Assembly: GCA_965223545.1 (NCBI GenBank)
Contig: OZ245006.1
Coordinates: 5,152,001-5,216,000 of the forward strand
Direction: 5' to 3'
DNA from: Planctomycetota bacterium
GTDB taxonomy: Bacteria; Planctomycetota; UBA1135; UBA2386
Length of the DNA: 64,000 nt
The notes beneath the pieces were generated by a model. The model ran no database searches. It had not been told where the DNA came from and saw only the letters and a list, made by a program, of their open reading frames with translations. How positions within the stretch are numbered: position 1 is the first letter of the stretch; every line of letters begins with the position of its first letter. Of this stretch, positions 1 to 64,000 are shown in pieces. Made by a program: the position numbers and the translations under genes.

Positions 1-2
1 GG

Positions 3-2990
3 TCACTGCCGCCAGTAGCTGCCGAGCACCTGCACGCCGGGCGCGGGCACGGTCGCGACGCGGCGCCCGCTACCGACCTCGAGGACGTCGACCACGCCGG
101 CGTCGGCGAGGCCGACGAACAAGAACTTCGGCTCCAGGGCGGGGCGCGGTGGACCGTTGAGCTTGACGGTGCCCTTGCCCGAATGGCCCAGGGGATTGGA
201 CGACTTCAACAAGCTGCCGCTCACCTGGTCCGGTGCTGCGCCCCAGTTGAAGATCTCGTCGTACGCGAGATCGACCGGCGCGTTGCCGGACAGCTGCTCG
301 CGCACCGGCGTGGACGGGTTGCCGCCGCCGTAGCGCTGCGTGACCCGCCACACTTTTTGCCGGAAGGTCGGCGGCAGCGTCACTCCACCGGCCGTCGGCG
401 CGGTCGGGCGCGGACCGATCGGAGACGACGTCAGCTCGAGGCGTGAGATCTGACCGAGGCCGCGGGGATCGCGGTGCGCGACCAGAGCGCCCGACATGCC
501 CGCCAGAGGATCGTGCACGATGCGCGTGGCGCCGTCGAACCGCACTCCCGGCACCTGACCGGTGATGTCGTCGAAGCCTAGGCCGTTGATGCCCGCGGGG
601 CCGGACTCGTAGATCGCCACCGTGCCGTCGCGGTTGAGCAGGTAGGCGTAGTAGAGCTGAGACGTGTTGCCGGTCAGGGAGTAGCGCTCGGTGACGGCCA
701 GATCGATCGGCTCGCTCAGCGAGCCGCTCAGCACTTTGCGCACCGAGAAGTCCGGCTGCAGCAGGCTCAGTGCATTGGCACCGGGGCTGAGGACGAGGAT
801 GGCCTCGCCGTCGGGTTGGTAGGCCACCTTCGTCGGCCCGGGCTCGACCCTGGTCTCGCCGATGATCTGGTGGAAGCCGGGGCTCAGCGGGTTGATGTCG
901 ATGAACGTGACCGAGTCCGAGCCGAAGTTGGTGACCGCGAGAACGCGCAGGTCGGGCGCGATCGCCATATCGGTCGGGTCGCTGGTGTGGATCGAGTCGA
1001 GCACGGTCATGCGGTTGCTGTTGAGCACCAACACCTTCCTTTGATCCCGGTCGAGCACGTAGAGGAAGTGGCCGACCTGCTGGCGGGAGCTGTAGGGGCA
1101 GAACGGTGTCGGCGGCGGCGGCGAGGCCGGTGGTGGCTGTGGTCCTGCGAACACACCGAGGACGGCGCCGCCGAAGACGCCGATCTGGCCCGGAGTGTTC
1201 GCGTTCGGGTTGCCCTTGCCGAGGAGGTTGACCGGCGACGCGAAGCACGGCGGGGAGGCGAGCACGATCCGACCCGGGGGGCCCTGCGTGGACGTCACCG
1301 TCGGCTCGTCGGTGAAGATGCCGCGCGCCGGGTTGGGCGGCGGAAACACCAGCCGCGGGGGGTTGGGGTGCGGCGCAAGCGAGATCGTGTTGCCGGGTTG
1401 GTTGACGCCGACGATCGGGTTGTCCTGCAGCGCGCCGCTGGCGTTGCGGTTGATGTTCTCGTTGTTGAAGACCAGATCGAGGGGCTGCCCGATCTGGATG
1501 TCGCCCACGTGCACCAGCAACGGGTCGCGGACCAGCCGAGTTTGCCCGCGCGCGCTCTCGGTCAGCGTGAACACGCCGGCGCCGCCGCCGTCGATCGCGC
1601 TGGAACCCGGCTGCAGCGGGGGAAAGACCGGTTGGCCGAGGTTCGGGTTGAGGGAGAACCGCGACTTTGCCGGATCGCCGGTGCCCTGGCCGAAGCCGTT
1701 GAGGTCCATTACCGACACCCCCGGGTTGGAGCCCGACAAGCCGATGTACAGCGCTTCCGGCGCCACCGGTGCATTGACCAGATCCGGACCCGCGCCGGTC
1801 GTGAAATCCGTGGTCGCATCCGCACCGAGGGCCATGCCGTGCAGCGACCGCACCGTCGCGGCATTGACGGTCACCGTGATCTTGGTGTCGCCCTCGAGCG
1901 GCCACGCCGGGCGCAGCGCGTAGCGCGTGAAGTCGCCAAACGACACCGGGTCGGCGTGGTAGGGCACGGTGTACCGCTTGCCGCCCGTTTCGGCGGCCAG
2001 CGTCACGCCGCCCGCCGGCGGCGTCGGGTTGCCGGTGACGAACAGCGCGCCGACGCTGCTCGGCCGCACTGGCTTGTCGAATTGGATGACGATCTCGGTG
2101 GCGGGATCGACGCCGGTCTCGCCGTTGCCGGGCTGGATCGATGGCGGCCGACCGGCGCTGACGCCGAGCACGTCGGCGGGGTGCGGGTCCGGCCCCACCG
2201 TCGTCGCGGTCTGCACCTCGTGCGTCAGCGGCGCGCCGTGCAGATCGCGCACCGCGGCGGAGACGCCGATGCGCAGCAGCCGGTCGCGCGGGAAGGTCTC
2301 CAACGTCGCCAGATCACCGTCTTTGTCGGCGACGAAGACGAACGCCGAGGGTGCGACCAGTGCTGTATCGCCGGGAAAGCCGCTTGGGAAGCCGTTGGCC
2401 ACCGGGTCGACGACTTCCAAGCGACCGCCCCGGTCGACGACGGCGGTGACCAGCTCGAGGCCACCGCCGCGTTGGACCACGGTCTTGCCGCCGACGAACG
2501 CGCGGCCGGCGAGGGGTTCGGTGCGCTCGGTGTCTTCGTCGTACGTCGTCAGCGCGATCGCCGTCGTCAGGCCCGCACTCGTCTGGGCGGCGAGCTGTGT
2601 GCTCAGCACACTCTGCTCGTCGAGCGCGTGGCTGAACGAGATCGCGAGGTACTGATTGCCGGCCCGGCCGTCGGGAAGCGTCGCCGTGGTGCCGAAGGCC
2701 GCGACCGGCAGCACCGGGTTGGTCGGCGTCTGGTTGCGCCGCAAGACGTCGATGCTGTCGATGTTGACCACCGCCGTCGTCGCCGTGCCGTTGGCGCCGA
2801 CTTGGCGGATGCGATGCGGATAGACCTGACCCAAGCCGGTGGTCACACTCCGTACCGAGAAAGGGCCGCGATTGTTGGGATCTCCCGCGCCGCCCGATCC
2901 ACAACCGGCCAGCGCCAACGCGGAGATCGCGATGCCGACGCCGGCGCATCGCCTGGGGCGCAAAAACGATGGGGAGTGGGTGTTGTTCAT
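3..2990 (-). CDS. Large secreted lipoprotein: Ig-like (Big_5/SbsA-type) domains plus YVTN-like beta-propeller
   Basis: ORF 3..3248; start chosen at MNNTHS. Lipobox LALAGC; Ig-like motif PGNGETGVDPATEIVIQFDKPV; propeller repeats such as VTNFGSDSVTFID. Confidence 0.75.
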   Translation of the reverse strand: MNNTHSPSFLRPRRCAGVGIAISALALAGCGSGGAGDPNNRGPFSVRSVTTGLGQVYPHRIRQVGANGTATTAVVNIDSIDVLRRNQTPTNPVLPVAAFGTTATLPDGRAGNQYLAISFSHALDEQSVLSTQLAAQTSAGLTTAIALTTYDEDTERTEPLAGRAFVGGKTVVQRGGGLELVTAVVDRGGRLEVVDPVANGFPSGFPGDTALVAPSAFVFVADKDGDLATLETFPRDRLLRIGVSAAVRDLHGAPLTHEVQTATTVGPDPHPADVLGVSAGRPPSIQPGNGETGVDPATEIVIQFDKPVRPSSVGALFVTGNPTPPAGGVTLAAETGGKRYTVPYHADPVSFGDFTRYALRPAWPLEGDTKITVTVNAATVRSLHGMALGADATTDFTTGAGPDLVNAPVAPEALYIGLSGSNPGVSVMDLNGFGQGTGDPAKSRFSLNPNLGQPVFPPLQPGSSAIDGGGAGVFTLTESARGQTRLVRDPLLVHVGDIQIGQPLDLVFNNENINRNASGALQDNPIVGVNQPGNTISLAPHPNPPRLVFPPPNPARGIFTDEPTVTSTQGPPGRIVLASPPCFASPVNLLGKGNPNANTPGQIGVFGGAVLGVFAGPQPPPASPPPPTPFCPYSSRQQVGHFLYVLDRDQRKVLVLNSNRMTVLDSIHTSDPTDMAIAPDLRVLAVTNFGSDSVTFIDINPLSPGFHQIIGETRVEPGPTKVAYQPDGEAILVLSPGANALSLLQPDFSVRKVLSGSLSEPIDLAVTERYSLTGNTSQLYYAYLLNRDGTVAIYESGPAGINGLGFDDITGQVPGVRFDGATRIVHDPLAGMSGALVAHRDPRGLGQISRLELTSSPIGPRPTAPTAGGVTLPPTFRQKVWRVTQRYGGGNPSTPVREQLSGNAPVDLAYDEIFNWGAAPDQVSGSLLKSSNPLGHSGKGTVKLNGPPRPALEPKFLFVGLADAGVVDVLEVGSGRRVATVPAPGVQVLGSYWRQ

Positions 2991-3234
2991 GCTTGCAGAG
3001 CTCGCTGGTTCGTGGGCGGGTGCCGTAGTCACTGGTGGCGTGCTCATCACTCGTTCGGGTTGGCGGCCCGGGTGCAACGAACCGCGCAATCTCGCGGTCC
3101 GCGGGCGGCTCTGCGGAAGTGCACGAGTTTTCGGCGGTCGATTGGTGGCGAGCGGCAACCGGTGGCGAGGAGCGCGGCGCCTCGGACGCACGGCCCCGCG
3201 AACGCGTGCGGCTGCAGCTCCGAGGTTGATTCGC

Positions 3235-4665
3235 ATGAGGCATCCCAAACAACACCCCTCGGCCGCGGCGCGGTCGGTCTTCCTCTTCGGTCTCGCCTTG
3301 CTGCCCCTGGTTCATCTGCGTGCGCAAACGCAGTGGCGTCGCCTCGCGATCGGCGCCAGTCCGCCGCCGCGGCATCAGGCATCGATGGCATACGACCCGG
3401 TCCGCGATCGTTGCCTGATGGTCGGTGGAATCGGCGACGCCGGGCCCACCATCGCCGATGCGTGGGAGTGGGACGGCTCCGCTTGGCAGCGCGTGCCGTA
3501 CCCCGTGCGCTTCGGACATTTCAGTCCGCCGATGGCGCATGACCCGGTGGGCGGCGGCATTCTCGTCCTGCTGTTCGACAATGCTGGTCTGCCGTCGACT
3601 TGGCGGTGGAACGGCGGCTGGACCCAGGTCGCCACCGCCGCGCAGTCCCCGCCGCTGGGGTCGTTCGCCGAGAGTGCCATCTCCACCGCACCGGGGGGCG
3701 TCCTGGTCTTCGGGGGCGGTTCCTTGCCGATGGACGAGACTTGGTTTTGGGACGGCGCGCGTTGGACGCGGCAGGGCTCGGTGGTCACGCCGCCGGGCCG
3801 CCGCGCCGCGCACATGGCCTATGACGCGCGCCGCCAACGCGTGCTGATGTCGGGAGGGACCGTGCCGCCGGTGCTCTTCAACGACACCTGGTCGTGGGAT
3901 CGCCGCAACGGGTGGACGCCGGTCGCGGTCGGTCCGTCGCCGTCGTTCTGGCGCATGGAGTACGACCACCGGCGCGATCGCATGGTCAAGGTCGGCTGGG
4001 GTGGTGGGCCGTCGTCGGGGTCGCCCGGGGGGCCGCCGTCGGGCTATGCCTTCGGCACCTACGAGTTCGATGGTGGGGCGGTGCGCTGGGACGCGCGCGC
4101 GCCGGTGGGTGCGCCGAGTGGTCGGTCGGGCTTCGCGATGGCCTACGACCAAGCGCGCGGCCAGGTGGTGATGTTCGGCGGCTTCCCCGGCATGGCAACG
4201 GACGAGACCTGGGTGTACGAGCCAGTGGTCGCGGCTTCGTTTCAGACCAACGGGCCGGGCTGCAGCGGCGCGGGCTTACCCGCTCTGACGACCACCATGG
4301 CGAGCGGGCTGCCGTGGTCGGGGCAGCGGTTCGAAGTCGCGGTGTCCAACGTCCCCGGTCCGACGCGTGTTCCGGTCGCTCGGCTGATGATGGTCGGTGG
4401 CTCGATCTCGCGGTGGGGCGCGGTGGCGTTGCCGCTCGACCTCGGCGGGTTCGGCCTTCCAGGCTGCCGGTTGCTGGTCAGTCCCGACGTCATCTCTCCA
4501 CTGGTCGCGTTGCCCGGCGGAGGCTGGGGCTGGGCCGCCGACATCCCGCCGTCGCCGGGATTGCTCGGCCGGTCGTTCTACCTTCAGGCGCTGGTGTCTT
4601 CGGTCGCGCAGCCGGCGCAGCTCGTGGTGAGCGACGCGGGCCTGGCGCTCATCGGCGGTCTGTAG
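3235..4665 (+). CDS. Secreted kelch-like/galactose-oxidase-type beta-propeller protein with conserved C-terminal domain
   Basis: Signal peptide ending LRAQ; repeats of MAYD..R...MFGG....DTWxWDG; C-terminal GxGC...PGC...QA domain. Confidence 0.8.
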   Translation: MRHPKQHPSAAARSVFLFGLALLPLVHLRAQTQWRRLAIGASPPPRHQASMAYDPVRDRCLMVGGIGDAGPTIADAWEWDGSAWQRVPYPVRFGHFSPPMAHDPVGGGILVLLFDNAGLPSTWRWNGGWTQVATAAQSPPLGSFAESAISTAPGGVLVFGGGSLPMDETWFWDGARWTRQGSVVTPPGRRAAHMAYDARRQRVLMSGGTVPPVLFNDTWSWDRRNGWTPVAVGPSPSFWRMEYDHRRDRMVKVGWGGGPSSGSPGGPPSGYAFGTYEFDGGAVRWDARAPVGAPSGRSGFAMAYDQARGQVVMFGGFPGMATDETWVYEPVVAASFQTNGPGCSGAGLPALTTTMASGLPWSGQRFEVAVSNVPGPTRVPVARLMMVGGSISRWGAVALPLDLGGFGLPGCRLLVSPDVISPLVALPGGGWGWAADIPPSPGLLGRSFYLQALVSSVAQPAQLVVSDAGLALIGGL

Positions 4666-5104
4666 CGCGGTGGTCGCCGCTGCCGGGATCGGTGGTGAAC
4701 AGCACCTGCAGGCGTCTACCGGTTGCGTCGCCGTTGAGGAGATCCGGCGGCAGCGCGAGCCGGAGCTCGAGGGGGCCCTGCCCCGGAATCTGCACGGTGA
4801 TCGGCCGTGGACCGTTCTCGTCGACCACGACGCGATGCACGCCGCCGCCGCGCTCCGTCCCGTCGTGCAGCAACCGGACCTCGACCGAGAGCGTGCGCAA
4901 GGTGCGTGCGGTGGCGTAGCCCGCTCCGGCGCACGCCGCCAGCACCGGTGCGAGCAGCCACAGCTGACGGCGGCGCCGCCGCGTCTCGGTCGATCGCCGC
5001 GCGCGGAGCTGCTCGCGGAGCTGCGCTGGCGCCGGCGACCCGAACCAGTGCTGCTCCGCCAAGCGGGCGAGCGCGGCGTCCAGCTCCGCCACGGTCAGCG
5101 CCAT
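4649..5104 (-). CDS. Putative membrane-anchored anti-sigma factor
   Basis: Overlaps the 3' end of the ECF sigma gene; one hydrophobic segment LWLLAPVLAACAGAGYA. Confidence 0.55.
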   Translation of the reverse strand: MALTVAELDAALARLAEQHWFGSPAPAQLREQLRARRSTETRRRRRQLWLLAPVLAACAGAGYATARTLRTLSVEVRLLHDGTERGGGVHRVVVDENGPRPITVQIPGQGPLELRLALPPDLLNGDATGRRLQVLFTTDPGSGDHRATDRR

Positions 5105-5685
5105 GGAGTGCTCCGGCGGTCGAGGACCTGACGCAGAGTGGCTCGAGCCCGGGACAGCCGCGACTTGGCCGTGCCCTCGGCGATGGCGAGGGTCTTGGCG
5201 ACTTCCTTCAACGGGATCCCCTCGAGGCAATGCAGCGAGACCACCGCTTGTTGGCTAGCCGGCAGGGAGTCGATCGCGGCGCGGGTGTGGCGCAGCTCGT
5301 CGCGGCTGTCGGCCGACCGATCGGGCGCGGCGTGCGTGGGGAACAGTGGCGCCAGCAGCGCGCGGGTGCGCCGCTCCAGAGTGCGCCGTCGGAGGTGGCG
5401 GGAGACCGTGAACGTCGCGATGCCCAGCAGCCAGAACTCGATGCCGACATCGCCGCGGAACTGCCGCCGGTTGCGAAACGCAGCCAAGAACACTTCGGCG
5501 GTCAGCTCGTCGGTGGCATCGCGTTGGCCGAGCCGGCGATAGATGTGCGCGGCGATGCGGCGGTAGTGCTGCTCGTAGATCGCGACGAAGCGGTCCGTCG
5601 CGGGGCCCGTTGGCGCGGCCGGGCGCGCCGACCCCGCCAGTCGGGTCAGGGGGGCGTGGCTCTGCGGAACGGGGCAATCGGACAT
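5095..5685 (-). CDS. ECF RNA polymerase sigma-70 factor
   Basis: Region 2 DELTAEVFLAAFR...FWLLGIA; region 4 LKEVAKTLAIAEGTAKSRLSRAR. Confidence 0.9.
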   Translation of the reverse strand: MSDCPVPQSHAPLTRLAGSARPAAPTGPATDRFVAIYEQHYRRIAAHIYRRLGQRDATDELTAEVFLAAFRNRRQFRGDVGIEFWLLGIATFTVSRHLRRRTLERRTRALLAPLFPTHAAPDRSADSRDELRHTRAAIDSLPASQQAVVSLHCLEGIPLKEVAKTLAIAEGTAKSRLSRARATLRQVLDRRSTPWR

Positions 5686-5697
5686 CGAGGCCAACGT

Positions 5698-5723
5698 AGT
5701 GTCTCGAATGCGGCGTGGGTTCC
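5698..5723 (-). promoter_or_regulatory. Putative ECF-dependent promoter of the ECF sigma gene
   Basis: Minus strand reads GGAACCC-N9-TCGAGACACT, 12 bp upstream of the ATG; mirrors the plus-strand copy. Confidence 0.6.
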
Positions 5724-5740
5724 CGACAAAGTTCGATGGT

Positions 5741-5766
5741 GGAACCCGGTCGACGGTCGGGATACT
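5741..5766 (+). promoter_or_regulatory. Putative ECF-dependent promoter of the Trx/PDZ gene
   Basis: GGAACCC-N9-TCGGGATACT, 9 bp upstream of the ATG; same spacing as the divergent copy. Confidence 0.6.
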
Positions 5767-5775
5767 CCCGTTGGC

Positions 5776-7113
5776 ATGTGGGCTTTCGGTGCCGAGCGTT
5801 CGCTGTCGGCCGCCGTTGCGGCGGCGCTTCTCTGGGGTGTGAGCACGCCCGCCCAGTCGGGCGTAGTGCCGTGGAGCGAGGTGCTGGGTGCTCCGCGCGG
5901 CGCCTGGCCCGAGCCCGCCGACGCAGTCGTCTGGCGCGACGATCTGCCCACGGCGTTGCGCGAGGCACGCGACAGCGGAAGACCGCTGTTCGTCACCTTG
6001 CGATGCCTGCCGTGCCAGCAGTGCGCCGCCTTCGACCAAGATGTGCTCGAAGGTGGGGAGGAGCTCTCGCCCCTGCTCTCGCGGTTCGTCACCGTGCGGT
6101 TGACCGACGCGGCGCAGATCGACTTGACGCGGCTGCCGGTGGAGGGGTTCCAGGATCTGGACTTGTCCTGGTGGGGGTACTTCTTGTCGCCGCGCGCCGA
6201 GCTGTACGGCGTGTTCGGTGGCCGCGACCACGTGTCGGACGCGACGCGCATCAGCGCGCCCGCCCTCGTCAACGCGCTGCGCCGCGTGCTGGATCACCAC
6301 TCGGACCCGCGCCGCGAAGGCTGGGGCATCGACGGACCGCCGGTCGCCGCCGACCGCGCCGCGCGCACGCCGCTCGAGCTGGCCGGCTACGGCTCCTGGC
6401 GCGAGCGCAACCCGCAGGCGGCGGCACAGACCTGCTTGCACTGTCACCAGGTCGCCGAGGTGCTCCGCCAGCCGGCGCTCGACGAGGCGCGGTTCGACAA
6501 GGCGCGGGCCATGGCGGTCTGGCCGCTGCCGGAGAATGTCGGGATCACCTTGGATCGCGATGACGGGCTGTTGGTGACCGCTGTCGCGCCGGACTCGGCC
6601 GCGGCGGCGGCGGGGGTTGAGGTCGGTGATCGCTTGGCGGCGGCCGGCGGGCGGCGCTTGTTCAGCCAGACCGACTTTCGCGGGGTGCTCCACCGCGGCG
6701 CCGACCCGGCGGGCGAGATCACCCTGCGTTGGCTGCGCGGTGCGCGCGCCATGCACGGTCGCCTTCGCCTGGCATCCGGCTGGCGTCGCACGGTTCTCGA
6801 CTGGCGCATGTCGATCTCCCAGGGCAACGTCGGCGCCGACCCGGGGTTCTTCCCGCTGGCGGCGCGCGGCGAGGCCGACGGCATGGCGGTGACGCCGTTC
6901 TTTGGCCGTGACGCGGCGCGCAGCGCCGCGTACGCGGCCGGCCTGCGGCCACACCACGTCGTCGTGGCGGTGGATGGAGTGCGCGACCGCATGGCGGGCC
7001 GCTCGTTCCTGGTGTGGTTTCGGCTTCGCTACGACCCGGGCGACGCCGTCGTGTTCACGGTGCGCGACGGTGGTGAGGAGCGCGACATCCGCGTCGTCCT
7101 GGGCTCGCGCTAG
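5776..7113 (+). CDS. Secreted thioredoxin-like / PDZ domain protein with a CxxCH motif
   Basis: Signal peptide; Trx-like W..D...AL.EA..SGRPLFVTLRCLPCQQC; CLHCH; PDZ VTAVAPDSAAAAAGVEVGD. Confidence 0.8.
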   Translation: MWAFGAERSLSAAVAAALLWGVSTPAQSGVVPWSEVLGAPRGAWPEPADAVVWRDDLPTALREARDSGRPLFVTLRCLPCQQCAAFDQDVLEGGEELSPLLSRFVTVRLTDAAQIDLTRLPVEGFQDLDLSWWGYFLSPRAELYGVFGGRDHVSDATRISAPALVNALRRVLDHHSDPRREGWGIDGPPVAADRAARTPLELAGYGSWRERNPQAAAQTCLHCHQVAEVLRQPALDEARFDKARAMAVWPLPENVGITLDRDDGLLVTAVAPDSAAAAAGVEVGDRLAAAGGRRLFSQTDFRGVLHRGADPAGEITLRWLRGARAMHGRLRLASGWRRTVLDWRMSISQGNVGADPGFFPLAARGEADGMAVTPFFGRDAARSAAYAAGLRPHHVVVAVDGVRDRMAGRSFLVWFRLRYDPGDAVVFTVRDGGEERDIRVVLGSR

Positions 7114-7226
7114 CGTGGGCGGCGGGTGGCTCGCGCGCCGGTGCCGGCGGGGTCTCGATCGTTTCTCGACATCGGCGCGAGCCGAGCCCGACAACCGAGG
7201 ACCGCGGTTAGGCTCCAGTCGTGCGC

Positions 7227-10142
7227 ATGCAGCGAGCTCTTCATTGGTGGTGTCTCCTCGTGTGTGCGCTGGCGCCGGCCGGCGCCGCGCAGGAGTTGCC
7301 GGTCTCCGAGGCGTTGGCGCGGGCGGTGGTCTTGGACGAGCAAGAGCACGACGCGCGGGGTGCCCTCGCCGCCTATCTCGCGGTCGCGGATGACGAGGCC
7401 GAGGGGGATGGTGTGCGCCGGCACGCGGCGCTGCGCGCGGCGGTGATCCAGCGGCGGCTCGGCGTCGACGAGGCCGAAGTGCGCGCGCTGCTGGAGCGCG
7501 CGATCGGTGGGGAGGGAGTGGCTGCCGATGATGGAGTGGCGGAACGTGCGCGGGCGCTGTTGGCGCAGCCGCTGGAGGCGGAGGCGAGGGCGCGGGAGCT
7601 GCACGCGCGCGCGGCGGCGCTGTGCGCGCGCATTGCCGACACGCCGGGGCAGGAGGCGGAGCTCGTGCAGGATCTGCTGTGGTTGGGAGAAGCGGCGGTC
7701 CCCGCGGTGATCGATGCGCTTTCGACCGCGCTGGATCAACCGTACGCCGGCGCCCCTCGCAGCGTCGTGTTTGCGCAAGTTCTGTGGCAGTTGGGGGGGA
7801 CGCGTGCGGCGGCTTTCCTGCGCCGGAAGCGCGATGCACCGGAGGAGCACCGGCTCGTGCTCGCGGAAGCCAGCAGAGTGGTGGCGCCCGACCTGGTTGA
7901 AGAGCACGCGGCACTCCTCGTCGATGCGGATGCGGCCGTGGTCCAAGCTGTCGTGGACCGCTTGCCGAAGCACGGCGTGACGCTGCGGCCGGCCCAGCTG
8001 GTCGCGGCGTTGGACCATGAGTCCGTCGAGGTCAGAGTTCGAGTTCTCGAGTACCTGCGGGGGCACCTGCACTTCTGCGAGGGCGCGCGAATGTCGGCGT
8101 TCGTCGAGCGTCTGGTGCCGCGACTGGGGCTCGCCCTGGACAGCGTCGATCCGGCCGAGGGCCGGGTGGCGGTGCGCGTCCTGCGTGCAATCGCAATGCA
8201 GACCCGTTCGTCTCGCCACCTGCTGATGGATCGATTGACGAGCGGGCCGCTGACGGGGGCGCAGCGCGACGCCTTGGTTCTGTCCAACGGCCAGACGTAC
8301 GAGCCGCGCGTCCCGGTCTCGATCGGGTCCGCCGAGGACGTCGATCGCGTCGGTGCGATGCTTGTCGCGTTGCGGGACTCGGTCGATGGTGAGTCCGCGG
8401 GTACTCTCTCGAACGGTCTCATCCCCCAGCTACTGAAGCTCTACATGAACGCGTGGCAGCGGCCAGCGCTGCCCGTGGTCGTGAGTGCATACCAGCTCCG
8501 TGCACTGCACCCGAATCTGGTCTACCAGTGGCTGCGCGACCACGCGGCCGCGGACGACGTCGCCGAGGTCCTCGGGCAGATCGAGGGCATGCCGTTCGAC
8601 CCTTCTCTGCTCAACGCGCTGCCAACGGGTGCCGCGCACTGGCCGTTGATTCGCGCTTGGGCAGAGCGTTCCGGTGTGCAGCCGGGGGGGGACGGCGACG
8701 CCGTTGCCGCTGTGCTGTACCGGGCGAGTCGGGCCGCGACACCGGATGCATTGGCGCTGGTGCGGGCGTGGTTGAGCCGGCCGGCAGTCGCCAAGCACTG
8801 GGAGGCTTGTCTCAGCGGACTGCTGGAGTCTGGCGGACAGTCCAATGCCCCCGGCGTGGCGGCGTTGATGCACGAATTGGCAGTGTGGCCGGTCGAGGAC
8901 AGTTCGCGCGAGCACCGGTTTCGCAACGGCGTGGTCGCGTGGCTGACCCGGCAGGGCGACGTGCGCCTGGCAGAGATCACCGAGGCGGTGGTCTCCATGG
9001 TTGGGAATCACCAGGACTCCTACGTCCCCGGCGTGGATGCGTCCCGCGTAGAGCAGGCGCTGCCGCTGACGCCCGGTGGTACCCGTCAGGCCCGCCGGTG
9101 GCCGACCGGGGCGGAGTGGCTCATCGCCGGCGCGTGGCGCGGCAACGTCTGGCAGCCGTGGCACGGCTTCGACGAAGCCCAGTGGATCGAGCTGCTTCGG
9201 CCTCGGGCAAGCAACGACCTCAAGTTTGCCGCGCGCGCCTTTGCTGCGGGAGGCAGCGCGCAGGGTTACGGCGTGGCCACTCCAGCTCTGGTCGACCTGG
9301 TCGCGGAGGTCTGCCTGCGCGCGCTGCGTGCGGGGCGCGCGGACAAGTTGCTGCACGACGCAGCGCGTGCGGTGCTCGGCGCCGCCCGGCAGGCGGCCTA
9401 TGAGGGCGAGCGCGTCGGCACGCTTTGGCGGGAGCTCTTGTTGTCCGGGCAAGCGCAGCTGCAGAAGGCCGCGCTGGGATGGCTCGCCGGTCCGCCGGAG
9501 CCCGCCCAACACCGCACGCTGCTCGATGCGCTCGGCCGGACGGTCGACCGGCAAGTCGCCGAGGAGATCGCCGCCGCGCTGCGCACGGGCGGCGCCGAGC
9601 TCTCGGTCGAGGACTTGGCCCGGGCCCTGCAGAGCGATCGAGCGCCGGTGCTGGAGGTGGTGTTGGCCAAGCTCGCGCCGCAGCTCGGGGCGGCCGCGCT
9701 GCCGCAAGTGTTGCCGGTGCTACAGCGCGAGCCGGGTGCCGTCCGCGCCGCCGCCTGCGCCTATCTCGGCAGCCTCGGCGACCTCCGCGCCGTGCCGCCC
9801 CTGCTGGTCGCGCTGCGCGATGCCGATGCCGGTGTGCGCGCCGCGGCGACCGAGGCGCTGCGCGCGGTGCGCTTCTACCACGAGCAGAAGGCGCACTGGG
9901 ATCGCGTCGCCGCTGGCCAACCGCAGTTGTCCAGCCAGGCCGCCGCGGCGGCGCTGCTGCAGCAGGCCTCCGCCGATCAGCCGCGCGCGCGTCGGCTGCT
10001 GGCGATCGCGGCGTTGGGCCGGCTCGGGGTGCCCGAGGCGTTGCCGCAGCTGATCGAGTGGGTCGACGACGCTGATGCGGAGATTGCGGCGGCTGCGACC
10101 GCGGCCATCGCGCAGGTCCAAGCCGGCGGCAAGGCGCGGTAG
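7227..10142 (+). CDS. Secreted HEAT-repeat (PBS lyase-like) protein
   Basis: Signal peptide; repeats such as VRAAACAYLGSLGDLRAVPPLLVALRDADAGVRAAATEAL. Confidence 0.8.
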   Translation: MQRALHWWCLLVCALAPAGAAQELPVSEALARAVVLDEQEHDARGALAAYLAVADDEAEGDGVRRHAALRAAVIQRRLGVDEAEVRALLERAIGGEGVAADDGVAERARALLAQPLEAEARARELHARAAALCARIADTPGQEAELVQDLLWLGEAAVPAVIDALSTALDQPYAGAPRSVVFAQVLWQLGGTRAAAFLRRKRDAPEEHRLVLAEASRVVAPDLVEEHAALLVDADAAVVQAVVDRLPKHGVTLRPAQLVAALDHESVEVRVRVLEYLRGHLHFCEGARMSAFVERLVPRLGLALDSVDPAEGRVAVRVLRAIAMQTRSSRHLLMDRLTSGPLTGAQRDALVLSNGQTYEPRVPVSIGSAEDVDRVGAMLVALRDSVDGESAGTLSNGLIPQLLKLYMNAWQRPALPVVVSAYQLRALHPNLVYQWLRDHAAADDVAEVLGQIEGMPFDPSLLNALPTGAAHWPLIRAWAERSGVQPGGDGDAVAAVLYRASRAATPDALALVRAWLSRPAVAKHWEACLSGLLESGGQSNAPGVAALMHELAVWPVEDSSREHRFRNGVVAWLTRQGDVRLAEITEAVVSMVGNHQDSYVPGVDASRVEQALPLTPGGTRQARRWPTGAEWLIAGAWRGNVWQPWHGFDEAQWIELLRPRASNDLKFAARAFAAGGSAQGYGVATPALVDLVAEVCLRALRAGRADKLLHDAARAVLGAARQAAYEGERVGTLWRELLLSGQAQLQKAALGWLAGPPEPAQHRTLLDALGRTVDRQVAEEIAAALRTGGAELSVEDLARALQSDRAPVLEVVLAKLAPQLGAAALPQVLPVLQREPGAVRAAACAYLGSLGDLRAVPPLLVALRDADAGVRAAATEALRAVRFYHEQKAHWDRVAAGQPQLSSQAAAAALLQQASADQPRARRLLAIAALGRLGVPEALPQLIEWVDDADAEIAAAATAAIAQVQAGGKAR

Positions 10143-10181
10143 CGGGGGCCGCGATTGATGAATCGGAGCCTGACCTGAAAC

Positions 10182-11564
10182 TCACCCAGCCTCGGCGATC
10201 GGTATGAGCTTGTACCCGAGGGATTTAGCGTTCTGTCGGAGTCCGACGATGCGTCGCTGGGTGAAGCGCTCCTCGTAGGCCTTGGCGCCTTCGTCTACGT
10301 AGTCCTGGCCGAACTTCAGCATGCGGTAGATGAGCAGGGCCAGTTTGCGGGCGATGGCAAAGATGGCGACGTTGCCGTCCTTCGCGCGGGCGATCTTGCG
10401 GAAGTGTGCGCCGAGAGCTGTCTGAGTACGTTGGAGGGACAGGGCGGCCATCCGGAGGACCGTGGCGATCCTGCTGACCGCGATGTTGTTGCGGTGCTTC
10501 TTGATGCGCTTTCCACCCGAGACGGCTTGACGTGGGCACAGGCGTAGCCAGGAGACGAAGTGCTTCTCGGTCGGGAAAGCTTCGAGGTCGTAGCCGACCT
10601 CGGTGAGCACGATCATGGCCGTGCTCGGGCTGATACCGTCGATTCGCGTGAGATCACACCCGACGAGCCGGCAGAGGGCATCGCGAAGCTCCCGGCCGCC
10701 CTTCGTTCGGATGCTCCTCTCCTTGCGGGGGTCTGGATGCTCGGGGACGTCGGCCGTCTTGGCTTCCTCCGGTTGCAGGTCCTCGATCATCGCCATCAAT
10801 CGCTTCTCGACCGACTCGATCTCGTGGTCGGTGTGCTCGAGCATCCGCAAGCCCGAAGCGAGAGTGAAGATGTGCTCCTCGATCCAGGTCCCTTGCAAGT
10901 GATCCGCGAGCTCCTTCTCGGAGATCTTGCAGCGCGGATCACGCAGTCTGGCGAGCGCTCGAGGGTCGCGTTCACCAGCGAGAATCGCGCGGATGATCGC
11001 GAGGCCGGTCTTGCCGGTGATGTCCGTTACCGCGCGATGGATCGCCACGTTCATCTGATCCAGTGACCGCTGCATCAACTGCGTGTGGCGCGTGCGCTGC
11101 GCGATCAAAGACGCGGCATGGCGTTGCAGGGTCCGCAACGCACAGATGTCCTTCGGAGGCCGGAACGAAGCGCGAATGAGGCCATAGGTGTGTAGCTTCT
11201 GCAGCCAACTGCAATCGCTGGCATCGGACTTGGAGCGGCCCGGCACGTTCTTCACCTCGCGGGCATTCGCGAGGATGACCTCGAAGCCTCTCGACTCGAG
11301 TAGCTCGTAGACGGGAATCCAGTAGACATAGGTGCTCTCCATCGCGACGGATCGCACTCCGAGCTCCTCCAGCCAGTCCGCGAGCGCCTCTAGCTGGGGC
11401 GTCGTCGTTCCGAATCGCTTGATCGGACGACTGCCGTCGGGTGCTGCTGCGCACACCCAGTGCTCGCGGCTGCCGATGTCGATTCCGGCGGCGTTGGGCT
11501 TCACGACTGGCAATACTTCCGCTGCGGGCTTCTTGCCCTTCCTCGTTCTGCTCTTCCCAGCCAT
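10182..11564 (-). CDS. IS110-family DEDD recombinase/transposase (460 aa)
   Basis: RuvC-like GIDIG, MEST, KSDASD; Tnp domain IDGIS and QAVSGG (catalytic Ser); AIARKL. Confidence 0.95.
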   Translation of the reverse strand: MAGKSRTRKGKKPAAEVLPVVKPNAAGIDIGSREHWVCAAAPDGSRPIKRFGTTTPQLEALADWLEELGVRSVAMESTYVYWIPVYELLESRGFEVILANAREVKNVPGRSKSDASDCSWLQKLHTYGLIRASFRPPKDICALRTLQRHAASLIAQRTRHTQLMQRSLDQMNVAIHRAVTDITGKTGLAIIRAILAGERDPRALARLRDPRCKISEKELADHLQGTWIEEHIFTLASGLRMLEHTDHEIESVEKRLMAMIEDLQPEEAKTADVPEHPDPRKERSIRTKGGRELRDALCRLVGCDLTRIDGISPSTAMIVLTEVGYDLEAFPTEKHFVSWLRLCPRQAVSGGKRIKKHRNNIAVSRIATVLRMAALSLQRTQTALGAHFRKIARAKDGNVAIFAIARKLALLIYRMLKFGQDYVDEGAKAYEERFTQRRIVGLRQNAKSLGYKLIPIAEAG

Positions 11565-11814
11565 ACTTCATCCTCATTGTTGTGGTGGGCCCGGCCCGAG
11601 GCGGCGATCAAACGAATCTGACCTGCGGGAGTGGGCACGGCGACGTGCCCCTCACCAGTGAAGGATGGCCAACTCGGACCCAGACTGGCTCTGGGGCAAA
11701 CGTGCTCCAGTGGCTATTGGGGGCGTAGCTGCCGGGCCCCTCACACGTTCCCCTCCCCCTTCCTCAGCGGCTAGTTTCCTGCCCTGAAGGGCCGACAAAT
11801 CTGCCGGGGCAGGA
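11565..11814 (-). ncRNA. Putative bridge RNA region in the IS110 non-coding left end (copy 1)
   Basis: Same sequence as 27647-27896; transcript ends unknown. Confidence 0.6.
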
Positions 11815-11828
11815 CTGGCTCCGTACTT

Positions 11829-12776
11829 TCAGCGCAAGCGTGTGAGGGTGGTGTGGCGGGCGGCGAGGAAGTCGCGGTAGGCGCGGGAATCGCCGACTGC
11901 CTTCTCTAGCGCGGCGAGGCCTTCCGCGTAGAGGTCGAGGTCGGGCTTGTCGCGCGTTTCGAGGTAGAGCAGGATGCCGCCCCAGAAGTCGCGGGACGGG
12001 TTGCGGGCCACCGGGCGCTTGCCGGCGCGCCACATCGCGTAGAGCTGGCGGCCGACGTCGGCGCGGCCGGCTTCGTCGAAGCGGTCGTGCGCGGCGAGGA
12101 GGTCGAGCACTTCGAGGTCGGTCAGATAGCCGGCGACGCGGTCGGCGTCGGCGGGCGGCAGCGCGCCGGCGCGGGCCAGGAGCTGGCGGGCGGAATCGAG
12201 GTCGAGCGTGCGCTGCTCGACGCCGCGCAGCAGCAGGCGACGGTAGGCGGCGGCGACCGTGTTCTCGGTTTCGCGTTCGGCTTGCAGGAAGCTCTGCGCG
12301 CGGTCGACGAGGCCGCGCAGCTCCGCGACCGACTTCTCTCGCCAGCTGGGGTGCTGGCCGAGAATGCGGCCGCTGGCGTCGAGCACGGCGTGGTGCGGCC
12401 AGCCGCTGCCGCCGTGTGCGAACAGCAGTTGGTCGTAGCCGGCATCGAGATGCGCGGTGACGTGGCAGTAGAGCACGACGTCGCTGGCCAGCGCGGCGAA
12501 CTCGGGTGCCGAAAGGACCTGCCGCTCGCAGCGGATCGAGGTGCCGCAGGGCACGTAGCTGCGGGTGAAGTGGGCGAGGATCAGCTTGCCCTCGCGGGCG
12601 GCCACCTGCCGCGCCTTGTCCAGATCCGTGTGCCACTCCGCGCGGGTCACGAACGGCGCCGCGAGCTTGTCGTGCCGGCGCGCGCGCAGCGTTTCGGGGG
12701 CGGTCGAATCTTGGCATGGAGCCGGGGCCGCGGCGAAGGCCAAGGCGAGGGCGAAGGAGGTCGGCGGAAGTCGCAT
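11829..12776 (-). CDS. Secreted thioredoxin-like protein
   Basis: Signal peptide; WHTDLDKARQVAAREGKLILAHFTRSYVPCGTS; GGSGWPHHAVLDASG (cis-Pro region). Confidence 0.7.
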   Translation of the reverse strand: MRLPPTSFALALAFAAAPAPCQDSTAPETLRARRHDKLAAPFVTRAEWHTDLDKARQVAAREGKLILAHFTRSYVPCGTSIRCERQVLSAPEFAALASDVVLYCHVTAHLDAGYDQLLFAHGGSGWPHHAVLDASGRILGQHPSWREKSVAELRGLVDRAQSFLQAERETENTVAAAYRRLLLRGVEQRTLDLDSARQLLARAGALPPADADRVAGYLTDLEVLDLLAAHDRFDEAGRADVGRQLYAMWRAGKRPVARNPSRDFWGGILLYLETRDKPDLDLYAEGLAALEKAVGDSRAYRDFLAARHTTLTRLR

Positions 12777-12931
12777 GGTGGGCGCTTCGACGCACGAAGC
12801 GGCACTGGACTCCTGCACGGAGTCGGGAGACGTTCCTCGGTTTGCTGCGCCAACGCCGCTGCGACCGAGTCCGGCGGGTATCCTCGGCGGTCTCCGTGTT
12901 TGCCCGAGGTTTGCCCCCCAGGAGGTCACGC

Positions 12932-15900
12932 ATGCCGTCAGCCCGTCGATGGACTCCGTTCTTGGTCGCCGCTTGCGCGCCCTTGTTCGCCGGCGAGAGC
13001 GCGACGGCGCAGCAGCTGCTGCGCAACATCCGCGGCCTGACCACCGATCCGGGCTCGTTCGCCGCCGACTTCACCTCGACCGGCGCCGAGGCGTTCTTCG
13101 TCGCCTACACGCAGCAATGGGGAGTCGAGCTGTGGAAGACCGACGGCAGCGCGGCGGGCACCGCGATGGTCGCCGACATCCACGCCGGCCGCGCGGGGTT
13201 CACCTCGTCGTCAGCGGGGTTCACCAGCGCGCGGCTGGCGGCGGTCGGTGCGCGCTTGTTCTGCGTCGGAGTCGACGGCACCACCTTCGGGCCGGAGCTG
13301 ATCGTGAGCGACGGCACTGCGTCCGGCACGTTCGTCGTGAAGCACATCAATCCGACGGGCCAGTCGTTCGTCTCCGCGCTGACGCCGCTGGGCAACGACG
13401 TCGTGTTCGCCGCCCACGACGGAGTGACCGGCAGCGAGCTGTGGTTCAGTGACGGGACTGCCGCCGGGACCCGGTTGGTGCGCGACATCGAGCCCGGCGC
13501 TGCTGGCTCGCTCAACGTCCTCGGTCTGGAGATGTATCCAGCGCACGGAGACGTTTATCTGCCGGCGGCCACCAGCGACTTCGGCCGTGAGTTGTGGGTC
13601 ACGGATGGCACCACCGCGGGCACGCGCATGCTCGGTGACATCTGGCCCGGCACCCTGTCGTCGAGCCCGCGCGACGTCGTTCCGCTGCCGACGGGGGACG
13701 TGCTCTTCTCGGCGGCCGCGCCGGGCGAAGGGCGCGAACTGTGGCGCGCCGATCCGGCCGCCGGTCGCGTCGAGCGGGTCGCCGAGCTGATGCCGGGTGC
13801 CGGGAGCGCTGATCCGAGTGAGCTGATCCGCTATCGCGCGCGCGTGTTCTTCGCCGCGTTGAGCCCGACGGGCGTGCGCGAAGTGTGGCATAGCGACGGC
13901 ACCGCGGTCGGGACCGCGCTGCTGGCCGATGGCGTCGGTACCGACCCGCGCAGCTTCACCGTGGCCGGCGGGCTGCTCTACTTCAGCGCGACCACGCCGG
14001 CGGCCGGCCGCGAGCTGTGGCGCACGGATGGCACGATCAGCGGCACGTTCATGGTCGCCGATTTGTTTCCGGGGACGATGGGATCGATCCCCATCCTGAC
14101 CGAGATGCAGCCGGTGTCGGGCGACGCGATCGTCTTCATCGCGGTCGACCCGATCGGCCGCTCGCTGTGGTACACCGATGGCACGCCCGGCGGCACGCGC
14201 CGCCTTCTGTCATCGCCAGTGCTCTACGATCTCGCCGCGGTCGGCGGCGGTCGGGTGGTGTTCACCGCGGACGACGGCCAGTCCGGCGACGAGCCGTGGA
14301 TCACCGACGGAACCGTGGCAGGCACCCGCTTGCTGCTCAACATCAACCCCGCGGTCGAGGGCTCTTCCGCGCCGCGCGTCTTCACTCCGTCGGGCGACCT
14401 GGTCTACTTCGTGGCCACCGACACGGCCACCGGTGCCGACGTCTACCGCACCGATGGAACCGAGGCGGGCACCATCTTGCTGCACGATCTGCCGGCGGCG
14501 GTGCAGGGCGATCCGCAGTTCTTGACCGATGTCGGGGGACGGTTGTTCTTCCGTTCGGGGCTGCAGCTGTGGACCTCGGACGGAACGCCGCAGGGCACGG
14601 TCGGCGGCCCGGTGTTCCCCGGCTCGGTCGGCCTCAACGGCATCGCCGGGCTCGACTCCCGGGCGCTGATCGCAGCGCGCGCCGGGTTGTTGGAGCAGCT
14701 CTACATCACCGACGGGACCGTCGCCGGCACGTCGTTGGTCAAGCGGGTCAATCCCACCGGCAGCGCGCAGATCCGCGAGATGACCTCGCACCGCGGGCTC
14801 GTCTACTTCGCCGGAACCGAGACGTCGATCGGTTCGGAGCTGTGGCGCAGCGACGGCACGGCGGCCGGCACGCGGCCGGTGCAGGACATCCAACCGGGGA
14901 TTGGCAGCGCGTTTCCCACGCAGATCACGCCGTCCGGAGATCTGCTCTACTTCGTCGCCGACAACGGCGTCGCCGGCCGCGAGCTCTGGGTGACGGACGG
15001 CACCGAGGCCGGCACGCAGATGCTGCGCGACATCGGGCCGGGCGCGGCATGGGGCGACGTGCGCGAGCTGGCTCCGATGTCGGCCAACCGGCTGCTGTTC
15101 GTCGCGGACGATGGCGTTTCCGGCGCCGAGCCTTGGGTCACCGACGGTACGCCGGCGGGCACGGTGCCGCTCGGCGATCTCGTGCCGGGCGGGGACTCGT
15201 CCGACGTCACCGACTTCGGTGCCGCCGCGGACGTGGCCTATTTCGCCGCCACCACGCCGGCGGTTGGCCGCGAGCCGTGGATCACCGATGGCACGCCCGC
15301 CGGTACCCGGCTGCTGCTCGACATCGTGCCCGGCGCCGGCGGCTCCGATCCGAGCGGTTTCCAGGCGGCGGGCTCGAGCCGGCACGCGGTGTTCGCCGCG
15401 ACCACGGCCGTCGGCACCGAGCTGTGGAGCACGGATGGCACCGCGGCGGGGACCGGGCTGCTCGCCGACCTCGATCCCGGCGCCGGCTCGTCGGCGCCCG
15501 CCGAGTTCACCCGGCTGGGCACCCGCTTGGTATTCGCCGCGCGCAGCCAAGCGGTGGGCCGCGAGCTGTTCGAGGTCGGCCTCGGCCCGATCGGCGCGGC
15601 GTTGCTGGAGAGCTATGGGGTGGGATGCGCCACGGGTTCCCCGCCGACGCTGACCGGCAACGGCGTGCCGCGCCTCGGCGCGTCCCTCGGTCTCGAAGTC
15701 GGCAGCACACCGGCCAACGCGCCGGTCCTGCTGCTGCTCGGCAGCGGGCGCGCCGCGATCGCGATCGGAGGCTGCCAGCTCTGGCTGCAGCCCGTGGCGG
15801 CGTTGAACGGCACCGCCAGCGGTGCGGGTCGGGCGTCGTTCCCGATCGCCATTCCGGCCAGCCCCGCGCTCCTCGGCGTCGAGGTCGCCGCGCAGGCAGT

Positions 15901-15976
15901 CGTCGGGCGCGCCGGTGGCGCGTTCGCCGGCGTCGCGGACGTCACGGCAGGGCTGGCGATCGTCGCCGGACGTTGA
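12932..15976 (+). CDS. Secreted ELWxxDGT-repeat protein with conserved C-terminal domain
   Basis: More than 15 ELW/EPWxxDGT repeats; signal peptide; C-terminal YGVGC...GGC...QA domain. Confidence 0.9.
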   Translation: MPSARRWTPFLVAACAPLFAGESATAQQLLRNIRGLTTDPGSFAADFTSTGAEAFFVAYTQQWGVELWKTDGSAAGTAMVADIHAGRAGFTSSSAGFTSARLAAVGARLFCVGVDGTTFGPELIVSDGTASGTFVVKHINPTGQSFVSALTPLGNDVVFAAHDGVTGSELWFSDGTAAGTRLVRDIEPGAAGSLNVLGLEMYPAHGDVYLPAATSDFGRELWVTDGTTAGTRMLGDIWPGTLSSSPRDVVPLPTGDVLFSAAAPGEGRELWRADPAAGRVERVAELMPGAGSADPSELIRYRARVFFAALSPTGVREVWHSDGTAVGTALLADGVGTDPRSFTVAGGLLYFSATTPAAGRELWRTDGTISGTFMVADLFPGTMGSIPILTEMQPVSGDAIVFIAVDPIGRSLWYTDGTPGGTRRLLSSPVLYDLAAVGGGRVVFTADDGQSGDEPWITDGTVAGTRLLLNINPAVEGSSAPRVFTPSGDLVYFVATDTATGADVYRTDGTEAGTILLHDLPAAVQGDPQFLTDVGGRLFFRSGLQLWTSDGTPQGTVGGPVFPGSVGLNGIAGLDSRALIAARAGLLEQLYITDGTVAGTSLVKRVNPTGSAQIREMTSHRGLVYFAGTETSIGSELWRSDGTAAGTRPVQDIQPGIGSAFPTQITPSGDLLYFVADNGVAGRELWVTDGTEAGTQMLRDIGPGAAWGDVRELAPMSANRLLFVADDGVSGAEPWVTDGTPAGTVPLGDLVPGGDSSDVTDFGAAADVAYFAATTPAVGREPWITDGTPAGTRLLLDIVPGAGGSDPSGFQAAGSSRHAVFAATTAVGTELWSTDGTAAGTGLLADLDPGAGSSAPAEFTRLGTRLVFAARSQAVGRELFEVGLGPIGAALLESYGVGCATGSPPTLTGNGVPRLGASLGLEVGSTPANAPVLLLLGSGRAAIAIGGCQLWLQPVAALNGTASGAGRASFPIAIPASPALLGVEVAAQAVVGRAGGAFAGVADVTAGLAIVAGR

Positions 15977-16022
15977 CCCGGCGGTGTTTGACGCCGCGCA
16001 CGCGCGCGCGGACGCTGTGCCG

Positions 16023-18155
<2,133 letters not shown>

Positions 18156-18165
18156 GCGCGCCGCA

Positions 18166-18630
18166 TCAGACGCGTTCGAGCCGCCCCCACATGTGGCGCC
18201 GCAGCGCGGGCCATACCGGCGTCGCCAGCCAGAGCTCCTTGTCGATCCCGTCCGCGTCGAAGCGCAAGACGCGGCGCGTCGCCCGCACCTGCAGGCGGTC
18301 GTTGAAGAACTGCTCGCTGTCGGTGCGCAGGGTCGAGGGCTCCCAGAGCGCGCGCCCGTGCTCGAGGCGGCCGCTGTTCATCGCCAGCGCGACCTCCCAG
18401 CCGCCGTCGGGCGCGGGCCGCAGCGTGCCGGCCTCTTCGTGCAGGATCGTGCCGTCGTCCGCGCGCTCGGCGCGCTGGCGGTAGCGCACCCACTCGTCGG
18501 CGCGTTCGAGGGACAGCTCCTCGCGGTAGCGCACTTCGATACCGGTGGGGCAGATGCCGGTGCCGGGCTCGCGACTGCGAAACAGGCCGAACATCGAGGG
18601 GTCGAGGTCTTGCGCGGTTGGTGGAGGCAT
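18166..18630 (-). CDS. Hypothetical protein (154 aa)
   Basis: Non-shadow C-terminal part of ORF 18166..19893; its start overlaps the stop of the upstream glycosyltransferase. Confidence 0.6.
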   Translation of the reverse strand: MPPPTAQDLDPSMFGLFRSREPGTGICPTGIEVRYREELSLERADEWVRYRQRAERADDGTILHEEAGTLRPAPDGGWEVALAMNSGRLEHGRALWEPSTLRTDSEQFFNDRLQVRATRRVLRFDADGIDKELWLATPVWPALRRHMWGRLERV

Positions 18631-19691
18631 CAGGGTGTAGTGAGGAGGGGCTGCAGGGAGTTCTGCGCGAGTGCGGCGCGGTGCGCGCGGCGCCATGCCG
18701 CGGCGGCGCGCGCAGGGGTCTGGCGGCGCGCACGCTGCCGGCCGCGCTGCGCGAGTCGCCTGCGCAGCGGCGCATCGCGATGGATGCGCACCATGGCGGC
18801 GGCGATGGCGTCGCAGTCGGTCGGTGCGACCGCCAACACCGCGTGCCCACCGACTTCGCGCAACGCCGCGATGTCGCTGCACAGCACTGGTGTGCCAGCG
18901 GCCATCGCCTCGAGCACCGGCAGGCCGAAGCCCTCGTGCAACGCGACGTGCACCAGCGCGCGGCAGCTGCGCAACAGCTCGCTCTTGTCCGCCTCGGAGA
19001 CGAACTCGAAGCCCGGTCCGATCTGCCGCAGCGGCGGCAGGCTCGGCTCGGTGGTGCGCGCGCGGCGGTGTGCCTCGCGGATCCTGCGCCCGTTCTTGCG
19101 CGCGCGGTCGTCGCCGATCACCAGCAGCGGACCGTGGCGCTCGATCGGCGCTGCGTCCGTTGTGGCGGGGATGCCGTGGCGGGCGAGCCAGAGCCTGTCG
19201 TCCACCGCCGGTCCGCAGGCAGTGCGCACGGCGTTGGCGGTGGAGCGGCTGGGCACGAGCAGTGCCTGCGCGCGGCGCGCGGCGAGCCGGAGCGCCAGGC
19301 GGTGGCGCCAGGAGCAGCCCGGCTCGTCGCGCAGCTCGGGGAACCGGGCGGCCGCCAGCCACGGCACGTCGTGCACGGTAGCGACGACGGCGCAGGGTGC
19401 GCGCAGGGGGATGGCCGCCACCGGCGAGTGCAGCAGGTCGGCGGCCAGGCGGCGCAGCAGTGCTGGCAGGTGTTGCTGGCGGGCGGTCGGTCCGGCGCGG
19501 ACTTCGATCACGTCGACGCTGGACGGCAACCAGTCGGGCGGCGTTCGATCGCGTGCCCACAGCACGACGCACCGGTGTGGTGCCGTCTCGGCGTAGGCGG
19601 CCAAGGTGAGCGCGAACGACCGCGTCACCCCGGTCGGTGGCTCCGCCGCGAGCGGGGACGCGTCGAACACCACGGTGAGGCGCCGGCTCAT
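18630..19691 (-). CDS. Glycosyltransferase family 4
   Basis: TVHDV; HEGFGLPVLEAMAAGTPVLCSD. Confidence 0.9.
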   Translation of the reverse strand: MSRRLTVVFDASPLAAEPPTGVTRSFALTLAAYAETAPHRCVVLWARDRTPPDWLPSSVDVIEVRAGPTARQQHLPALLRRLAADLLHSPVAAIPLRAPCAVVATVHDVPWLAAARFPELRDEPGCSWRHRLALRLAARRAQALLVPSRSTANAVRTACGPAVDDRLWLARHGIPATTDAAPIERHGPLLVIGDDRARKNGRRIREAHRRARTTEPSLPPLRQIGPGFEFVSEADKSELLRSCRALVHVALHEGFGLPVLEAMAAGTPVLCSDIAALREVGGHAVLAVAPTDCDAIAAAMVRIHRDAPLRRRLAQRGRQRARRQTPARAAAAWRRAHRAALAQNSLQPLLTTP

Positions 19692-20797
19692 GCGCCTGCC
19701 TCGATCGCTTCGTGCGCGGCGGCGGCGCGGTAGACGGCGGCGTGCGCGGCGGCGCAGCGGTCCCAGCGCAGCTGCCGCGCGCGCTCGATGCCGCGACGGC
19801 AGCGCGCGCGGCGCTCTGCAGCGTCGGCGTCGACGCGCTGCACCGCGGCCGCGATCGACCTGGGGTCGCTGCCGTCGCAATACCACGCCGCATCGCCGAG
19901 GGTCTCGCGCAGGGCGGGAATGTCGGCGGCGATCACCGGCACACCGAGGGCCATCGCTTCGAGCGGCGGAAAGCCGAAGCCCTCGAGCGCCGATGGATAC
20001 AGCAGCGCGCGGGCGCCGGCGATGGCGGCAAAGGTCTCGGCGTCGTCGAGTCCACACCGCCAGCGCAGCTGGCCGCTGGAGTGGGCCGCGCGCAGCGCGC
20101 CGACGATTGCCTCGCACTCCCAACCGGGCGCGCCGATGATCTCCAGCGGCGGCGCCGCGGTCATCTGTCGCCATGCGCGGAGAACGTTGTCGTGGTTCTT
20201 GCGCGGCTCGATCGTGCCGACCATCACCACCGGCCGGACGTCACCCGGTGCCGCGGTGCGCGCCGACGGCTGCACGTGATCGACGCCGAACGGAATCACG
20301 CGCACGCGCGTCTCGGGGATGGCGAGGTGGCGGAGCACGGCGTCCGCCGTGGCGCGCGTCGGCGTCAGCACGATGCGAGCGCGGGCGGCGGCGCGGCGCG
20401 TGCGTTCGAGCAGCAGGGCCGACTGCCGGCCGTGGAACCGCCGGTCCTCCGCGAACGCCAGATCGTGGACGGTCAGCACCGCGACTGCGCGGCGCACCGG
20501 CGGGTGGATGTAATCGGTCCAGTGGAACACGCGACAGCCTCCCGCCAGTCGTGCCGCGTCGACGCCGAAGCGCGCCAGCGCGGGCAGCGCGCGGCCCGGC
20601 AGCCGGCGCCGGTGTAGCCGGGCACCGTCCGGAGGCGGGTCGGGGCGCCGCACCCCGGCCCACGAGTGCGCGAACAGGTGTGTTTCGAGGTCGTGCCGCC
20701 GGGCCAGGGCGCGCGCCAGCTCGCGCACGGCGCGGCCGATACCGGCCGAGCTCAGCATGGCTGGGCGGTAGTCGAGGGCGACGGCGAGACGGGCCAT
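19688..20797 (-). CDS. Glycosyltransferase family 4
   Basis: TVHDL; VGTIEPRKN; EGFGFPPLEAMALG. Confidence 0.92.
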   Translation of the reverse strand: MARLAVALDYRPAMLSSAGIGRAVRELARALARRHDLETHLFAHSWAGVRRPDPPPDGARLHRRRLPGRALPALARFGVDAARLAGGCRVFHWTDYIHPPVRRAVAVLTVHDLAFAEDRRFHGRQSALLLERTRRAAARARIVLTPTRATADAVLRHLAIPETRVRVIPFGVDHVQPSARTAAPGDVRPVVMVGTIEPRKNHDNVLRAWRQMTAAPPLEIIGAPGWECEAIVGALRAAHSSGQLRWRCGLDDAETFAAIAGARALLYPSALEGFGFPPLEAMALGVPVIAADIPALRETLGDAAWYCDGSDPRSIAAAVQRVDADAAERRARCRRGIERARQLRWDRCAAAHAAVYRAAAAHEAIEAGA

Positions 20798-20933
20798 GGC
20801 AGCGGACGTTAACCGGTGGGCACGGCGTGCGGTGGGCCGGCGGTGCGTGTCACCGGCCGAGCCGTGCGAGCTATGCTTCTGACGGACCGCCGCGCCCATC
20901 CCTTGTGGCCTCGCGGCCGACTTTTCTTTCGCG

Positions 20934-22436
20934 ATGCACCGCCGCGCTCACGTTCTCCTGCTGCTGCTCGCGGCCCTGTTGGCCGGCGCGACGGCGTTTG
21001 CCGGCCTGATGATCTCGACCGGCCCGGTGCAGCCGGCAGAACAGGGGTCGGGGGAGAACGGTCCGGGCGAAGAGCCGGCGGCGCCGGCCGTGCTGCGCGG
21101 GGGCCCGGAGGGGGCGTTGCCGACGGTGGTGGTGTCGGTGAGCGTTCGGGGCGAGTATCACGCGCCGGCGGTCGCGCCCCCGCGGCCCGTGCTGGCGCGC
21201 GCGGACGGAACTCACGCCGAAGTCGAAGTCGAGTGGGTGGCGGGCACGGCGGCGCTGCCTTGGCTGCCCGCTGCCCGCCGCGGCCCGCAGCTGGCGCGCA
21301 TTCGCTTCGGCGCGGCGGGGGACGCCGACGACGAGTATCGCGTCGTGCGACTCGACGGTGACGAACGCGTGGTGGCGTTCCCGTTCGACGGACCGCACGG
21401 GTTCGAGGGAGTGGTGGCCGACGTCGAGGGCGCGCCGGTTGCCGGCGTCGAGATCTGGCTCGCCGGGCAGCGCACCCGCAGCGACAGCGCCGGCCGGTTT
21501 GCGGTCAGCGGGCTGCGCGGCGGCAGCGGTCTGCCGCTGGTGCTGCGCGCCGAGGGATACGCCGCCCACTATCGCGAAGTCGACGCGCGCCAGCCGGTGC
21601 GCGGCGCCTTCGTGCTGCGGCCGGCGGCGCGCCTCGACGTGGGACTCGCGGCGGAGGGCGCCGAGACCGTGTCCGTGCTGCCGGCCTCCGGCGCGGCGGC
21701 CGGTAGCACGGCGCTGCGCCACTACCCGTTCTTCATGGCCGCGCTCGAGCCGCGAGCGCCGGTGAACGAGCGGTGGTCGTTCGACGATCTTCCGCAAGCG
21801 GTGGAGGTGCGCGCTGCGACCGGCACGGGGCTGACCGCCTCCGTTCCGCTGCGTGCCGCGCCGCGTGCGGTGACTGTGCCGACGCCGGCGTTGCGTCGCG
21901 TCAGCGGCCGCGTGGTGGATGGCGCGGGCGCGCCGATCGCCGCGGCGTGGGTGCTCGCGGGTCGCACCGGCGACGCCGGGCGTCACCGCGACGATGCGTT
22001 TCTGTTGTCGCCCGCGGCGCTGCTGGCGGGGACCGCGCACACGCGTACGGGGGAGGATGGTCGCTTTTCGCTGTGGGCATCTGCCGACTGGCGCGGGCCG
22101 TTGACGGTGATCGCGCCCGGGTGCCTTCGGCTGGAGGCGACCGCCGACCGGGATGAGGTCGGCGAGCTGATCTGCCTCGCGGCCGATGTCGAGCAAGCGG
22201 CGGCGCTGCGGTTCACCGCGGGGGCGGGGCTGCGCTTGGTGTTGGAGCGCGGCAGCTCTCGCGACGCCGGCCGAGCACTGGCCGCCGGGGAGTCGTGGTC
22301 GTGGACCCTGCCGCGACCGGCGTTGTTGGACGTGCGCGTTGGTGTGGGGGCGGTGCTCGGTGAAGTCCAGCGGCTCGCCGTCGCCGGCGCGACGCCGCTG
22401 CCGCTGGCGGTGCCCGCCGGCGCGCCTGGTCAGTAG
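20934..22436 (+). CDS. Carboxypeptidase-regulatory-like domain protein
   Basis: N-terminal hydrophobic anchor; two G.V.D..GAP.A / TRSD..GRF modules. Confidence 0.7.
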   Translation: MHRRAHVLLLLLAALLAGATAFAGLMISTGPVQPAEQGSGENGPGEEPAAPAVLRGGPEGALPTVVVSVSVRGEYHAPAVAPPRPVLARADGTHAEVEVEWVAGTAALPWLPAARRGPQLARIRFGAAGDADDEYRVVRLDGDERVVAFPFDGPHGFEGVVADVEGAPVAGVEIWLAGQRTRSDSAGRFAVSGLRGGSGLPLVLRAEGYAAHYREVDARQPVRGAFVLRPAARLDVGLAAEGAETVSVLPASGAAAGSTALRHYPFFMAALEPRAPVNERWSFDDLPQAVEVRAATGTGLTASVPLRAAPRAVTVPTPALRRVSGRVVDGAGAPIAAAWVLAGRTGDAGRHRDDAFLLSPAALLAGTAHTRTGEDGRFSLWASADWRGPLTVIAPGCLRLEATADRDEVGELICLAADVEQAAALRFTAGAGLRLVLERGSSRDAGRALAAGESWSWTLPRPALLDVRVGVGAVLGEVQRLAVAGATPLPLAVPAGAPGQ

Positions 22437-22519
22437 CCGCGTCGCGTCGCGCGGCTGGCGTTCGCGTCGCCGGTGCGGCATCCTGCCGGCATGTTCGCGC
22501 GCGCTCGTCCTCGGCGGAG

Positions 22520-23878
22520 GTGTCGGTGACCGATCCCCGACGGGGTACCGTCGTGATGCGCGATCCGGTGCACGGCGACATCGAGCTGTCCCGCGAGGAG
22601 CTCTCGGTGATCGATACCGCCGAGTTCCAGCGCCTGCGGGGCGTCAAGCAGCTCGGCACGGCCTATCTCGTGTACCCGGGTGCGTCGCACACCCGCTTCG
22701 AGCACTCGATCGGCACGCTGCACATGACCGAGCGGCTGCTCGACGCCGTCAACCGCCACGCCGCGCGCGACAGCAGCTGCGCGGCGGTCGATGGCGAGGC
22801 GCGGCGCGTGCTGCGCTTGGCGGCGCTGTTGCACGACATCACGCACGTGCCGTTCGGCCACAACATCGAGGATCAGACCGGCTTGCTACCGCGCCACGAC
22901 ACGCCTGATCGGTTTGCTCGGGTCTTGGGCGATACCGAGGTCGGGGCCGTGCTGGAACGCGCAGGCGTGCGCGATGCGGTGCTGGCGGTGCTCGCCGGGC
23001 GCGGCCCGGAGGTGCCGGTGTTCTGGCGTCAGGTGCTGTCCGACACCATCGACAGCGATCTGATGGACTACCTGCGGCGCGATGCCTACTACACCGGGCT
23101 CGAGCTGCGCTACGACCAGCGCGTGGTCGGCGATTTTCGCGTCGATCGACAGAGCCAGCGCCTGTTCGTCGACTGCGAAAAGCAGGGGATGCTGCGCGAG
23201 GACATCATGTCCGAGCTGATCCGGCTGCTCGAGATCCGCTACCACTTCTCCGAGCGCGTCTACTACCACCACGCCAAGGTCGCCGCCGGCGCGTTGATCG
23301 CCCGCATGGTCGAGCTGGCGATGCGCAGCGGCCAGCTGACCGCGGCCGCGCTGCAAGAGGCCACCGACCAGTCGCTGTTAGACCACCTGACCCGCGCCGG
23401 CGAGGCCGGCGACGCGCGCCTGCTGCGCTTCGCCCGCCGCTTTGCCCGCCGCGAACTGCCCAAACGCGTCCTGGTGTTGCCGATGTACCTCAACCGCGGC
23501 GTACAGGACGCGCTGCTGGAGCACTACTTCCAACCCGGCGCCGCCGAGACCCGGCGCGCGTGGGAGCGCGACGTCGAGGAGCGCGCCCGCGCCGTCCTCG
23601 GGCTCGACCTGGACGTGATCCTGTACTGTCCGGCGCGCGCGATGCAGCTCAAAGAGGCGCGCACGCTGGTGCGTCTCCCCGGCAGCGGCGACCGCATCGT
23701 GCCGCTGTCCGACTTCGCCGATCAATTACCGCGGCTGCGCGACCTGGAGGCGAGCTACCCGCGGCTGTGGAAGCTCTACGTGCTCACCTCTGCCCGTGAG
23801 CTTCCTGTGCGCCGCAAGCTGCAGGAGCTCTGCATGGAGGCGCTGCCCGACGGTTGCGTCAACGCGCTGCGCCTCTGA
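22520..23878 (+). CDS. HD-domain phosphohydrolase (dNTP triphosphohydrolase-like, YdhJ/SAMHD1 family)
   Basis: DPVHG; FQRLRGVKQLG; HTRFEHSIG; LHDITH.PFGH; DSDLMDYLRRD; VYYH. Confidence 0.9.
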   Translation: MSVTDPRRGTVVMRDPVHGDIELSREELSVIDTAEFQRLRGVKQLGTAYLVYPGASHTRFEHSIGTLHMTERLLDAVNRHAARDSSCAAVDGEARRVLRLAALLHDITHVPFGHNIEDQTGLLPRHDTPDRFARVLGDTEVGAVLERAGVRDAVLAVLAGRGPEVPVFWRQVLSDTIDSDLMDYLRRDAYYTGLELRYDQRVVGDFRVDRQSQRLFVDCEKQGMLREDIMSELIRLLEIRYHFSERVYYHHAKVAAGALIARMVELAMRSGQLTAAALQEATDQSLLDHLTRAGEAGDARLLRFARRFARRELPKRVLVLPMYLNRGVQDALLEHYFQPGAAETRRAWERDVEERARAVLGLDLDVILYCPARAMQLKEARTLVRLPGSGDRIVPLSDFADQLPRLRDLEASYPRLWKLYVLTSARELPVRRKLQELCMEALPDGCVNALRL

Positions 23879-24230
23879 CGCGAGTGTGCGGGTTCTGTGC
23901 CGCAGGCCAGGTCTGGGACGCTGCATTCTGGGAGCCCCACCGTCAACCCGGTTACCCGTGGGATAAGATCACGCCCGGGAGGTCGAGGTTCGCCATGATC
24001 CACGCTGTCAGGTGTCCCCTGTTCTTCGTCTTGCTCGGCGCCGTGATCACGCCATCGCGAGGTCAATCCCCCGCCCAGCGGAGCGCCGAGGGAGCGCACG
24101 AGGCTGACGGAGCACTACTCCGTCCGGCCCGAAGGCCTGGAGTTTGCCGTCGAGCTCGGTGAGATTCCGGCGGTACAGGAGACTTGGTCGTGAGATTCTC
24201 GATGGCGTTGGATCGCCGTGGAGTAGTTCC

Positions 24231-24743
24231 CTATTGGATCACGTCGTAGCCCTGGACACTGACAAGGCCACGATCCTGGACATTGCCGGACGGATAGCGC
24301 TCGATGTCTGCGGTGAGCTTCAATGAGCGCGCGCGGCCGCGCCATCGGACAAGGACACTCATGCCGCGCGGGGCTATCCCCCCTTGGCGTGCGAGCCCTA
24401 GGATGCTGTTGTCGATCGGAAGCCTGACCTTGCCAAAGCTCGGCAGGATCGCCCCCGCGAGACCAGAGAAAGTCGCGGTGACGTTGCCGCTAGCGTCGAG
24501 GATACTCACATTGCCAAGTGTGATCGGCTGGGACTCGCTCACGTTCGTGATATGACATACCGTATCGTATAGGTAGCGATTGCCACCCTCGCGAAAGTAC
24601 TCGGCACGTACGACGGTGGCTCTTAGGTCGTTATTCTGGGGTCCGGCTGGCCAGGTGTGACTTGCGAGTTCTGCCGGCTTGAAGGCGCTGATGAGGATGG
24701 CGCACGCCAAGAGCGCCGTGAGTGAGGCAAATGTGAGCTTCAT
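24231..24743 (-). CDS. Secreted hypothetical protein (possibly DUF3124-like)
   Basis: AAGGAG RBS; signal peptide MKLTFASLTALLAC; ITNVS..PITL..V.I.D..G resembles DUF3124 from recall. Confidence 0.65.
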   Translation of the reverse strand: MKLTFASLTALLACAILISAFKPAELASHTWPAGPQNNDLRATVVRAEYFREGGNRYLYDTVCHITNVSESQPITLGNVSILDASGNVTATFSGLAGAILPSFGKVRLPIDNSILGLARQGGIAPRGMSVLVRWRGRARSLKLTADIERYPSGNVQDRGLVSVQGYDVIQ

Positions 24744-25076
24744 CTGGTGCTCCTTTGGTAGATAGAGGATCCTCGACGCGCCAGCCCCCAAGCCACAGGC
24801 GCACTCTGCCACGATACCACGGATCCGAGCGAGCACCGATCGGCCACTCGACCGAGCGCCAGCGAGGCACATCCGCGGCGGGGCAGCCCGCTGATTGCGA
24901 TTGGCGCGTGATTGGCCACGACCAGGTCCCCGTACGTCCGAATCCGTGGAGGGGCGTGAGGCCTCGGCCTGCTCGACGGCCCGATTACAAACCTGCCGGC
25001 GTGCGAATGCACCGCCGCCAAGTGAGAAAAGCGAGCCTGACACCGTACGTCTCGTAATCTCGGGACGATGGTTGGC

Positions 25077-25874
25077 ATGCGCTTGATCTCCGTTGTCCTG
25101 TTGGCAGCTTCCGCGCCCTGCTTCGTTCTCTCGGAGCCGCGCCGCGAGCAGAGCGCCGTCGCGGTCCTTGGCACGTTTCACATGGCCAACCCCGGCCGTG
25201 ACGTGGTCAACGCAAACGTCGACGACGTGCTCTCCGAGGATCGTCAGCAGCAGCTCCAGGAGCTGTGTGACCTCTTGGCTGCCTTCGAACCGACGCACAT
25301 CGCGGTCGAGGCCGTGCCGGACCGCGCCGACGAGTTGGCGCGGCGCTACGCGGAGTACCGCGCCGGCACGCTGGAGCCCGATCGCAACGAGATCGTGCAG
25401 GTCGCGTTCCGCCTCGCGGACGCACTCGGGCACGAGCGCGTTTGGCCCGTGGACCATCGGCAGGACATGGCGATTGGCTCGGTGATGCAGTACGCGCAGC
25501 AGAACGACCCCGCCGCCGCCGCGCTGCTGGGCGAGTGGCGCGGGAAGATGCAGGCCACGCTGGACGAGGTCATGGCCAAACCGATCGTCGACATCTTCCG
25601 CTGGGCGAACCACCCCGACCGCGCCGCGGAGCACGACGCCGTCTACCTTCGCATGGCGCAGATCGGCGGTGGAGACACAATGGTCGGAGCGCAGGCGGTC
25701 GGCACATGGTACGCGCGCAACCTCGCGATCTTCGCGAACGTCGCCGCACTGGCCAGCGATCCTGACGCGCGGGTGCTGGTCCTGATCGGCGCCGGACACG
25801 CCCCTCTCCTCTGCGACTTCGTCCGCGGCGCGGACAACCTCGACCTGATCGACATCACCGAAGTCCTGAAGTGA
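25077..25874 (+). CDS. DUF5694-like secreted protein
   Basis: VLGTFHMANPGRD; NEIVQVAFRLA; WYARNLAIFAN; VLIGAGH. Confidence 0.8.
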   Translation: MRLISVVLLAASAPCFVLSEPRREQSAVAVLGTFHMANPGRDVVNANVDDVLSEDRQQQLQELCDLLAAFEPTHIAVEAVPDRADELARRYAEYRAGTLEPDRNEIVQVAFRLADALGHERVWPVDHRQDMAIGSVMQYAQQNDPAAAALLGEWRGKMQATLDEVMAKPIVDIFRWANHPDRAAEHDAVYLRMAQIGGGDTMVGAQAVGTWYARNLAIFANVAALASDPDARVLVLIGAGHAPLLCDFVRGADNLDLIDITEVLK

Positions 25875-25902
25875 CGGTACGGAGTCAGGCTCCGTACCGT
25901 CA
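25871..25902. repeat. Empty REP-like palindrome (IS110 target family)
   Basis: GTGACGGTACGGAGT-CAG-GCTCCGTACCGTCA; differs by one base from the reconstructed target of IS110 copy 2. Confidence 0.85.
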
Positions 25903-25921
25903 GGCTCGGTACGGAGATCCG

Positions 25922-27697
25922 ATGGCACATGGCTTCGTTCGCTCGCTCGTCCCAGCCCTGGTCTTGATACCGGCACTGGCCGCAGCCACCCAAGACCGGT
26001 CGCAGCGGGCAGCCGAGGAACGTGCGCTGATCGAGGGGGCAGTGGGCGATCCGCTGTCGCAGCGCGCGGCCGAGGCGTTCAACAAGCGCGACTGGCAGGA
26101 GGCCGAGCGAGCCTACGCCGCGCTCGTCGAGCGGGACCCGGCCGACGAGCGCGCTTGGTTGCGGCTCGGAACGGCACTGCACGCGCAGCAGAAGCTGGAC
26201 GCGGCGCTGCGGGCGTACGAGCACGCACTGGACTTCCCCAGCGCTGCCTACAACGCCGCTTGCATCCATGCGCTGCGCGGCGCTACGGACTTGGCACTCG
26301 ACCGGCTCCGCTCCGCGGTTGAAGTTGGGTTCCTCGATTTCGAGCACGCGCGGCGCGACCCGGATCTGTCGAACCTGCACGAAGACCCGGCCTTCGCGGC
26401 CGTGCTCGCGGCGATGGAGCGGCGGATGAAGACGCCGCTGCCCGAGGCGGTCCTCGGTCAGGCCGCGCCCGACTTCGAGCTCACCGACGTCGACGGCCGA
26501 CGCCATCGGCTCGAGTCGTACCGTGGGCGAATCGTCGTCCTCGAATGGACGAGCCACACGTGCCCGACGGTTGCACGCTACCACGAGTCGGCGAGACTGC
26601 CGGCGTCGGTCGCCGGTGTGACCGGCGATGACCTCGTGTGGCTCGCCATCGACTCCGGCGCAGAATGTGACGAGTGGGTCGACGCGATCCGAGAGTGGCG
26701 CTCGACGGTCGGCCACCGCCGCCCCTACCTGCTGGACCCATCGGGCGCGACGGGTCACCGCTACGGAGCGCAGGCGACACCTCAGATTTTCGTGATCGAC
26801 GGTTCCGGAGTGCTGCGCTACTCGGGGACTGTCGACGACGAAGGCGCGACCATCGACTACGTCGCCGCGACGGTCGCGGCGTTGCGCGAGGGTCGCGACC
26901 CGGCACCGACTTCCACCGAGCTCCGTGGCTGCACGATCAAGTACGCATCGGTGCTGCCAGGATTCGTCGCTGCCGACGTGTGGCAGTGCCCGCCCTGCGG
27001 CCTGCCGTGCGATCGCATCGTGTTCGCGACGCCGGGCCGCTGCCCGCAGTGTCGCATGGTCCTGGCCGCTCGAGTGCGGCGCAACGTGCAGACCGCGGCG
27101 AAGCCACACGCACAGCCGTTGTTCGACGCGGCCCGGATCGCCGCAAGAGCGGGTGAAGCGCAGCCGTGTCTCGCGAGCTTGCGTGCCGCGTTGGTCGCCG
27201 GCTTCGCGACACCCTCCAGGGTTCTGAGCGACGACGCGTTCGCCCCGCTGCTCGCCGTGCCCGAACCGCGCGCGGCGCTCCGCGAGCTGTTGGCCGAGTT
27301 CGCGAGCGAGTCGACGGCGACCATTGTCCGCAGCACGGAGCCCGGCAATCGCCTGCGGCTCGAGCTCACGATTCATGAAGCGGCGGGTACGCCCGTCGTC
27401 GACGCGCGCGTGGACCTGTACCAGACCGACGCTGCGGGCATCTACGATCCGGTGCACGGTTCGGAGAACCCACGTCTGTTCGCCAGCCTCGTTAGCGATC
27501 GCGACGGCCGCCTGGTCATCGACACGATCGTGCCCGCGGGCTACCCGGACGCGGACGTCTCCCCGCACGTTCACTACGTCGTCGAGACTGCCGGCGGGAC
27601 ACGCGACAGCGGCGAGATCGTGAGGAGAGTGACGGTACGGAGCCAGTCCTGCCCCGGCAGATTTGTCGGCCCTTCAGGGCAGGAAACTAGCCGCTGA
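25922..27697 (+). CDS. Multidomain secreted protein: TPR + AhpC/TSA redoxin + Cys-rich metal-binding + intradiol-dioxygenase-like; C-terminus runs into IS110
   Basis: AAYNAACIHA (TPR); APDFELTD...EWTSHTCP...GCTIKY; CPPCGLPCD..CPQC; YQTDAAGIY...PHVHY; the stop codon lies inside the IS. Confidence 0.75.
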   Translation: MAHGFVRSLVPALVLIPALAAATQDRSQRAAEERALIEGAVGDPLSQRAAEAFNKRDWQEAERAYAALVERDPADERAWLRLGTALHAQQKLDAALRAYEHALDFPSAAYNAACIHALRGATDLALDRLRSAVEVGFLDFEHARRDPDLSNLHEDPAFAAVLAAMERRMKTPLPEAVLGQAAPDFELTDVDGRRHRLESYRGRIVVLEWTSHTCPTVARYHESARLPASVAGVTGDDLVWLAIDSGAECDEWVDAIREWRSTVGHRRPYLLDPSGATGHRYGAQATPQIFVIDGSGVLRYSGTVDDEGATIDYVAATVAALREGRDPAPTSTELRGCTIKYASVLPGFVAADVWQCPPCGLPCDRIVFATPGRCPQCRMVLAARVRRNVQTAAKPHAQPLFDAARIAARAGEAQPCLASLRAALVAGFATPSRVLSDDAFAPLLAVPEPRAALRELLAEFASESTATIVRSTEPGNRLRLELTIHEAAGTPVVDARVDLYQTDAAGIYDPVHGSENPRLFASLVSDRDGRLVIDTIVPAGYPDADVSPHVHYVVETAGGTRDSGEIVRRVTVRSQSCPGRFVGPSGQETSR

Positions 27698-27896
27698 GGA
27701 AGGGGGAGGGGAACGTGTGAGGGGCCCGGCAGCTACGCCCCCAATAGCCACTGGAGCACGTTTGCCCCAGAGCCAGTCTGGGTCCGAGTTGGCCATCCTT
27801 CACTGGTGAGGGGCACGTCGCCGTGCCCACTCCCGCAGGTCAGATTCGTTTGATCGCCGCCTCGGGCCGGGCCCACCACAACAATGAGGATGAAGT
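27647..27896 (+). ncRNA. Putative bridge RNA region in the IS110 non-coding left end (copy 2)
   Basis: 250-bp non-coding end with hairpins (CCTGCCC..GGGCAGG; GGGCACG-TCGC-CGTGCCC) and guide-like GAGCCAG (27770-27776) and CAGGTCAG (27836-27843). Confidence 0.65.
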
Positions 27897-29279
27897 ATGG
27901 CTGGGAAGAGCAGAACGAGGAAGGGCAAGAAGCCCGCAGCGGAAGTATTGCCAGTCGTGAAGCCCAACGCCGCCGGAATCGACATCGGCAGCCGCGAGCA
28001 CTGGGTGTGCGCAGCAGCACCCGACGGCAGTCGTCCGATCAAGCGATTCGGAACGACGACGCCCCAGCTAGAGGCGCTCGCGGACTGGCTGGAGGAGCTC
28101 GGAGTGCGATCCGTCGCGATGGAGAGCACCTATGTCTACTGGATTCCCGTCTACGAGCTACTCGAGTCGAGAGGCTTCGAGGTCATCCTCGCGAATGCCC
28201 GCGAGGTGAAGAACGTGCCGGGCCGCTCCAAGTCCGATGCCAGCGATTGCAGTTGGCTGCAGAAGCTACACACCTATGGCCTCATTCGCGCTTCGTTCCG
28301 GCCTCCGAAGGACATCTGTGCGTTGCGGACCCTGCAACGCCATGCCGCGTCTTTGATCGCGCAGCGCACGCGCCACACGCAGTTGATGCAGCGGTCACTG
28401 GATCAGATGAACGTGGCGATCCATCGCGCGGTAACGGACATCACCGGCAAGACCGGCCTCGCGATCATCCGCGCGATTCTCGCTGGTGAACGCGACCCTC
28501 GAGCGCTCGCCAGACTGCGTGATCCGCGCTGCAAGATCTCCGAGAAGGAGCTCGCGGATCACTTGCAAGGGACCTGGATCGAGGAGCACATCTTCACTCT
28601 CGCTTCGGGCTTGCGGATGCTCGAGCACACCGACCACGAGATCGAGTCGGTCGAGAAGCGATTGATGGCGATGATCGAGGACCTGCAACCGGAGGAAGCC
28701 AAGACGGCCGACGTCCCCGAGCATCCAGACCCCCGCAAGGAGAGGAGCATCCGAACGAAGGGCGGCCGGGAGCTTCGCGATGCCCTCTGCCGGCTCGTCG
28801 GGTGTGATCTCACGCGAATCGACGGTATCAGCCCGAGCACGGCCATGATCGTGCTCACCGAGGTCGGCTACGACCTCGAAGCTTTCCCGACCGAGAAGCA
28901 CTTCGTCTCCTGGCTACGCCTGTGCCCACGTCAAGCCGTCTCGGGTGGAAAGCGCATCAAGAAGCACCGCAACAACATCGCGGTCAGCAGGATCGCCACG
29001 GTCCTCCGGATGGCCGCCCTGTCCCTCCAACGTACTCAGACAGCTCTCGGCGCACACTTCCGCAAGATCGCCCGCGCGAAGGACGGCAACGTCGCCATCT
29101 TTGCCATCGCCCGCAAACTGGCCCTGCTCATCTACCGCATGCTGAAGTTCGGCCAGGACTACGTAGACGAAGGCGCCAAGGCCTACGAGGAGCGCTTCAC
29201 CCAGCGACGCATCGTCGGACTCCGACAGAACGCTAAATCCCTCGGGTACAAGCTCATACCGATCGCCGAGGCTGGGTGA
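27897..29279 (+). CDS. IS110-family DEDD recombinase/transposase (460 aa)
   Basis: Protein identical to that of 10182..11564. Confidence 0.95.
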   Translation: MAGKSRTRKGKKPAAEVLPVVKPNAAGIDIGSREHWVCAAAPDGSRPIKRFGTTTPQLEALADWLEELGVRSVAMESTYVYWIPVYELLESRGFEVILANAREVKNVPGRSKSDASDCSWLQKLHTYGLIRASFRPPKDICALRTLQRHAASLIAQRTRHTQLMQRSLDQMNVAIHRAVTDITGKTGLAIIRAILAGERDPRALARLRDPRCKISEKELADHLQGTWIEEHIFTLASGLRMLEHTDHEIESVEKRLMAMIEDLQPEEAKTADVPEHPDPRKERSIRTKGGRELRDALCRLVGCDLTRIDGISPSTAMIVLTEVGYDLEAFPTEKHFVSWLRLCPRQAVSGGKRIKKHRNNIAVSRIATVLRMAALSLQRTQTALGAHFRKIARAKDGNVAIFAIARKLALLIYRMLKFGQDYVDEGAKAYEERFTQRRIVGLRQNAKSLGYKLIPIAEAG

Positions 29280-29312
29280 GTTTCAGGTCAGGCTCCGTAC
29301 CGTCACCCCTAC

Positions 29313-31301
29313 CCCAACTTCCGCAGTTCGACGGGTCGTCACGTTGAAAAGCAACGACTTACGTCGATTGGTTGGCACTACATCGCGGTCGAACGGAGTG
29401 GCGCGGGGACGGATAGCCTCCTGGGTAGCTGGATGCCGAGCCGGTCGAGCAGGTGCGCCTGCGCCTCGTTGGGGGTGACCACGCAGCGGACCCGGAGTTC
29501 GCGGCCGTCAGTAGTTGGCAGGAGCACGTCTGCGCTTTGGACCTGACGGAGCTCCTCGAGGATGGCGGCCGGGCTGTTGCCGAGTCCGGCCTTCTCCTGC
29601 CAGAGCTCGAGCGTTTTCCACAAGGCGTAGGCGAGGAAGCAGACGAGGATGTGCGCCCTGACCCGGTCCTCGCGTTGATGCCACACCGGGCGGATCGACA
29701 GCTCGGACTTCTGGATCCGAAACGCGGACTCAGCATCAGTGAGCTGGATGTACGTCCGCCAAAGCTCCTCATCTGTCCAACCCGTCACGTTGGACCTGAG
29801 CAGGTAGCACCCGGCGCTCTGGTCCACCCAGTTCGTGTTCTCACAAGCCTCCACGGCAAGCCCCGATGGTCGATCCGGGGCTTCGATCAACGAAACCGAG
29901 AAGCACGTGGAGGCCCGCGAGTTCTGGGCCAAGATGCGTCCGATCTGTTGATTGACGCGGTCCCGTTCGATCGACTTCTTCGACGCCGCCAGTCGGCGTT
30001 CGAGCGACGCAAGCCTCGCGCGAATGCGTTCGGCTGCTCGCGCGACAATTGCGGCGTCCTTCTCGATGCGCGCCTGGGAGCGACACAGGATGAACGTCTC
30101 CTCCCCGTCCTCGCTCGGGCAGAGCTTGACCTCGACATCCTCACGAATGCTGCGCCAGTCTCGACGGTCGACGATCTCCTGTTCGAAGCGGCGCAGGTCC
30201 GAACGCGATGCGCCGATGACGTACCGTCGCCTTCCCTCCTTCAACCATTTCAGGTTGCGCTTGCTCACCATTCCGCGGTCCATGACCCAGATGCGATCAG
30301 CAGCACCGAATCGCCGCTCCATCGTCTCGACGATCTCGCGGACCGTCGTGACGTCAGTCCGATTGCCGTCGAACACTTCGTGCGCAAGAGGGATTCCCTG
30401 TCTGGTCACGACCAGAGCGATGCAAACCTGTTTGCAGTCAGGCCGGTGATCTCGGCTGTAGCCACGCTGCGCCTGGGGGTTGCCCAGCATGAGGCCTTCG
30501 AAGTAGGTCGAGGTCACGTCGTAGAGCAGCAAGTCGTACTGAACGTCGAACAACTCGCCGAGCCGTGCGCGGAGATGCTGCTCCAGCGCCTCTTTGTGCG
30601 GCAGGATCTGGTCGAGAGCCCGGTAGAGCCGGTCGTCGTTGACCTTGCCTTCCGGCAGGCCAAGCAGGTCGTCAAGCGCGGTCTGGCGGTACAGGACTTC
30701 AGCCAGGTGCAGCTCGCTGGAGGGCATGCACAACCGACAGATGACCATCGCTGCCGCCATCGTCGACCACGGGACATCTTCACGGCCCCGCGGCATGAGC
30801 TCCCAGAGTGCGTCGTCGAACTTCAGTGCGTGCCACAGCGCCAGGCCGACGAAAACGTCGCCGAAGCGGCGTGTCCGGTCGAGGCTGACCTCCTTCAAGC
30901 GAATCGACTCGACCGGGTCGTCGTCTGTCACCGGTGGCTCAAACAGGCTCGGGTGCATTCGGCGACCGGTCATCCGATCTGCCAGCGCACGAGCCCGGCG
31001 TCGCCCCTTCGCATCCAGTTTGCCCAGCTGCGCGATCACCTCCTGCCGCACTCGACGACCGTGCCGCACCGACCGAACGAGGAGCCAGTACTCGTGGGTC
31101 TTGCCGTTCTTTCTGACCGTCTTGCGTCGCAGGTACACGTCCGCCGCCTCGCACACAGTTGTCGTGCTCCCTGCCACACCGATCAACGGGGCGGGTTGGC
31201 ACTACACGGCCGATCTGCGCCGCCGCGACGGTGGATAGCGGGCTGGCGCCGCGCCGAGGCTCCGAATTGGCCTCAAAAATCGTCGAGCTGCGGAAGTTGG
31301 G
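29313..31301 (-). mobile_element. IS1634-family insertion sequence (1989 bp)
   Basis: 21-bp TIRs CCCAACTTCCGCAG(T/C)TCGACG with one mismatch; CTAC direct repeat at 29309-29312 and 31302-31305. Confidence 0.9.
29378..31138 (-). CDS. IS1634-family DDE transposase
   Basis: YDVTSTYFEG; GYSRDHRPDCKQ; VMDRG; ESAFRIQKSEL.IRPVWHQ; GTG start (YLRRK) assumed. Confidence 0.92.
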   Translation of the reverse strand: MYLRRKTVRKNGKTHEYWLLVRSVRHGRRVRQEVIAQLGKLDAKGRRRARALADRMTGRRMHPSLFEPPVTDDDPVESIRLKEVSLDRTRRFGDVFVGLALWHALKFDDALWELMPRGREDVPWSTMAAAMVICRLCMPSSELHLAEVLYRQTALDDLLGLPEGKVNDDRLYRALDQILPHKEALEQHLRARLGELFDVQYDLLLYDVTSTYFEGLMLGNPQAQRGYSRDHRPDCKQVCIALVVTRQGIPLAHEVFDGNRTDVTTVREIVETMERRFGAADRIWVMDRGMVSKRNLKWLKEGRRRYVIGASRSDLRRFEQEIVDRRDWRSIREDVEVKLCPSEDGEETFILCRSQARIEKDAAIVARAAERIRARLASLERRLAASKKSIERDRVNQQIGRILAQNSRASTCFSVSLIEAPDRPSGLAVEACENTNWVDQSAGCYLLRSNVTGWTDEELWRTYIQLTDAESAFRIQKSELSIRPVWHQREDRVRAHILVCFLAYALWKTLELWQEKAGLGNSPAAILEELRQVQSADVLLPTTDGRELRVRCVVTPNEAQAHLLDRLGIQLPRRLSVPAPLRSTAM

Positions 31302-32375
31302 CTACCAGTCGTCGCGGAATCGGAGGACGCGGTCGCGCATGGCGTGGTAGACCGCGGTGGTCGCGCGCACGTCGTGGGCGTTGTACTCGCAGATGCGCTG
31401 CAGCTGGCCTGCCTCGTAGGCCGGTGCCACCATCGAGCCGTCCATCGATTCCTTCGGGCTCTCGATGCCCAGTGCCCAGCACAGCACGTCCAGGTTGGCG
31501 GGGCCGGCGATGCGCTCGCCGTGCGCCAGCACGCGGTGCAGGTCGAGGTGCGGGCGTAGGCCGAAGCGATTGCCCAGCAGGTCGACGCGCGCGGGGACGT
31601 CGAGGAGGAGGCTGCGCACGACCAGAAAGGGCACGTCGAAGCCGCGGCCGTTGAAGCTGACCACGGTCTCGGCCAGCGCCGCCAGCGACCACCACGCCTC
31701 GAGCAAGTCGCGCTCGGGCATGGGGCGAATCCACTCCGGCAGGTCGTCGCTTGCGGCGCCGTCGCGGGGGACCGCGAGCACGGTCACCGGTTGGTCTTTG
31801 GGGTCGAGGTCGCCGTTGCCCACCGCGATCGAAACGACCTTGCCGAACAGCGGCGAAAGCCCCATCAGCTTGGCCTCGTCCGAGTCGAAGCGCTCGGCGT
31901 GGCGCGCCAGCGCCTCGGCGACCGTCGTCGGCAGCGCGCGGCGGTGGGTCGCCGGCACGGTTTCGATGTCGAACACCAGCGTCGGACAGACGAGATCGCG
32001 CACGTGGCGCCAGCCCGGGCCGAACAGAGCCTCCTCGTCGTAGCCCTCGTCGTCGTCGGTCGCGGCGCGCAGCTTCTTGATGTTGGCCTGCGCCGCCCCC
32101 TGATACTCGTCCACCTCGAACAGCGCCTTGACCGGCGTCCCACCGGCGAGCGCGCCGATCTGCTCGCCGGCCGGAGCATCCGACCAGATCTTGCCGCGCA
32201 CGCGCGCGGTCGTGTCGGCCAGCACCAGGTCGAAGAACGGGTCGTTCTTGCGTGTGCGCCCCTCGCGCACCGACGAGATCACTCCGTAGGCGGTCACCAG
32301 TGTGCCGCGCTGCGGCTGGAGCGCGTCGAGCCGGGCGATGTGCTGCGGCCGCGGCCGTTGACTCTTGTCGCTCAC
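31302..32375 (-). CDS. OB-fold + PolB-type (RNase H-like DEDDy) 3'-5' exonuclease
   Basis: N-terminal T.KNDPFFDLVLADTT..V.GKIW (OB); FDIET; SFNGRGFDVPF; YNAHDV. Confidence 0.85.
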   Translation of the reverse strand: MSDKSQRPRPQHIARLDALQPQRGTLVTAYGVISSVREGRTRKNDPFFDLVLADTTARVRGKIWSDAPAGEQIGALAGGTPVKALFEVDEYQGAAQANIKKLRAATDDDEGYDEEALFGPGWRHVRDLVCPTLVFDIETVPATHRRALPTTVAEALARHAERFDSDEAKLMGLSPLFGKVVSIAVGNGDLDPKDQPVTVLAVPRDGAASDDLPEWIRPMPERDLLEAWWSLAALAETVVSFNGRGFDVPFLVVRSLLLDVPARVDLLGNRFGLRPHLDLHRVLAHGERIAGPANLDVLCWALGIESPKESMDGSMVAPAYEAGQLQRICEYNAHDVRATTAVYHAMRDRVLRFRDDW

Positions 32376-33559
32376 GACGTTCGCTCAACGAAGCGACGCA
32401 GCCGTGCCATGCCCTCGCGCAGCTCGTCGATCGCCGCGGCGTAGCTGATGCGGATGAAGCCAGGGATCGCGAATGCGCTGCCCGGCACCAGCGCCAGCCG
32501 CTCCTCGTCGAGCAGCCGCCGGCTCAGCTCGAGATCGTCGATCTGCAGCCGCGCGCACATACGCCGCGCGTCCACCAGCGCGTAGAATGCGCCGCCCGGT
32601 GCCTGCAGCGAGAGCTCGCCGAGCTGCGCGATCTCGTCGATGACCAGCTGGCGCCGCGCGCCGAATGCCGCCATGCGCGCCGCGCGTTCCTCGGTGTAAT
32701 CCAGCGCGCAGATCTCGAGCGCGGCGTGCTGGCTGATGGTGCACGGATTGCCGAGCACCTGGCTCTGGATCCTGCCGGCGGCGGCGATCACCTCGGCGTC
32801 ACCCGCCAAGAACGCCAGCCGCCAACCGGTGAACGAGTGCGATTTGGTCGCGCCGTTGACGACCATGGTGCGCGCGGCTCCCGCTTCGATCGCCGCCGGC
32901 GACACGTGGCGGCGATCTCCGTAGATCAACCCGGCGTAGATCTCGTCGGACAGGATCCACAAGTCGTTGGCGACCGCGGCGTCGACCAGATCCTCGAGCT
33001 GGGCGCGCGTCGGCACGGCGCCGGAGGGGTTGTTGGGGTAGTTCAGCAGAACGCCCGCCGCCCCAGCGCTCCGCGCTGCCTCGTCGAGCTGCGCGCCGGT
33101 GTGCACGAAGCCCTGCTCCGGCACCGGATCGACGATCACCGGCCGGCCGCCGGCGACCCCGACCAGATCGGGATACGACACCCAGTACGGCGCCAGGATG
33201 CACACCGGCTGCCCCGGTTCGAGCAGAGTGGTCAGCGCCATGTGCAGCGCCGCCTTGGCACCGGCGCACACCATGACCCGCTCCGCGTCGTAGCGCAGAT
33301 CGAACTGCGCCAGCCACTCGGCTGCCGCCTGGCGCAGTGCGGGCAAGCCGGAGGTCGCGGTGTAGCGCGTTGCCCCGCTCTCGATCGCCGCGATTCCGGC
33401 GCGGCGCACCGGCTCCGGCGTGGCGAAGTCGGGCTCGCCGGCGCTCAAAGAGATCACGTCCTCGCCGGCGGCGCGCAGCTCCGCCGCCCGCGCGGAGATC
33501 GCCAGCGTCACCGATTCGGCGACGGCGCGGGCACGGGCGCTGGGGGTCGGGAGCGGCAT
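32372..33559 (-). CDS. aspC: PLP-dependent class I aminotransferase (aspartate aminotransferase-like)
   Basis: AGEPDF; PNNPSG; SDEIY; K..SFTGWRL. Confidence 0.88.
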   Translation of the reverse strand: MPLPTPSARARAVAESVTLAISARAAELRAAGEDVISLSAGEPDFATPEPVRRAGIAAIESGATRYTATSGLPALRQAAAEWLAQFDLRYDAERVMVCAGAKAALHMALTTLLEPGQPVCILAPYWVSYPDLVGVAGGRPVIVDPVPEQGFVHTGAQLDEAARSAGAAGVLLNYPNNPSGAVPTRAQLEDLVDAAVANDLWILSDEIYAGLIYGDRRHVSPAAIEAGAARTMVVNGATKSHSFTGWRLAFLAGDAEVIAAAGRIQSQVLGNPCTISQHAALEICALDYTEERAARMAAFGARRQLVIDEIAQLGELSLQAPGGAFYALVDARRMCARLQIDDLELSRRLLDEERLALVPGSAFAIPGFIRISYAAAIDELREGMARLRRFVERTS

Positions 33560-33690
33560 CGGCGGCGCGGCCAGCGTAGACAGGATCTTCGCCCGAGTCC
33601 ATTCACGGGAAGACCGGCGCCCGGCGAATCGTCCCATTGCAATCGGCTCCGCTGGGATCGTTCGCGGCAGCCGCTAACGTGACGCGAACC

Positions 33691-35754
33691 ATGCGCGCCA
33701 AGAAGTTCTTCAAGGTTGCCGCCATCACCCTGCTGGCCGTTGCTCTGCTGCTGTTCGCCAGCATCGCCGTGTTCGTGTTCAACCCGCTCGAGGGCTCGCT
33801 GCGCGACATGCGCGACATCGTGCCGCGCGACGTGGACTTCTTTCTGCGCAAGCTGGACCTCGACGAGGACTTCGTCGAGGCGCCCGAGCCGCACTTCTGG
33901 GGCGACTTGGCCGGTCATCCGGGGTGGTACGAAAAGGTCGTGCGCGGGCCGACCTACCGCGACCTCAACGGCCGCGGGGAGATCACCGCCGCACTCGACG
34001 AGGTGCGCGCGCAGCTGGCGTCGGTGCGTGCGCAGAGTGGCGGCTTCTTCGACATCGTCGAGCACGTCATCGGCAACGAGCTGGAGATCGCCGGCAAGCT
34101 CGGCGACGCGACCGGTGGTGGCGCGGCATGGTGTGCTTACGCGCGCGTCGCCTGGCAGGCGAAAGCGGCGCTCGGCGCGCTGCGCTACGGCTTCGCGCAA
34201 GAACGCGTCCGGCAGGGCGGCCTCGAGGTGAGCTACGAGGCTCCGATGTTCGTGCTGCAGGCGCAGGGCGGTCCGCCGCTCTACGCCGCGCGATACCTCG
34301 ATTGCGTGATCGCTGGCAATGACCGTGAGCTCGTGCAGCGCAGCTACGGCATCGCCACCGGCGAGGCGGACGCCGAGAGCTTCGGGGCGTCGGCCAGCTA
34401 CCGGGACGGAGTCGAGCGCCGGCTGCGCGAATGGGAAGAGCAGACCGACCAGGCTGCCAACGCGATCGAGTTCTACTTGCGCCCCGACCGCTACTTCGGG
34501 TTGCCATCGATCACGTGGGACGACCGCTGGCCCGACCCGCACCATCCCACCGACATGAACGAGCGCGTGCTGGCGTCGTTCTTCAACCTGAGCTCCTGGC
34601 TCTACTTGACGGGCGCGCTGATCTTCGAGCCGGACTCGCTGTCGCTGCTCGCCGACATCGAGCTCGACCGCAACAAGCACACGGCGTTCCAGGGCAACTT
34701 CTTCCAGACCGAACGGCAGAGCAATCGCAAGTGGCTGCGCCCGTTCATGAGCATGGTGCCGGCCAACGCCTGCGCGTTCGCGGCCATGCGCATGCCGGCG
34801 GGGGACTTCATGCGCGAGATGTTCGGCGCGTTGACGGAGACCGAACGCACCGAGATCGACGAGCTGCTGCGGCGCACCGACGACTTCGAGAGCATGAACT
34901 CGCTGATCGACACGATGGCGCTCGCGCTCAGTCCGCGCACCGGTTTCGTGTTCCGCGCCAACGAAGTGGATCGTGCGACGGCCGAGATGATCGCGGTCGC
35001 CGACCCGGCGCCGGTGCCGCAGGTCGCCTGGGTGTTCTGGATGGAGAGCGGACGCGAAGGCGTGCTCACCGAGCTGGTCGAGAAGATCACCAACAACTTC
35101 CAGCTGCTCGGGTTCACGACCGCATACGATTTGCCGCTCGGCGTCGGTGGCTCGATCGGCAAGGACGCGGCGCGCGAGTTCTTGAACCCGCAGATCCCGG
35201 GGACCGGCTCGATCGCCACGCTGGTCTACCCGCCGTTCTTCGTGCTCAGCAACTCCGGTCCGCTGATCCGCGACATGATGCAGGCGCGGTTGTTGTCGGC
35301 CGCACCGTCGATTCTCGGCAACCCCGACCTCGACGAGTATCTGCGCGACGTGCCGGATGCGGTCAACGGCCTCGTCTTCCTGCAGTCGAACGAGATCGAG
35401 CGCGTGCTGCAGGGCTACGATCGCGACATCGTGCAGAGCGGCGGCATGCCCGATCCGGAGTGGGCGCAGCAGCGTCGCTCCACCGCCCAGCTCTCGGTGT
35501 TCCGCCAGAAGTACTCGCGGCACGGCTCGATGGCGGGCATCCCCGAGTCGGAGCGCGCTGCCTTCGAGCGCGACGTCGACGCCGAGCTCGACGACATGTG
35601 GCGGCGCGAGCGCACCAACTACAGCGCGGATGCGCGCGCATCGATCGCGGAGGCGATCGGCTTGACCCGGCTGTTCCGCTCGGCGTACTTGCAGCTGACT
35701 CTGGAGCCGCGCCATCTGCAGCTGTCGGGGCGCGCGTTGGCTGCGTTCCGCTAA
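33691..35754 (+). CDS. Hypothetical membrane-anchored protein (687 aa)
   Basis: Long ORF with native high-GC3 codon usage and an N-terminal TM helix. Confidence 0.8.
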   Translation: MRAKKFFKVAAITLLAVALLLFASIAVFVFNPLEGSLRDMRDIVPRDVDFFLRKLDLDEDFVEAPEPHFWGDLAGHPGWYEKVVRGPTYRDLNGRGEITAALDEVRAQLASVRAQSGGFFDIVEHVIGNELEIAGKLGDATGGGAAWCAYARVAWQAKAALGALRYGFAQERVRQGGLEVSYEAPMFVLQAQGGPPLYAARYLDCVIAGNDRELVQRSYGIATGEADAESFGASASYRDGVERRLREWEEQTDQAANAIEFYLRPDRYFGLPSITWDDRWPDPHHPTDMNERVLASFFNLSSWLYLTGALIFEPDSLSLLADIELDRNKHTAFQGNFFQTERQSNRKWLRPFMSMVPANACAFAAMRMPAGDFMREMFGALTETERTEIDELLRRTDDFESMNSLIDTMALALSPRTGFVFRANEVDRATAEMIAVADPAPVPQVAWVFWMESGREGVLTELVEKITNNFQLLGFTTAYDLPLGVGGSIGKDAAREFLNPQIPGTGSIATLVYPPFFVLSNSGPLIRDMMQARLLSAAPSILGNPDLDEYLRDVPDAVNGLVFLQSNEIERVLQGYDRDIVQSGGMPDPEWAQQRRSTAQLSVFRQKYSRHGSMAGIPESERAAFERDVDAELDDMWRRERTNYSADARASIAEAIGLTRLFRSAYLQLTLEPRHLQLSGRALAAFR

Positions 35755-35767
35755 GACGCGGCCGGTC

Positions 35768-35795
35768 TTGAAACTCGGGCAGTCCCGGGTATCGT
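35768..35795 (+). promoter_or_regulatory. Sigma-70-like promoter for tRNA-Leu
   Basis: TTGAAA-N16-TATCGT, 14 bp upstream of the tRNA. Confidence 0.5.
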
Positions 35796-35809
35796 CCTCC
35801 GCCCCGCTC

Positions 35810-35898
<89 letters not shown>

Positions 35899-35903
35899 CT
35901 TGG

Positions 35904-35933
35904 ACGGCCCGGGCCGACGGCCTGGGCCGTTTT
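35904..35933 (+). terminator. Intrinsic terminator after the tRNA
   Basis: ACGGCCCGGGCC-GAC-GGCCTGGGCCGT followed by a T-run. Confidence 0.7.
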
Positions 35934-36025
35934 CGTTCCTGCGTTGCGGCGTCCCGCGCCGCCGATACGGTACTGCGATCGTGACTAGCAAATGGGGTGG
36001 GCAGCCGGGCGCTGCCCCTGACAGT

Positions 36026-36955
36026 GTGTTGGCGCCAGAGGCGCGCGTCTGGCTCGACGGCGAGCTGCGGGCGCCGGCCGATGCGCAGTTGGGTCTCTTG
36101 ACCCACACGCTGCACTACGGCTTCGGGTTGTTCGAGGGCATCCGCGCCTACCGCCAGGCCGACGGCGGCTCGGCGGTGTTTCGCCTGGCTGAGCACGTTG
36201 CGCGCATGTTCGACGGCGCGAAGATCCTCGACCTCGAGATCCCGTTCACCGCGGAACGCTTGGTCGACGCCTGCATCGAGACCCTCACCGCCAATCGGTT
36301 GGCAGAGGCCTACCTGCGGCCGGTGGTGTTCGTCGGTGAAGGGCGGATGGGGATCTACGCCCCGCAAAACCCGGTGCGCGTCGGCATCGCCGCCTGGGAG
36401 TGGGGCGCCTACCTCGGCGACGAAGGCTTGCAGCGCGGCATCCGCTGCCGCGTGTCCTCGTTCACGCGCACCCACGTCAACACCAACATGGTGCGCGCCA
36501 AGGTGACCGGTGGCTACATCACGTCGATCTTGGCGAAGAGCGAGGCCGCAAGAGACGGCTACGACGAGGCGATCCTGCTCGACCAGGACGGCTACTGCGC
36601 CGAGGGGTCGGGCGAGAACCTGTTTGCGATCTACGACGGCACTCTGGTGACGCCGCCGCTGTCGTCGCCGATCCTCGCCGGCATCACCCGCGACGCGCTG
36701 CTGACGCTGGCGCGCGAGCGCGGCATCGCCGTCGAGGAGCGCCGCTTCTCCCGCGACGAACTCTATCTCGCCGACGAGGCGTTCTTCACCGGGACCGCCG
36801 CCGAGGTCACGCCGATCCGCGAGGTCGACGGTCGCACCATCGGCACCGGCGAGCCGGGGCCGGTGACCAAGACGCTGCAGGACGCGTTCTTCAAGGTGCT
36901 ACGCGGCGAGGTCGCGGAGCACGCCGACTGGCGCGCCACCTATCGCGTCGACTGA
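36026..36955 (+). CDS. ilvE: Branched-chain amino acid aminotransferase
   Basis: LHYGFGLFEGIRAY; AKVTGGY; EGSGENLF; ILAGITR; TGTAAEV. Confidence 0.95.
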   Translation: MLAPEARVWLDGELRAPADAQLGLLTHTLHYGFGLFEGIRAYRQADGGSAVFRLAEHVARMFDGAKILDLEIPFTAERLVDACIETLTANRLAEAYLRPVVFVGEGRMGIYAPQNPVRVGIAAWEWGAYLGDEGLQRGIRCRVSSFTRTHVNTNMVRAKVTGGYITSILAKSEAARDGYDEAILLDQDGYCAEGSGENLFAIYDGTLVTPPLSSPILAGITRDALLTLARERGIAVEERRFSRDELYLADEAFFTGTAAEVTPIREVDGRTIGTGEPGPVTKTLQDAFFKVLRGEVAEHADWRATYRVD

Positions 36956-36976
36956 GCAAAACGCTACGCCGCGCGC

Positions 36977-38668
36977 TCAGTAGCCGGCGGCGTGGCCGTC
37001 CTTGCGCGCCTCGGTCGCACCGACGTAGACGCCGTTGTCGAGGCGGCGCAGCACGGCTTGGTAGCCGCCGAAGCCGTCGGTCGCGACCTCCACGCGATGG
37101 CCGCGCTCGCGCAGGGCCTCCGCCAAGGACGCCGGAAAGCCGGGCTCCAGCAGCACCGTGCCTCCATCGGTCATCCGTTCGCCGGTGGGTTGCGACGAGC
37201 CGCTGTGCCGCACGCGCGGTGCGTCGCCGGCTTCCTGCAGGTTCATGCCGAAGTCGAGCAGGTTGACGAGGATCTGCACGTGGCCCTGCGGCTGCATCGC
37301 GCCGCCCATCACTCCGAAGCTCAAGTACGGCGCCCCGTCGCGGGTGACGAACGCCGGAATGATGGTGTGGAACGGCCGCTTGCCGGGCGCGTAGCTGTTG
37401 GGGCGGCCGGGCTCGAGATCGAACAGTTCGCCTCGATCCTGCAGGCAGAAGCCGAGGGTCGGGGGCGTCATGCCGGAGCCCATGCCCCGGTAGTTGCTCT
37501 GGATCAGCGACACCATGTTGCCGTCGGCGTCGGCGACCGACAGGTAGACCGTGTCGCCGTGTTCGAGCGCGGCGATCCCCGTGTCGTAGCGCGCCGCCGC
37601 GCGCTCGCCGATGAGCGCGCGCCGCTCGGTGGCGTACTCCTCCGAGATCAAGCGCTCCACCGGCAGGTCGCCAAACGCCGGGTCCGCGTACCAGTGGGCC
37701 CGGTCTTCGAAGGCGAGCTTCTTGGCTTCGACGAGCAGGTGCACGTAGTCCGCGCTGCCAAAGCCCATCGCCCCGAGATCGTAGCTCTCGAGGATGTTCA
37801 GCATCTGCAGCGCGGCGATCCCCTGGCCGTTGGGTGGCAGCTCGTGCACCTCGAAGCCGCGGTACGACACCGACACCGGCGTCACCCACTCGGACCGGTG
37901 AGCGGCGAGATCCTCGCGGCTCAGAAAGCCACCCTCGGCGGCCAGGAAGTCGACCAGCTGGCCGGCGATCTCGCCGTCGTAGAACGCGTCGCGCCCGTCG
38001 GCCGCGATGCGCTCGAGCGTCGTCGCCAGGGCAGGGTTGCGGAACAGCTCGCCCTTGCGCGGCGCGCGCCCGTCGATGGTGAACACCTCGGCGAAGCCCG
38101 GGTAGTCGCGCAGCGCGCGGACCCCGCGCGCCCAAGCCGCGGCGATCACGGCGGACACCGGAAACCCATCGCGCGCGTAGCCGATCGCCGGCGCCAGCAC
38201 CGCGGTCATCGGCAGCCGGCCAAACCGATCGTGCAGGGCGAACCAGCCGTCGACGCATCCCGGCACGGTCACCGGCAGCGGGCCGTGCGCGGGAATCTTT
38301 TCGAGGCCGCGTTCGGCGAGCATCGCGGCGGTGAGCGCGCGCGGCGAGCGGCCCGTCCCGTTGAGCCCATGCAGCTGGCCGCTTGCGGCATCCCAGACGA
38401 TCGCGAAGAGATCTCCGCCAATGCCGCAGCCGGTCGGCTCGACGACACCGAGCACGGCGTTGGCCGCGATCGCCGCGTCGACCGCCGATCCCCCGCTGCG
38501 CAAGACCTGGAGTGCGGCCTGCGTCGCGAGGGGCTGGCTGGTCGCCGCCATGGCATGGCGGGCGATCGCTTCGGATCGCGTTGCGAACGAGACTTCGCCG
38601 TGCCGGGCTTGGGCGGGGATCGACATCATGACGCAGGCGAACGCGAGCGGGAGGAGCGGGTGGGCCAT
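36977..38668 (-). CDS. ggt: Gamma-glutamyltransferase
   Basis: GGSAVDAAIA; GIGGD; DTVYLSVAD (Thr nucleophile); PGKRPFHT; MGGAMQPQG. Confidence 0.95.
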   Translation of the reverse strand: MAHPLLPLAFACVMMSIPAQARHGEVSFATRSEAIARHAMAATSQPLATQAALQVLRSGGSAVDAAIAANAVLGVVEPTGCGIGGDLFAIVWDAASGQLHGLNGTGRSPRALTAAMLAERGLEKIPAHGPLPVTVPGCVDGWFALHDRFGRLPMTAVLAPAIGYARDGFPVSAVIAAAWARGVRALRDYPGFAEVFTIDGRAPRKGELFRNPALATTLERIAADGRDAFYDGEIAGQLVDFLAAEGGFLSREDLAAHRSEWVTPVSVSYRGFEVHELPPNGQGIAALQMLNILESYDLGAMGFGSADYVHLLVEAKKLAFEDRAHWYADPAFGDLPVERLISEEYATERRALIGERAAARYDTGIAALEHGDTVYLSVADADGNMVSLIQSNYRGMGSGMTPPTLGFCLQDRGELFDLEPGRPNSYAPGKRPFHTIIPAFVTRDGAPYLSFGVMGGAMQPQGHVQILVNLLDFGMNLQEAGDAPRVRHSGSSQPTGERMTDGGTVLLEPGFPASLAEALRERGHRVEVATDGFGGYQAVLRRLDNGVYVGATEARKDGHAAGY

Positions 38669-38833
38669 GGGAGAGTCGGGCGATTCTAGCCCGATCCCGG
38701 CGGCGGATGCCGGCCCTCCCTTCGAGCCATCGCAATCGGCGACGGCCGCCGGAGCGCGGCACTTTCTCGGGGGACTGCTAGACTGGGAGCCCGAGCGCCG
38801 CGCAGGATTGGCGGCGCCGGTCGAGTGCAGTCC

Positions 38834-39733
38834 ATGGCTTCCGAACAGACACAACCTCTGCCCGCCGCGATCGAGGCCGCGGTCAGTCTGTTGGCGGACG
38901 CCGAGCCGCGCGTGGTGGCCGCCTGCCGCGAGCAGCTGCTGCGCTGGGGCGAGCCCGCGGTGCCCGTCCTGCGGCGCGTCGCCATCGGTTCGGATGCGCG
39001 GCTGCGCGTGCGCGCGCGCTCGCTGCTGCGCACGCTCGAGCTACGCGCCTGGAGTGCGCAGGTCCGCAGCTTCGCGCGCGCCATCGAGCAGGGCAGGCCG
39101 GCGCGCATCGGGGCGGGATCGTTGCTCGAGAGTGGGCTGTTGTTGTTGTCGTCGCTGACGCGCGCCGAGGACTTGGACCGGGCCGGCTACGAGGGGGCGG
39201 TGGCTGCCTTCGGCCGCGAGCTGCGCGGCAAGGTGCGCGGCCGCACCGCGGCGAGCGCGGCGCGTTCGCTCGGTGCATACATGGCGGAGCGGCTGGAGTT
39301 CACCGCGGAGTCGGCCAGTCTGTACGATCTCGACGCGGTCGCCATCGACGTCGCCACCCAGCGGCGGCTGGCGACTCCTCTCGTCTTGGCGTTGCTCTAT
39401 GCGATCGTCGGCCGGCGCGCGGGCTTGCGCGTCACCGTCGTCGGCTTGCCCGAGGATTGGTTGGTGCGCGTGCACGGCGCGCGCCCGGTGCTCGTCGACC
39501 CGCTGCGCGGTGGTGAGAGTTTGACCAAGGCCGATTGCGTTCGCCATCTGCGCGTCACGGGCTACAGTAGCGGCGCGTCGGCCTACCTGTCGGACCTCGA
39601 TGACCGCGCTCTGCTGCTCGCCCACGTCGAAAGCCTGCAACGCGTGTTCGGCTACCGTGAGGACGGCGAGGTGCTGCGCGCGCTGCGCCAAGCGCACGAC
39701 GCGCTCGGTCGGGTCGCCGACAGCACGAAGTAG
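38834..39733 (+). CDS. SirB1/transglutaminase-like (Transglut_core2) protein
   Basis: PLVLALLYAIVGRRAGL..TVVGLP; LVDPL.GG. Confidence 0.7.
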   Translation: MASEQTQPLPAAIEAAVSLLADAEPRVVAACREQLLRWGEPAVPVLRRVAIGSDARLRVRARSLLRTLELRAWSAQVRSFARAIEQGRPARIGAGSLLESGLLLLSSLTRAEDLDRAGYEGAVAAFGRELRGKVRGRTAASAARSLGAYMAERLEFTAESASLYDLDAVAIDVATQRRLATPLVLALLYAIVGRRAGLRVTVVGLPEDWLVRVHGARPVLVDPLRGGESLTKADCVRHLRVTGYSSGASAYLSDLDDRALLLAHVESLQRVFGYREDGEVLRALRQAHDALGRVADSTK

Positions 39734-39764
39734 CAGCGCGGCGCGGCAGCTTCGCGCGGTCGGC

Positions 39765-41021
39765 GTGGGGTGGCTGGTCGGCTTGACTGGGTGCGCGGGG
39801 TTGTTCCAAGAGGCCATGCCGGCGCGTCCGGCGGAGATGGCATTGGCTGCTTCGGTTGGGGAGGTCGAAGTCGGCGCCGCCGCCGTCGACATCACGCCCG
39901 AGCGCGACCTGTACTTGGGTGGATTCGATCTGGCGCGGCCGGCGACCGGGGTGCACTCGCGGCTCGAGGCGCGCGCGATGGTGATCCGGGCCGGCGGGGT
40001 CCGGGTGGCGTTGGTCGGCGTCGACAACCTCGGCCTACAGCGGGACGACGTCGAGTGGATCAAGAGCGGCATCACCGGCTTTCGCAACGGCTGCGTGTTC
40101 GTGTGCAGCAGCCACACCCACGCGGCGCCCGATCTGGTCGGGTTTTGGGGCTACTACTTCCTGACGTCCGGGCGCGACCGTGACTACTTGCGGCGCGTGC
40201 GCGACGGCGTCTGTCAGGCCGTGCAGCTGGCGACCGAGCGGCTGCGGCCGGCGACGTTGATCCGCGGGGAGGCGCTGCTGCCGCCGCGCGGGCTGGTGCG
40301 CAACAGCAACCGGACGGGATTGTTCGACCGGCGGTTCACCGTCGTGCAGGCGCGCGACCGCGCGACCGGCGCGCCGTTGGCGGCGTTGCTGCACATGGCC
40401 TGTCACCCCGAGGCGCTGCGCCGCCGCAACACGATGGTGTCGGCCGATTTCGTCGGCTCACTGTGCGACGCCTGGTCGGCCGCGGGCTTGGGACAGCCGG
40501 TTTTCGTCAACGGCGCGCTCGGCGCGATGATCTCGCCCGAGCCGCAAGGCGAGGAGGGCGTGGCGGAGATGGGCGCCGCGCTCTTCGAGGTGGCGCAGCG
40601 CGCGTTGGCCGCGGCGCGGCCGCTGCCCGTCACCGAGATCGAGGTGCGGCGGCGCGATGTGTACCTACCGCTGACGTCGCCGGGTCTGCTGCTCGGGCGG
40701 TTGACCCTGGCGATCCCACGGCGCGCCTACGACGACCACATGCGGACGACCGTCGGCTATCTGCGGCTCGGTGCATTGCAGGCGGTGTCGGTTCCGGGCG
40801 AGGTCGAGCCGACGCTCGCCGAGCGCTGGCGGCGGCGCACCGGGGTTCCCGATCTCCTGCTGTTCGGGCTCTGCGACGACGAGGTGGGCTACTTGATGCG
40901 CACGGTCGATGCGCGTGACCCGGAGTTCGCCTACGAGCGGTTGATGTCGCCGTGCGTCGACGCCGGCGCGCGCGTCGAGGCGGCGTTGATCGGTGGTGCG
41001 GCCGCGTCGGCGCGGTGGTGA
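39765..41021 (+). CDS. Neutral/alkaline ceramidase N-terminal-like lipoprotein
   Basis: GAAAVDITP; SSHTHAAPD; ACHPE; SADF; start codon uncertain. Confidence 0.7.
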   Translation: MGWLVGLTGCAGLFQEAMPARPAEMALAASVGEVEVGAAAVDITPERDLYLGGFDLARPATGVHSRLEARAMVIRAGGVRVALVGVDNLGLQRDDVEWIKSGITGFRNGCVFVCSSHTHAAPDLVGFWGYYFLTSGRDRDYLRRVRDGVCQAVQLATERLRPATLIRGEALLPPRGLVRNSNRTGLFDRRFTVVQARDRATGAPLAALLHMACHPEALRRRNTMVSADFVGSLCDAWSAAGLGQPVFVNGALGAMISPEPQGEEGVAEMGAALFEVAQRALAAARPLPVTEIEVRRRDVYLPLTSPGLLLGRLTLAIPRRAYDDHMRTTVGYLRLGALQAVSVPGEVEPTLAERWRRRTGVPDLLLFGLCDDEVGYLMRTVDARDPEFAYERLMSPCVDAGARVEAALIGGAAASARW

Positions 41022-41050
41022 TGAACGGGAGCCTGGCTCCGTACTTTCAG
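41019..41050. repeat. Empty REP-like palindrome (IS110 target family) between convergent genes
   Basis: TGATGAACGGGAGC-CTG-GCTCCGTACTTTCAG versus the reconstructed copy-1 target TGATGAATCGGAGC-CTG-GCTCCGTACTTTCAG (2 differences). Confidence 0.85.
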
Positions 41051-41769
41051 AGCAGGTTGCAGATCCACTGCATCGTGTCGAAGAACGCGTAATCAAGCAT
41101 CTTCCACACCAGCACGATCGCAATGATCCCAAACACCAGCTGCCCCCGCACCATCTCGAAGAAAGCCCCAGTCTGCCGCGGAAACAACCCCTCGACCACG
41201 CCCGCGCCATCGAACGGCGGCAGCGGCACGAGGTTGATCATCGCCAGCAGGATGTTCAAGAACAGGAACGTCGATGCGATCTTGATCACCGCGGTCATGC
41301 CGCCCGAGTCGTACTCCGGCAGTGCCCAAATGATCTGGAACGGGTGAAAGCCACGCGACTCATGCACGGCGACCCCGCTCAGCACGAGTCCCTTGAGCAC
41401 CGCGAACGCCAGCAGCGCCAGCAGGCAGTTGGAGAGCGGCCCGGCCGCCGCCATCAGCGCCGCGCGCTTGGGGTAACGCGCCGCCCACGCTGGATCGTAC
41501 GGAGCATGCGCGTAGCCCATGCACATCCGCGCATCGCTCATCACCAGCACCGCCAGCGGCAAAACGACGGTGCCGAACGGCTCGCGCTGGATGTGCGGGA
41601 TCGGGTTGAGGGTGACCTGTCCGCCGACGTAGGCGGTGCGGTCGCCGCCGAGCAGGGCCAGCAACGCGTGCGCCGCCTCGTGAAACACCAGGCTCACCAG
41701 CAGCACGACGTACAGCAGCAGGATCGTGGTCCAGTCGAGTCCCGCCAGATCGACGAACGCGCCCATCAC
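41047..41769 (-). CDS. Site-2 protease (M50)
   Basis: HEAAH; AAAGPLSN; NLVPLPPFDG. Confidence 0.92.
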   Translation of the reverse strand: MMGAFVDLAGLDWTTILLLYVVLLVSLVFHEAAHALLALLGGDRTAYVGGQVTLNPIPHIQREPFGTVVLPLAVLVMSDARMCMGYAHAPYDPAWAARYPKRAALMAAAGPLSNCLLALLAFAVLKGLVLSGVAVHESRGFHPFQIIWALPEYDSGGMTAVIKIASTFLFLNILLAMINLVPLPPFDGAGVVEGLFPRQTGAFFEMVRGQLVFGIIAIVLVWKMLDYAFFDTMQWICNLL

Positions 41770-42044
41770 TCGGCTGCGCTCTCGCCGGCGTCCGCCTCGG
41801 GCGGCGGTGCATCGTCGGCCTCGACGTCTTCGAGTCCCTCGAGCACGCGGTGCACTTTCAACTCGGCCCCGCTGATCTTCTCGTTGCAGACCCGGATCAG
41901 CATCGCGGCGCGCTCGACCTTCTCCGACAGCACGTCGACGTCGACGTCGCCGGCCTCGATCTCGCCGAGGATCCGATTCAGCTCTTCGGTCGCGGCAACG
42001 TAGGAGGGCGCCTCCGCGTCCTTGCCCTTGGCCTTCTTGCTCAT
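41766..42044 (-). CDS. xseB: Exodeoxyribonuclease VII small subunit
   Basis: SY..A.EEL..IL.EIE.G.VD.D.L..KVERA; coupled to xseA. Confidence 0.88.
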   Translation of the reverse strand: MSKKAKGKDAEAPSYVAATEELNRILGEIEAGDVDVDVLSEKVERAAMLIRVCNEKISGAELKVHRVLEGLEDVEADDAPPPEADAGESAAE

Positions 42045-43675
42045 GATCGTTCTCTTCGGGATTCGCGGTGGGTCTCGCTGTCGGTGGTGGTCGCGTGGAC
42101 GCGGCCGTCGCGCAGCGTGATGTGGATCTCGGTGCCCGGTGGCAGCTCGGTGGCGCTCTTTACGATGCCACTCGCGACGCTCTCGACCAAGGCGTAGCCG
42201 CGCTGCAGCACGCGCTTGGGGTCGAGCAGGCGCTGGCGCGTCTGCTGGCGCTCGAGCGCGTCGCGGGCGCGCTGGATCGCGCGCCGCGTCTCGCGCGCGA
42301 CGCGCAGCCGCCCGGCGTCGTGCTCGCGCCGGCCGTGCCGCAGCGCCGCGCGGCTGCCGCGGTGCAGGCGTTCGCGGGCGTTGCGCAGCTGCTGGCGGTC
42401 GCCGGCCAGGCGGCGGTGCAGCACCGAAAGCAGAGCGTGGCCGGCGCGCGCCGCGCGCTGCTCGGCGGCCAAGAGCGCACGCCTGCTGCCCAGCACCAGG
42501 GTGCGGGCGCATTCGGCCAGCTCGGCGCGGGCGCGCAGCACCTGGTCGACGAGGGCGGCGCCGACGGCGGTGGGGGTCTTCTCCGAGCGCGCGATCACGT
42601 CGAGCACCGACTGGTCCCGCTGGTGGCCGATGCCGCAGACCACCGGCAGCGGATGACGCGCGACGGCCAGCGCGACCTCGCGGTCGTCGAACCAGGCCAG
42701 GTCGGTGCGCGAGCCGCCGCCGCGCAGGATGCAGAGCACGTCGAAATCGGCGGCGCGTGCGGCAAACCAGTCGAGGCCGCGCAGCACCGTCGGCCGCAGG
42801 GCGCGGCCCTGCACGCGGATCGCGAAGCAGGTCACTTCGAAGCCGATGCCGGAGGCCTCGAGCTGCACCGCGAAGTCGTTCCAGCCGTCGGAGTCGGGGC
42901 TGGCCAGCACACCGATCCGCAGCGGTGGGTGCGGCAGCGGCAGCGACACGTTGCGCTGGTGCAGGTCGAGCGCGCGCAGCTCGCGCAGGATCTGCTCGCG
43001 CCCCAGCGCGATCGCGCCGAGGGTGAACGCCGGATCGATGTCCTCGATGATCAGCTGGTAGCGGCCGCTCTGCGGATAGATGTCGACGCGCACCAGGGCG
43101 CGGATCTCGAGGCCGTCGCGCAAGGTCAGCGGCTCCGGCGCGCGCTGCAGCTTGGCGCGCAGCGCGGTCGCCGTCTTGGCGAACAGCGCGACCTCCGCCT
43201 GCGCCGCGGGTGTGTCCTGCCCCTCGCGCTTCTCGACCAGCGAGAAGAAGACGTGCCGGCGGTCCTGGTTCTTGTCGTAGTCGACGATCTCGCCGACGAC
43301 CCAGACGGGATCCGGGAACGCGCCGCGCACCGACTCGCGCACGCGCTCGTTGAGGATCGACAGGCTGAGCGCCGGCGGGGTCTCCTTGACCGGTGGCGTG
43401 TCGGCGCCGAACAGCGTCGCCTCGCCGCTCTCGGCGGCGACCGACCCCGCAGTTCCCGCCAGCAGACTGCTCACCTCGGGCGCCATGGCGAAGCCGTGCG
43501 CCAGAAACGTGTCGACGACCTGTTCCAGTCGTTTGACCGGCACGCGCCAGACCTTGCTGCCGCGATCCCAACGGCGGCCAGGAATGGTGCGCATGCAGTC
43601 GACGAGGTCTTCGCGGTACTGGAAGCGCACCAGCAGCATCGCGCCGTCGGGGCTGAGGTCGATCGTGCCCGTCAT
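42041..43675 (-). CDS. xseA: Exodeoxyribonuclease VII large subunit with N-terminal extension
   Basis: VWVVGEI; RGGGS..DL..F; GIGH; TPTA. Confidence 0.92.
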   Translation of the reverse strand: MTGTIDLSPDGAMLLVRFQYREDLVDCMRTIPGRRWDRGSKVWRVPVKRLEQVVDTFLAHGFAMAPEVSSLLAGTAGSVAAESGEATLFGADTPPVKETPPALSLSILNERVRESVRGAFPDPVWVVGEIVDYDKNQDRRHVFFSLVEKREGQDTPAAQAEVALFAKTATALRAKLQRAPEPLTLRDGLEIRALVRVDIYPQSGRYQLIIEDIDPAFTLGAIALGREQILRELRALDLHQRNVSLPLPHPPLRIGVLASPDSDGWNDFAVQLEASGIGFEVTCFAIRVQGRALRPTVLRGLDWFAARAADFDVLCILRGGGSRTDLAWFDDREVALAVARHPLPVVCGIGHQRDQSVLDVIARSEKTPTAVGAALVDQVLRARAELAECARTLVLGSRRALLAAEQRAARAGHALLSVLHRRLAGDRQQLRNARERLHRGSRAALRHGRREHDAGRLRVARETRRAIQRARDALERQQTRQRLLDPKRVLQRGYALVESVASGIVKSATELPPGTEIHITLRDGRVHATTTDSETHRESRRERS

Positions 43676-44286
43676 CGCGCGCCCCGCGCCCCGATCTCGG
43701 TCAGGGTCTCGATCGCATCGCCCACCGCGGTCCGCGCCGCAGCCATCGTGATGAGGCGCTCGGCGGCCCGACTCAGGTCGGTCATGATCGAGGGGTCGAG
43801 GCCGCAGGGGCGGATCTTCGCGAACGGCGCGAGGTCCATGGCGACGTTGATCGAGATCCCGTGCGTGCTCACCCAGCCGCGGATCGCCACCCCGATCGAG
43901 ATCAGCTTGGCGCCGGCGACGAACACCCCCGTGCCGTCGACCGAGGGCGTCGCCGCCAGGCCGAAGCGCGCGCAGACCGCGACCCCGAAGCGCTCGAGGC
44001 GCCGCAACCACGCGCGCACATCGCGTTCGGGCAGTCTCATGACCGGGTAGACGACCAGCTGGCCGGGGCCGTGATAGGTGATCTGGCCGCCCCGTTCCAC
44101 CGCGACGACGCCGGGTGGCAGCGGCTCGGGCGTGCCGCGGCCGGCGGTGTAGACCGGCTCGTGCTCGACGGTGAAGATCTTTCCCCGCCCGCCCTTGCGC
44201 ACGTCGGCGGCGACGCTCAGCATGCGGTCCCTGGTTTCCGCGTAGTGGGCGCGCCCGAGGTCGACGATCTGAGGTGGCTGGTCCAT
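43672..44286 (-). CDS. lipB: Lipoyl(octanoyl) transferase
   Basis: EHEPVYTAG; RGGQITYHGPGQ; HGISINV; PCG. Confidence 0.93.
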   Translation of the reverse strand: MDQPPQIVDLGRAHYAETRDRMLSVAADVRKGGRGKIFTVEHEPVYTAGRGTPEPLPPGVVAVERGGQITYHGPGQLVVYPVMRLPERDVRAWLRRLERFGVAVCARFGLAATPSVDGTGVFVAGAKLISIGVAIRGWVSTHGISINVAMDLAPFAKIRPCGLDPSIMTDLSRAAERLITMAAARTAVGDAIETLTEIGARGAR

Positions 44287-44320
44287 CCGCGTAGCCGTCA
44301 GCTTAGCCCTGCTCCTGCCC

Positions 44321-44704
44321 ATGTGCTTCCTCACTGCCGCGCTGCTGTTCTGCCAGCAGCTGACCCCGACGCCCGAGATCGCCGTGCCCGGCGATGCCGT
44401 GCGTGTGGTGGTCGAGGACGCGTCGGGGGCGCCGATCGCCGCGGTGCCGGTCGACGTATGCATGCCGGGCGGCGACGTCGTCCGGCTGGGGATCGCCGGC
44501 GCCGACGGCAGCGTGCAGTTCACGCCGGTCGAAGCCGGGGACTACGAGCTCCGCGCGGAGTTGCCGGACACCGGCGTGCGGCTGTTGCGGCCGTACACAG
44601 TGCTGCCGGCGCCGCGGCGATGGTTGTACGTCTTGCTGTGCCTGCCGGCGGGCGTGCTCCTGCTGGCGTGGAACCTGCGCAACGCGTTCGGCAAGAGCGG
44701 CTGA
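44321..44704 (+). CDS. Hypothetical protein with Ig-like segment and C-terminal TM helix
   Basis: Signal-like N-terminus; V.V.DASGAP; C-terminal hydrophobic segment. Confidence 0.6.
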   Translation: MCFLTAALLFCQQLTPTPEIAVPGDAVRVVVEDASGAPIAAVPVDVCMPGGDVVRLGIAGADGSVQFTPVEAGDYELRAELPDTGVRLLRPYTVLPAPRRWLYVLLCLPAGVLLLAWNLRNAFGKSG

Positions 44705-44723
44705 CCGCCCGGCGGGCGACAGC

Positions 44724-45050
44724 TCAGGCCAGCACCTTGTCGACCATCTCCTTGACGTGGCGCAGATCCAGGTTGCCCTGGAAGCGGTCGACGACCTCGC
44801 CACCGCGGAAGAACAGGCACGTCGGCACCGCCCGCACGCCGAAGTTGACGGTCGCGTTCGGCGCCTGGTCGATGTCGACCTTGTAGACCGCGAGGCGGTC
44901 GCCGTACTCCGCCGCGACCTTGTCGATGGTCGGGGCCAGAGCCTTGCACGGCCCACACCAGGTCGCGCTGAAATCGATCAGCACCGGGACCTCGGCTTGG
45001 TTGACGACGTCGTTGATATCGGAGTCGGACAGCTCTTTGACGGTGGACAT
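44724..45050 (-). CDS. trxA: Thioredoxin
   Basis: DFSATWCGPCK. Confidence 0.95.
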   Translation of the reverse strand: MSTVKELSDSDINDVVNQAEVPVLIDFSATWCGPCKALAPTIDKVAAEYGDRLAVYKVDIDQAPNATVNFGVRAVPTCLFFRGGEVVDRFQGNLDLRHVKEMVDKVLA

Positions 45051-45216
45051 CGGCGGCTCTGGGGATGGGTTGGCGGAACGGTATTTTGGCCAGCACGGTC
45101 GAGGAGGCAAGATGCGAACCCGGCGGTTTCGGCGCGGCGGTACGAGTTTGGCGCACGGCAGAAGCGTGTCGCCTCGGGTAGGGCTACGACCCGAATCGTG
45201 CGAGCCGCACGGGGGT

Positions 45217-45531
45217 TCAACCCATGATGCTTGGCAGGTCGCGCGCGCCATGCAGAACGCGGACAACCTCGATCTTGGAATCACTTGGCAAGTAGAACAC
45301 TTGGTGCACGTTGAACGGCTTGGCCACCGGCCACTGGCGACAGCCGCGAAGTCGACTTACGACCCAGTCCTGAACAGAGCCGAGATGGGGCTGTTCGATG
45401 AGGGCCTCAAGCGTCTGGTCCACCGCATGGTAGAAGCGCAGAGCGAGTTCGACGTTCTCTTGGGTCGCGTAGAACTCAGCCGCACGGTCGATGTCCGCCT
45501 CAGCTTGCGGGCGGACGACCAGCTTCTTCAC
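45217..45531 (-). CDS. parE: ParE/RelE-family toxin
   Basis: RPQAEADI; IEVVRVLHGARDL; 4-bp overlap with the antitoxin. Confidence 0.88.
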   Translation of the reverse strand: MKKLVVRPQAEADIDRAAEFYATQENVELALRFYHAVDQTLEALIEQPHLGSVQDWVVSRLRGCRQWPVAKPFNVHQVFYLPSDSKIEVVRVLHGARDLPSIMG

Positions 45532-45806
45532 GAGCCTTTCTTCCGAGAGTGGCGGGCGAGCAGGTCCTGACGCTTGCGTTCCCAGAACTCCGGCGTGACC
45601 TCGACGGGTTCCCCGCTCTCGAGTCCTTCCATGAGCAGCGCTTCAAGCCGTTCTTGTTCGGCCCGCCGTTGGTCCTCACGAATGAGCTCGCGGACGTACT
45701 CGCTCGCAGACCCAAACCGTCCGGCGGCACGCTTCGTCACGAACGAGCGAAGCTGCTCGGGTAGCGACACGTTCATCGAGGTCATCTCGTCGGTCTTCGG
45801 GTCCAT
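45528..45806 (-). CDS. parD: ParD-family (RHH) antitoxin
   Basis: MNVSLP; FGSASEYVRELIREDQ; LLMEGLESG. Confidence 0.88.
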   Translation of the reverse strand: MDPKTDEMTSMNVSLPEQLRSFVTKRAAGRFGSASEYVRELIREDQRRAEQERLEALLMEGLESGEPVEVTPEFWERKRQDLLARHSRKKGS

Positions 45807-45812
45807 AGGACG

Positions 45813-45853
45813 ATCTTAGCAGGGATGGCACCCAGATGGCAAATTCTGCCATC
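45813..45853 (-). promoter_or_regulatory. parDE promoter with probable operator repeats
   Basis: Minus strand TTGCCA-N18-TAAGAT with an extended TG; inverted repeat GATGGCA-N5-TGCCATC plus a third GATGGCA. Confidence 0.65.
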
Positions 45854-45983
45854 GACCAATCCGTCTGGCAGCTTGAGCTGGGTTTGACCCCGAGGATCGC
45901 GTCGTCATCGGCAATCCTCGTCCCTTCAATCAGGGGAGCACCGGGGCAAGATTCTGGCCCCAATGTTTGCAACTCGTGCCCGC

Positions 45984-48131
45984 TCAGCGGCCCGTGGTTG
46001 GCGCGGTCTGTTGCCACCGCTCCGCCGCTGGGGCACGTAGCGCGTGGCCGTGCGAGGTGCGCTCGATTTTGCCCTCGACCCACCAGAAGTTGGCTTGAAG
46101 CTCGCGTAGCGAAGCGCGCAGCGCGGGCTCCAGCGCTGCTCGAATCGTCGGTGGCACGAACGCGCGCAGTCCCGGGCCGGTACCTTGGCCGCGGAAGACG
46201 ACCGCGAGGCCGCCGTTTGCCGCGTCCTCGACCTTCTCCAGCGTGCCGAACACCGTCACCGTCGCGCCGCTGTCGGCGGCGCGCTTCAGGGCGCTTGGAT
46301 CTTCGGCCGCGATGTAGCGGTCCGGCTCCGCCGCTTGCCGGTGGCGAAAGGCATCGATCGCGGCGGCGCGCGCCCGCCACCACGGCAGCAGAAGATCGTA
46401 GGGCCGCGCCGCCGAGCCGGCGTTGGTCGCTGGATCCCAGACGCCACGCCGCGCTTTGCGTGCGGCTTGCTCCGCGCGGGCGAACGCTTCGTGGCACAAG
46501 AGGCTGTTGCCATACTTGTTGAAGTAGGGGCTGCGGCCTTCGCGCACCAACTGCAGGTTGTAGTCGGTGCCGTCCGGAAGCACGACGTGACAGAGCAAGC
46601 GGCCGTATCGGTCGGCTTGCGGGGTGCCGCCGGGAAACCGCAGACCGACGCGGGCCGGCGAACTCTCGGTGGCGAGTGCGGCGAACAGCTCCGCAGCCCA
46701 CTGCGCGGTCTCGACCCCGTAACGGGTGCGCGGCTTGGTGGGCGAGGCGGCGCTATCGCTCTTCTCTTCGGTATCCACCGACAGCAACCGCAAGCGCACG
46801 CGGTTGCCGTCCATGCGCACGTGCACCGTGTCGCCGTCGACGACGCGCTCGACCTCGTACAGCTCGGTCGGGGGCGGCCACTTGCCCTCGTCGTCGATCT
46901 CGGCCAGCGGCTCGGCGACCGCGACCGGACCGTAGTGCGCGTCCGGATCGAGCCGTTCCGCGAGTGCGCTGTTCCAGTTGGAGTCCAGCCACTGCGCGAG
47001 CCGGGTCGCGATCGCGCTGCCGCGCAGGATGAGGCCGGCGTTGCGACTGGCCGAGAAGTAGTCGCCACTCCAGTTGCTCGTGCCGATCCACGCCGCGGAG
47101 TCATCGACGACCATGAGCTTGGCGTGGGCGACGCGAGCGAACGGGATGAAGCCCGTGCGCGCTGGCGGCACGGTCAGCAGCGAGACCTCGATGCCGTCGA
47201 CGCGCTGCAGCGCCTGCAGGTCGGCGATCGACTTCCGCCCCTTGGCCCAGTGGGCGACCGCCAGCCGCACCTGCACGCCGCGGACCGCGGCGCGGCGCAG
47301 GGCGGCGTCGAGCGTATCGAACGTGCCGCCGCCGCGCGTACGCCGCGAATAGGACAGCAGCTGGATGGCCACGCTCTGCTGGGCGCCGTCGATGAGCTCG
47401 AGCAGCGCGGGCAGGTCCCAGCGCGTTCCGCTCGGCACCAAGGCCAGTGGACTGAACACCGGCTGCGCCTGTACCGACGCGTCGCCGAAGCGCAGTGCGA
47501 CGGCGGCGGCGCGCGGCGTCATTGCCCGCGTCGCCTCCCGTGCCGTGGTGCCGCCCGCGAGCTGCCAATCGACGTCGAACACGTGCACGAAGGCGCGCGC
47601 GACCGCCGCGTCGTGCACGCGCACGCCGAGCTCTTGGATGTGCTCGAGAGCCCGCCAGTCGAAGTTGGCACTGCCGACCCACAGGTCGACGCCGTCGACC
47701 ACCATGTACTTCGCGTGGTGCACGCCGCCGGTGCGTGCCCGCAGATCGAGCAGTCGCACGTCGACGCCCGGGGCTCGGCGCAGCCGGTCGATGGTGTCCG
47801 GATACGTGTCGTAGAAGCCGTGGTCACTGAGAAACCGGACCGCGACGCCGCGTGCGCCGGCGGCCTCGAGCGACCGGACGATCGGCTCGAGCTGGCCGTT
47901 CGGTTGATTGCTGGCGTAGAACGAGCCGACGACCACCTCGGTCCGGGCCGCTCCGATCATCTGCAGCCAGACCGCGGCGGTGGCGGGGAGATCGGCGTGC
48001 GCGAGCGTGGTCTCCACCGGGGCGGTCTCGACCAACGCCATGGTGCCGGGCGCCAAGCCGCGGTCGGGTCCTTGCGCGATTGCGAGGAATGGCGTCGCGG
48101 CAACCGCGAGGACCGCAGTCCGCCAGCTCAC
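45984..48131 (-). CDS. Secreted phospholipase-D-family (2 HKD) + thermonuclease (SNase) fusion
   Basis: HAKYMVVD and HAKLMVVD; VVDGDT...RLLSVDTEE...DRYGRLL; signal peptide; GTG start overlaps the upstream stop. Confidence 0.85.
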   Translation of the reverse strand: MSWRTAVLAVAATPFLAIAQGPDRGLAPGTMALVETAPVETTLAHADLPATAAVWLQMIGAARTEVVVGSFYASNQPNGQLEPIVRSLEAAGARGVAVRFLSDHGFYDTYPDTIDRLRRAPGVDVRLLDLRARTGGVHHAKYMVVDGVDLWVGSANFDWRALEHIQELGVRVHDAAVARAFVHVFDVDWQLAGGTTAREATRAMTPRAAAVALRFGDASVQAQPVFSPLALVPSGTRWDLPALLELIDGAQQSVAIQLLSYSRRTRGGGTFDTLDAALRRAAVRGVQVRLAVAHWAKGRKSIADLQALQRVDGIEVSLLTVPPARTGFIPFARVAHAKLMVVDDSAAWIGTSNWSGDYFSASRNAGLILRGSAIATRLAQWLDSNWNSALAERLDPDAHYGPVAVAEPLAEIDDEGKWPPPTELYEVERVVDGDTVHVRMDGNRVRLRLLSVDTEEKSDSAASPTKPRTRYGVETAQWAAELFAALATESSPARVGLRFPGGTPQADRYGRLLCHVVLPDGTDYNLQLVREGRSPYFNKYGNSLLCHEAFARAEQAARKARRGVWDPATNAGSAARPYDLLLPWWRARAAAIDAFRHRQAAEPDRYIAAEDPSALKRAADSGATVTVFGTLEKVEDAANGGLAVVFRGQGTGPGLRAFVPPTIRAALEPALRASLRELQANFWWVEGKIERTSHGHALRAPAAERWQQTAPTTGR

Positions 48132-48994
48132 GTGCAGATCTCCATCAGAGCGCCGACGTCGTCGACGACGTGGTCGATCATGCCTTGTGTTTGCAGCTGC
48201 AGCACCCACGCCGGCGTGTGCGGGTGGCGGCGCAGCACGGTGGTGTGGGGTGCGCACGCGGCGCCGCGCGTGCGCAGCACGTGCGGCAGCGCGAGGTCGA
48301 GCGAGAACACGTCGCCGATGACGACGTCGGGGTTCTCCTCCTCGATCACCCGCGCGTAGAGCGGGCGGTCGACGCACACGCGGCGGCCGCCGGCGTCGAT
48401 GCACTCGCCCTGCTGGCCCAGCGTCTGCTTGCCGGCCTGGCCGCGGACGCGGACCGCGTGGCCGGCATCGCCGCCGGCGTCGACGCCGGCGCGCGAGAAC
48501 CACTCGACGATCTTCTCCGTCGGCGAGTTGGAGACCACCACCACCGTCACGCCCGCCGCGTGCAGCGCATCGATCACCGCGGCAGCGTGCGGCACCAGCC
48601 CGGGCGGGTGCTGGTCGCGGAACGAGCGCATGCCGTCGAGAAAGCAGCGATCGGCAAACGCGCTCAAGTCGGCGAATCCGTTGCCCAACACCGCCTCGCG
48701 GTAGGCGCGCGCCGCGTCGTCGTCGGCGGTGTCGACGAATGTGGTCAGCGAGTTGGGCACGCAGAACGGATCCTCGTCCAGATAGGCCGTGATCCGGCCG
48801 TCGGGCGCCCAGCCGTAGGCATCGGGGCGCGCGCGCACCGCCGTCTCGAAGCGGGCGAAGTCGGCGTGCGCGATGTCGGCGCTGCGCTCGGCGAGCCGCG
48901 CCGCCTCGGCGATCAGGTGGATCTTGACGTGCTCCGCCTCCAGCGCCTGGTCGGTCCAGACCCCGTCGAAGTCAGACAGCAGGGTCGTCGGCAT
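48128..48994 (-). CDS. HAD-superfamily hydrolase
   Basis: SDFDGV; VVSNS; VIGD..SLD. Confidence 0.8.
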   Translation of the reverse strand: MPTTLLSDFDGVWTDQALEAEHVKIHLIAEAARLAERSADIAHADFARFETAVRARPDAYGWAPDGRITAYLDEDPFCVPNSLTTFVDTADDDAARAYREAVLGNGFADLSAFADRCFLDGMRSFRDQHPPGLVPHAAAVIDALHAAGVTVVVVSNSPTEKIVEWFSRAGVDAGGDAGHAVRVRGQAGKQTLGQQGECIDAGGRRVCVDRPLYARVIEEENPDVVIGDVFSLDLALPHVLRTRGAACAPHTTVLRRHPHTPAWVLQLQTQGMIDHVVDDVGALMEICT

Positions 48995-49199
48995 GGTTCA
49001 TCGCGTCGAGCAGACGCTGCAGCGGGACTCCGTTGTCCTCCGCGACCTTTGCGATCGTGTCTTCCGGCTCGAAGCCGCACAGCGAGCAGCCGCCGATGTG
49101 GAAGCGCATCAAGACCACCGGCAGGTTGGGATCGGCGGCGATCGCCTCTTCCATGGTGGTGTCCGCGTCGAAGCGCGGTGAGTTGGCAGCGGGGCTCAT
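48972..49199 (-). CDS. Small DUF1858-like Cys-containing protein
   Basis: TTMEEAI...FHIGGCSLC...DTI..VA..NG; coupled to mrp. Confidence 0.7.
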   Translation of the reverse strand: MSPAANSPRFDADTTMEEAIAADPNLPVVLMRFHIGGCSLCGFEPEDTIAKVAEDNGVPLQRLLDAMNHADDPAV

Positions 49200-50290
49200 G
49201 GCGTGCTCGGGGCTCCTGGGGCCTTTGGCGGTTGGGCGTTCGCCGTGCTGATGCGCGCCGCGACGCGGCGCGCGACGTCGCGCAGCGCGGCGGCGATCGC
49301 GCTGTCGGGGTGCGAGCGCACCACCGGCGCACCGGTGTCGCCGCCCTCGCGCACGGCGAGGTCGATCGGCAGCTGGCCGAGCAGGGGCACGTCGAACTCG
49401 CGTTCGATCCGCGCGCCGCCGCCTTCGCCAAAGATGGCGAACTGCTGCTCCTGACCGGGCGGCTGGAAGTACGCCATGTTCTCGACCACGCCGAGCACCG
49501 GCACCTTGACCGTGTCGAACATGCGGATCGCCTTGCGCACGTCGTGCACGGCGACCTCCTGCGGCGTGGTGACGACGATTGCGCCGGCGATGTGCGCCTG
49601 CTGCGCGAGCGACAGCTGCGCATCGCCGGTACCGGGCGGCAGATCGACGACCAAGTAATCGAGGTCGTCCCACAGCACGTCGAACAAGAACTGCTTGATC
49701 GCGCTGTGCAGCATCGGCCCGCGCCAGATCACCGGCTGCTCCTCGGGCACCAGCAGGCCGATGCTCATCACCTGCACGCCGTCCTTGACGAAGGGGTAGA
49801 TCTTGTCTTTGGCGCCCTCGGGCTTGCCGCGCACTCCCATCATCATCGGCACGTTTGGGCCGTAGAGATCGGCGTCGAGGATGCCTGTGCGCGCGCCGAG
49901 CGCGTGCAGCGCGCAGGCGAGGTTGACGGCGACGGTCGACTTGCCGACCCCGCCCTTGCCGGACGAGACCGCGAGGACGTTGCGCACACCGGGGATCGCC
50001 GGCCGGTCGTCGTAGCTCGGCTTGCTGGTCGTGACCTGTGCGGTCATCTGCACGCGGACCTCGGCGACTCCCGGCAGCGCGCGCACCACGTCCTCGGCCT
50101 GCGCCCGCAGCTGGTCCTTGACCGGACACGCCGGCGTGGTGAGCTCGACCGAGAAGGCGACGTTGCCGCCACAGATTCGCAGGTCCTTGACGAAGCCCAG
50201 CGCGACGATGTCGCGGCGCAGGTCGGGGTCCTGCACCGCGCTGAGCGCGGTCAGGACTTGTTGTTCGGTGACGGCGGCGGAGGTGCTCAT
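49196..50290 (-). CDS. mrp: Mrp/ApbC Fe-S cluster carrier ATPase
   Basis: DPDL..DIV.LG; TTPACP; GKGGVGKS; DLPPGTGD; VVENM. Confidence 0.93.
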   Translation of the reverse strand: MSTSAAVTEQQVLTALSAVQDPDLRRDIVALGFVKDLRICGGNVAFSVELTTPACPVKDQLRAQAEDVVRALPGVAEVRVQMTAQVTTSKPSYDDRPAIPGVRNVLAVSSGKGGVGKSTVAVNLACALHALGARTGILDADLYGPNVPMMMGVRGKPEGAKDKIYPFVKDGVQVMSIGLLVPEEQPVIWRGPMLHSAIKQFLFDVLWDDLDYLVVDLPPGTGDAQLSLAQQAHIAGAIVVTTPQEVAVHDVRKAIRMFDTVKVPVLGVVENMAYFQPPGQEQQFAIFGEGGGARIEREFDVPLLGQLPIDLAVREGGDTGAPVVRSHPDSAIAAALRDVARRVAARISTANAQPPKAPGAPSTP

Positions 50291-50433
50291 GTCGGTGGGG
50301 TCTCGAGCGCGCCGCGCGGACGTTCGCAAGGCGTGGTCGGCCCGGCATCTTGGTGCATCTTCGGGGGCTGTGCAACGCCGCCCGGCTGCGGGGTCGTTGC
50401 GCGGGTGCTCCGCGCGGTGAGAATGGGGGCGTC

Positions 50434-51663
50434 ATGCGTGCAGGCCGTCAACCCACGAGAACCCTGGCCGCGGCCCTGGCGGCGGTGCTGGTGGCGGCCG
50501 GCGATGCCGTCGGGCAGCCGCCCAACGAGACCGCGCGACCGGGGATGGCCGTCGGCGAGGCCGAGGAAGGCGCCGAGGACGAGCAGCCCTCGGCAGCGAT
50601 GCGCGCGCTGACCGGCCGCGAGCACGCCTCGGTGATCCCGGCCTACACTCCCCGGCGTTTCGCCCCCGGCCAGAGCGGCGAGCTGGCGCTGGTGATCGCG
50701 CTGCGCGGAGACGCGGTGCTGCCCGTCGCCACCCGTTTCGAGGTGCTCTACGAGTCCGCCCAGGGCCCGGTCCAGCTCGGCACCTGGCAGCGCCGGCCGC
50801 CGCGGGCGCGCGCGCGGCCGCCCGGCACGGTGGCCCCCCCGCGCTACGACGACGTGATCCGCGTCGACATTCCGGTGCAGCTCGATGGCGATGCGGAGCC
50901 GGGCGTCCTGCACGTTCGCGTGCGGATCGGCACCGCGCTGCACCACGCCGATACGGGGGCTCCATTGGCGGACTTCGTCCAGGATGTCGTGTGTCCCCTC
51001 GAGGTCGGCGCGCCGTTGCCGATGCCGTTGCCCGTGCGGGGGCCAGGAGAGGAGGCTCCACCTGCGCCCGCGCCCGAGGCCCCGCCCGAAACGGTCCCCG
51101 CCGGGGACGCGGGTCCCGCCGCCGTGGTGAGCGCCGCCAACGGGTTCGCGTTGGTCGTTGCCGATCATGCGCGCTTGCCCGTCGGTGGCAGCGTCGAGAT
51201 TCCAGTTCGGCTGCAGATCCCGACCGGCATGCACGCGCTGCACGACGCCGAGCTCGAGACCCCGGCGCTGCGCGTCGAGCACGCCGGTGATCTGGAGTGG
51301 CGCGTGGTGGCGCCGGAGCCGCCGCCGGCGGGGGTGGTGCACGACGAGTGGGCGGCGTCGGTCGTGCTGCGCTGTGCGCTGGACGCCGAGCTCGGTGAGC
51401 GCGAGACCCGACTTGTGGTGCGCTATGCGCCGTGCGAGGGCGCGGCGTGTTTCCCGCCGGCTGAGCTCGGCACGCCGTTGGTGTTGCACGTCGTGAGTGA
51501 ATCCGGCGTCGCTGCGGACGAAGGGCTCTCCCGCGAGGGCGCGTCGGTTGCGCCGTCGACCGACGCTGCTCCCGTGCCCCCTATTGTCTGGTGGCTGTTG
51601 CTCGTTGTCGTCGGCTTTGGGGGGCTCGCGTGGTGGCGTGCGCGTGGCGTGCGGTCGGCGTAG
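50434..51663 (+). CDS. DsbD-N-like domain protein with C-terminal membrane anchor
   Basis: LQIPTGMH...YAPCEGAACFPP; C-terminal TM followed by basic residues. Confidence 0.65.
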   Translation: MRAGRQPTRTLAAALAAVLVAAGDAVGQPPNETARPGMAVGEAEEGAEDEQPSAAMRALTGREHASVIPAYTPRRFAPGQSGELALVIALRGDAVLPVATRFEVLYESAQGPVQLGTWQRRPPRARARPPGTVAPPRYDDVIRVDIPVQLDGDAEPGVLHVRVRIGTALHHADTGAPLADFVQDVVCPLEVGAPLPMPLPVRGPGEEAPPAPAPEAPPETVPAGDAGPAAVVSAANGFALVVADHARLPVGGSVEIPVRLQIPTGMHALHDAELETPALRVEHAGDLEWRVVAPEPPPAGVVHDEWAASVVLRCALDAELGERETRLVVRYAPCEGAACFPPAELGTPLVLHVVSESGVAADEGLSREGASVAPSTDAAPVPPIVWWLLLVVVGFGGLAWWRARGVRSA

Positions 51664-51751
51664 TCGAAGCGGTGCTGGTTGCAGCGGCGGACCCCGTGGT
51701 TACTTTGTGGACGCGTCGGCGGCCAGGCAATCTGAATCGAAGGGAGATGGA

Positions 51752-53137
51752 ATGCGGTACACACGTGCTGTGGTAGCCATGACCGTCGGTTGTTCGGTTT
51801 GGCCTACGTATGCCCAATCCGTTTCATGGAGCCAAGTTCCGTCCGGGCCCGTGCCGACGGGATACAACGGGCAGCTCGCCTACCATAAGCCGACGGACCA
51901 GCTCTTGTTATATGGCGCGGGGATACTTTACGATGAAATGTGGACCTTTCAGGGCTCTACATGGACTCGACGCACACCGCGAGTATCGCCTGGCGATAGA
52001 GGGGACTACGGCATCTGCTACCGGCCGGATGCGCGGGACATTTTTCTGTTCGGGGGCGATCGATGGACGGGTTCTGCATCGCTCAGCCTCGGTGATACGT
52101 GGTCGTGGAACGGGTCCCGCTGGCAGCCGTTGGGTTTTGGCGGGCCTGCGCGGTCCGGGATGGCGATGGCGTATGACACGGACCGGAAGCGAATTGTGAT
52201 GTTTGGCGGAGTTCGTTCCACGCTCGCAGGCGCCATCATGCTTGCAGATACGTGGGAATGGGATGGGCTGCAGTGGATCAGCGTGACGACGCCCGTGGCT
52301 CCTAGTCCAAGGGTCGGCTCTGGAATGACGTATGATCCAGTGCGTAGGCGCGTCGTGTTGTTTGGGGGTGTTTTCCCTGGACAATACCCGCTTGGTGACA
52401 CTTGGGAGTACGACGGATCGACCTGGACTCAGTTGTCTCCGGCCTTGGCACCCGGCGCGCGTGAGCCATCGCTCACTTGGGATAGTGCGCGAGAGGTTGC
52501 TGTGCTCTTCGGGGGAGTTGATTTTACGGTGCCTTGGGTGCAATTCTGGACCGACACCTGGGAATGGGACGGGAGCAATTGGTCCCAGAGGTTGGTGACA
52601 AGTCCCGGAGGGGTGTACAATGCGGGCACCTTTCGACCTGTATTCGACACCAAGAGGCGTCGAGTGGTGTCAATTCTCAACGACCCTCTAACGAATGCGC
52701 GCCAACTCTGGTCATATGGCCCGACGTCTCCGGCAACTGTCGCTACCTACGGCGCGGGATGCGCAGGGTTCTCCGGCCCAGCGTCGCTGAGTCCGGACTC
52801 GCTGCCGTGGATCGGCTCTCGAATGGCTTTGACATTGAGTGGCGCCGGCGCGGGCGTGCCGGTGCTCCTCTCAGCTGGCACGTCCAACTCGAATTGGCTC
52901 GGCACGCCGCTCCCGCTCTCGCTGTTGCCGACCGCCTGTCAGGTGCTTGCGTCGCCGGAGATCGTGTTCAGCGGGCTGTCCGACCCGCAGGGCACCGCAC
53001 GATGGAACTTGCCGTTGGCGAACATCCCGAGTTTGGTTGGACGATCGGTGTTCATTCAGGGCTATGCGCTCGACCAAACCGTGTCCACGGGGTTCGTGAC
53101 CTCGAACGGCGTCGATGCGGTCGTAGGGGCCAAGTAG
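51752..53137 (+). CDS. Secreted kelch-like beta-propeller protein with conserved C-terminal domain
   Basis: MAYD..R.RIVMFGG...DTWEWDG repeats; YGAGC...AC...QG..SN C-terminal domain. Confidence 0.85.
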   Translation: MRYTRAVVAMTVGCSVWPTYAQSVSWSQVPSGPVPTGYNGQLAYHKPTDQLLLYGAGILYDEMWTFQGSTWTRRTPRVSPGDRGDYGICYRPDARDIFLFGGDRWTGSASLSLGDTWSWNGSRWQPLGFGGPARSGMAMAYDTDRKRIVMFGGVRSTLAGAIMLADTWEWDGLQWISVTTPVAPSPRVGSGMTYDPVRRRVVLFGGVFPGQYPLGDTWEYDGSTWTQLSPALAPGAREPSLTWDSAREVAVLFGGVDFTVPWVQFWTDTWEWDGSNWSQRLVTSPGGVYNAGTFRPVFDTKRRRVVSILNDPLTNARQLWSYGPTSPATVATYGAGCAGFSGPASLSPDSLPWIGSRMALTLSGAGAGVPVLLSAGTSNSNWLGTPLPLSLLPTACQVLASPEIVFSGLSDPQGTARWNLPLANIPSLVGRSVFIQGYALDQTVSTGFVTSNGVDAVVGAK

Positions 53138-53219
53138 CGGTTCGTCGGTGCGCGTCGCGAGTTTGCGCGACTGGGGCTGATTCGGCGCTCCCCCCGAGAG
53201 AGTGGTGCGCGAGGCACCC

Positions 53220-53669
53220 TCAGCGCGAGCGGTTCCACATGTCCACTTGCACCTGCCACTCCCCGTCCGCGTCGCGCGTCCAAACGATGACGAACGGCCC
53301 GGTGACCGAGCTGCTCGCACCGTCGCGATCCACCGTGTACTCGAACGTGCCGACCGAGTAGGCCAGCTCCGCGGTCCCGCCCGCCTGGACCGTCTCGATG
53401 CGCGTGTCACGCACGGTCGCGCCGGCCGGGGCGGCAAGCGCGCGGAGGGCCGCCTCGCCCTGCAGGATCTTGCCGTTGGGGGGCACGAGCACGGTGTCGG
53501 TGGCGTGCATGGCGGCCGCGGCGGCGAGGTCGCCGCGTTCGCCGTGGGCGATCAGCTCCTGATTGCGGCGCTCGAGCTGGGTGCGGATCGCTTTGGCGGG
53601 GAGGAGACCGGTGCGGCAGGCGCCCAGGGCGCAGAGGAGCGCGATAGGGATCATCGAGAGACACTGCAT
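53220..53669 (-). CDS. NTF2-like / DUF4440 lipoprotein
   Basis: Lipobox LGAC; G.FVIVW.R..DGEWQV.VDMWN. Confidence 0.8.
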   Translation of the reverse strand: MQCLSMIPIALLCALGACRTGLLPAKAIRTQLERRNQELIAHGERGDLAAAAAMHATDTVLVPPNGKILQGEAALRALAAPAGATVRDTRIETVQAGGTAELAYSVGTFEYTVDRDGASSSVTGPFVIVWTRDADGEWQVQVDMWNRSR

Positions 53670-53821
53670 CGTTCCGCTGGCCTACCGGGTGCCGTGCAGT
53701 CGCTCAAGAGTCGCGGCGGGATGCCGTGGTTTTGCGGCGTGTCGCGAGCCACGGAACACGCCCTGTCCGTATGGTGGTCGGATCGGGTTGGCCACCGCGC
53801 CGACCCGGAAGAGGCCCCAAG

Positions 53822-56797
53822 ATGTCGACCGAAGAGCATCGCGCCAAAGAGCTGTTCGAGCGGACGCTCGAGCTGCCGTCCGACCAACGCGGCGCGATGC
53901 TCGATGCCGAGTGCGGCGCGGACGTGGGCTTGCGCGCGCGGGTGGACAGTCTGCTCTCGGCGTTGGGCCAGGCCGACGGATTCCTCGCCGATGCGGGGGC
54001 GGCCGTGGTCGAGCAGTCCGGCCAGGTGATCGGGCGCTACAAGCTGCTGCAGCAGATCGGCGAGGGTGGCTTTGGCAGCGTGTGGATGGCCGAGCAGATG
54101 GTGCCGGTGCGGCGCCGGCTGGCGCTCAAGATCATCAAGCTGGGCATGGACACTCGGCAGGTCGTGGCGCGGTTCGAGGCGGAACGCCAGGCGTTGGCGA
54201 TGATGGACCACCCGGGCATCGCCAAGGTGCTGGACGCGGGGTCCACGGAGACCGGCCGGCCGTACTTCGTGATGGAGCTGGTGCGCGGCGTGCCCATCAC
54301 GCAGTACTGCGATGAGGCCGGGCTGTCGGTGGAGGAGCGGTTGGCGCTCGTCGAGCAGGTGTGCGAGGCGGTGCAGCACGCACATCAGAAGGGCGTGATC
54401 CACCGCGACCTCAAGCCCAGCAACGTGCTGGTTTCGGTGCGCGACGGGGTGGCGGCGCCGAAGGTCATCGACTTCGGCATCGCGAAGGCGACCAATCAGG
54501 AGCTGACGCAGAAGACGCTGTTCACCGAGCTGCGCCAGATGGTGGGGACGCCGGAGTACATGGCGCCCGAGCAGGCGGAGCTCTCGGGCTTGGACGTCGA
54601 CACCCGCGCCGACGTGTACAGCCTCGGCGTCATGCTCTACGAGCTGCTGACCGGCACGCTGCCGTTCGAGATGGAGGACGCGCGCCGGCGCGGCTACGAC
54701 GAGATGGTGCGTCGGATTCGCGAGTCCGACCCGCCCAAGCCGTCGACCCGTATCAGTGGTCTCGACCAGCGGCTCGCGGCGATTGCCAAGCAACGCAAGA
54801 CCGAGCCGCGGCGGTTGGGGCGGATGCTGCGCGGCGAATTGGACTGGGTGGTGATGCGCGCTTTGGAGAAGGAGCGGGGCCGCCGGTATCCGACGGCGAG
54901 CGCGCTGGCGGAAGATCTGCGGCGCTACCTCGCCGATCTGCCGGTGGAGGCGAGCCCGCCTTCGGCCCTCTACCGGCTGCGCAAGTTTGGCCGGCGCAAC
55001 CGGACCGCGGTGGCGGCGGCGGCGGCGGTGGTCGTCGCCCTGGTGGCTGGCGGGGCCGCGGCGCTGGTCGGCATGCAGCGCGCGCAGGAGGCCGAGGGTC
55101 GGGCCCAGCATCAGGCGGCGCGTGCCACGGCGGTGCTGTCCTTGATGGAGGACCTGTTGGGCACCGCCAACCCGCACGAGCACAAGGGGCCCGACTACAC
55201 GGTGCGCGCTCTGCTGCAGGAGTTCGACCAAGAGCTGACGCGGTCGCCGCCCGAGGTGCCGGCGGTGGAGGCGGCGCTGCGGTTCACCATGGGGCGCGCG
55301 TTCCGCCGCCTCGGGCTGTTCGACGCTGCCGAAGCCAATCTCGCGCGCGCGCTGGAGCTGCGCGGTGTACCGATTCCCGGAGTCGCGACCGGCGAGGCGG
55401 CGGCCCCGGCCGAGGTCGCCGACGTTCTGTGGGAATGGACGTGGCTGCTGCACGACCGCGGCGACTACCGCGAGGCGATGGACGCCTTGAGCGACGCGCG
55501 TGCGGCGGCCGAGCGGCGGGGCGACCCCGTGGCCGAGATGGCGCGGTTCGTCTACACCGAGGCTGACCTGCTGCGCCATTTCGGCGAGCTGCCGGAGGCC
55601 GAGGCCGCGGCGCGGCGCGCGGTCGCGATGCTGGCGGACGCCGGCGCGCGCGGGGAGCACGTGGCCCACGCCCACGACATGCTGGGGCTGGCGCTGTCCT
55701 CCGCCGGGCGCAACGCCGAGGCGGCGGAGGCCTACTGGGTCGCGATCGAGGTGCTGCGGGAGATGCACGACGGCGACCACCTCTCGATCGCCGCGCTGCA
55801 GCACAACTACGGCCTCGCCCGGTTCAAGGCCGGCGAGCGGCGCGAGGGGGAGCGCGACCTGCGCCAGGCGCTGGCCGTGCGCGAGCGCTTGTTGGGAGAG
55901 GAGCACCACCTGGCGCACACCAGCCGCCGCGCGCTGTCGACCGTGCTCTACAACGCCAATCAGCTGGCCGAAGCCGAGGACCTGGCGCGCCGCGCTCTGG
56001 CCTACGAGCGGGCGCGGTTGCCGCAGCCCCGCGCGGAGACCACCGAGATGGTGTTCAACTTGGCGCAGATTCGGCGCTACCGCGGCGACCTTGACGAGGC
56101 GGCGGAGCTGCACCGCCAGGCACTCGCCGACTACACCGCGTTGGGCGCCGCGCCGGCCGTTCTGCAGCGCAGCAACGGTCTGCTGGCGGAGGTCTGCATG
56201 GGGCTGGGACAGCACGCGGAGGCCGAGCGCCTGGCGCGCGCGGTGTGGCGCTGGGCCGAGCAAGAGTATGACGAAGGCCATCCGAGCCGGCTGGCCGCGC
56301 AGCGCCGGATGGGCGTGGTCCTGCGCGGGGCCGGACGGCTCGAGGCGGCGGTGCCCTGGCTGCAGGCGGTGGTCGATGCGCAGCGCGCTGCGGGCGCGGA
56401 ACCCAGCGCGAGGCTCGCCTCCGACCTCGCGCTGTGGGGTGCGACGCTGGCGGATCTCGAACGCTGGGCGGCCGCCGCGCCGGTGTTGGCCGAGTGCGCC
56501 GAGATGCGGCGCGCGCTGATGGGGGATCACTGGCTGCGTTGGAACGCCGAGAGCTTGTGGGGTTTGGCTCTGTTCCATCTCGACCGCCACGACGAGGCGG
56601 AGCCGCGGTTGCGCGCCGCCGCCGAGAACCTACGGCCGCCGGCGCGGGCGCTGTTCCGCCGGCGCGAGGCGGTGGAGCGGGTGTTGCTGCTGTGCCGCGC
56701 GCGAGCGGCCGACGGGGTCGATGGGGCCCAGGCCGACGCCGAGCACTGGGAGGGCGTCCTGGCGACGCTCGCCGAGGACGGGGGCCCGCCCAAGTAG
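53822..56797 (+). CDS. Ser/Thr protein kinase with TPR repeats
   Basis: GEGGFG; ALK; HRDLKPSN; DFG; GTPEYMAPE; TM segment; TPR repeats. Confidence 0.95.
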   Translation: MSTEEHRAKELFERTLELPSDQRGAMLDAECGADVGLRARVDSLLSALGQADGFLADAGAAVVEQSGQVIGRYKLLQQIGEGGFGSVWMAEQMVPVRRRLALKIIKLGMDTRQVVARFEAERQALAMMDHPGIAKVLDAGSTETGRPYFVMELVRGVPITQYCDEAGLSVEERLALVEQVCEAVQHAHQKGVIHRDLKPSNVLVSVRDGVAAPKVIDFGIAKATNQELTQKTLFTELRQMVGTPEYMAPEQAELSGLDVDTRADVYSLGVMLYELLTGTLPFEMEDARRRGYDEMVRRIRESDPPKPSTRISGLDQRLAAIAKQRKTEPRRLGRMLRGELDWVVMRALEKERGRRYPTASALAEDLRRYLADLPVEASPPSALYRLRKFGRRNRTAVAAAAAVVVALVAGGAAALVGMQRAQEAEGRAQHQAARATAVLSLMEDLLGTANPHEHKGPDYTVRALLQEFDQELTRSPPEVPAVEAALRFTMGRAFRRLGLFDAAEANLARALELRGVPIPGVATGEAAAPAEVADVLWEWTWLLHDRGDYREAMDALSDARAAAERRGDPVAEMARFVYTEADLLRHFGELPEAEAAARRAVAMLADAGARGEHVAHAHDMLGLALSSAGRNAEAAEAYWVAIEVLREMHDGDHLSIAALQHNYGLARFKAGERREGERDLRQALAVRERLLGEEHHLAHTSRRALSTVLYNANQLAEAEDLARRALAYERARLPQPRAETTEMVFNLAQIRRYRGDLDEAAELHRQALADYTALGAAPAVLQRSNGLLAEVCMGLGQHAEAERLARAVWRWAEQEYDEGHPSRLAAQRRMGVVLRGAGRLEAAVPWLQAVVDAQRAAGAEPSARLASDLALWGATLADLERWAAAAPVLAECAEMRRALMGDHWLRWNAESLWGLALFHLDRHDEAEPRLRAAAENLRPPARALFRRREAVERVLLLCRARAADGVDGAQADAEHWEGVLATLAEDGGPPK

Positions 56798-57071
56798 CGG
56801 AGCGCTGTTTTCTGCCGTTCCTGAATTTCGACAGCCGCCGTCGGTAATCACTCCGGATCTGCCATTTTGGCGTGGGAGGCCGCGACCGCCGGACGGCGGG
56901 GCGCGGCCAAAAGCGCGGCCTTTGGCTCCGCGGTGCGGATCCTCGTAAATGGCGTTCCCTAGGGGTCTTGGGACTTGCTCGTTTTTCCGGGATCCGGGAG
57001 CGCGGTGCGCTCTACCAGCGTTGGACCACTAGTTGTAGGTCAGTCCACACACCGTTGACCAAGGAGAACTC

Positions 57072-58262
57072 ATGATTCGCTTCGAACACCGCCAGCCGGA
57101 TCGGGAGCCGGTGCGTCTGCGCGCCGGTGACGCGGTCACGCTCGCGCAGCTCGACCAGCTGCTCGACGTGCCGACTAGTGATTTCGAGCGTACCGTGACG
57201 CGCTTGGTCAAGACGTTCCGCGCCAAGAAGCTCTCGCTGGCGTTGCCGGCGGGCGAGCAGCGGGTGCCGCTGCGGGCGGTCGGGTCGCGCGGTGGCTGGT
57301 CGCGGCTGTACTCGGCGCAGGTGCAGGCGCTGCCGAAGATGGAGCGGGCCGAGGAGTTCGCGATGGCGCGGCGCTACGACTTCGTGCGCGCCCGCGCGGT
57401 CGCGGCGCTGCGGGAGACCGGCGCCGACGACGACGCGGCGCGCCAGGTGCTGGCCCGCGGTCGTGGCGAGCTGCCCCCCGGGGCGAGCCGCCTGCGGCCG
57501 GCGGCCGCCGCCAATCTCACCGCCGCGCTGGACGACTACGAGCAGCTCCGCAACCTCTACGTCGAGGGCGCGTTGTACATGGTGCTCGGCTGCGTGCAGC
57601 GCTACCGCAACATGGGCGTCGACACGGTCGACCTGATCCAGGAGGGCAACGCCTCGCTGTTCCAGGCCATCGAGGGATTCGACTGGCGGCGCGAGGTCCG
57701 CTTCAAGACCTACGCCCAGTACTGGATCCATCAGGCCTTGCTCAAGGTGCTCTACAACTCGTCGCGCACCGTGCGGCTGCCGGTCTGGGTGCAGAAGGCA
57801 CTGACCAAGATCCGCCGCGTGGCGGAGTCGGGGCGGCAGGCATCCGGCGAGGATCCTTCGGCCGAGTCGATCGGCGCCGAGCTGGGCATGACCGGCGACC
57901 GCGTGCGCGAGCTGCTCGGTGTCAAGCGCTACACGATGAGCCTGGACGCCGAGATGGCCGGGGACGACGGCGCGACGCTGGCACAGCTGTTGGCCGACAA
58001 CGACGCCGTGCCGGTCGAGGACTCGCTCGACGACGGCGACCTGAGCGCGTGCTTGAACCGCGTGATGGCGGATCTGCCCTCGCGTGAGCTGACCATCCTG
58101 CGCCGGCGTTTCGGTCTGGACGGCAAGGAGCCCGAGACGCTGGGTGAGATCGCCGCCGACATGGGGATCACCGCCGAGCGGGTCCGGCAGCTGCAAAAGG
58201 CCGCGTTGGGCCGCTTGCAGCGGCCATCCAAGGTGCGGCAGCTGCGCGCGTACGCCGGCTGA
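57072..58262 (+). CDS. Sigma-70 family (RpoD/RpoS-like) sigma factor
   Basis: AAGGAG RBS; DLIQEGN; FKTYAQYWI; RTVRLPV; TLGEIA..MGITAERVRQL. Confidence 0.92.
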   Translation: MIRFEHRQPDREPVRLRAGDAVTLAQLDQLLDVPTSDFERTVTRLVKTFRAKKLSLALPAGEQRVPLRAVGSRGGWSRLYSAQVQALPKMERAEEFAMARRYDFVRARAVAALRETGADDDAARQVLARGRGELPPGASRLRPAAAANLTAALDDYEQLRNLYVEGALYMVLGCVQRYRNMGVDTVDLIQEGNASLFQAIEGFDWRREVRFKTYAQYWIHQALLKVLYNSSRTVRLPVWVQKALTKIRRVAESGRQASGEDPSAESIGAELGMTGDRVRELLGVKRYTMSLDAEMAGDDGATLAQLLADNDAVPVEDSLDDGDLSACLNRVMADLPSRELTILRRRFGLDGKEPETLGEIAADMGITAERVRQLQKAALGRLQRPSKVRQLRAYAG

Positions 58263-58284
58263 TGCAGAGGTATCGCGGCCGTCG

Positions 58285-59124
58285 CTATCGGCGCGGCCGC
58301 TCGTGGCTGAGACGCTCGTAGACGTCGGGCCGCCGGTCCTTGTGCACCGGCAGGATGCGCCGCATGGTGCGCACTTTGCGCAGCTCGACGCGTGCCACCA
58401 CCGGCTCGTCCTCGCCGGCGCCGCCGGCCAGGGTCTCGCCCATCGGGTCGATGATGCGGCTGTCGCCGGGGAAGGTCAGGCTGTCGTCGTTCTTCAGTGA
58501 CGGCTCCTGACCGGTTCGGTTGCAGCCGATCACGAACATCTCGTTCTCGATCGCGCGCGCTTTCAGCAGCGTGCGCCAGTGCGTGGCGCGCGCCTCGGGC
58601 CACTGCGACGGCACCGCCATGATCGCGACGTCGCGCTCGAAGTAGTAGCGCACCAGCTCGGGAAAGCGGATGTCGTAGCAGATCAGCACGCCGACGCGGC
58701 CCAGCGAAGTGTCCGCGATCAGCGGGGTATCACCGGCGGACAAGTGGCGGTTCTCGGCGTTGGGCGAGAACAGGTGGATCTTGCGGTACGAGCCCAGGAC
58801 CTCACCGCGATCCACGACCAGCGCGCGGTTGTAGAAGTCGCCGGCCTCCGGCTCGATCCCGCCGCCGACGACGATCACGCCGAGGTCGCCGGACAGCTCC
58901 TGCACCGCACGCTCGGCCTGCAGGGAAGCCTCGACGATGCCTGGCGTGATCTCCTTGAGGAAGCTGGTGGTCCACATCTCCGGCAGTACGCACAGGCGTG
59001 CGCCGGCTTCCGCTGCCCGTTGCAGCAGCTGCGTCGCGCAGCGCAGGTTCTCCTCGACCTCGCCGCGCTGGACGTTGAACTGCACGCAGGCGCAATCGAA
59101 TGCCTGTTTGTCGGAAGATGCCAT
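58285..59124 (-). CDS. Carbon-nitrogen hydrolase (nitrilase superfamily, omega-amidase-like)
   Basis: Catalytic triad motifs LPEM, YRKIHL, ICYDIRFPE. Confidence 0.92.
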   Translation of the reverse strand: MASSDKQAFDCACVQFNVQRGEVEENLRCATQLLQRAAEAGARLCVLPEMWTTSFLKEITPGIVEASLQAERAVQELSGDLGVIVVGGGIEPEAGDFYNRALVVDRGEVLGSYRKIHLFSPNAENRHLSAGDTPLIADTSLGRVGVLICYDIRFPELVRYYFERDVAIMAVPSQWPEARATHWRTLLKARAIENEMFVIGCNRTGQEPSLKNDDSLTFPGDSRIIDPMGETLAGGAGEDEPVVARVELRKVRTMRRILPVHKDRRPDVYERLSHERPRR

Positions 59125-59262
59125 CGGGACGGTGTGGTCAGCCGGAGGGCTTGCGGCTGGCTGGTCCTAAGGGCCTCGGACCATACCGGTGATGACCGGA
59201 CAGCGTAACGCCCGGCGCCGAGAATCGACCTCGCCGCCGGCGTCTCGCTGCAAGCCGCTGCG

Positions 59263-59724
59263 TCAGCGGTCGCGGTTCTCGCCGTCGACCAGCAGCTCGC
59301 TGTTGTCGCCGCGGTTGCGGGACGGGCGCGGGGCGCTGCCGGTGCGCGTGTCGGCGATCAGTTGGTCGCTGGGCTTGAACATGATGGTCTCTTTGTCAGC
59401 GACCGCGATGCTCTCGCCCGTCAGCGGGTGCTTGTACGCGCGGCCCTTGCGGATCCGTCGCTCGAACGTCCCGAACCCCTTCACTGCCACCTTGCCGCGG
59501 CCGCGGAGAAGATCGCGAACGGAGTCGAGCACGGCGTCGAGGACGCGCGCTGCTGTGCGACGGGGAACGTTCAGCTCCCTGGCGATGCGATCCGCGAGGA
59601 TCCCTTTGTTGGCTTGCCTGCCCAACGTCCCTTCTCCTCCGGTCTCGGTCGTGACCACCGTGTTCGTTCCGCGCTCTTGGCTCTTCACGTTCACGTCCTT
59701 CTGTTCATTCTTCAAGCCGGTCAT
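59263..59724 (-). CDS. HU/IHF-family DNA-binding protein with terminal extensions
   Basis: KV.VKGFGTFE.R.RK.R...HPLTGE.I......FKPS. Confidence 0.88.
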   Translation of the reverse strand: MTGLKNEQKDVNVKSQERGTNTVVTTETGGEGTLGRQANKGILADRIARELNVPRRTAARVLDAVLDSVRDLLRGRGKVAVKGFGTFERRIRKGRAYKHPLTGESIAVADKETIMFKPSDQLIADTRTGSAPRPSRNRGDNSELLVDGENRDR

Positions 59725-59786
59725 CTGCTCCCTCTTCCCTTCGACAAAGCGCGCTGCCGAACTCATGCCCCGTCGCCGAATTGCGC

Positions 59787-60587
59787 TCAGATGCGGGTGC
59801 CCGATGCTGTCGGCAGAAGCCGCTCCAGCGATGCGACCACACGCTTGACGTAGCGCGTCAGGACGCTGTCCGGGTATGCCTCACAGAACGGCTTCCGCGC
59901 CACCACCGCCGCCTCGACGATGGTGTCTTCGGGCACCAGGCCCAACAGGTTCAGGTCGAATCCCAAGAACCGATAGGCGCAGTCCTTGAGCTTCTTGTAG
60001 ACCTGCTCGGCCTCTTCGGGCGAACGCGCCCGGTTGACCAGCAGGTGTAGCTTCGAGCGATACTGCTCCTGGACGGCGGTCTTGATGATGCCGTAGGCAT
60101 CCGCGATCGCCGCGAAATCGGGGGTCGTCACCACGATCGTGTGGTCGGCGACGGCGACGAAGTCGGTCACCGAACGGGCGATGCCCGCCGAGGTGTCGAG
60201 CAGGATGACGTCGCAGAACGGGCGCAGCTCGAGGACCGCGTCGACGATGCGCTTGCGGCCGGCCTCGTCGAGGTTGGCCATCTCTTGGACACCGCTGCCG
60301 CCGGAGATCAGCTTCAGGCCGCCGGGCCCCGGCGCGATGATGTCCACCAGCTCCGCGTCGCCGCTGAGGTAGTCGGTGAGCGACTTGGCGGGTTTGACGC
60401 CGGCGACGATGTGGGTGTTCGCGAGCCCCAGATCCACGTCCACGATGATCGTGCGCAGGTTCCGCTTGGCGAACTCGACGCTCAAGTTGACGGAGAGCGA
60501 GGTCTTGCCCACGCCACCCTTGCCGGATGTAACGGCAAATACGGTGGCCCCGTCTGATGGTGTTCCTGGTCTGGGTGTGAGACTCAC
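59787..60587 (-). CDS. MinD/FlhG(FleN)-like ATPase
   Basis: VTSGKGGVGKT; DVDLGLAN; DTSAGI; TTPD..AI.DAY..IK. Confidence 0.9.
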   Translation of the reverse strand: MSLTPRPGTPSDGATVFAVTSGKGGVGKTSLSVNLSVEFAKRNLRTIIVDVDLGLANTHIVAGVKPAKSLTDYLSGDAELVDIIAPGPGGLKLISGGSGVQEMANLDEAGRKRIVDAVLELRPFCDVILLDTSAGIARSVTDFVAVADHTIVVTTPDFAAIADAYGIIKTAVQEQYRSKLHLLVNRARSPEEAEQVYKKLKDCAYRFLGFDLNLLGLVPEDTIVEAAVVARKPFCEAYPDSVLTRYVKRVVASLERLLPTASGTRI

Positions 60588-60908
60588 AAGGACTCCCCTT
60601 CCGGAGGTAGCAGCCGGTCGTTCCGGCCCCGCTGCCTTTTCGGCCTGTCGACCGACTCGCGTTTAGTCCCGATTCGGAAACGATCGGCGCCGGCGTCGAA
60701 CCGCCGACGGCGGCGCGAGTTCGCGAACCGACGCCGGCCGCTGGGCGCGCTTCGAGGGTTGCGCAGCGCCGGATGCGACGCGGCATCCGGCACTACCCGG
60801 GGACCTCCGGATCAGGGCGATACCTCAACTCGGCTCGCCGGCTTGGCCGATCAAACAGGGCAGCCGCAGCGGAGCTGGCGGCAAAGGCTCGCCCGTGGGC
60901 AGAACACC

Positions 60909-61490
60909 ATGAGCAAGAACAGACGCAAGATCATCGTCGTCAACAAGGACGTGCAGAGGCGGATCGTGCTGTCCGTGGCACTGCTGCCCACCCTGTCTCT
61001 CACCGTGGCAACGCTGATCGTGGCGGTGTTCTGCCGGCGACTGTTGGGCGAGGCGATGCAGACCGACGCCCACCTGCCGAGTCTGGTGCCGTTGTTCGTC
61101 TCGATGCTCGGCTTCGTCGTCGTATCGGCGGCGATCGTCCTGCATCACGCGCTGCGATTCTCGCACCGCATCGCCGGGCCCAGCTACCGGCTGATCAAGT
61201 CGATGGAGCGCTTGCGCAGCGGTGACGTCTCGTTCCGTGTGCACCTGCGCAACGGGGATCATCTGGGCGAAGTCGCGGACGCGTTCAATCAGGTCTTGGA
61301 TTGGCTCGAACGCGACCCGCCCCCCAGCGTAGGCCAGGCGATGGACGTCGTCGAAGCGCCTCAGCCGGAAGAGTTGCCCGAGGTGTGCGGTGGCCGGCCG
61401 GCGACCAGGGACGCGATGTTGGAGATGGAGGCGGCCGAGACGCCGCCGGCGCCGGCCGCGAACACCGACGCCCCAGCGCCGGCGCGGTGA
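60909..61490 (+). CDS. Two-TM HAMP-domain membrane protein
   Basis: Two hydrophobic helices; SHRIAGP.YR...LR.GD....VADAFN. Confidence 0.8.
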   Translation: MSKNRRKIIVVNKDVQRRIVLSVALLPTLSLTVATLIVAVFCRRLLGEAMQTDAHLPSLVPLFVSMLGFVVVSAAIVLHHALRFSHRIAGPSYRLIKSMERLRSGDVSFRVHLRNGDHLGEVADAFNQVLDWLERDPPPSVGQAMDVVEAPQPEELPEVCGGRPATRDAMLEMEAAETPPAPAANTDAPAPAR

Positions 61491-61574
61491 CGCTCGGCGC
61501 GGCTCGTTCGGCCAGGAACGGCGCCACGGACTTGCACGCCGCCTGGTGCCGCGCACGATTCTGACCGAGGCCCG

Positions 61575-62387
61575 ATGCCATCACCGCTGTTCATCGTCGG
61601 GTCAGGTCGCTGTGGATCGACCTGGCTGTACTCGATTCTCCGCCAGCACCCGGGGATCGCGTTGACCAACGAAGCCAAGGTCATTGATTTCCTCTACTTC
61701 TGTGCCGAGCTCGCCGCGGTGCCGGTGAACCGCCGTGCCGAGTTCTTCACCAACGAGACGGTGGAGATGCGGGGGTTGGTGCACGCCGACTATGTCGACA
61801 CGTTCGTCACCGTCTTCCATCGCCACGTGAAGGCGATCTGCGAGGACTTCTACGCCACCCAGTTCGCCGGACGGGACTACGCGTTCTGGGGCGACAAGCT
61901 CCCCGACCCCCGCGCGGCGGCGACTGCCCGGTGGGTGTGGCCCGACGCGCGCTACCTCGTCTTGGTGCGCGACCCGCGCGACGTCCTCTGCTCGTGGTGG
62001 GCGTTCGCCAAGCGCGCCGACATTGCGCGCGACGACCCCAAGCTCGTCGGCGTGTCGGCGCAGTCGCTCGCCGACTCTTGGCGGCTGCTCTACTCCGGAG
62101 TGCTCGAGCAGCTCGACGGCGCCCTACAGGTTCGCTACGAGGACCTGCGCGCCGATCCTCGGCCGCGGGTTGCCGAGATTCTCGCCTGGTTGGGTTTACC
62201 CTGGGTCAACGGTCTGGACGCCGAGCTCGACGCCGGCCAAGTGTTCGCTTCGCACGGCACCGCCGCGACGCCGGCGGCGACCATCGGCCGCTGGCAGCGG
62301 GAGCTCTCGCAAGAGGACATCCGCACGGTCGAGCGGGTCTGTGGACCGCTGATGCAGCGCTTCGGTTACGTGCTCACCGACCGCTGA
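61575..62387 (+). CDS. Sulfotransferase family protein
   Basis: IVGSGRCGST; WGDKLP; VRDPRDV..S; VRYEDL. Confidence 0.9.
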   Translation: MPSPLFIVGSGRCGSTWLYSILRQHPGIALTNEAKVIDFLYFCAELAAVPVNRRAEFFTNETVEMRGLVHADYVDTFVTVFHRHVKAICEDFYATQFAGRDYAFWGDKLPDPRAAATARWVWPDARYLVLVRDPRDVLCSWWAFAKRADIARDDPKLVGVSAQSLADSWRLLYSGVLEQLDGALQVRYEDLRADPRPRVAEILAWLGLPWVNGLDAELDAGQVFASHGTAATPAATIGRWQRELSQEDIRTVERVCGPLMQRFGYVLTDR

Positions 62388-62443
62388 GGCGACTCCTCCT
62401 GTTGGCGGGCGGCAAGGCTACACTTCTGCGCAGGCCGCCGATC

Positions 62444-63619
62444 ATGAACCGCTCCGACGATCCACGACGCGCGAACACGAAGAAGGTCCTCGACGCCGAG
62501 GCCCGCGGGCTCGGCGCGTACGACGCCTACCCGATGCGGTTGACCCTCGAGCTCACGGCCGACTGCAACCTGCGCTGTCCGCACTGTGAGTTCACACCGC
62601 CGCGCGCCTGGAAGGACAAGAACGACCCAGGGCGCGTGCTGCACGTCTCCATCGAGGATGTGCGCCGCTTCGCCGCGCGCGTGTTTCCCTACATCGAGGA
62701 GGTGGTGCCGTCGGTGGTGGGCGAGCCGATGATGTATCCGCACTGGGACGAGTTCTTGGCCCTGTGCGCGGAGTACGGCGTGTTCGCCGAGATCTACACC
62801 AACGGCAGCTACCTGACCGAGGCCACGCTCGCCAACTTGGCGCCGGTCACCTCCAAACTGATCGTGTCGATGGATGGGGCCAGCCGTGAGACGTTCAACA
62901 TGCTGCGGCGGCCGTCGGACTTCGACGACATCACCGCGCGGCTGCGCAACCTCGCCGCCTGGCGCGCCGGGCTCGAGAAGTCCGAGCGCCCGATCGTGCA
63001 GGTCCACTCCGTGTTGACGCTGCACTGGGTCGACGAGCTGGTCGACATGGTGCGCTTGGCGAAAGACCACGCCATCGACAGCCTCGGCGTCGGTCACCTG
63101 ATCGCCTACAACGATCACTGGCGCAAGTTCGCGCCCGAGCGCGAGCCCGAGCGCACCGACGACGCGCTGCGCGCCGCCGCCGAAGAGGCCAAGCGACTGG
63201 GCGTCAGTGTGCGCCTGCCGCAGCTGTTCGGCACCGGCGAGGATGTGTCGGTGTCGGCGCCGACGGCGTTTCCGCTGACGCCCAAGGTCGTGACGCGTCC
63301 GGCGCCCGAAGGGCGGCGCTACTGGTGCAAGTATCTGTGGCGCGAGCTGTTCATCACGTTGGGCGGCACGGTGGCGCCGTGCTGTGGGTTGGGGCGGCCG
63401 GACGTCGGCAGCGTGCACGAGACCCAGGACTTGGCCGAGATCTTCGCCGACCCCGTGCTCGCCGAGATGCGCACCGGGATGGTCGAGGAGCGCCTGCACC
63501 CCGCCTGCGCCGAGTGCCCGCAGCTGTCGATGTTCAGTGGGCTGAGCTACGACGCCGCGTCCTTCGACGGCACCTACGCGACGCTCGAGGGCGAGCTCGC
63601 CCGCCGCCGCAAGCCGTAG
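62444..63619 (+). CDS. Radical SAM protein with SPASM/twitch domain
   Basis: CNLRCPHC; GEP; C-terminal C...PCC...CAEC. Confidence 0.9.
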   Translation: MNRSDDPRRANTKKVLDAEARGLGAYDAYPMRLTLELTADCNLRCPHCEFTPPRAWKDKNDPGRVLHVSIEDVRRFAARVFPYIEEVVPSVVGEPMMYPHWDEFLALCAEYGVFAEIYTNGSYLTEATLANLAPVTSKLIVSMDGASRETFNMLRRPSDFDDITARLRNLAAWRAGLEKSERPIVQVHSVLTLHWVDELVDMVRLAKDHAIDSLGVGHLIAYNDHWRKFAPEREPERTDDALRAAAEEAKRLGVSVRLPQLFGTGEDVSVSAPTAFPLTPKVVTRPAPEGRRYWCKYLWRELFITLGGTVAPCCGLGRPDVGSVHETQDLAEIFADPVLAEMRTGMVEERLHPACAECPQLSMFSGLSYDAASFDGTYATLEGELARRRKP

Positions 63620-63623
63620 GGTC

Positions 63624-64000
63624 CTCAGCGCGGCCATGGCCGCAACCAAACTCGGATGCCGCTCTCGCCGGAGCGGCTTGGAAGGTCCGACCCATCCGCC
63701 GCCGCACTGAGCCAGGAGGCACTGTCTCTCCGAGCCTCCGGCGCGGCGGCGACGTTGCCATGTCGGCGACGTCGCCTCGAGAATGTTGTCGAAGCTCGAA
63801 GATTCGGGGCGCCGGAGGCTCAGCGCGGCCACGGCCGCAACCAAACTCGGATGCCGCTCTTCCCGGAGCGGCTTGGAAGGTCCGACCCATCCGCCGCCGC
63901 GCTGAGCCAGGAGGCACTGTCTCTCCGAGCCTCCGGCGCGGCGGCGACGTTGCCATGTCGGCGACGTCGCCTCGAGAATGATGTCGAAGCTCGAAGATTC
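63624..64000. repeat. 195-bp tandem direct repeat (at least 2 copies, truncated by the window edge)
   Basis: Units start at 63624 and 63819; 5 differences in 182 aligned bases. Confidence 0.92.

What the first reader, a model, noticed from the sequence alone, without database searches (positions are those of the whole stretch)
10155..41050. REP-like palindrome family is the IS110 landing pad: two filled and two empty sites
Seen: four sites share GGAG(C/T)-CAG-GCTCC. Type A is GTGACGGTACGGAGYCAGGCTCCGTACCGTCA (empty at 25871, filled at 27629/29306). Type B is TGATGAA..GGAGCCTGGCTCCGTACTTTCAG (filled at 10156/11832, empty at 41019). Both insertions are at the same centre. The empty 25871 site has T instead of C beside the core, a mismatch to the candidate guide, while 41019 matches fully. 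Known: IS621 targets E. coli REP sequences. Inference: an undescribed extragenic repeat family provides safe insertion sites, and 41019 is a predicted future target.
Basis: partly seen in the sequence, partly recalled or inferred. Interest (0 to 1): 0.8.

Follow-up and report, generated by a model that had tools for sequence, protein, structure and literature searches.

The report
IS110 element homes into REP hairpins
A jumping gene of the RNA-guided IS110 type has put all 23 of its copies into the centre of one short palindromic repeat that litters this genome after genes; this targeting habit is already known from E. coli and Pseudomonas and is seen here, very cleanly, in an uncultured high-GC bacterium.

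Summary

Genome-wide counts:
- The 8.1-Mb genome holds 23 full IS copies. All 23 have GAGCC-AG on the left, and 22 have AG-GCTCC on the right.
- 85 unoccupied GGAGCC-W-GGCTCC sites remain. Composition-matched palindromes have a median of 1 copy.

The repeat behaves as a REP/REPIN family. It lies outside genes and abuts stop codons. It often occurs as inverted doublets. It brackets a RAYT-like tyrosine-transposase gene, and both of that gene's flanking repeats carry an IS.

The element is an IS110-group member with a 250-nt left end. A variable block there (GAGCC-AG, window 27770-27776) equals the left flank. The same block matches the left flank for 19 of 29 distinct guides in relatives, against a mean of 0.55 in shuffles.

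REP-like sites with one mismatch under this guide are never occupied (0 of 43 against 23 of 108). These include the window's 25871 site and a second REP family of 32 copies.

The 41019 site is a valid target, but only one of 85. The core is AG, not CAG.

This is a new member of a known kind (IS621, ISPpu10). The scan has noted the same arrangement in other genomes.

The parts
10156..10172 (-). REP-1 right half (ATTCATCA arm) plus one copy of the core, flanking IS copy 1. On the minus strand it reads C-AG-GCTCCGATTCATCA.
10173..11814 (-). IS110-group element, copy 1 (body 1642 nt between the two CAG). The recombinase ORF is 10182-11564 (-), 460 aa. Guide segments: LTG 11685-11691, RTG candidate 11713-11715, LDG 11618-11625.
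11815..11832 (-). REP-1 left half (GTAC arm) plus core, flanking IS copy 1. On the minus strand it reads CTGAAAGTACGGAGC-CAG.
25871..25902 (.). Empty symmetric REP-1 variant, core GGAGTC-A-GGCTCC. The T at 25885 mismatches the guide at the second base left of the AG core. Read on the other strand, the core itself is CT. The stop codon of the upstream ORF (25068-25874) is the repeat's own TGA.
   Evidence: 13-bp hairpin, -16 kcal/mol, z -7.8
27629..27646 (+). REP-1 left half (GTGACGGTACGGAGC) plus CAG, flanking IS copy 2.
27647..29288 (+). IS110-group element, copy 2 (1645 bp counting one AG core). The left non-coding end is 27647-27896 and the recombinase ORF is 27897-29279 (460 aa). Only about 10 nt follow the stop codon.
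27746..27748 (+). Candidate right target guide (AGC). It can pair with GCT, the first three bases right of the core, and lies directly 5' of a conserved CAYUGG motif. Tentative.
   Evidence: 42 contiguous pairs over 23 rows at this offset, reached by 2 of 20000 shuffles, with 8 offsets tried. The window's own row has 3 pairs.
27770..27776 (+). Left target guide plus core (GAGCC-AG). It is identical to the top strand left of every insertion.
27836..27843 (+). Left donor guide plus core (CAGGTC-AG). It is identical to the last bases of the element's right end plus the core.
29289..29306 (+). CAG plus REP-1 right half (GCTCCGTACCGTCAC), flanking IS copy 2.
41018..41050 (-). Empty canonical REP-1 (asymmetric type). 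On the minus strand it reads CTGAAAGTACGGAGCC-AG-GCTCCCGTTCATCAC, a full match to the guide. The stop codons of the two convergent ORFs (39600-41021 + and 41047-41769 -) lie in its two terminal TGA.

Best explanation
The palindromes are copies of a REP/REPIN-type repeat family, here called REP-1. In the orientation the IS uses, its consensus is sTGAAnGTACGGAGCC-A-GGCTCC(G/C)(A/G)TTCATCAC. A minority of copies have a second GTAC arm and are fully symmetric. The family is inferred to be spread by a RAYT-like HUH tyrosine transposase, whose gene is itself bracketed by two inverted REP-1 copies.

The 1645-bp insertion sequence is an IS110-group element with a DEDD/serine recombinase. Its 250-nt left end encodes a bridge-type guide RNA.
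- One segment of that RNA (GAGCC-AG) is identical to the top strand left of the crossover, so it can pair with the bottom strand there.
- A second segment (CAGGTC-AG) does the same for the element's own right end.
- A short third segment (AGC) probably pairs with GCT to the right of the crossover.

Recombination between the excised circle and the chromosome at the shared AG puts the element exactly at the apex of the REP hairpin. The central base of the palindrome (A or T) decides which strand carries AG, and so fixes the orientation of the insertion.

The roughly 10-bp recognised word GAGCC-AG-GCT occurs almost only in REP-1, and REP-1 lies just after stop codons. Insertions therefore land outside genes. 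85 matched sites remain free, and window 41018-41050 is one of them.

Shown here: the site census, the flanks, the protein families, and guide-flank covariation across relatives. Inferred: that the RNA is made, that it pairs as in IS621, that a circle is the intermediate, and that the RAYT moves the repeats.
For: IS copies and flanks:
- There are 23 full copies at 99.3-100% identity.
- Left flanks read GTACGGAGCC-AG in 21, GTACCGAGCC-AG in 1 and AATCGGAGCC-AG in 1, so all 23 share GAGCC-AG. Right flanks read AG-GCTCC in 22 of 23.
- The one copy with the 'wrong' arm on its left (C1 1714928) sits in a repeat whose centre base is reversed. Orientation therefore follows the AG, not the arms.

Protein family:
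- The recombinase matches Pfam DEDD_Tnp_IS110 (93.6 bits) and Transposase_20 (53 bits).
- It matches NCBIfam 'IS110 family RNA-guided transposase' at 247.9 bits against a cut-off of 140.
- A long left end with a short right end is the IS110-group layout with the bridge RNA in the left end (Durrant 2024, passages).

Guides:
- The left-end RNA scaffold is conserved in 38 related loci.
- For 19 of 29 distinct guide sequences, the block before a conserved AG is found as at least 7 contiguous bases in the 30-260 nt upstream. Shuffled guide-locus pairs give a mean of 0.55 and a maximum of 3.
- The donor guide matches the right end with at most 1 mismatch in 8 in most loci.
- None of the 12 variable positions among the 23 copies falls in a guide.

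Specificity:
- 0 of 43 REP-like sites with a mismatch inside GAGCC are occupied, against 23 of 108 canonical ones (Fisher p = 2.8e-4).
- GAGCCAG alone occurs 1969 times, so the guide 7-mer cannot be the whole signal.
- The 10-mer GAGCCAGGCT occurs 104 times, 88 of them in REP-model hits.

REP nature:
- 85 empty copies exist and all have at least one GTAC arm.
- 14 neighbour pairs lie within 120 bp, 12 of them inverted.
- 54 of 60 approaching gene tails stop within 22 nt of the centre.
- Only 1 of 85 has the same open frame on both sides.
- The RAYT-like ORF (Pfam Y1_Tnp 37.8 bits; its only PDB hit is E. coli TnpA-REP 4ER8) is flanked by inverted REP-1 copies.
Against: - No transcript data: the guide RNA, its ends and its fold are inferred. 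Rfam has no matching family. The single-sequence fold is only mildly better than shuffles (z -2.0).
- The right target guide is short (3 bp in this element). It lies 5' of the left guide, the reverse of the IS621 order (LTG 50-58, RTG 77-80; Hiraizumi 2024, passage). Only 10 of 23 rows show 3 or more pairs.
- No right donor guide was found.
- If the 10-mer were sufficient, the chance that all 23 copies sit in REPs rather than in the 16 non-REP 10-mers is about 0.045 (111/127 to the 23rd power). Either some further determinant (hairpin, longer pairing) or selection against genic insertions is also at work.
- The Fisher test rests mostly on the 32 REP-2 copies, which differ elsewhere too. With the 11 REP-1-armed variants alone, p = 0.12.
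- The RAYT-like protein scores 63.5 bits, below NCBIfam's 80-bit cut-off for REP-associated tyrosine transposase.
- Related copies are not independent events.
Confidence: 0.88

Rival explanations
1. The recombinase recognises the hairpin or cruciform shape of the palindrome (protein-structure recognition), and the guide-flank identity plays little part.
For: The crossover is exactly at the dyad centre, and all targets share a 6-bp inner stem. Symmetric sites are occupied somewhat more often (7 of 20) than asymmetric ones (15 of 87). For ISPpu10, a preprint reports that a target stem-loop adds specificity beyond base pairing (10.64898/2026.03.19.712850, abstract and sections 3 and 7 read). The 16 non-REP 10-mer sites are all empty.
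Against: The symmetric-versus-asymmetric difference is not significant (p = 0.12). Asymmetric sites fold weakly as single strands (-4.5 kcal/mol, z -1.3) yet hold 15 of the 22 classifiable insertions. REP-2 and GGATCC/GGAGTC variants keep the palindrome but are never used. The guide block covaries with the left flank across 19 of 29 different guides in relatives whose targets are unrelated sequences.
Confidence: 0.07
2. The palindromes are ordinary transcription-terminator hairpins or regulatory sites that happen to be similar, not a mobile REP family. The IS simply targets terminators.
For: They lie just after stop codons: 54 of 60 gene tails stop within 22 nt of the centre. Four of 40 related genomes have a single copy of the 17-mer after genes.
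Against: - There are 85 or more near-identical copies with conserved non-stem arms.
- 12 inverted doublets share a spacer type.
- Copies are nested inside other copies.
- Two paralogous RAYT-like genes are each bracketed by its own repeat family.
- The 17-mer gives 98 hits in this genome, against 0 or 1 in each of the 40 relatives searched.
- No T-run follows the hairpins in the copies read.
Confidence: 0.04
3. The half-palindromes belong to the IS itself (terminal sequences or a target duplication made on insertion), so the 'empty' sites are remnants of the IS.
For: Every copy is bounded by the same short sequences.
Against: - 85 intact palindromes exist with no IS sequence in them.
- The outer arms differ from copy to copy while the IS is identical.
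- Relatives of the IS with other guides sit in unrelated flanks.
- The repeats bracket a RAYT-like gene, as REPs do.
- Only three sites carry an IS-like 5-bp remnant.
Confidence: 0.01

Closest known systems
IS621 of Escherichia coli (IS110 group) and its bridge RNA; inserts into REP sequences (Choi 2003 as cited in, and Durrant 2024 PMC11208160, passages read; Hiraizumi 2024 PMC11208158, passages)
   Same: - DEDD plus serine-domain recombinase.
- Long non-coding left end and very short right end.
- A shared core dinucleotide at both junctions, with no other duplication.
- Left guide segments that equal the top strand of the left target and of the right end.
- The target is a host REP family.
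   Different: - The recombinase is a distant relative. No comparison with IS621 itself was run.
- The core is AG, not CT.
- The left guide is 5+2 nt rather than 7+2.
- The candidate right target guide lies 5' of the left guide, not 3' of it.
- The crossover is at the apex of the REP hairpin. From recall, IS621 inserts at the foot of the REP; this was not checked here.
- No experimental data exist for this element.
ISPpu10 / ISPpu9 of Pseudomonas putida KT2440 (IS110 family in REPs; preprint 10.64898/2026.03.19.712850, abstract and sections 3 and 7 read; PMC12288879, search listing only)
   Same: - All copies sit in one conserved intergenic repeat.
- Targets are mostly outside genes and often occur as convergent pairs. 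[quoted passage not shown]
- The element marks the edge of a duplication: an 1818-bp tandem here, and segmental amplifications of more than 100 kb there.
   Different: In ISPpu10 the stem-loop lies 5' of the crossover and the left target forms its 3' arm. Here the crossover is in the loop itself, so the two arms are the left and right targets. The core there is CT. Whether the structure helps recognition here is untested.
REP / REPIN elements with RAYT (E. coli TnpA-REP, PDB 4ER8)
   Same: - Short imperfect palindromes outside genes.
- About a hundred copies, specific to one lineage.
- Frequent inverted doublets.
- A single-copy Y1 HUH transposase gene bracketed by two inverted repeats.
- The HUH and Y..NP motifs align with 4ER8.
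   Different: - The protein is 333 aa with an extra C-terminal helix-turn-helix-like part (Sigma70_r4_2, 21.2 bits, below the cut-off). It scores below NCBIfam's RAYT cut-off.
- There are two RAYT-like paralogues (45% identical), each with its own repeat family.
- The repeats begin and end with TGA, and these often serve as the stop codons of the neighbouring genes.

Membership tests
IS110 family, IS110 group (bridge-RNA recombinase elements) | [quoted passage not shown] | tested here: met
   93.6 bits (cut-off 29) and 53 bits (cut-off 21.3). NCBIfam NF033542 at 247.9 bits (cut-off 140).
IS110 family, IS110 group (bridge-RNA recombinase elements) | Long non-coding left end and short right end, the layout that separates the IS110 group from IS1111 (Durrant 2024) | tested here: met
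   The left end is 250 nt (27647-27896). About 10 nt lie between the stop codon (29279) and the core.
IS110 family, IS110 group (bridge-RNA recombinase elements) | The same short core at both junctions and once in the empty site, with no further target duplication | tested here: met
   AG (here preceded by C on both sides) is at both ends of 23 of 23 copies and occurs once in 85 empty sites. AG is conserved in most of the 38 related loci; two loci have AA.
IS110 family, IS110 group (bridge-RNA recombinase elements) | Non-coding RNA with guide segments that covary with the target and donor flanks | tested here: met
   Left target guide: 19 of 29 distinct guides match, against a mean of 0.55 in shuffles. 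The left donor guide matches the right ends. The right target guide is tentative. The right donor guide was not found.
IS110 family, IS110 group (bridge-RNA recombinase elements) | The RNA is expressed, and a circular intermediate with a right-end/left-end junction forms | not testable with these tools
   Only assembled contigs of DNA runs were available. No RNA run was laid.
IS110 family, IS110 group (bridge-RNA recombinase elements) | IS621-like order within the target loop (left guide, stem-loop, right guide) | tested here: not met
   The candidate right guide (27746-27748) lies 22 nt 5' of the left guide (27770-27776). In IS621 the LTG is at 50-58 and the RTG at 77-80. This is a feature of IS621, not of the family. 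Durrant 2024 reports diverse bridge RNA structures.
REP / REPIN elements | A short palindromic repeat in many copies, outside genes | tested here: met
   85 empty plus 23 occupied canonical copies, and 102 profile hits at E<=0.01. 1 of 85 has one open frame across it. 54 of 60 gene tails stop within 22 nt of the centre.
REP / REPIN elements | A RAYT gene (Y1 HUH transposase) flanked by two inverted copies of the repeat | tested here: met
   ORF L002:1462-2463 is flanked by REP-1 halves on both sides. The paralogue in L001 is flanked by REP-2 variants.
REP / REPIN elements | The protein scores as a REP-associated tyrosine transposase (NCBIfam NF047646, cut-off 80 bits) | tested here: not met
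   63.5 bits, E 1.9e-17, covering 3-145 of 146 profile positions. Pfam Y1_Tnp is met at 37.8 bits against a cut-off of 23. The only PDB match is TnpA-REP 4ER8, E 0.066.
REP / REPIN elements | Inverted doublets (REPINs) | tested here: met
   12 of 14 neighbour pairs within 120 bp are inverted. Further doublets have one or both members occupied.
REP / REPIN elements | The RAYT binds and cuts the repeat, and the repeats are mobile | not testable with these tools
   The evidence is indirect only: copies nested in copies, and 98 hits of the 17-mer in this genome against 0-1 in 40 relatives.

The most novel reading that the evidence does not exclude
The IS is a hyperparasite of the REP/RAYT system, and the two are in an arms race.
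- By inserting at the hairpin apex, the IS destroys the structure a RAYT must recognise.
- It has already split both repeats that bracket the RAYT-1 gene.
- The sister family REP-2, with its own RAYT paralogue, differs by a C-to-T change under the guide and has escaped entirely (0 of 32 copies occupied).

In addition, this clade's bridge RNA may carry its two target guides in the opposite order to IS621. The three GGAGCC-AG-GTC-AG-GCTCC sites may be natural scars of mis-registered excision at a second AG inside the right end.
Probability: 0.15. Interest if true: 0.6.

Novelty: new member of a known kind. Interest (0 to 1): 0.35.

Why it matters
The case adds a very clean natural data set for how short a bridge-RNA match can be and still give safe, repeat-restricted insertion:
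- 23 insertions and 85 matched empty sites.
- 43 one-mismatch sites that are never used.
- One copy whose orientation follows the centre base rather than the arms.
- One tandem duplication joined at an AG.
- Three scar-like sites.

It shows the REP-targeting habit outside the proteobacterial models. It also gives a directly testable pair of natural targets, REP-1 and REP-2, that differ by one base under the guide.

It does not change what is known about the mechanism.

Tried and rejected
- **GGAGC as the right target guide.** GGAGC at left-end positions 107-111 is the exact complement of GCTCC. It was rejected because the block is a conserved GGWGC in relatives whatever their right flank is. 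Its last base covaries with a downstream partner, as in a stem (read by eye).
- **Right donor guide.** It was sought as antisense matches anywhere in the left end and by analogy 5' of the second CAYUGG (11 offsets). No convincing signal was found.
- **First right-guide matrix.** The matrix was unclear, because the anchor was mis-set for some rows.
- It used hand-copied strings. It was redone from the alignment, and only one search is used.
- **Rfam.** No family matched at gathering score over the window or at E<=10 over 27600-27920.
- **Polymorphic insertion or excision.** Five runs hold the stretch, all as assembled contigs. Four were laid on 25700-41200. Contigs break at the IS ends and at the 41019 repeat. 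The one joint across (29296 to 41016, with 14 letters between) is another IS copy's flank. No verdict is possible.
- **Metagenome contig scans.** The unique left flank of copy 2 and the 27-mer of REP-1 each gave 0 matches.
- **Earlier notes on this genome.** Only an unrelated UvrA note was found.
- **Arm preference of the IS.** 1 of 15 asymmetric occupied sites, against 6 of 72 asymmetric empty sites, have the non-GTAC arm on the AG-left side. There is no difference.
- **Correction to my notebook.** My first notebook entry said all 23 left flanks carry GTAC. That is wrong for one copy (C1 1714928) and is corrected here.

Full report
**1. The observation**

- The symmetric palindrome is empty at 25871-25902, with core GGAGTC-A-GGCTCC at 25881-25893.
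- The same palindrome is split at 27629-27646 / 29289-29306 by an insertion whose body is 27647-29288.
- The asymmetric form is split at 10156-10172 / 11815-11832 by the same element on the other strand (body 10173-11814).
- The asymmetric form is empty at 41018-41050.

The two bodies are identical over 1642 nt. In the window the motif is already above chance: 4 matches against a mean of 0.51 in shuffles, with 1 of 100 shuffles reaching 4.

**2. The whole genome**

The window is C1:5152001-5216000 of a genome of 8.07 Mb plus a 39.6-kb contig, 69.7% G+C. BLAST finds 23 full copies of the element (99.3-100% identity) and one 111-nt fragment.

Read in the element's orientation:
- The left flank ends GTACGGAGCC-AG in 21 copies, GTACCGAGCC-AG in one and AATCGGAGCC-AG in one.
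- The right flank begins AG-GCTCC in 22 copies.
- The exception (C1 4826213) is the first unit of an 1818-bp tandem duplication.

Unoccupied GGAGCC-W-GGCTCC occurs 85 times, all on C1. The 59 other palindromes made from permutations of the half-site have a median of 1 and a maximum of 22. All 85 have at least one GTAC arm. 79 have it on the side that lies left of AG, 6 have the other arm there, and 13 are symmetric. A profile built from the 85 finds 102 loci at E<=0.01.

**3. What the repeat is**

It behaves as a REP/REPIN family.
- A crude coding call on the 150 nt either side finds one open frame running through only 1 of 85 copies. 49 of 85 have at least one gene tail next to them.
- Of 60 gene tails that approach a copy, 54 stop within 22 nt of the centre. 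25 use the TGA that forms the outer end of the repeat itself. In the window this is seen at 25872-25874, 41019-41021 and 41047-41049.
- 14 pairs of empty copies lie within 120 bp, 12 of them inverted. Further doublets have one or both members occupied.
- Some copies are nested in the centre of others.

A search of the genome with Pfam Y1_Tnp finds two near-full-length matches.
- The first is a 333-aa ORF (L002:1462-2463). It scores 37.8 bits on Y1_Tnp and 63.5 bits on NCBIfam 'REP-associated tyrosine transposase', below that model's 80-bit cut-off. Its only PDB match is E. coli TnpA-REP 4ER8 (E 0.066), with the HUH and Y..NP motifs aligned.
- This gene is bracketed by two inverted REP-1 copies, and both are occupied by the IS (C1 3912805-3914482 and 3915530-3917208).
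- The second gene (in L001) is 45% identical to the first. It is bracketed by variants of a second family, REP-2 (GTACGGAGTCAGGCTCGATTTTCTCG..., 32 copies, often in inverted pairs).

The exact 17-mer of REP-1 gives 98 hits on the two strands of this genome. It gives a single hit in 4 of the 40 related genomes searched and none in the other 36. The 27-mer is absent from the metagenome contig collection. The 13-mer core is in no paper of the searchable library.

**4. What the element is**

The 460-aa ORF carries DEDD_Tnp_IS110 and Transposase_20 and passes NCBIfam's 'IS110 family RNA-guided transposase'. The left non-coding end is 250 nt and the right end about 10 nt. This is the layout of the IS110 group, whose bridge RNA lies in the left end (Durrant 2024, passages).

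Seventy-five related loci were fetched. The nearest is 78% identical in protein, and the rest are 58% or less, mostly from Polyangia, Sandaracinaceae and Acidobacteriota MAGs. A profile of the left end, iterated, aligns 38 of them. The alignment shows a conserved scaffold with two similar modules: CAYUGG, then a stem-loop, then YCCC, then a variable block, then AG.

- **Left target guide.** The variable block of the first module, with its AG, is found as at least 7 contiguous bases just upstream of the element for 19 of 29 distinct guide sequences. With guides shuffled among loci the mean is 0.55 and the maximum 3. In this element it reads GAGCC-AG (27770-27776), a perfect match to all 23 left flanks. 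The eighth base is usually a mismatch in relatives too, so the guide is 5+2 nt.
- **Left donor guide.** The block of the second module matches the last bases of the right end. Here it reads CAGGTC-AG at 27836-27843.
- **Core.** These comparisons fix the core as AG. The C before it belongs to the left target and, on the other side, to the right end.
- **Right target guide (tentative).** The bases directly 5' of the first CAYU pair with the first bases of the right flank. At this offset there are 42 contiguous pairs over 23 rows, reached by 2 of 20000 shuffles, and 8 offsets were tried. This element has only AGC:GCT. This places the right guide 5' of the left guide, the reverse of IS621.
- **Right donor guide.** None was found.
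- **Variation.** None of the 12 positions that vary among the 23 copies lies in a guide.

**5. How selective it is**

- GAGCCAG occurs 1969 times in the genome, so the left guide alone cannot explain 23 of 23 copies in REPs (about 1e-29).
- GAGCCAGGCT occurs 104 times, 88 of them inside REP-model hits. Under a pure 10-mer rule the chance that all 23 fall in REPs is about 0.045. Either a little more is recognised (a longer right pairing, or the hairpin as reported for ISPpu10 in a preprint), or insertions into the 16 other sites are removed by selection.
- Structure cannot be the main signal. The asymmetric type folds weakly (-4.5 kcal/mol, z -1.3, against -16 kcal/mol and z -7.8 for the symmetric type), yet it holds 15 of the 22 classifiable insertions. 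The higher occupancy of symmetric sites (7 of 20 against 15 of 87) is not significant (p = 0.12).
- REP-like sites with one mismatch inside GAGCC are never occupied. They comprise 8 with GGATCC, 2 with GGAGTC (one is the window's 25871 site), 1 with an extra base, and 32 REP-2. That is 0 of 43 against 23 of 108 (p = 2.8e-4). With the 11 REP-1-armed variants alone, p = 0.12.
- The one copy with the non-GTAC arm on its left (C1 1714928) shows that orientation follows the centre base, which sets the strand that carries AG, and not the arms.

**6.

41018-41050 is a full match and a legitimate target, but it is one of 85. The attempt to see polymorphism failed for lack of raw reads. Five runs hold the stretch, all as contigs. 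The contigs stop at the IS ends and at the repeat.

**7. Comparison and verdict**

That IS110-family elements insert into REPs is long known (Durrant 2024, passages citing Choi 2003 and Tobes and Pareja 2006; the ISPpu10 preprint; ISPpu9, search listing). This scan has noted the same arrangement in other genomes.

What is particular here:
- The AG core.
- The crossover at the hairpin apex.
- The short 5+2(+3) match.
- The possibly inverted guide order.
- Occupation of both repeats around the RAYT gene.
- The untouched sister family REP-2.

I rate it a new member of a known kind, of moderate interest.

Noticed in passing
G000 C1, 32 places (e.g. 1670069/1670119, 2516975/2517025); L001:1380-1415 and 2478-2512: A second repeat family, REP-2 (GTACGGAGTCAGGCTCGATTTTCTCGCTT...), has 32 copies, many in inverted pairs. 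Variants of it bracket a second RAYT-like gene that is 45% identical to the first. No IS copy sits in REP-2. The reading frame of this second gene runs on through the downstream repeat with no nearby stop.
   Followed up: partly
G000 C1 6469829, 6715159, 7558344: Three REP-1 copies have the centre AGGTCA instead of A. They read GGAGCC-AG-GTC-AG-GCTCC. The extra 5 bp equal the last three bases of the IS right end plus the core. This looks like a scar of excision at the second AG inside the right end (TTTC-AG-GTC-AG). The papers read describe restoration of the left-target/right-target junction; 'scar' and 'footprint' occur 0 times in PMC13626964.
   Followed up: partly
G000 C1 4826056-4829708: An 1818-bp tandem duplication of 157 nt of flank, the REP left half and the IS. 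The novel joint puts the IS right end plus AG against an AG-CAGACACC site 157 nt upstream of the repeat. This is as expected from a recombinase-made unequal exchange at a pseudo-core.
   Followed up: partly
G000 C1 1013423, 4330714, 4241081-4241231: REP-1 copies are nested in the centre of other REP-1 copies (GGAGC | whole repeat | GGCTCC). The repeat itself therefore seems to insert at or near the same central position that the IS uses.
   Followed up: no
window 25872-25874, 41019-21, 41047-49; genome-wide: The repeat begins and ends with TGA (sTGA...TCAs). In 25 of 60 approaching genes the stop codon is this TGA. At 41018-41050 two convergent ORFs both end inside one repeat.
   Followed up: partly
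window 29305-31304: A second, unrelated insertion sequence of about 2.0 kb lies directly beside the right REP half of IS copy 2. It has a DDE_Tnp_1 transposase (ORF 29378-31186, minus strand) and terminal inverted repeats, in 8 copies at 99.7% identity or more. Most of its other copies are flanked by CTAG-like sequence, not by REPs. Contig depth agrees with several copies.
   Followed up: partly
window 27746-27776: In this IS clade the candidate right target guide lies 5' of the left target guide, with a small stem-loop (GGWGC ... GCCCS) between them. This is the opposite order to IS621.
   Followed up: partly
G000 C1, 12 places (e.g. 5691132, 7214346, 1355010): Twelve further partial Y1_Tnp matches of about 27 bits have nearly identical scores. 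They suggest another multi-copy element with a Y1-like domain.
   Followed up: no
G000 C1 988112-988640: A 111-nt fragment of the IS110 element lies next to two fragments (255 and 82 nt, 90-93% identity) of the DDE element. This is a decayed cluster of both insertion sequences.
   Followed up: no
L009:1649-1760: The closest relative of the IS (78% protein identity, uncultured bacterium) also sits in a palindromic target (GTGCC-AG-GCAC). That target is part of a long inverted doublet, and the other half carries a second, inverted IS copy.
   Followed up: no
window 35810-35895: A tRNA gene is the only Rfam match in the window.
   Followed up: no

Follow-up and report, generated by a model that had tools for sequence, protein, structure and literature searches.

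An IS110-family element with a conserved left-end RNA whose candidate guides covary with its target and its right end

An IS110-family element occupies positions 27644–29291 of the window (the whole 64,000-nucleotide stretch of DNA analysed here), and its non-coding left end contains short segments that match the insertion target and the element's own right end. Are these segments the guides of a bridge RNA and, if so, how is that RNA laid out? To our knowledge, no natural guides other than bridge RNAs and seekRNAs determine both partners in a recombination reaction. Our analysis indicates that the element is very probably an intact, recently active IS110 insertion sequence that inserts in one orientation at the AG of a REP-like palindrome and carries a left-end RNA whose mirrored guides tie the target to the element's end.

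The element is intact and comprises a 250-nt left end, a gene for a 460-aa DEDD transposase, and a 12-nt right end (Table 1); an earlier sequence-only reading had placed the right end ~12 bp past the stop codon, exactly where it lies. The left junction (27630–27653) reads ...GTGACGGTACGGAGC-CAG-TCCTGCC..., and the right junction (29280–29306) reads ...GTTTCAGGT-CAG-GCTCCGTACCGTCAC. Without the element, the flanks thus form a perfect palindrome on either side of CAG, and the earlier claim that the flanks rejoin into the target, GGAGC-CAG-GCTCC, holds. The genome contains 23 full copies at 99.4–100% identity, each with an intact 460-aa open reading frame, and 12 of the 23 are 100% identical over 1648 bp. 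The sequence-only reading had counted two identical copies; the second copy in the window is real, and the genome total is 23 rather than two. All 23 copies are inserted at CAG in one orientation within the REP-like palindrome, with GTACGGAGC preceding CAG in 21, and show the IS110 hallmark of no target duplication beyond the short core common to target and element. Empty GGAGCCAGGCTCC sites number 85 in the genome. AG is the sole part of the core common to all homologues, the base before it being C, T, A, or G. Twelve positions vary among the copies; none is in a guide, and only 27657 (in the 5′ hairpin) is in a supported stem. Unitig depth inside the element is ~9–16 times that of unique flank, and the assembled contigs of four runs, from which rare forms are dropped, contain no joint corresponding to a circle junction or excision product. 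A tandem of 170 bp plus the insertion sequence is also present in the genome.

Table 1. Coordinates of the element, its ends, and its candidate RNA features (window positions)
Feature	Position	Strand	Description
Left target + core (GAGCC+AG) in REP-like palindrome	27640–27646	+	identical to RNA segment 27770–27776
Left-junction copy of shared core CAG	27644–27646	+	
Element body	27647–29291	+	1645 bp, core counted once (right end); sharp boundaries in 23 full copies
5′ hairpin of left end	27655–27668	+	helix 2; compensatory changes in 5/5 pairs; 90.8% of cells paired
Internal left-end site CCTTCA	27671–27676	+	directly 3′ of 5′ hairpin; same-sense twin of CCUUCA 27797–27802
Subterminal inverted repeat, left arm GAAACT	27683–27688	+	36 nt inside left end; complementary to 29279–29284
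Three-way-junction RNA core	27721–27875	+	P1 (27721–27730/27866–27875) closes target arm and donor arm
Candidate right-target guide AGC+C	27746–27749	+	5′ strand of target loop; predicted to pair with top-strand G(core)+GCT (29291–29294)
P3 hairpin between the two target guides	27753–27767	+	helix 5; 100% of cells paired; compensatory changes in 3/4 pairs
Candidate left-target guide GAGCC+AG	27770–27776	+	3′ strand of target loop; once in left end
P4 stem CCGAG/CUCGG	27784–27788/27861–27865	+	helix 6; 99% of cells paired; compensatory changes in 5/5 pairs
GAGTT	27786–27790	+	three bases of P4 stem and two linker bases; not a guide
Donor-loop 5′ strand	27789–27804	+	contains CCUUCA 27797–27802; ends in CACU, as does target loop
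Candidate left-donor guide (C)AGGUC+AG, CAGGTCAG	27836–27843	+	3′ strand of donor loop; equals right end 29284–29291
Transposase/recombinase gene, 460 aa	27897–29279	+	PF01548 and PF02371; NF033542; aligned to IS621 (8wt6)
Right end	29279–29291	+	inverted-repeat arm AGTTTC (29279–29284), then left donor AGGTC, core AG
Right target GCTCC	29292–29296	+	present in 22/23 copies
Second, identical copy in window	10170–11817	−	

The encoded protein contains PF01548 at residues 26–171 (E 1.3e-26) and PF02371 at residues 305–383 (E 4.7e-14), scores 247.9 bits (cutoff 140) against NF033542, 'IS110 family RNA-guided transposase', and can be aligned to IS621 chain 8wt6_A (E 2.3e-10). Specifically, D29, E76, D114, and D117 align with the GID, IEAT, and KTDxxD motifs of IS621, and S349 lies opposite the ESG serine, which in the 8wt6 chain is IS621 'S241' assuming a two-residue numbering offset. 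The four acidic residues are kept in 61–62 of 62 homologues, and residue 349 is Ser in 54 of them and Thr in the other 8. The enzyme had been called long, but its 460 aa are typical of a very large clade: at least 7951 protein clusters have E ≤ 1e-30 among the 8000 candidates scored. The description of the enzyme as a new programmable recombinase was likewise overstated; recombinases of this kind have been known since 2024, the RNA-guided family named above is already in NCBIfam, and an AG core is documented in ISPpu9.

The left end has the form of a structured RNA, as had been proposed, with a three-way fold conserved across ~70 related elements. A covariance model made from 11 left ends gave 42 and then 77 matches, each of them either upstream of a transposase gene and in its orientation or immediately following a preceding copy. 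In this fold, a single closing stem holds the target arm and the donor arm; both consist of an internal loop with a hairpin cap. Within the RNA core, 93.3% of cells are paired (versus 73.3% in shuffled and at most 48% in slid controls) and 35 of 42 pairs have compensatory changes, in alignments that were fitted to the covariance model, which favours the model's structure. The G-U pairs are compatible with the + strand only, which assigns the RNA to the gene strand. A predicted helix P5 (27792–27795/27804–27807) lacks compensatory change and was replaced by an extension of P6; all 61 rows pair the P6 extension (27805–27806/27833–27834) but only 32 of them form the rival P5 pair 27794:27805, so the donor-loop 5′ strand is unpaired. 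A single-sequence fold of the left end was uninformative (z −1.75) and puts the left-target guide in a local hairpin not conserved in homologues. An Rfam 15 scan of 27300–29600 at E up to 10 gave three chance-level matches and no bridge-RNA family, and a promoter and terminator scan of 27550–27950 found none, including no sigma-70-like promoter. The covariance model also gave no match on a 43%-identical element of a Citrobacter plasmid. By eye, that element has a similar right end and donor guide and a different target arm.

The covariance-model analysis, which the sequence-only reading had proposed as a check, places the candidate guides at fixed scaffold positions at which the sequence changes with the flank or with the right end. 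In particular, the left-target guide is identical to the left flank plus core at 7 of 7 positions in 46 of 67 rows and at 6 of 7 in a further 11, and 41 distinct guide sequences occur among homologues, each tracking its own left flank. Covariation reaches z 8.5–9.3 at five positions (3–7) and is absent beyond them. The nucleotide that follows the guide (U27777) equals the first base of the left end in 83% of homologues (z 5.1), a handshake-like relation. The assignment of GAGCCAG as left-target guide is thus borne out by its fixed position and its covariation with left flank and core.

The right-target guide is shorter. The target-loop 5′ strand shows diagonal complementarity to right-flank positions 1–4 (z 2.3, 3.7, 4.9, and 2.6), and in a register test this register scores 2.33 versus 1.40 ± 0.15 in permuted pairs (0 of 5000 permutations as high), other registers giving nothing. 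Only two RNA columns, 27746 and 27747, exceed z 4.5 for complementarity to right-flank positions. The signal is modest across homologues (mean 2.3 of 6 positions, with no match in several single-copy elements), and in the present element there are only three non-core pairs, with A facing the core A. The same strand shows no diagonal as a same-sense copy of the left flank. This segment, AGCC, stands 5′ of the left-target guide, so that the guides run in the reverse of the IS621 order; the 'expected order' seen earlier does not survive.

The donor arm contains the third match. CAGGTCAG, previously picked out as the left-donor guide, occurs once in the left end, holds a fixed scaffold position, and changes with the right end in homologues. 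Its longest common substring with the right end is 7.9 in cognate and 6.7 in non-cognate pairs; in most homologues the cognate match is 33–82 nt upstream of the start codon, and 15 distinct 7-mers occur. No handshake signal follows this guide across homologues. When the 250-nt left end was simulated 200,000 times with a first-order Markov model, GAGCCAG was present in 7.7% of the simulations, CAGGTCAG in 1.6%, and both in 0.12%. The two matches within one copy are by themselves suggestive only; the covariation in homologues is what lends decisive support to their putative guide roles. The earlier observation on the element and its left-end matches is confirmed.

A guide for the left-end terminus, the counterpart of the IS621 right-donor guide, was not found in any RNA column or segment (all |z| ≤ 1.7). 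The search covered the donor-loop 5′ strand, as complement and as same-sense copy, against left-end bases 1–9; every RNA column against left-end bases 1–8; longest common substrings in five RNA segments; and a wobble-tolerant same-sense scan of the 3′ tail of the donor loop. Left-end bases 1–4 have no covarying RNA column or segment except the handshake base. Of the four guide types in IS621, the one complementary to the terminus is thus missing here. Since these tests gave no signal, matches seen by eye in two relatives (L013 and L089) were dropped as chance. A complement of the terminus TCCTGCCC in GGGCAGGA (27676–27683) was also rejected, as it holds here and not in the 78%-identical L013.

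The donor-loop 5′ strand instead carries a same-sense copy of an internal left-end site. This twin motif covaries: the cognate longest common substring is 6.25, versus 4.21 ± 0.14 in permuted pairs (0 of 2000 permutations as high). The internal site adjoins a subterminal inverted repeat of 6–9 bp (7–17 bp in the IS1111 group), whose covarying extension past a 5-nt core is 1.82 nt in cognate pairs versus 0.82 ± 0.10 in permuted pairs (0 of 5000).

What the twin motif does can be read in two ways. It is possible, if rather doubtful, that it serves RNA-level control (alternative folds, processing, or an antisense RNA) and not recognition of donor DNA. Each copy of the motif follows a stem in the same transcript, ISPpu9-type elements are described as having antisense RNA and leader-based control (PMC12288879), and no IS621 precedent was found for a same-sense second donor guide. 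Against this, the 25 elements with distinct motifs have no complementary partner at a consistent place, so the two same-sense copies would have nothing in the transcript to compete for. Alternatively, the donor arm may read two sites on one DNA strand (the strand with CT at the core), namely the right end plus core and the internal site ~25 nt inside the left terminus, with single-stranded DNA as donor, e.g., a single-strand circle that has been copied out and that the inverted repeat and terminal hairpin fold. Two donor sites on the same strand, together with inverted-repeat arms that covary as if paired, would fit a single-stranded donor; we nevertheless regard this reading as unlikely. It would differ from IS621, in which a duplex junction is recognised on opposite strands, and single-strand intermediates have recently been proposed for IS621 and CazIS110-1 (10.64898/2026.08.31.748434; 10.1101/2025.10.25.684509).

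A further question is whether the element is a member of the IS1111 lineage and not of the IS110 group, its junction having shifted so that the RNA falls upstream of the gene. The left repeat arm of IS1111 elements is 5–7 nt from the end; here it is 36 nt from the end. The placement of the top-strand match 5′ of the bottom-strand match is the order given for IS1111-type elements (PMC11187229; PMC13604230 Table 1), and the covarying subterminal inverted repeat points the same way, but an RNA in a long left end combined with a 12-nt right end is the layout described for the IS110 group (PMC11208160). Of the 450 plasmid records matched by tblastn, none is named as an IS1111-type element. We consider an IS1111 origin improbable.

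It is very improbable that the left end is a mere structured leader that regulates transposase translation, with the protein choosing the target and the flank matches coincidental or inherited. The long structured 5′ UTR of ISPpu9 is reported to inhibit translation (PMC12288879), the pyrimidine-rich donor-loop strand could by eye pair with the GAGGA Shine-Dalgarno region, and a joint chance of ~0.1% for both matches in one copy is not negligible over many windows; yet the 41 guides track their own flanks position by position, the signal is limited to five bases plus AG and is lost in permuted pairs, and a target read by protein would not make an RNA segment covary. An IS621-like layout as drawn in the sequence-only reading, with GAGCCAG as left-target guide, GAGTT 10 nt downstream as right-target guide through two G-U wobbles, and then the left-donor guide, is almost certainly wrong: GAGTT is present once as described and could wobble-pair with GGCTC, and the left-target to left-donor distance (66 nt) is near the 73 nt given for IS621 (PMC11208158), but the CCGAG that overlaps GAGTT is paired with CUCGG in 99% of cells with compensatory changes at 5 of 5 pairs and is kept beside unrelated right flanks, and the columns above z 4.5 for right-flank complementarity are only the two named above.

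We therefore return to the guide-RNA reading, in which the element is best taken as a probable bridge-RNA recombinase of a known kind that belongs to a large clade of variant architecture. We infer that a structured RNA would be made from the gene strand of the left end, bind the protein, and direct recombination, with the closing stem holding the target arm and the donor arm together. In the target arm, the 3′ strand (GAGCC+AG) is identical to the left flank plus core and so could pair with the target's bottom strand, while the 5′ strand (AGC+C) is complementary to the core G and the first three right-flank bases and so could pair with the top strand. In the donor arm, the 3′ strand (AGGUC+AG) is identical to the element's right end plus core. 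Through these guides the RNA would tie the target to the element's end, and both AG cores would be positioned for strand exchange by the DEDD/Ser recombinase, as in IS621.

The element stands for a very large environmental clade that appears to combine an RNA upstream of the gene (IS110-type) with an IS1111-type target-guide order, an AG core, and short 5+2 guides. Where a donor guide would read the terminus, the clade appears to have a strand-identical copy of an internal site instead. Tools are designed after the IS621 layout. If the layout proposed here is correct, it would widen the design space (in which loop strand carries the long guide, and in how minimal right-side pairing can be) and would allow single-strand reading of donors to be put to a natural test; if donors are so read, the clade would be a natural system built around the proposed single-strand intermediates. 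For annotation of this genome, the element accounts for 23 insertions in a single REP family and for at least one local duplication there.

The guide layout and CT core of IS621 have been described (PMC11208158, PMC11208160), and comparison with those descriptions (E. coli; Durrant 2024, PMC11208160; Hiraizumi 2024, PMC11208158) reveals both shared and divergent features. Shared features include a protein with DEDD and Tnp domains, an RNA located upstream of the gene in a long left end, two hairpin-capped internal loops, and a REP target. In both, the core forms part of the guides, a left guide has the sequence of flank plus core, and there is a handshake-like base; complementarity of the right-target guide to the top strand beside the core is also present here, in a weaker form of 3–4 bases. 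The order of guides within each loop is swapped, the top-strand guide being 5′ here and 3′ in IS621, such that the target arm here runs right-target guide, hairpin, left-target guide. The gene-strand core is AG here (CT on the other strand) and CT in IS621, the guides are 5+2 and 3–4 nt here versus 7+2 and 2–5 nt in IS621, and the protein has 460 aa versus ~326. The left-end-terminus guide of IS621 was not found here, and the donor-loop 5′ strand copies the internal left-end site instead.

ISPpu9 of Pseudomonas putida KT2440, an IS110-group element, is described as having an AG recombination point, a REP target, a conserved 43-bp left-end 'A box' with a short hairpin near the terminus, a 16-bp right-end 'B box', and a long structured leader said to contain a bridge RNA (PMC12288879). 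The present element shares the AG crossover at both ends, the REP target, and a hairpin near the left terminus, and has no ssr9-like module that we could see. The likeness is drawn from the published description, and no Pseudomonas locus is among the matches listed. The IS1111-type seekRNA elements ISEc11 and ISPa11, as described by Siddiquee 2024 (PMC11187229), share the order of target matches (top-strand match 5′) and have subterminal inverted repeats, to which the repeat here, with its left arm 36 nt inside the end, may correspond. Their RNA is downstream of the gene, in a long right end, whereas here the RNA lies upstream and the right end is 12 nt. ISPpu10, according to its preprint (bioRxiv 10.64898/2026.03.19.712850), is likewise an IS110 element, has one REP family as its insertion target, and has a stem-loop in that target; it makes IS-cargo-IS arrays, comparable with the tandem of 170 bp plus insertion sequence seen here, and differs in its CT core and IS621 pairing logic.

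The IS110-family element at 27644-29291 is very likely a bridge-RNA element. The sequence-only reading had proposed an RNA-guided IS110 element, and that proposal is right in kind: the finding is real, with one guide mis-assigned and the novelty overstated. Specifically, the element is bounded by the left junction GTGACGGTACGGAGC-CAG-TCCTGCC and the right junction GTTTCAGGT-CAG-GCTCCGTACCGTCAC, so that its removal gives back a perfect 15+3+15 palindrome, in agreement with the restored target noted in that reading. The open reading frame encodes 460 aa, leaving a non-coding left end of 250 nt and a right end of 12 nt (see table).

Features of the element, its left-end RNA, its transposase, and its neighbours (nucleotide positions in window coordinates)
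Feature	Position	Strand or source
Second copy of the element	10170-11817	-
Upstream open reading frame	25871-27697	+
5′ hairpin	27655-68
Left-end twin-motif copy, CCTTCA	27671-76
P1	27721-30 with 27866-75
Target arm, P2	27737-40 with 27780-83
Target arm, hairpin P3	27753-67
Left-target guide, GAGCCAG	27770-76
Donor arm, P4	27784-88 with 27861-65
GAGTT	27786-90
Donor-loop twin-motif copy, CCUUCA	27797-802
Donor arm, hairpin P6
Left-donor guide, CAGGTCAG	27836-43
Transposase gene	27897-29279	+
DEDD_Tnp_IS110	residues 26-171	Pfam
Transposase_20	residues 305-383	Pfam
DDE_Tnp_1 element	29378-31186	-

The genome (8.1 Mb, two contigs) contains 23 full-length copies, not merely the two identical ones counted from the window; 12 are 100% identical and the rest are 99.4-99.9% identical. 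The 460-aa frame is intact in all 23 copies, which encode six distinct proteins. Every copy is oriented the same way with respect to the CAG at the centre of one REP-like repeat, TGAAnGTACGGAGC-CAG-GCTCCG..., with the left flank GTACGGAGC in 21/23 copies and the right flank GCTCC in 22/23. Among the 12 positions that vary between copies, one (27657) is within the 5′ hairpin and none is in the guides or in supported stems other than the 5′ hairpin. A sub-lineage of six copies has one additional T in the loop of the 5′ hairpin (27661) together with seven linked substitutions, and the T insertion at 27661 is also present, as a minority form, in contigs of three public runs. Public-run contigs end at the element edges, and internal unitig depth is ~9-16 times that of unique flank.

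The palindromic REP-like family, TGAAnGTACGGAGC-CAG-GCTCC(G/C)nTTCATCAC (27615-27646 and 29292-29306 in the window), comprises 85 empty sites (scored as GGAGCCAGGCTCC) and the 23 occupied ones genome-wide, often paired or clustered. Outside the window, at G000:C1:4826228-4829693, two tandem copies are separated by a 170-bp spacer, of which at least the final 60 bp duplicate the first copy's left flank. At its right junction that first copy reads CAG-CAGACACC, not GCTCC, and the tandem looks like an IS-cargo-IS duplication formed at a pseudo-site. A deletion remnant at G000:C1:988112-988222, also outside the window, consists of ~110 bp from the 5′ portion of the transposase gene followed by the terminal 18 bp of the right end; it has no left end and no RNA, and adjoins a copy of the terminus of a neighbouring DDE element. 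That element, another insertion sequence, lies in the window immediately right of the occupied REP, encodes a 602-aa transposase (PF01609, E 1.6e-11), and has its terminal sequence again beside the remnant. The upstream open reading frame, with TPR, redoxin/AhpC, and dioxygenase C-terminal parts, has no stop before the element and continues for 17 codons inside it.

The protein scores 247.9 bits (cutoff 140) against NCBIfam NF033542, 'IS110 family RNA-guided transposase', and can be aligned with the IS621 recombinase of known structure (8wt6_A, E 2.3e-10) and with ISCro4. D29, E76, D114, and D117 lie opposite the IS621 acidic residues and do not vary in 61-62 of the 62 distinct homologues; the position of S349, opposite the serine of the IS621 ESG motif, holds Ser in 54 of them and Thr in 8. 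The length of 460 aa, which had been called long, is not special: these 62 homologues span 432-492 aa. A search of 5.8 billion clusters gave 7951 of 8000 scored candidates at E <= 1e-30, with lengths of 443-493 aa among the 120 matches listed.

Related loci, 75 from species genomes and 80 from metagenomes, encode proteins of 33-83% identity. An alignment of 11 left ends shows a conserved scaffold with short variable blocks, which RNAalifold folds into a three-way junction, and a covariance model built from it gave 42 and then 77 matches, all on the transposase strand and either upstream of the gene or directly 3′ of a preceding copy. In the 77-row alignment, 93.3% of cells form pairs, vs 73.3% after shuffling and at most 48% with partners slid by 1-3 columns; compensatory changes occur in 35/42 pairs of this alignment, which is itself fitted to the model. 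G-U pairs are frequent (29 at the first P2 pair), consistent with the + strand only. The predicted helix P5 was rejected, with no compensatory support and with one pair formed in just 32/61 rows, and an extension of P6 by 27805-06/27833-34 is paired in 61/61 rows, so that the target and donor arms are both internal loops of the same outline: a 5′ strand ending CA(C/U)U, a GG-N-stem, and a 3′ strand with a word ending AG.

The three words named in the sequence-only reading, GAGCCAG, GAGTT, and CAGGTCAG, are all present in the left end, and the two longer ones hold as guides. When the left end was simulated 200,000 times with a first-order Markov model, the two occurred together in 0.12% of the runs, a joint chance that is suggestive and not decisive. 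On the 3′ strand of the target loop, the left-target guide occupies the seven bases that precede the final three, and is the same as the seven bases left of the element. Among 67 rows with a flank, comprising 41 distinct guide words, identity is 7/7 in 46, 6/7 in 11, and 5 or fewer in 10, the last being mostly distant families, in which the first position of the model is not the boundary, together with three further loci (L094, L110, and L112). Per-position permutation gives z of 8.5-9.3 for the five bases before AG and no signal for the next two, so the guide consists of five programmable bases plus AG. Only AG is common to both junctions in all homologues; the C of CAG is peculiar to the window element. 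For the left-donor guide, the longest word that the two ends of an element have in common measures 8-9 nt in most cases, is located 33-82 nt ahead of the start codon, and varies by lineage (e.g. CAGGTCAG, CACACTAG, TGGAGAGT, TTAGGAGA, TATAGAAG, and CTGGCAGTA; 15 distinct 7-mers). The shared word averages 7.9 for cognate vs 6.7 for non-cognate pairs of ends.

The right-target guide had been assigned to GAGTT. That word consists of three P4 bases and two linker bases. The P4 helix forms in 99% of cells, shows compensatory changes at 5/5 pairs, and does not vary with the right flank. Instead, complementarity to the right flank resides in the target loop's 5′ strand, and in a single register (2.33/6 positions vs 1.40+-0.15 permuted; 0/5000 as high); shifting the register by 1 or 2 bases gives p of 0.03 to 0.86. 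The diagonal corresponds to right-flank bases 1-4 (z 2.3/3.7/4.9/2.6) and is reproduced on the 37 elements with both flanks, among which this strand bears no same-sense resemblance to the left flank. In the window element, A27746-G-C pairs with GCT and C27749 with the core G, and A27750 faces the core A; AGCC probably serves this copy as right-target guide. A handshake-like base directly follows the left-target guide and equals left-end base 1 in 83% (z 5.1), and the second base matches in 36%. The homologue alignment gives no handshake signal after the left-donor guide. A right-donor guide of the IS621 kind is absent from the modelled RNA, and among the RNA columns only the handshake base covaries with left-end bases 1-4, which vary widely.

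Several relatives (L094, L098, L111, L117, L118, and L124) immediately follow the right end of a different family member, and in some of them the left-target guide AGGTCAG equals the right end plus core of window-like elements; family members therefore appear to target one another's ends, giving head-to-tail arrays. In another homologue (L018:3859-3900), the right end GTTTCGGGCAAG equals its own left target plus core, not the left-donor guide word AGGGTCAG, as if converted to target sequence.

The left-end DNA immediately 3′ of the 5′ hairpin has a same-sense copy on the 5′ strand of the donor loop. This twin motif recurs in other lineages, among others as ATCATTCA, ATCGTTCA, CCTATCA, ATGATGCAT, ATAATGCAT, ATTATTCATT, and GTTCGTC, and its longest common substring is 6.25 for cognate pairs vs 4.21+-0.14 permuted (0/2000 as high). 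Its reverse complement has no consistent place in 25 elements, and therefore the simplest partner of the donor-loop copy would be the complementary DNA strand of the internal left-end site; we regard such pairing as an evenly balanced possibility. An inverted repeat is formed by AGTTTC (29279-84), which lies 7 nt inside the right end, and GAAACT (27683-88), 36 nt inside the left end; its extension into variable bases covaries (1.82 vs 0.82+-0.10; 0/5000).

Most likely, a bridge RNA would be made from the left end, as in IS621 and ISPpu9, and a recombinase-RNA complex would pair three guides, namely the left-target, right-target, and left-donor guides. Left of AG, the left-target guide would pair with the bottom strand; on the right of AG, the short right-target guide would pair with the top strand, and strand exchange at AG would follow. 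Orientation would be set by the palindrome's central A/T, because the reverse orientation would put T at the guide's A position. What we observe for these steps are sequence relations; RNA production, protein binding, and catalysis we infer from IS621 and ISPpu9.

Several components have precedents in the portions of the literature covered. ISPpu9, of the IS110 group, is described with experimental recombination at AG, a REP target, and a hairpin-containing left-end box (PMC12288879); IS1111-type elements are described with a reversed order of the two target matches and the RNA downstream of the gene (PMC11187229; PMC13604230 Table 1); and a preprint (10.64898/2026.10.21.760802) describes 32,190 bridge RNAs through 86 covariance models, many structurally unlike IS621. 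Within those portions, the combination of an upstream RNA, an IS1111-like order, and a same-sense internal donor match was not found; it may be present in PMC11208160 Extended Data Fig. 10c and in the preprint's Fig. S12. A 446-aa IS110-family gene, 43% identical, lies on Citrobacter freundii plasmid NZ_CP098333.1 (71.7-73.1 kb) and is present in 61 Citrobacter plasmid records; its right end reads GAGTTTC...AAG, with a matching word in the left end, and the covariance model gives no match to this locus. The added value here is the variant architecture of a large clade. In IS621, as described in PMC11208158 and PMC11208160, each loop runs along the RNA from left guide through stem-loop to right guide, with core CT, whereas the window element has right guide, hairpin, and left guide, with core AG, a swapped order that we consider quite likely. 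With the DNA read on the other strand, the target arm follows the IS621 rules as described there, down to the placement and sense of the handshake base, and the donor arm follows them on its 3′ strand only.
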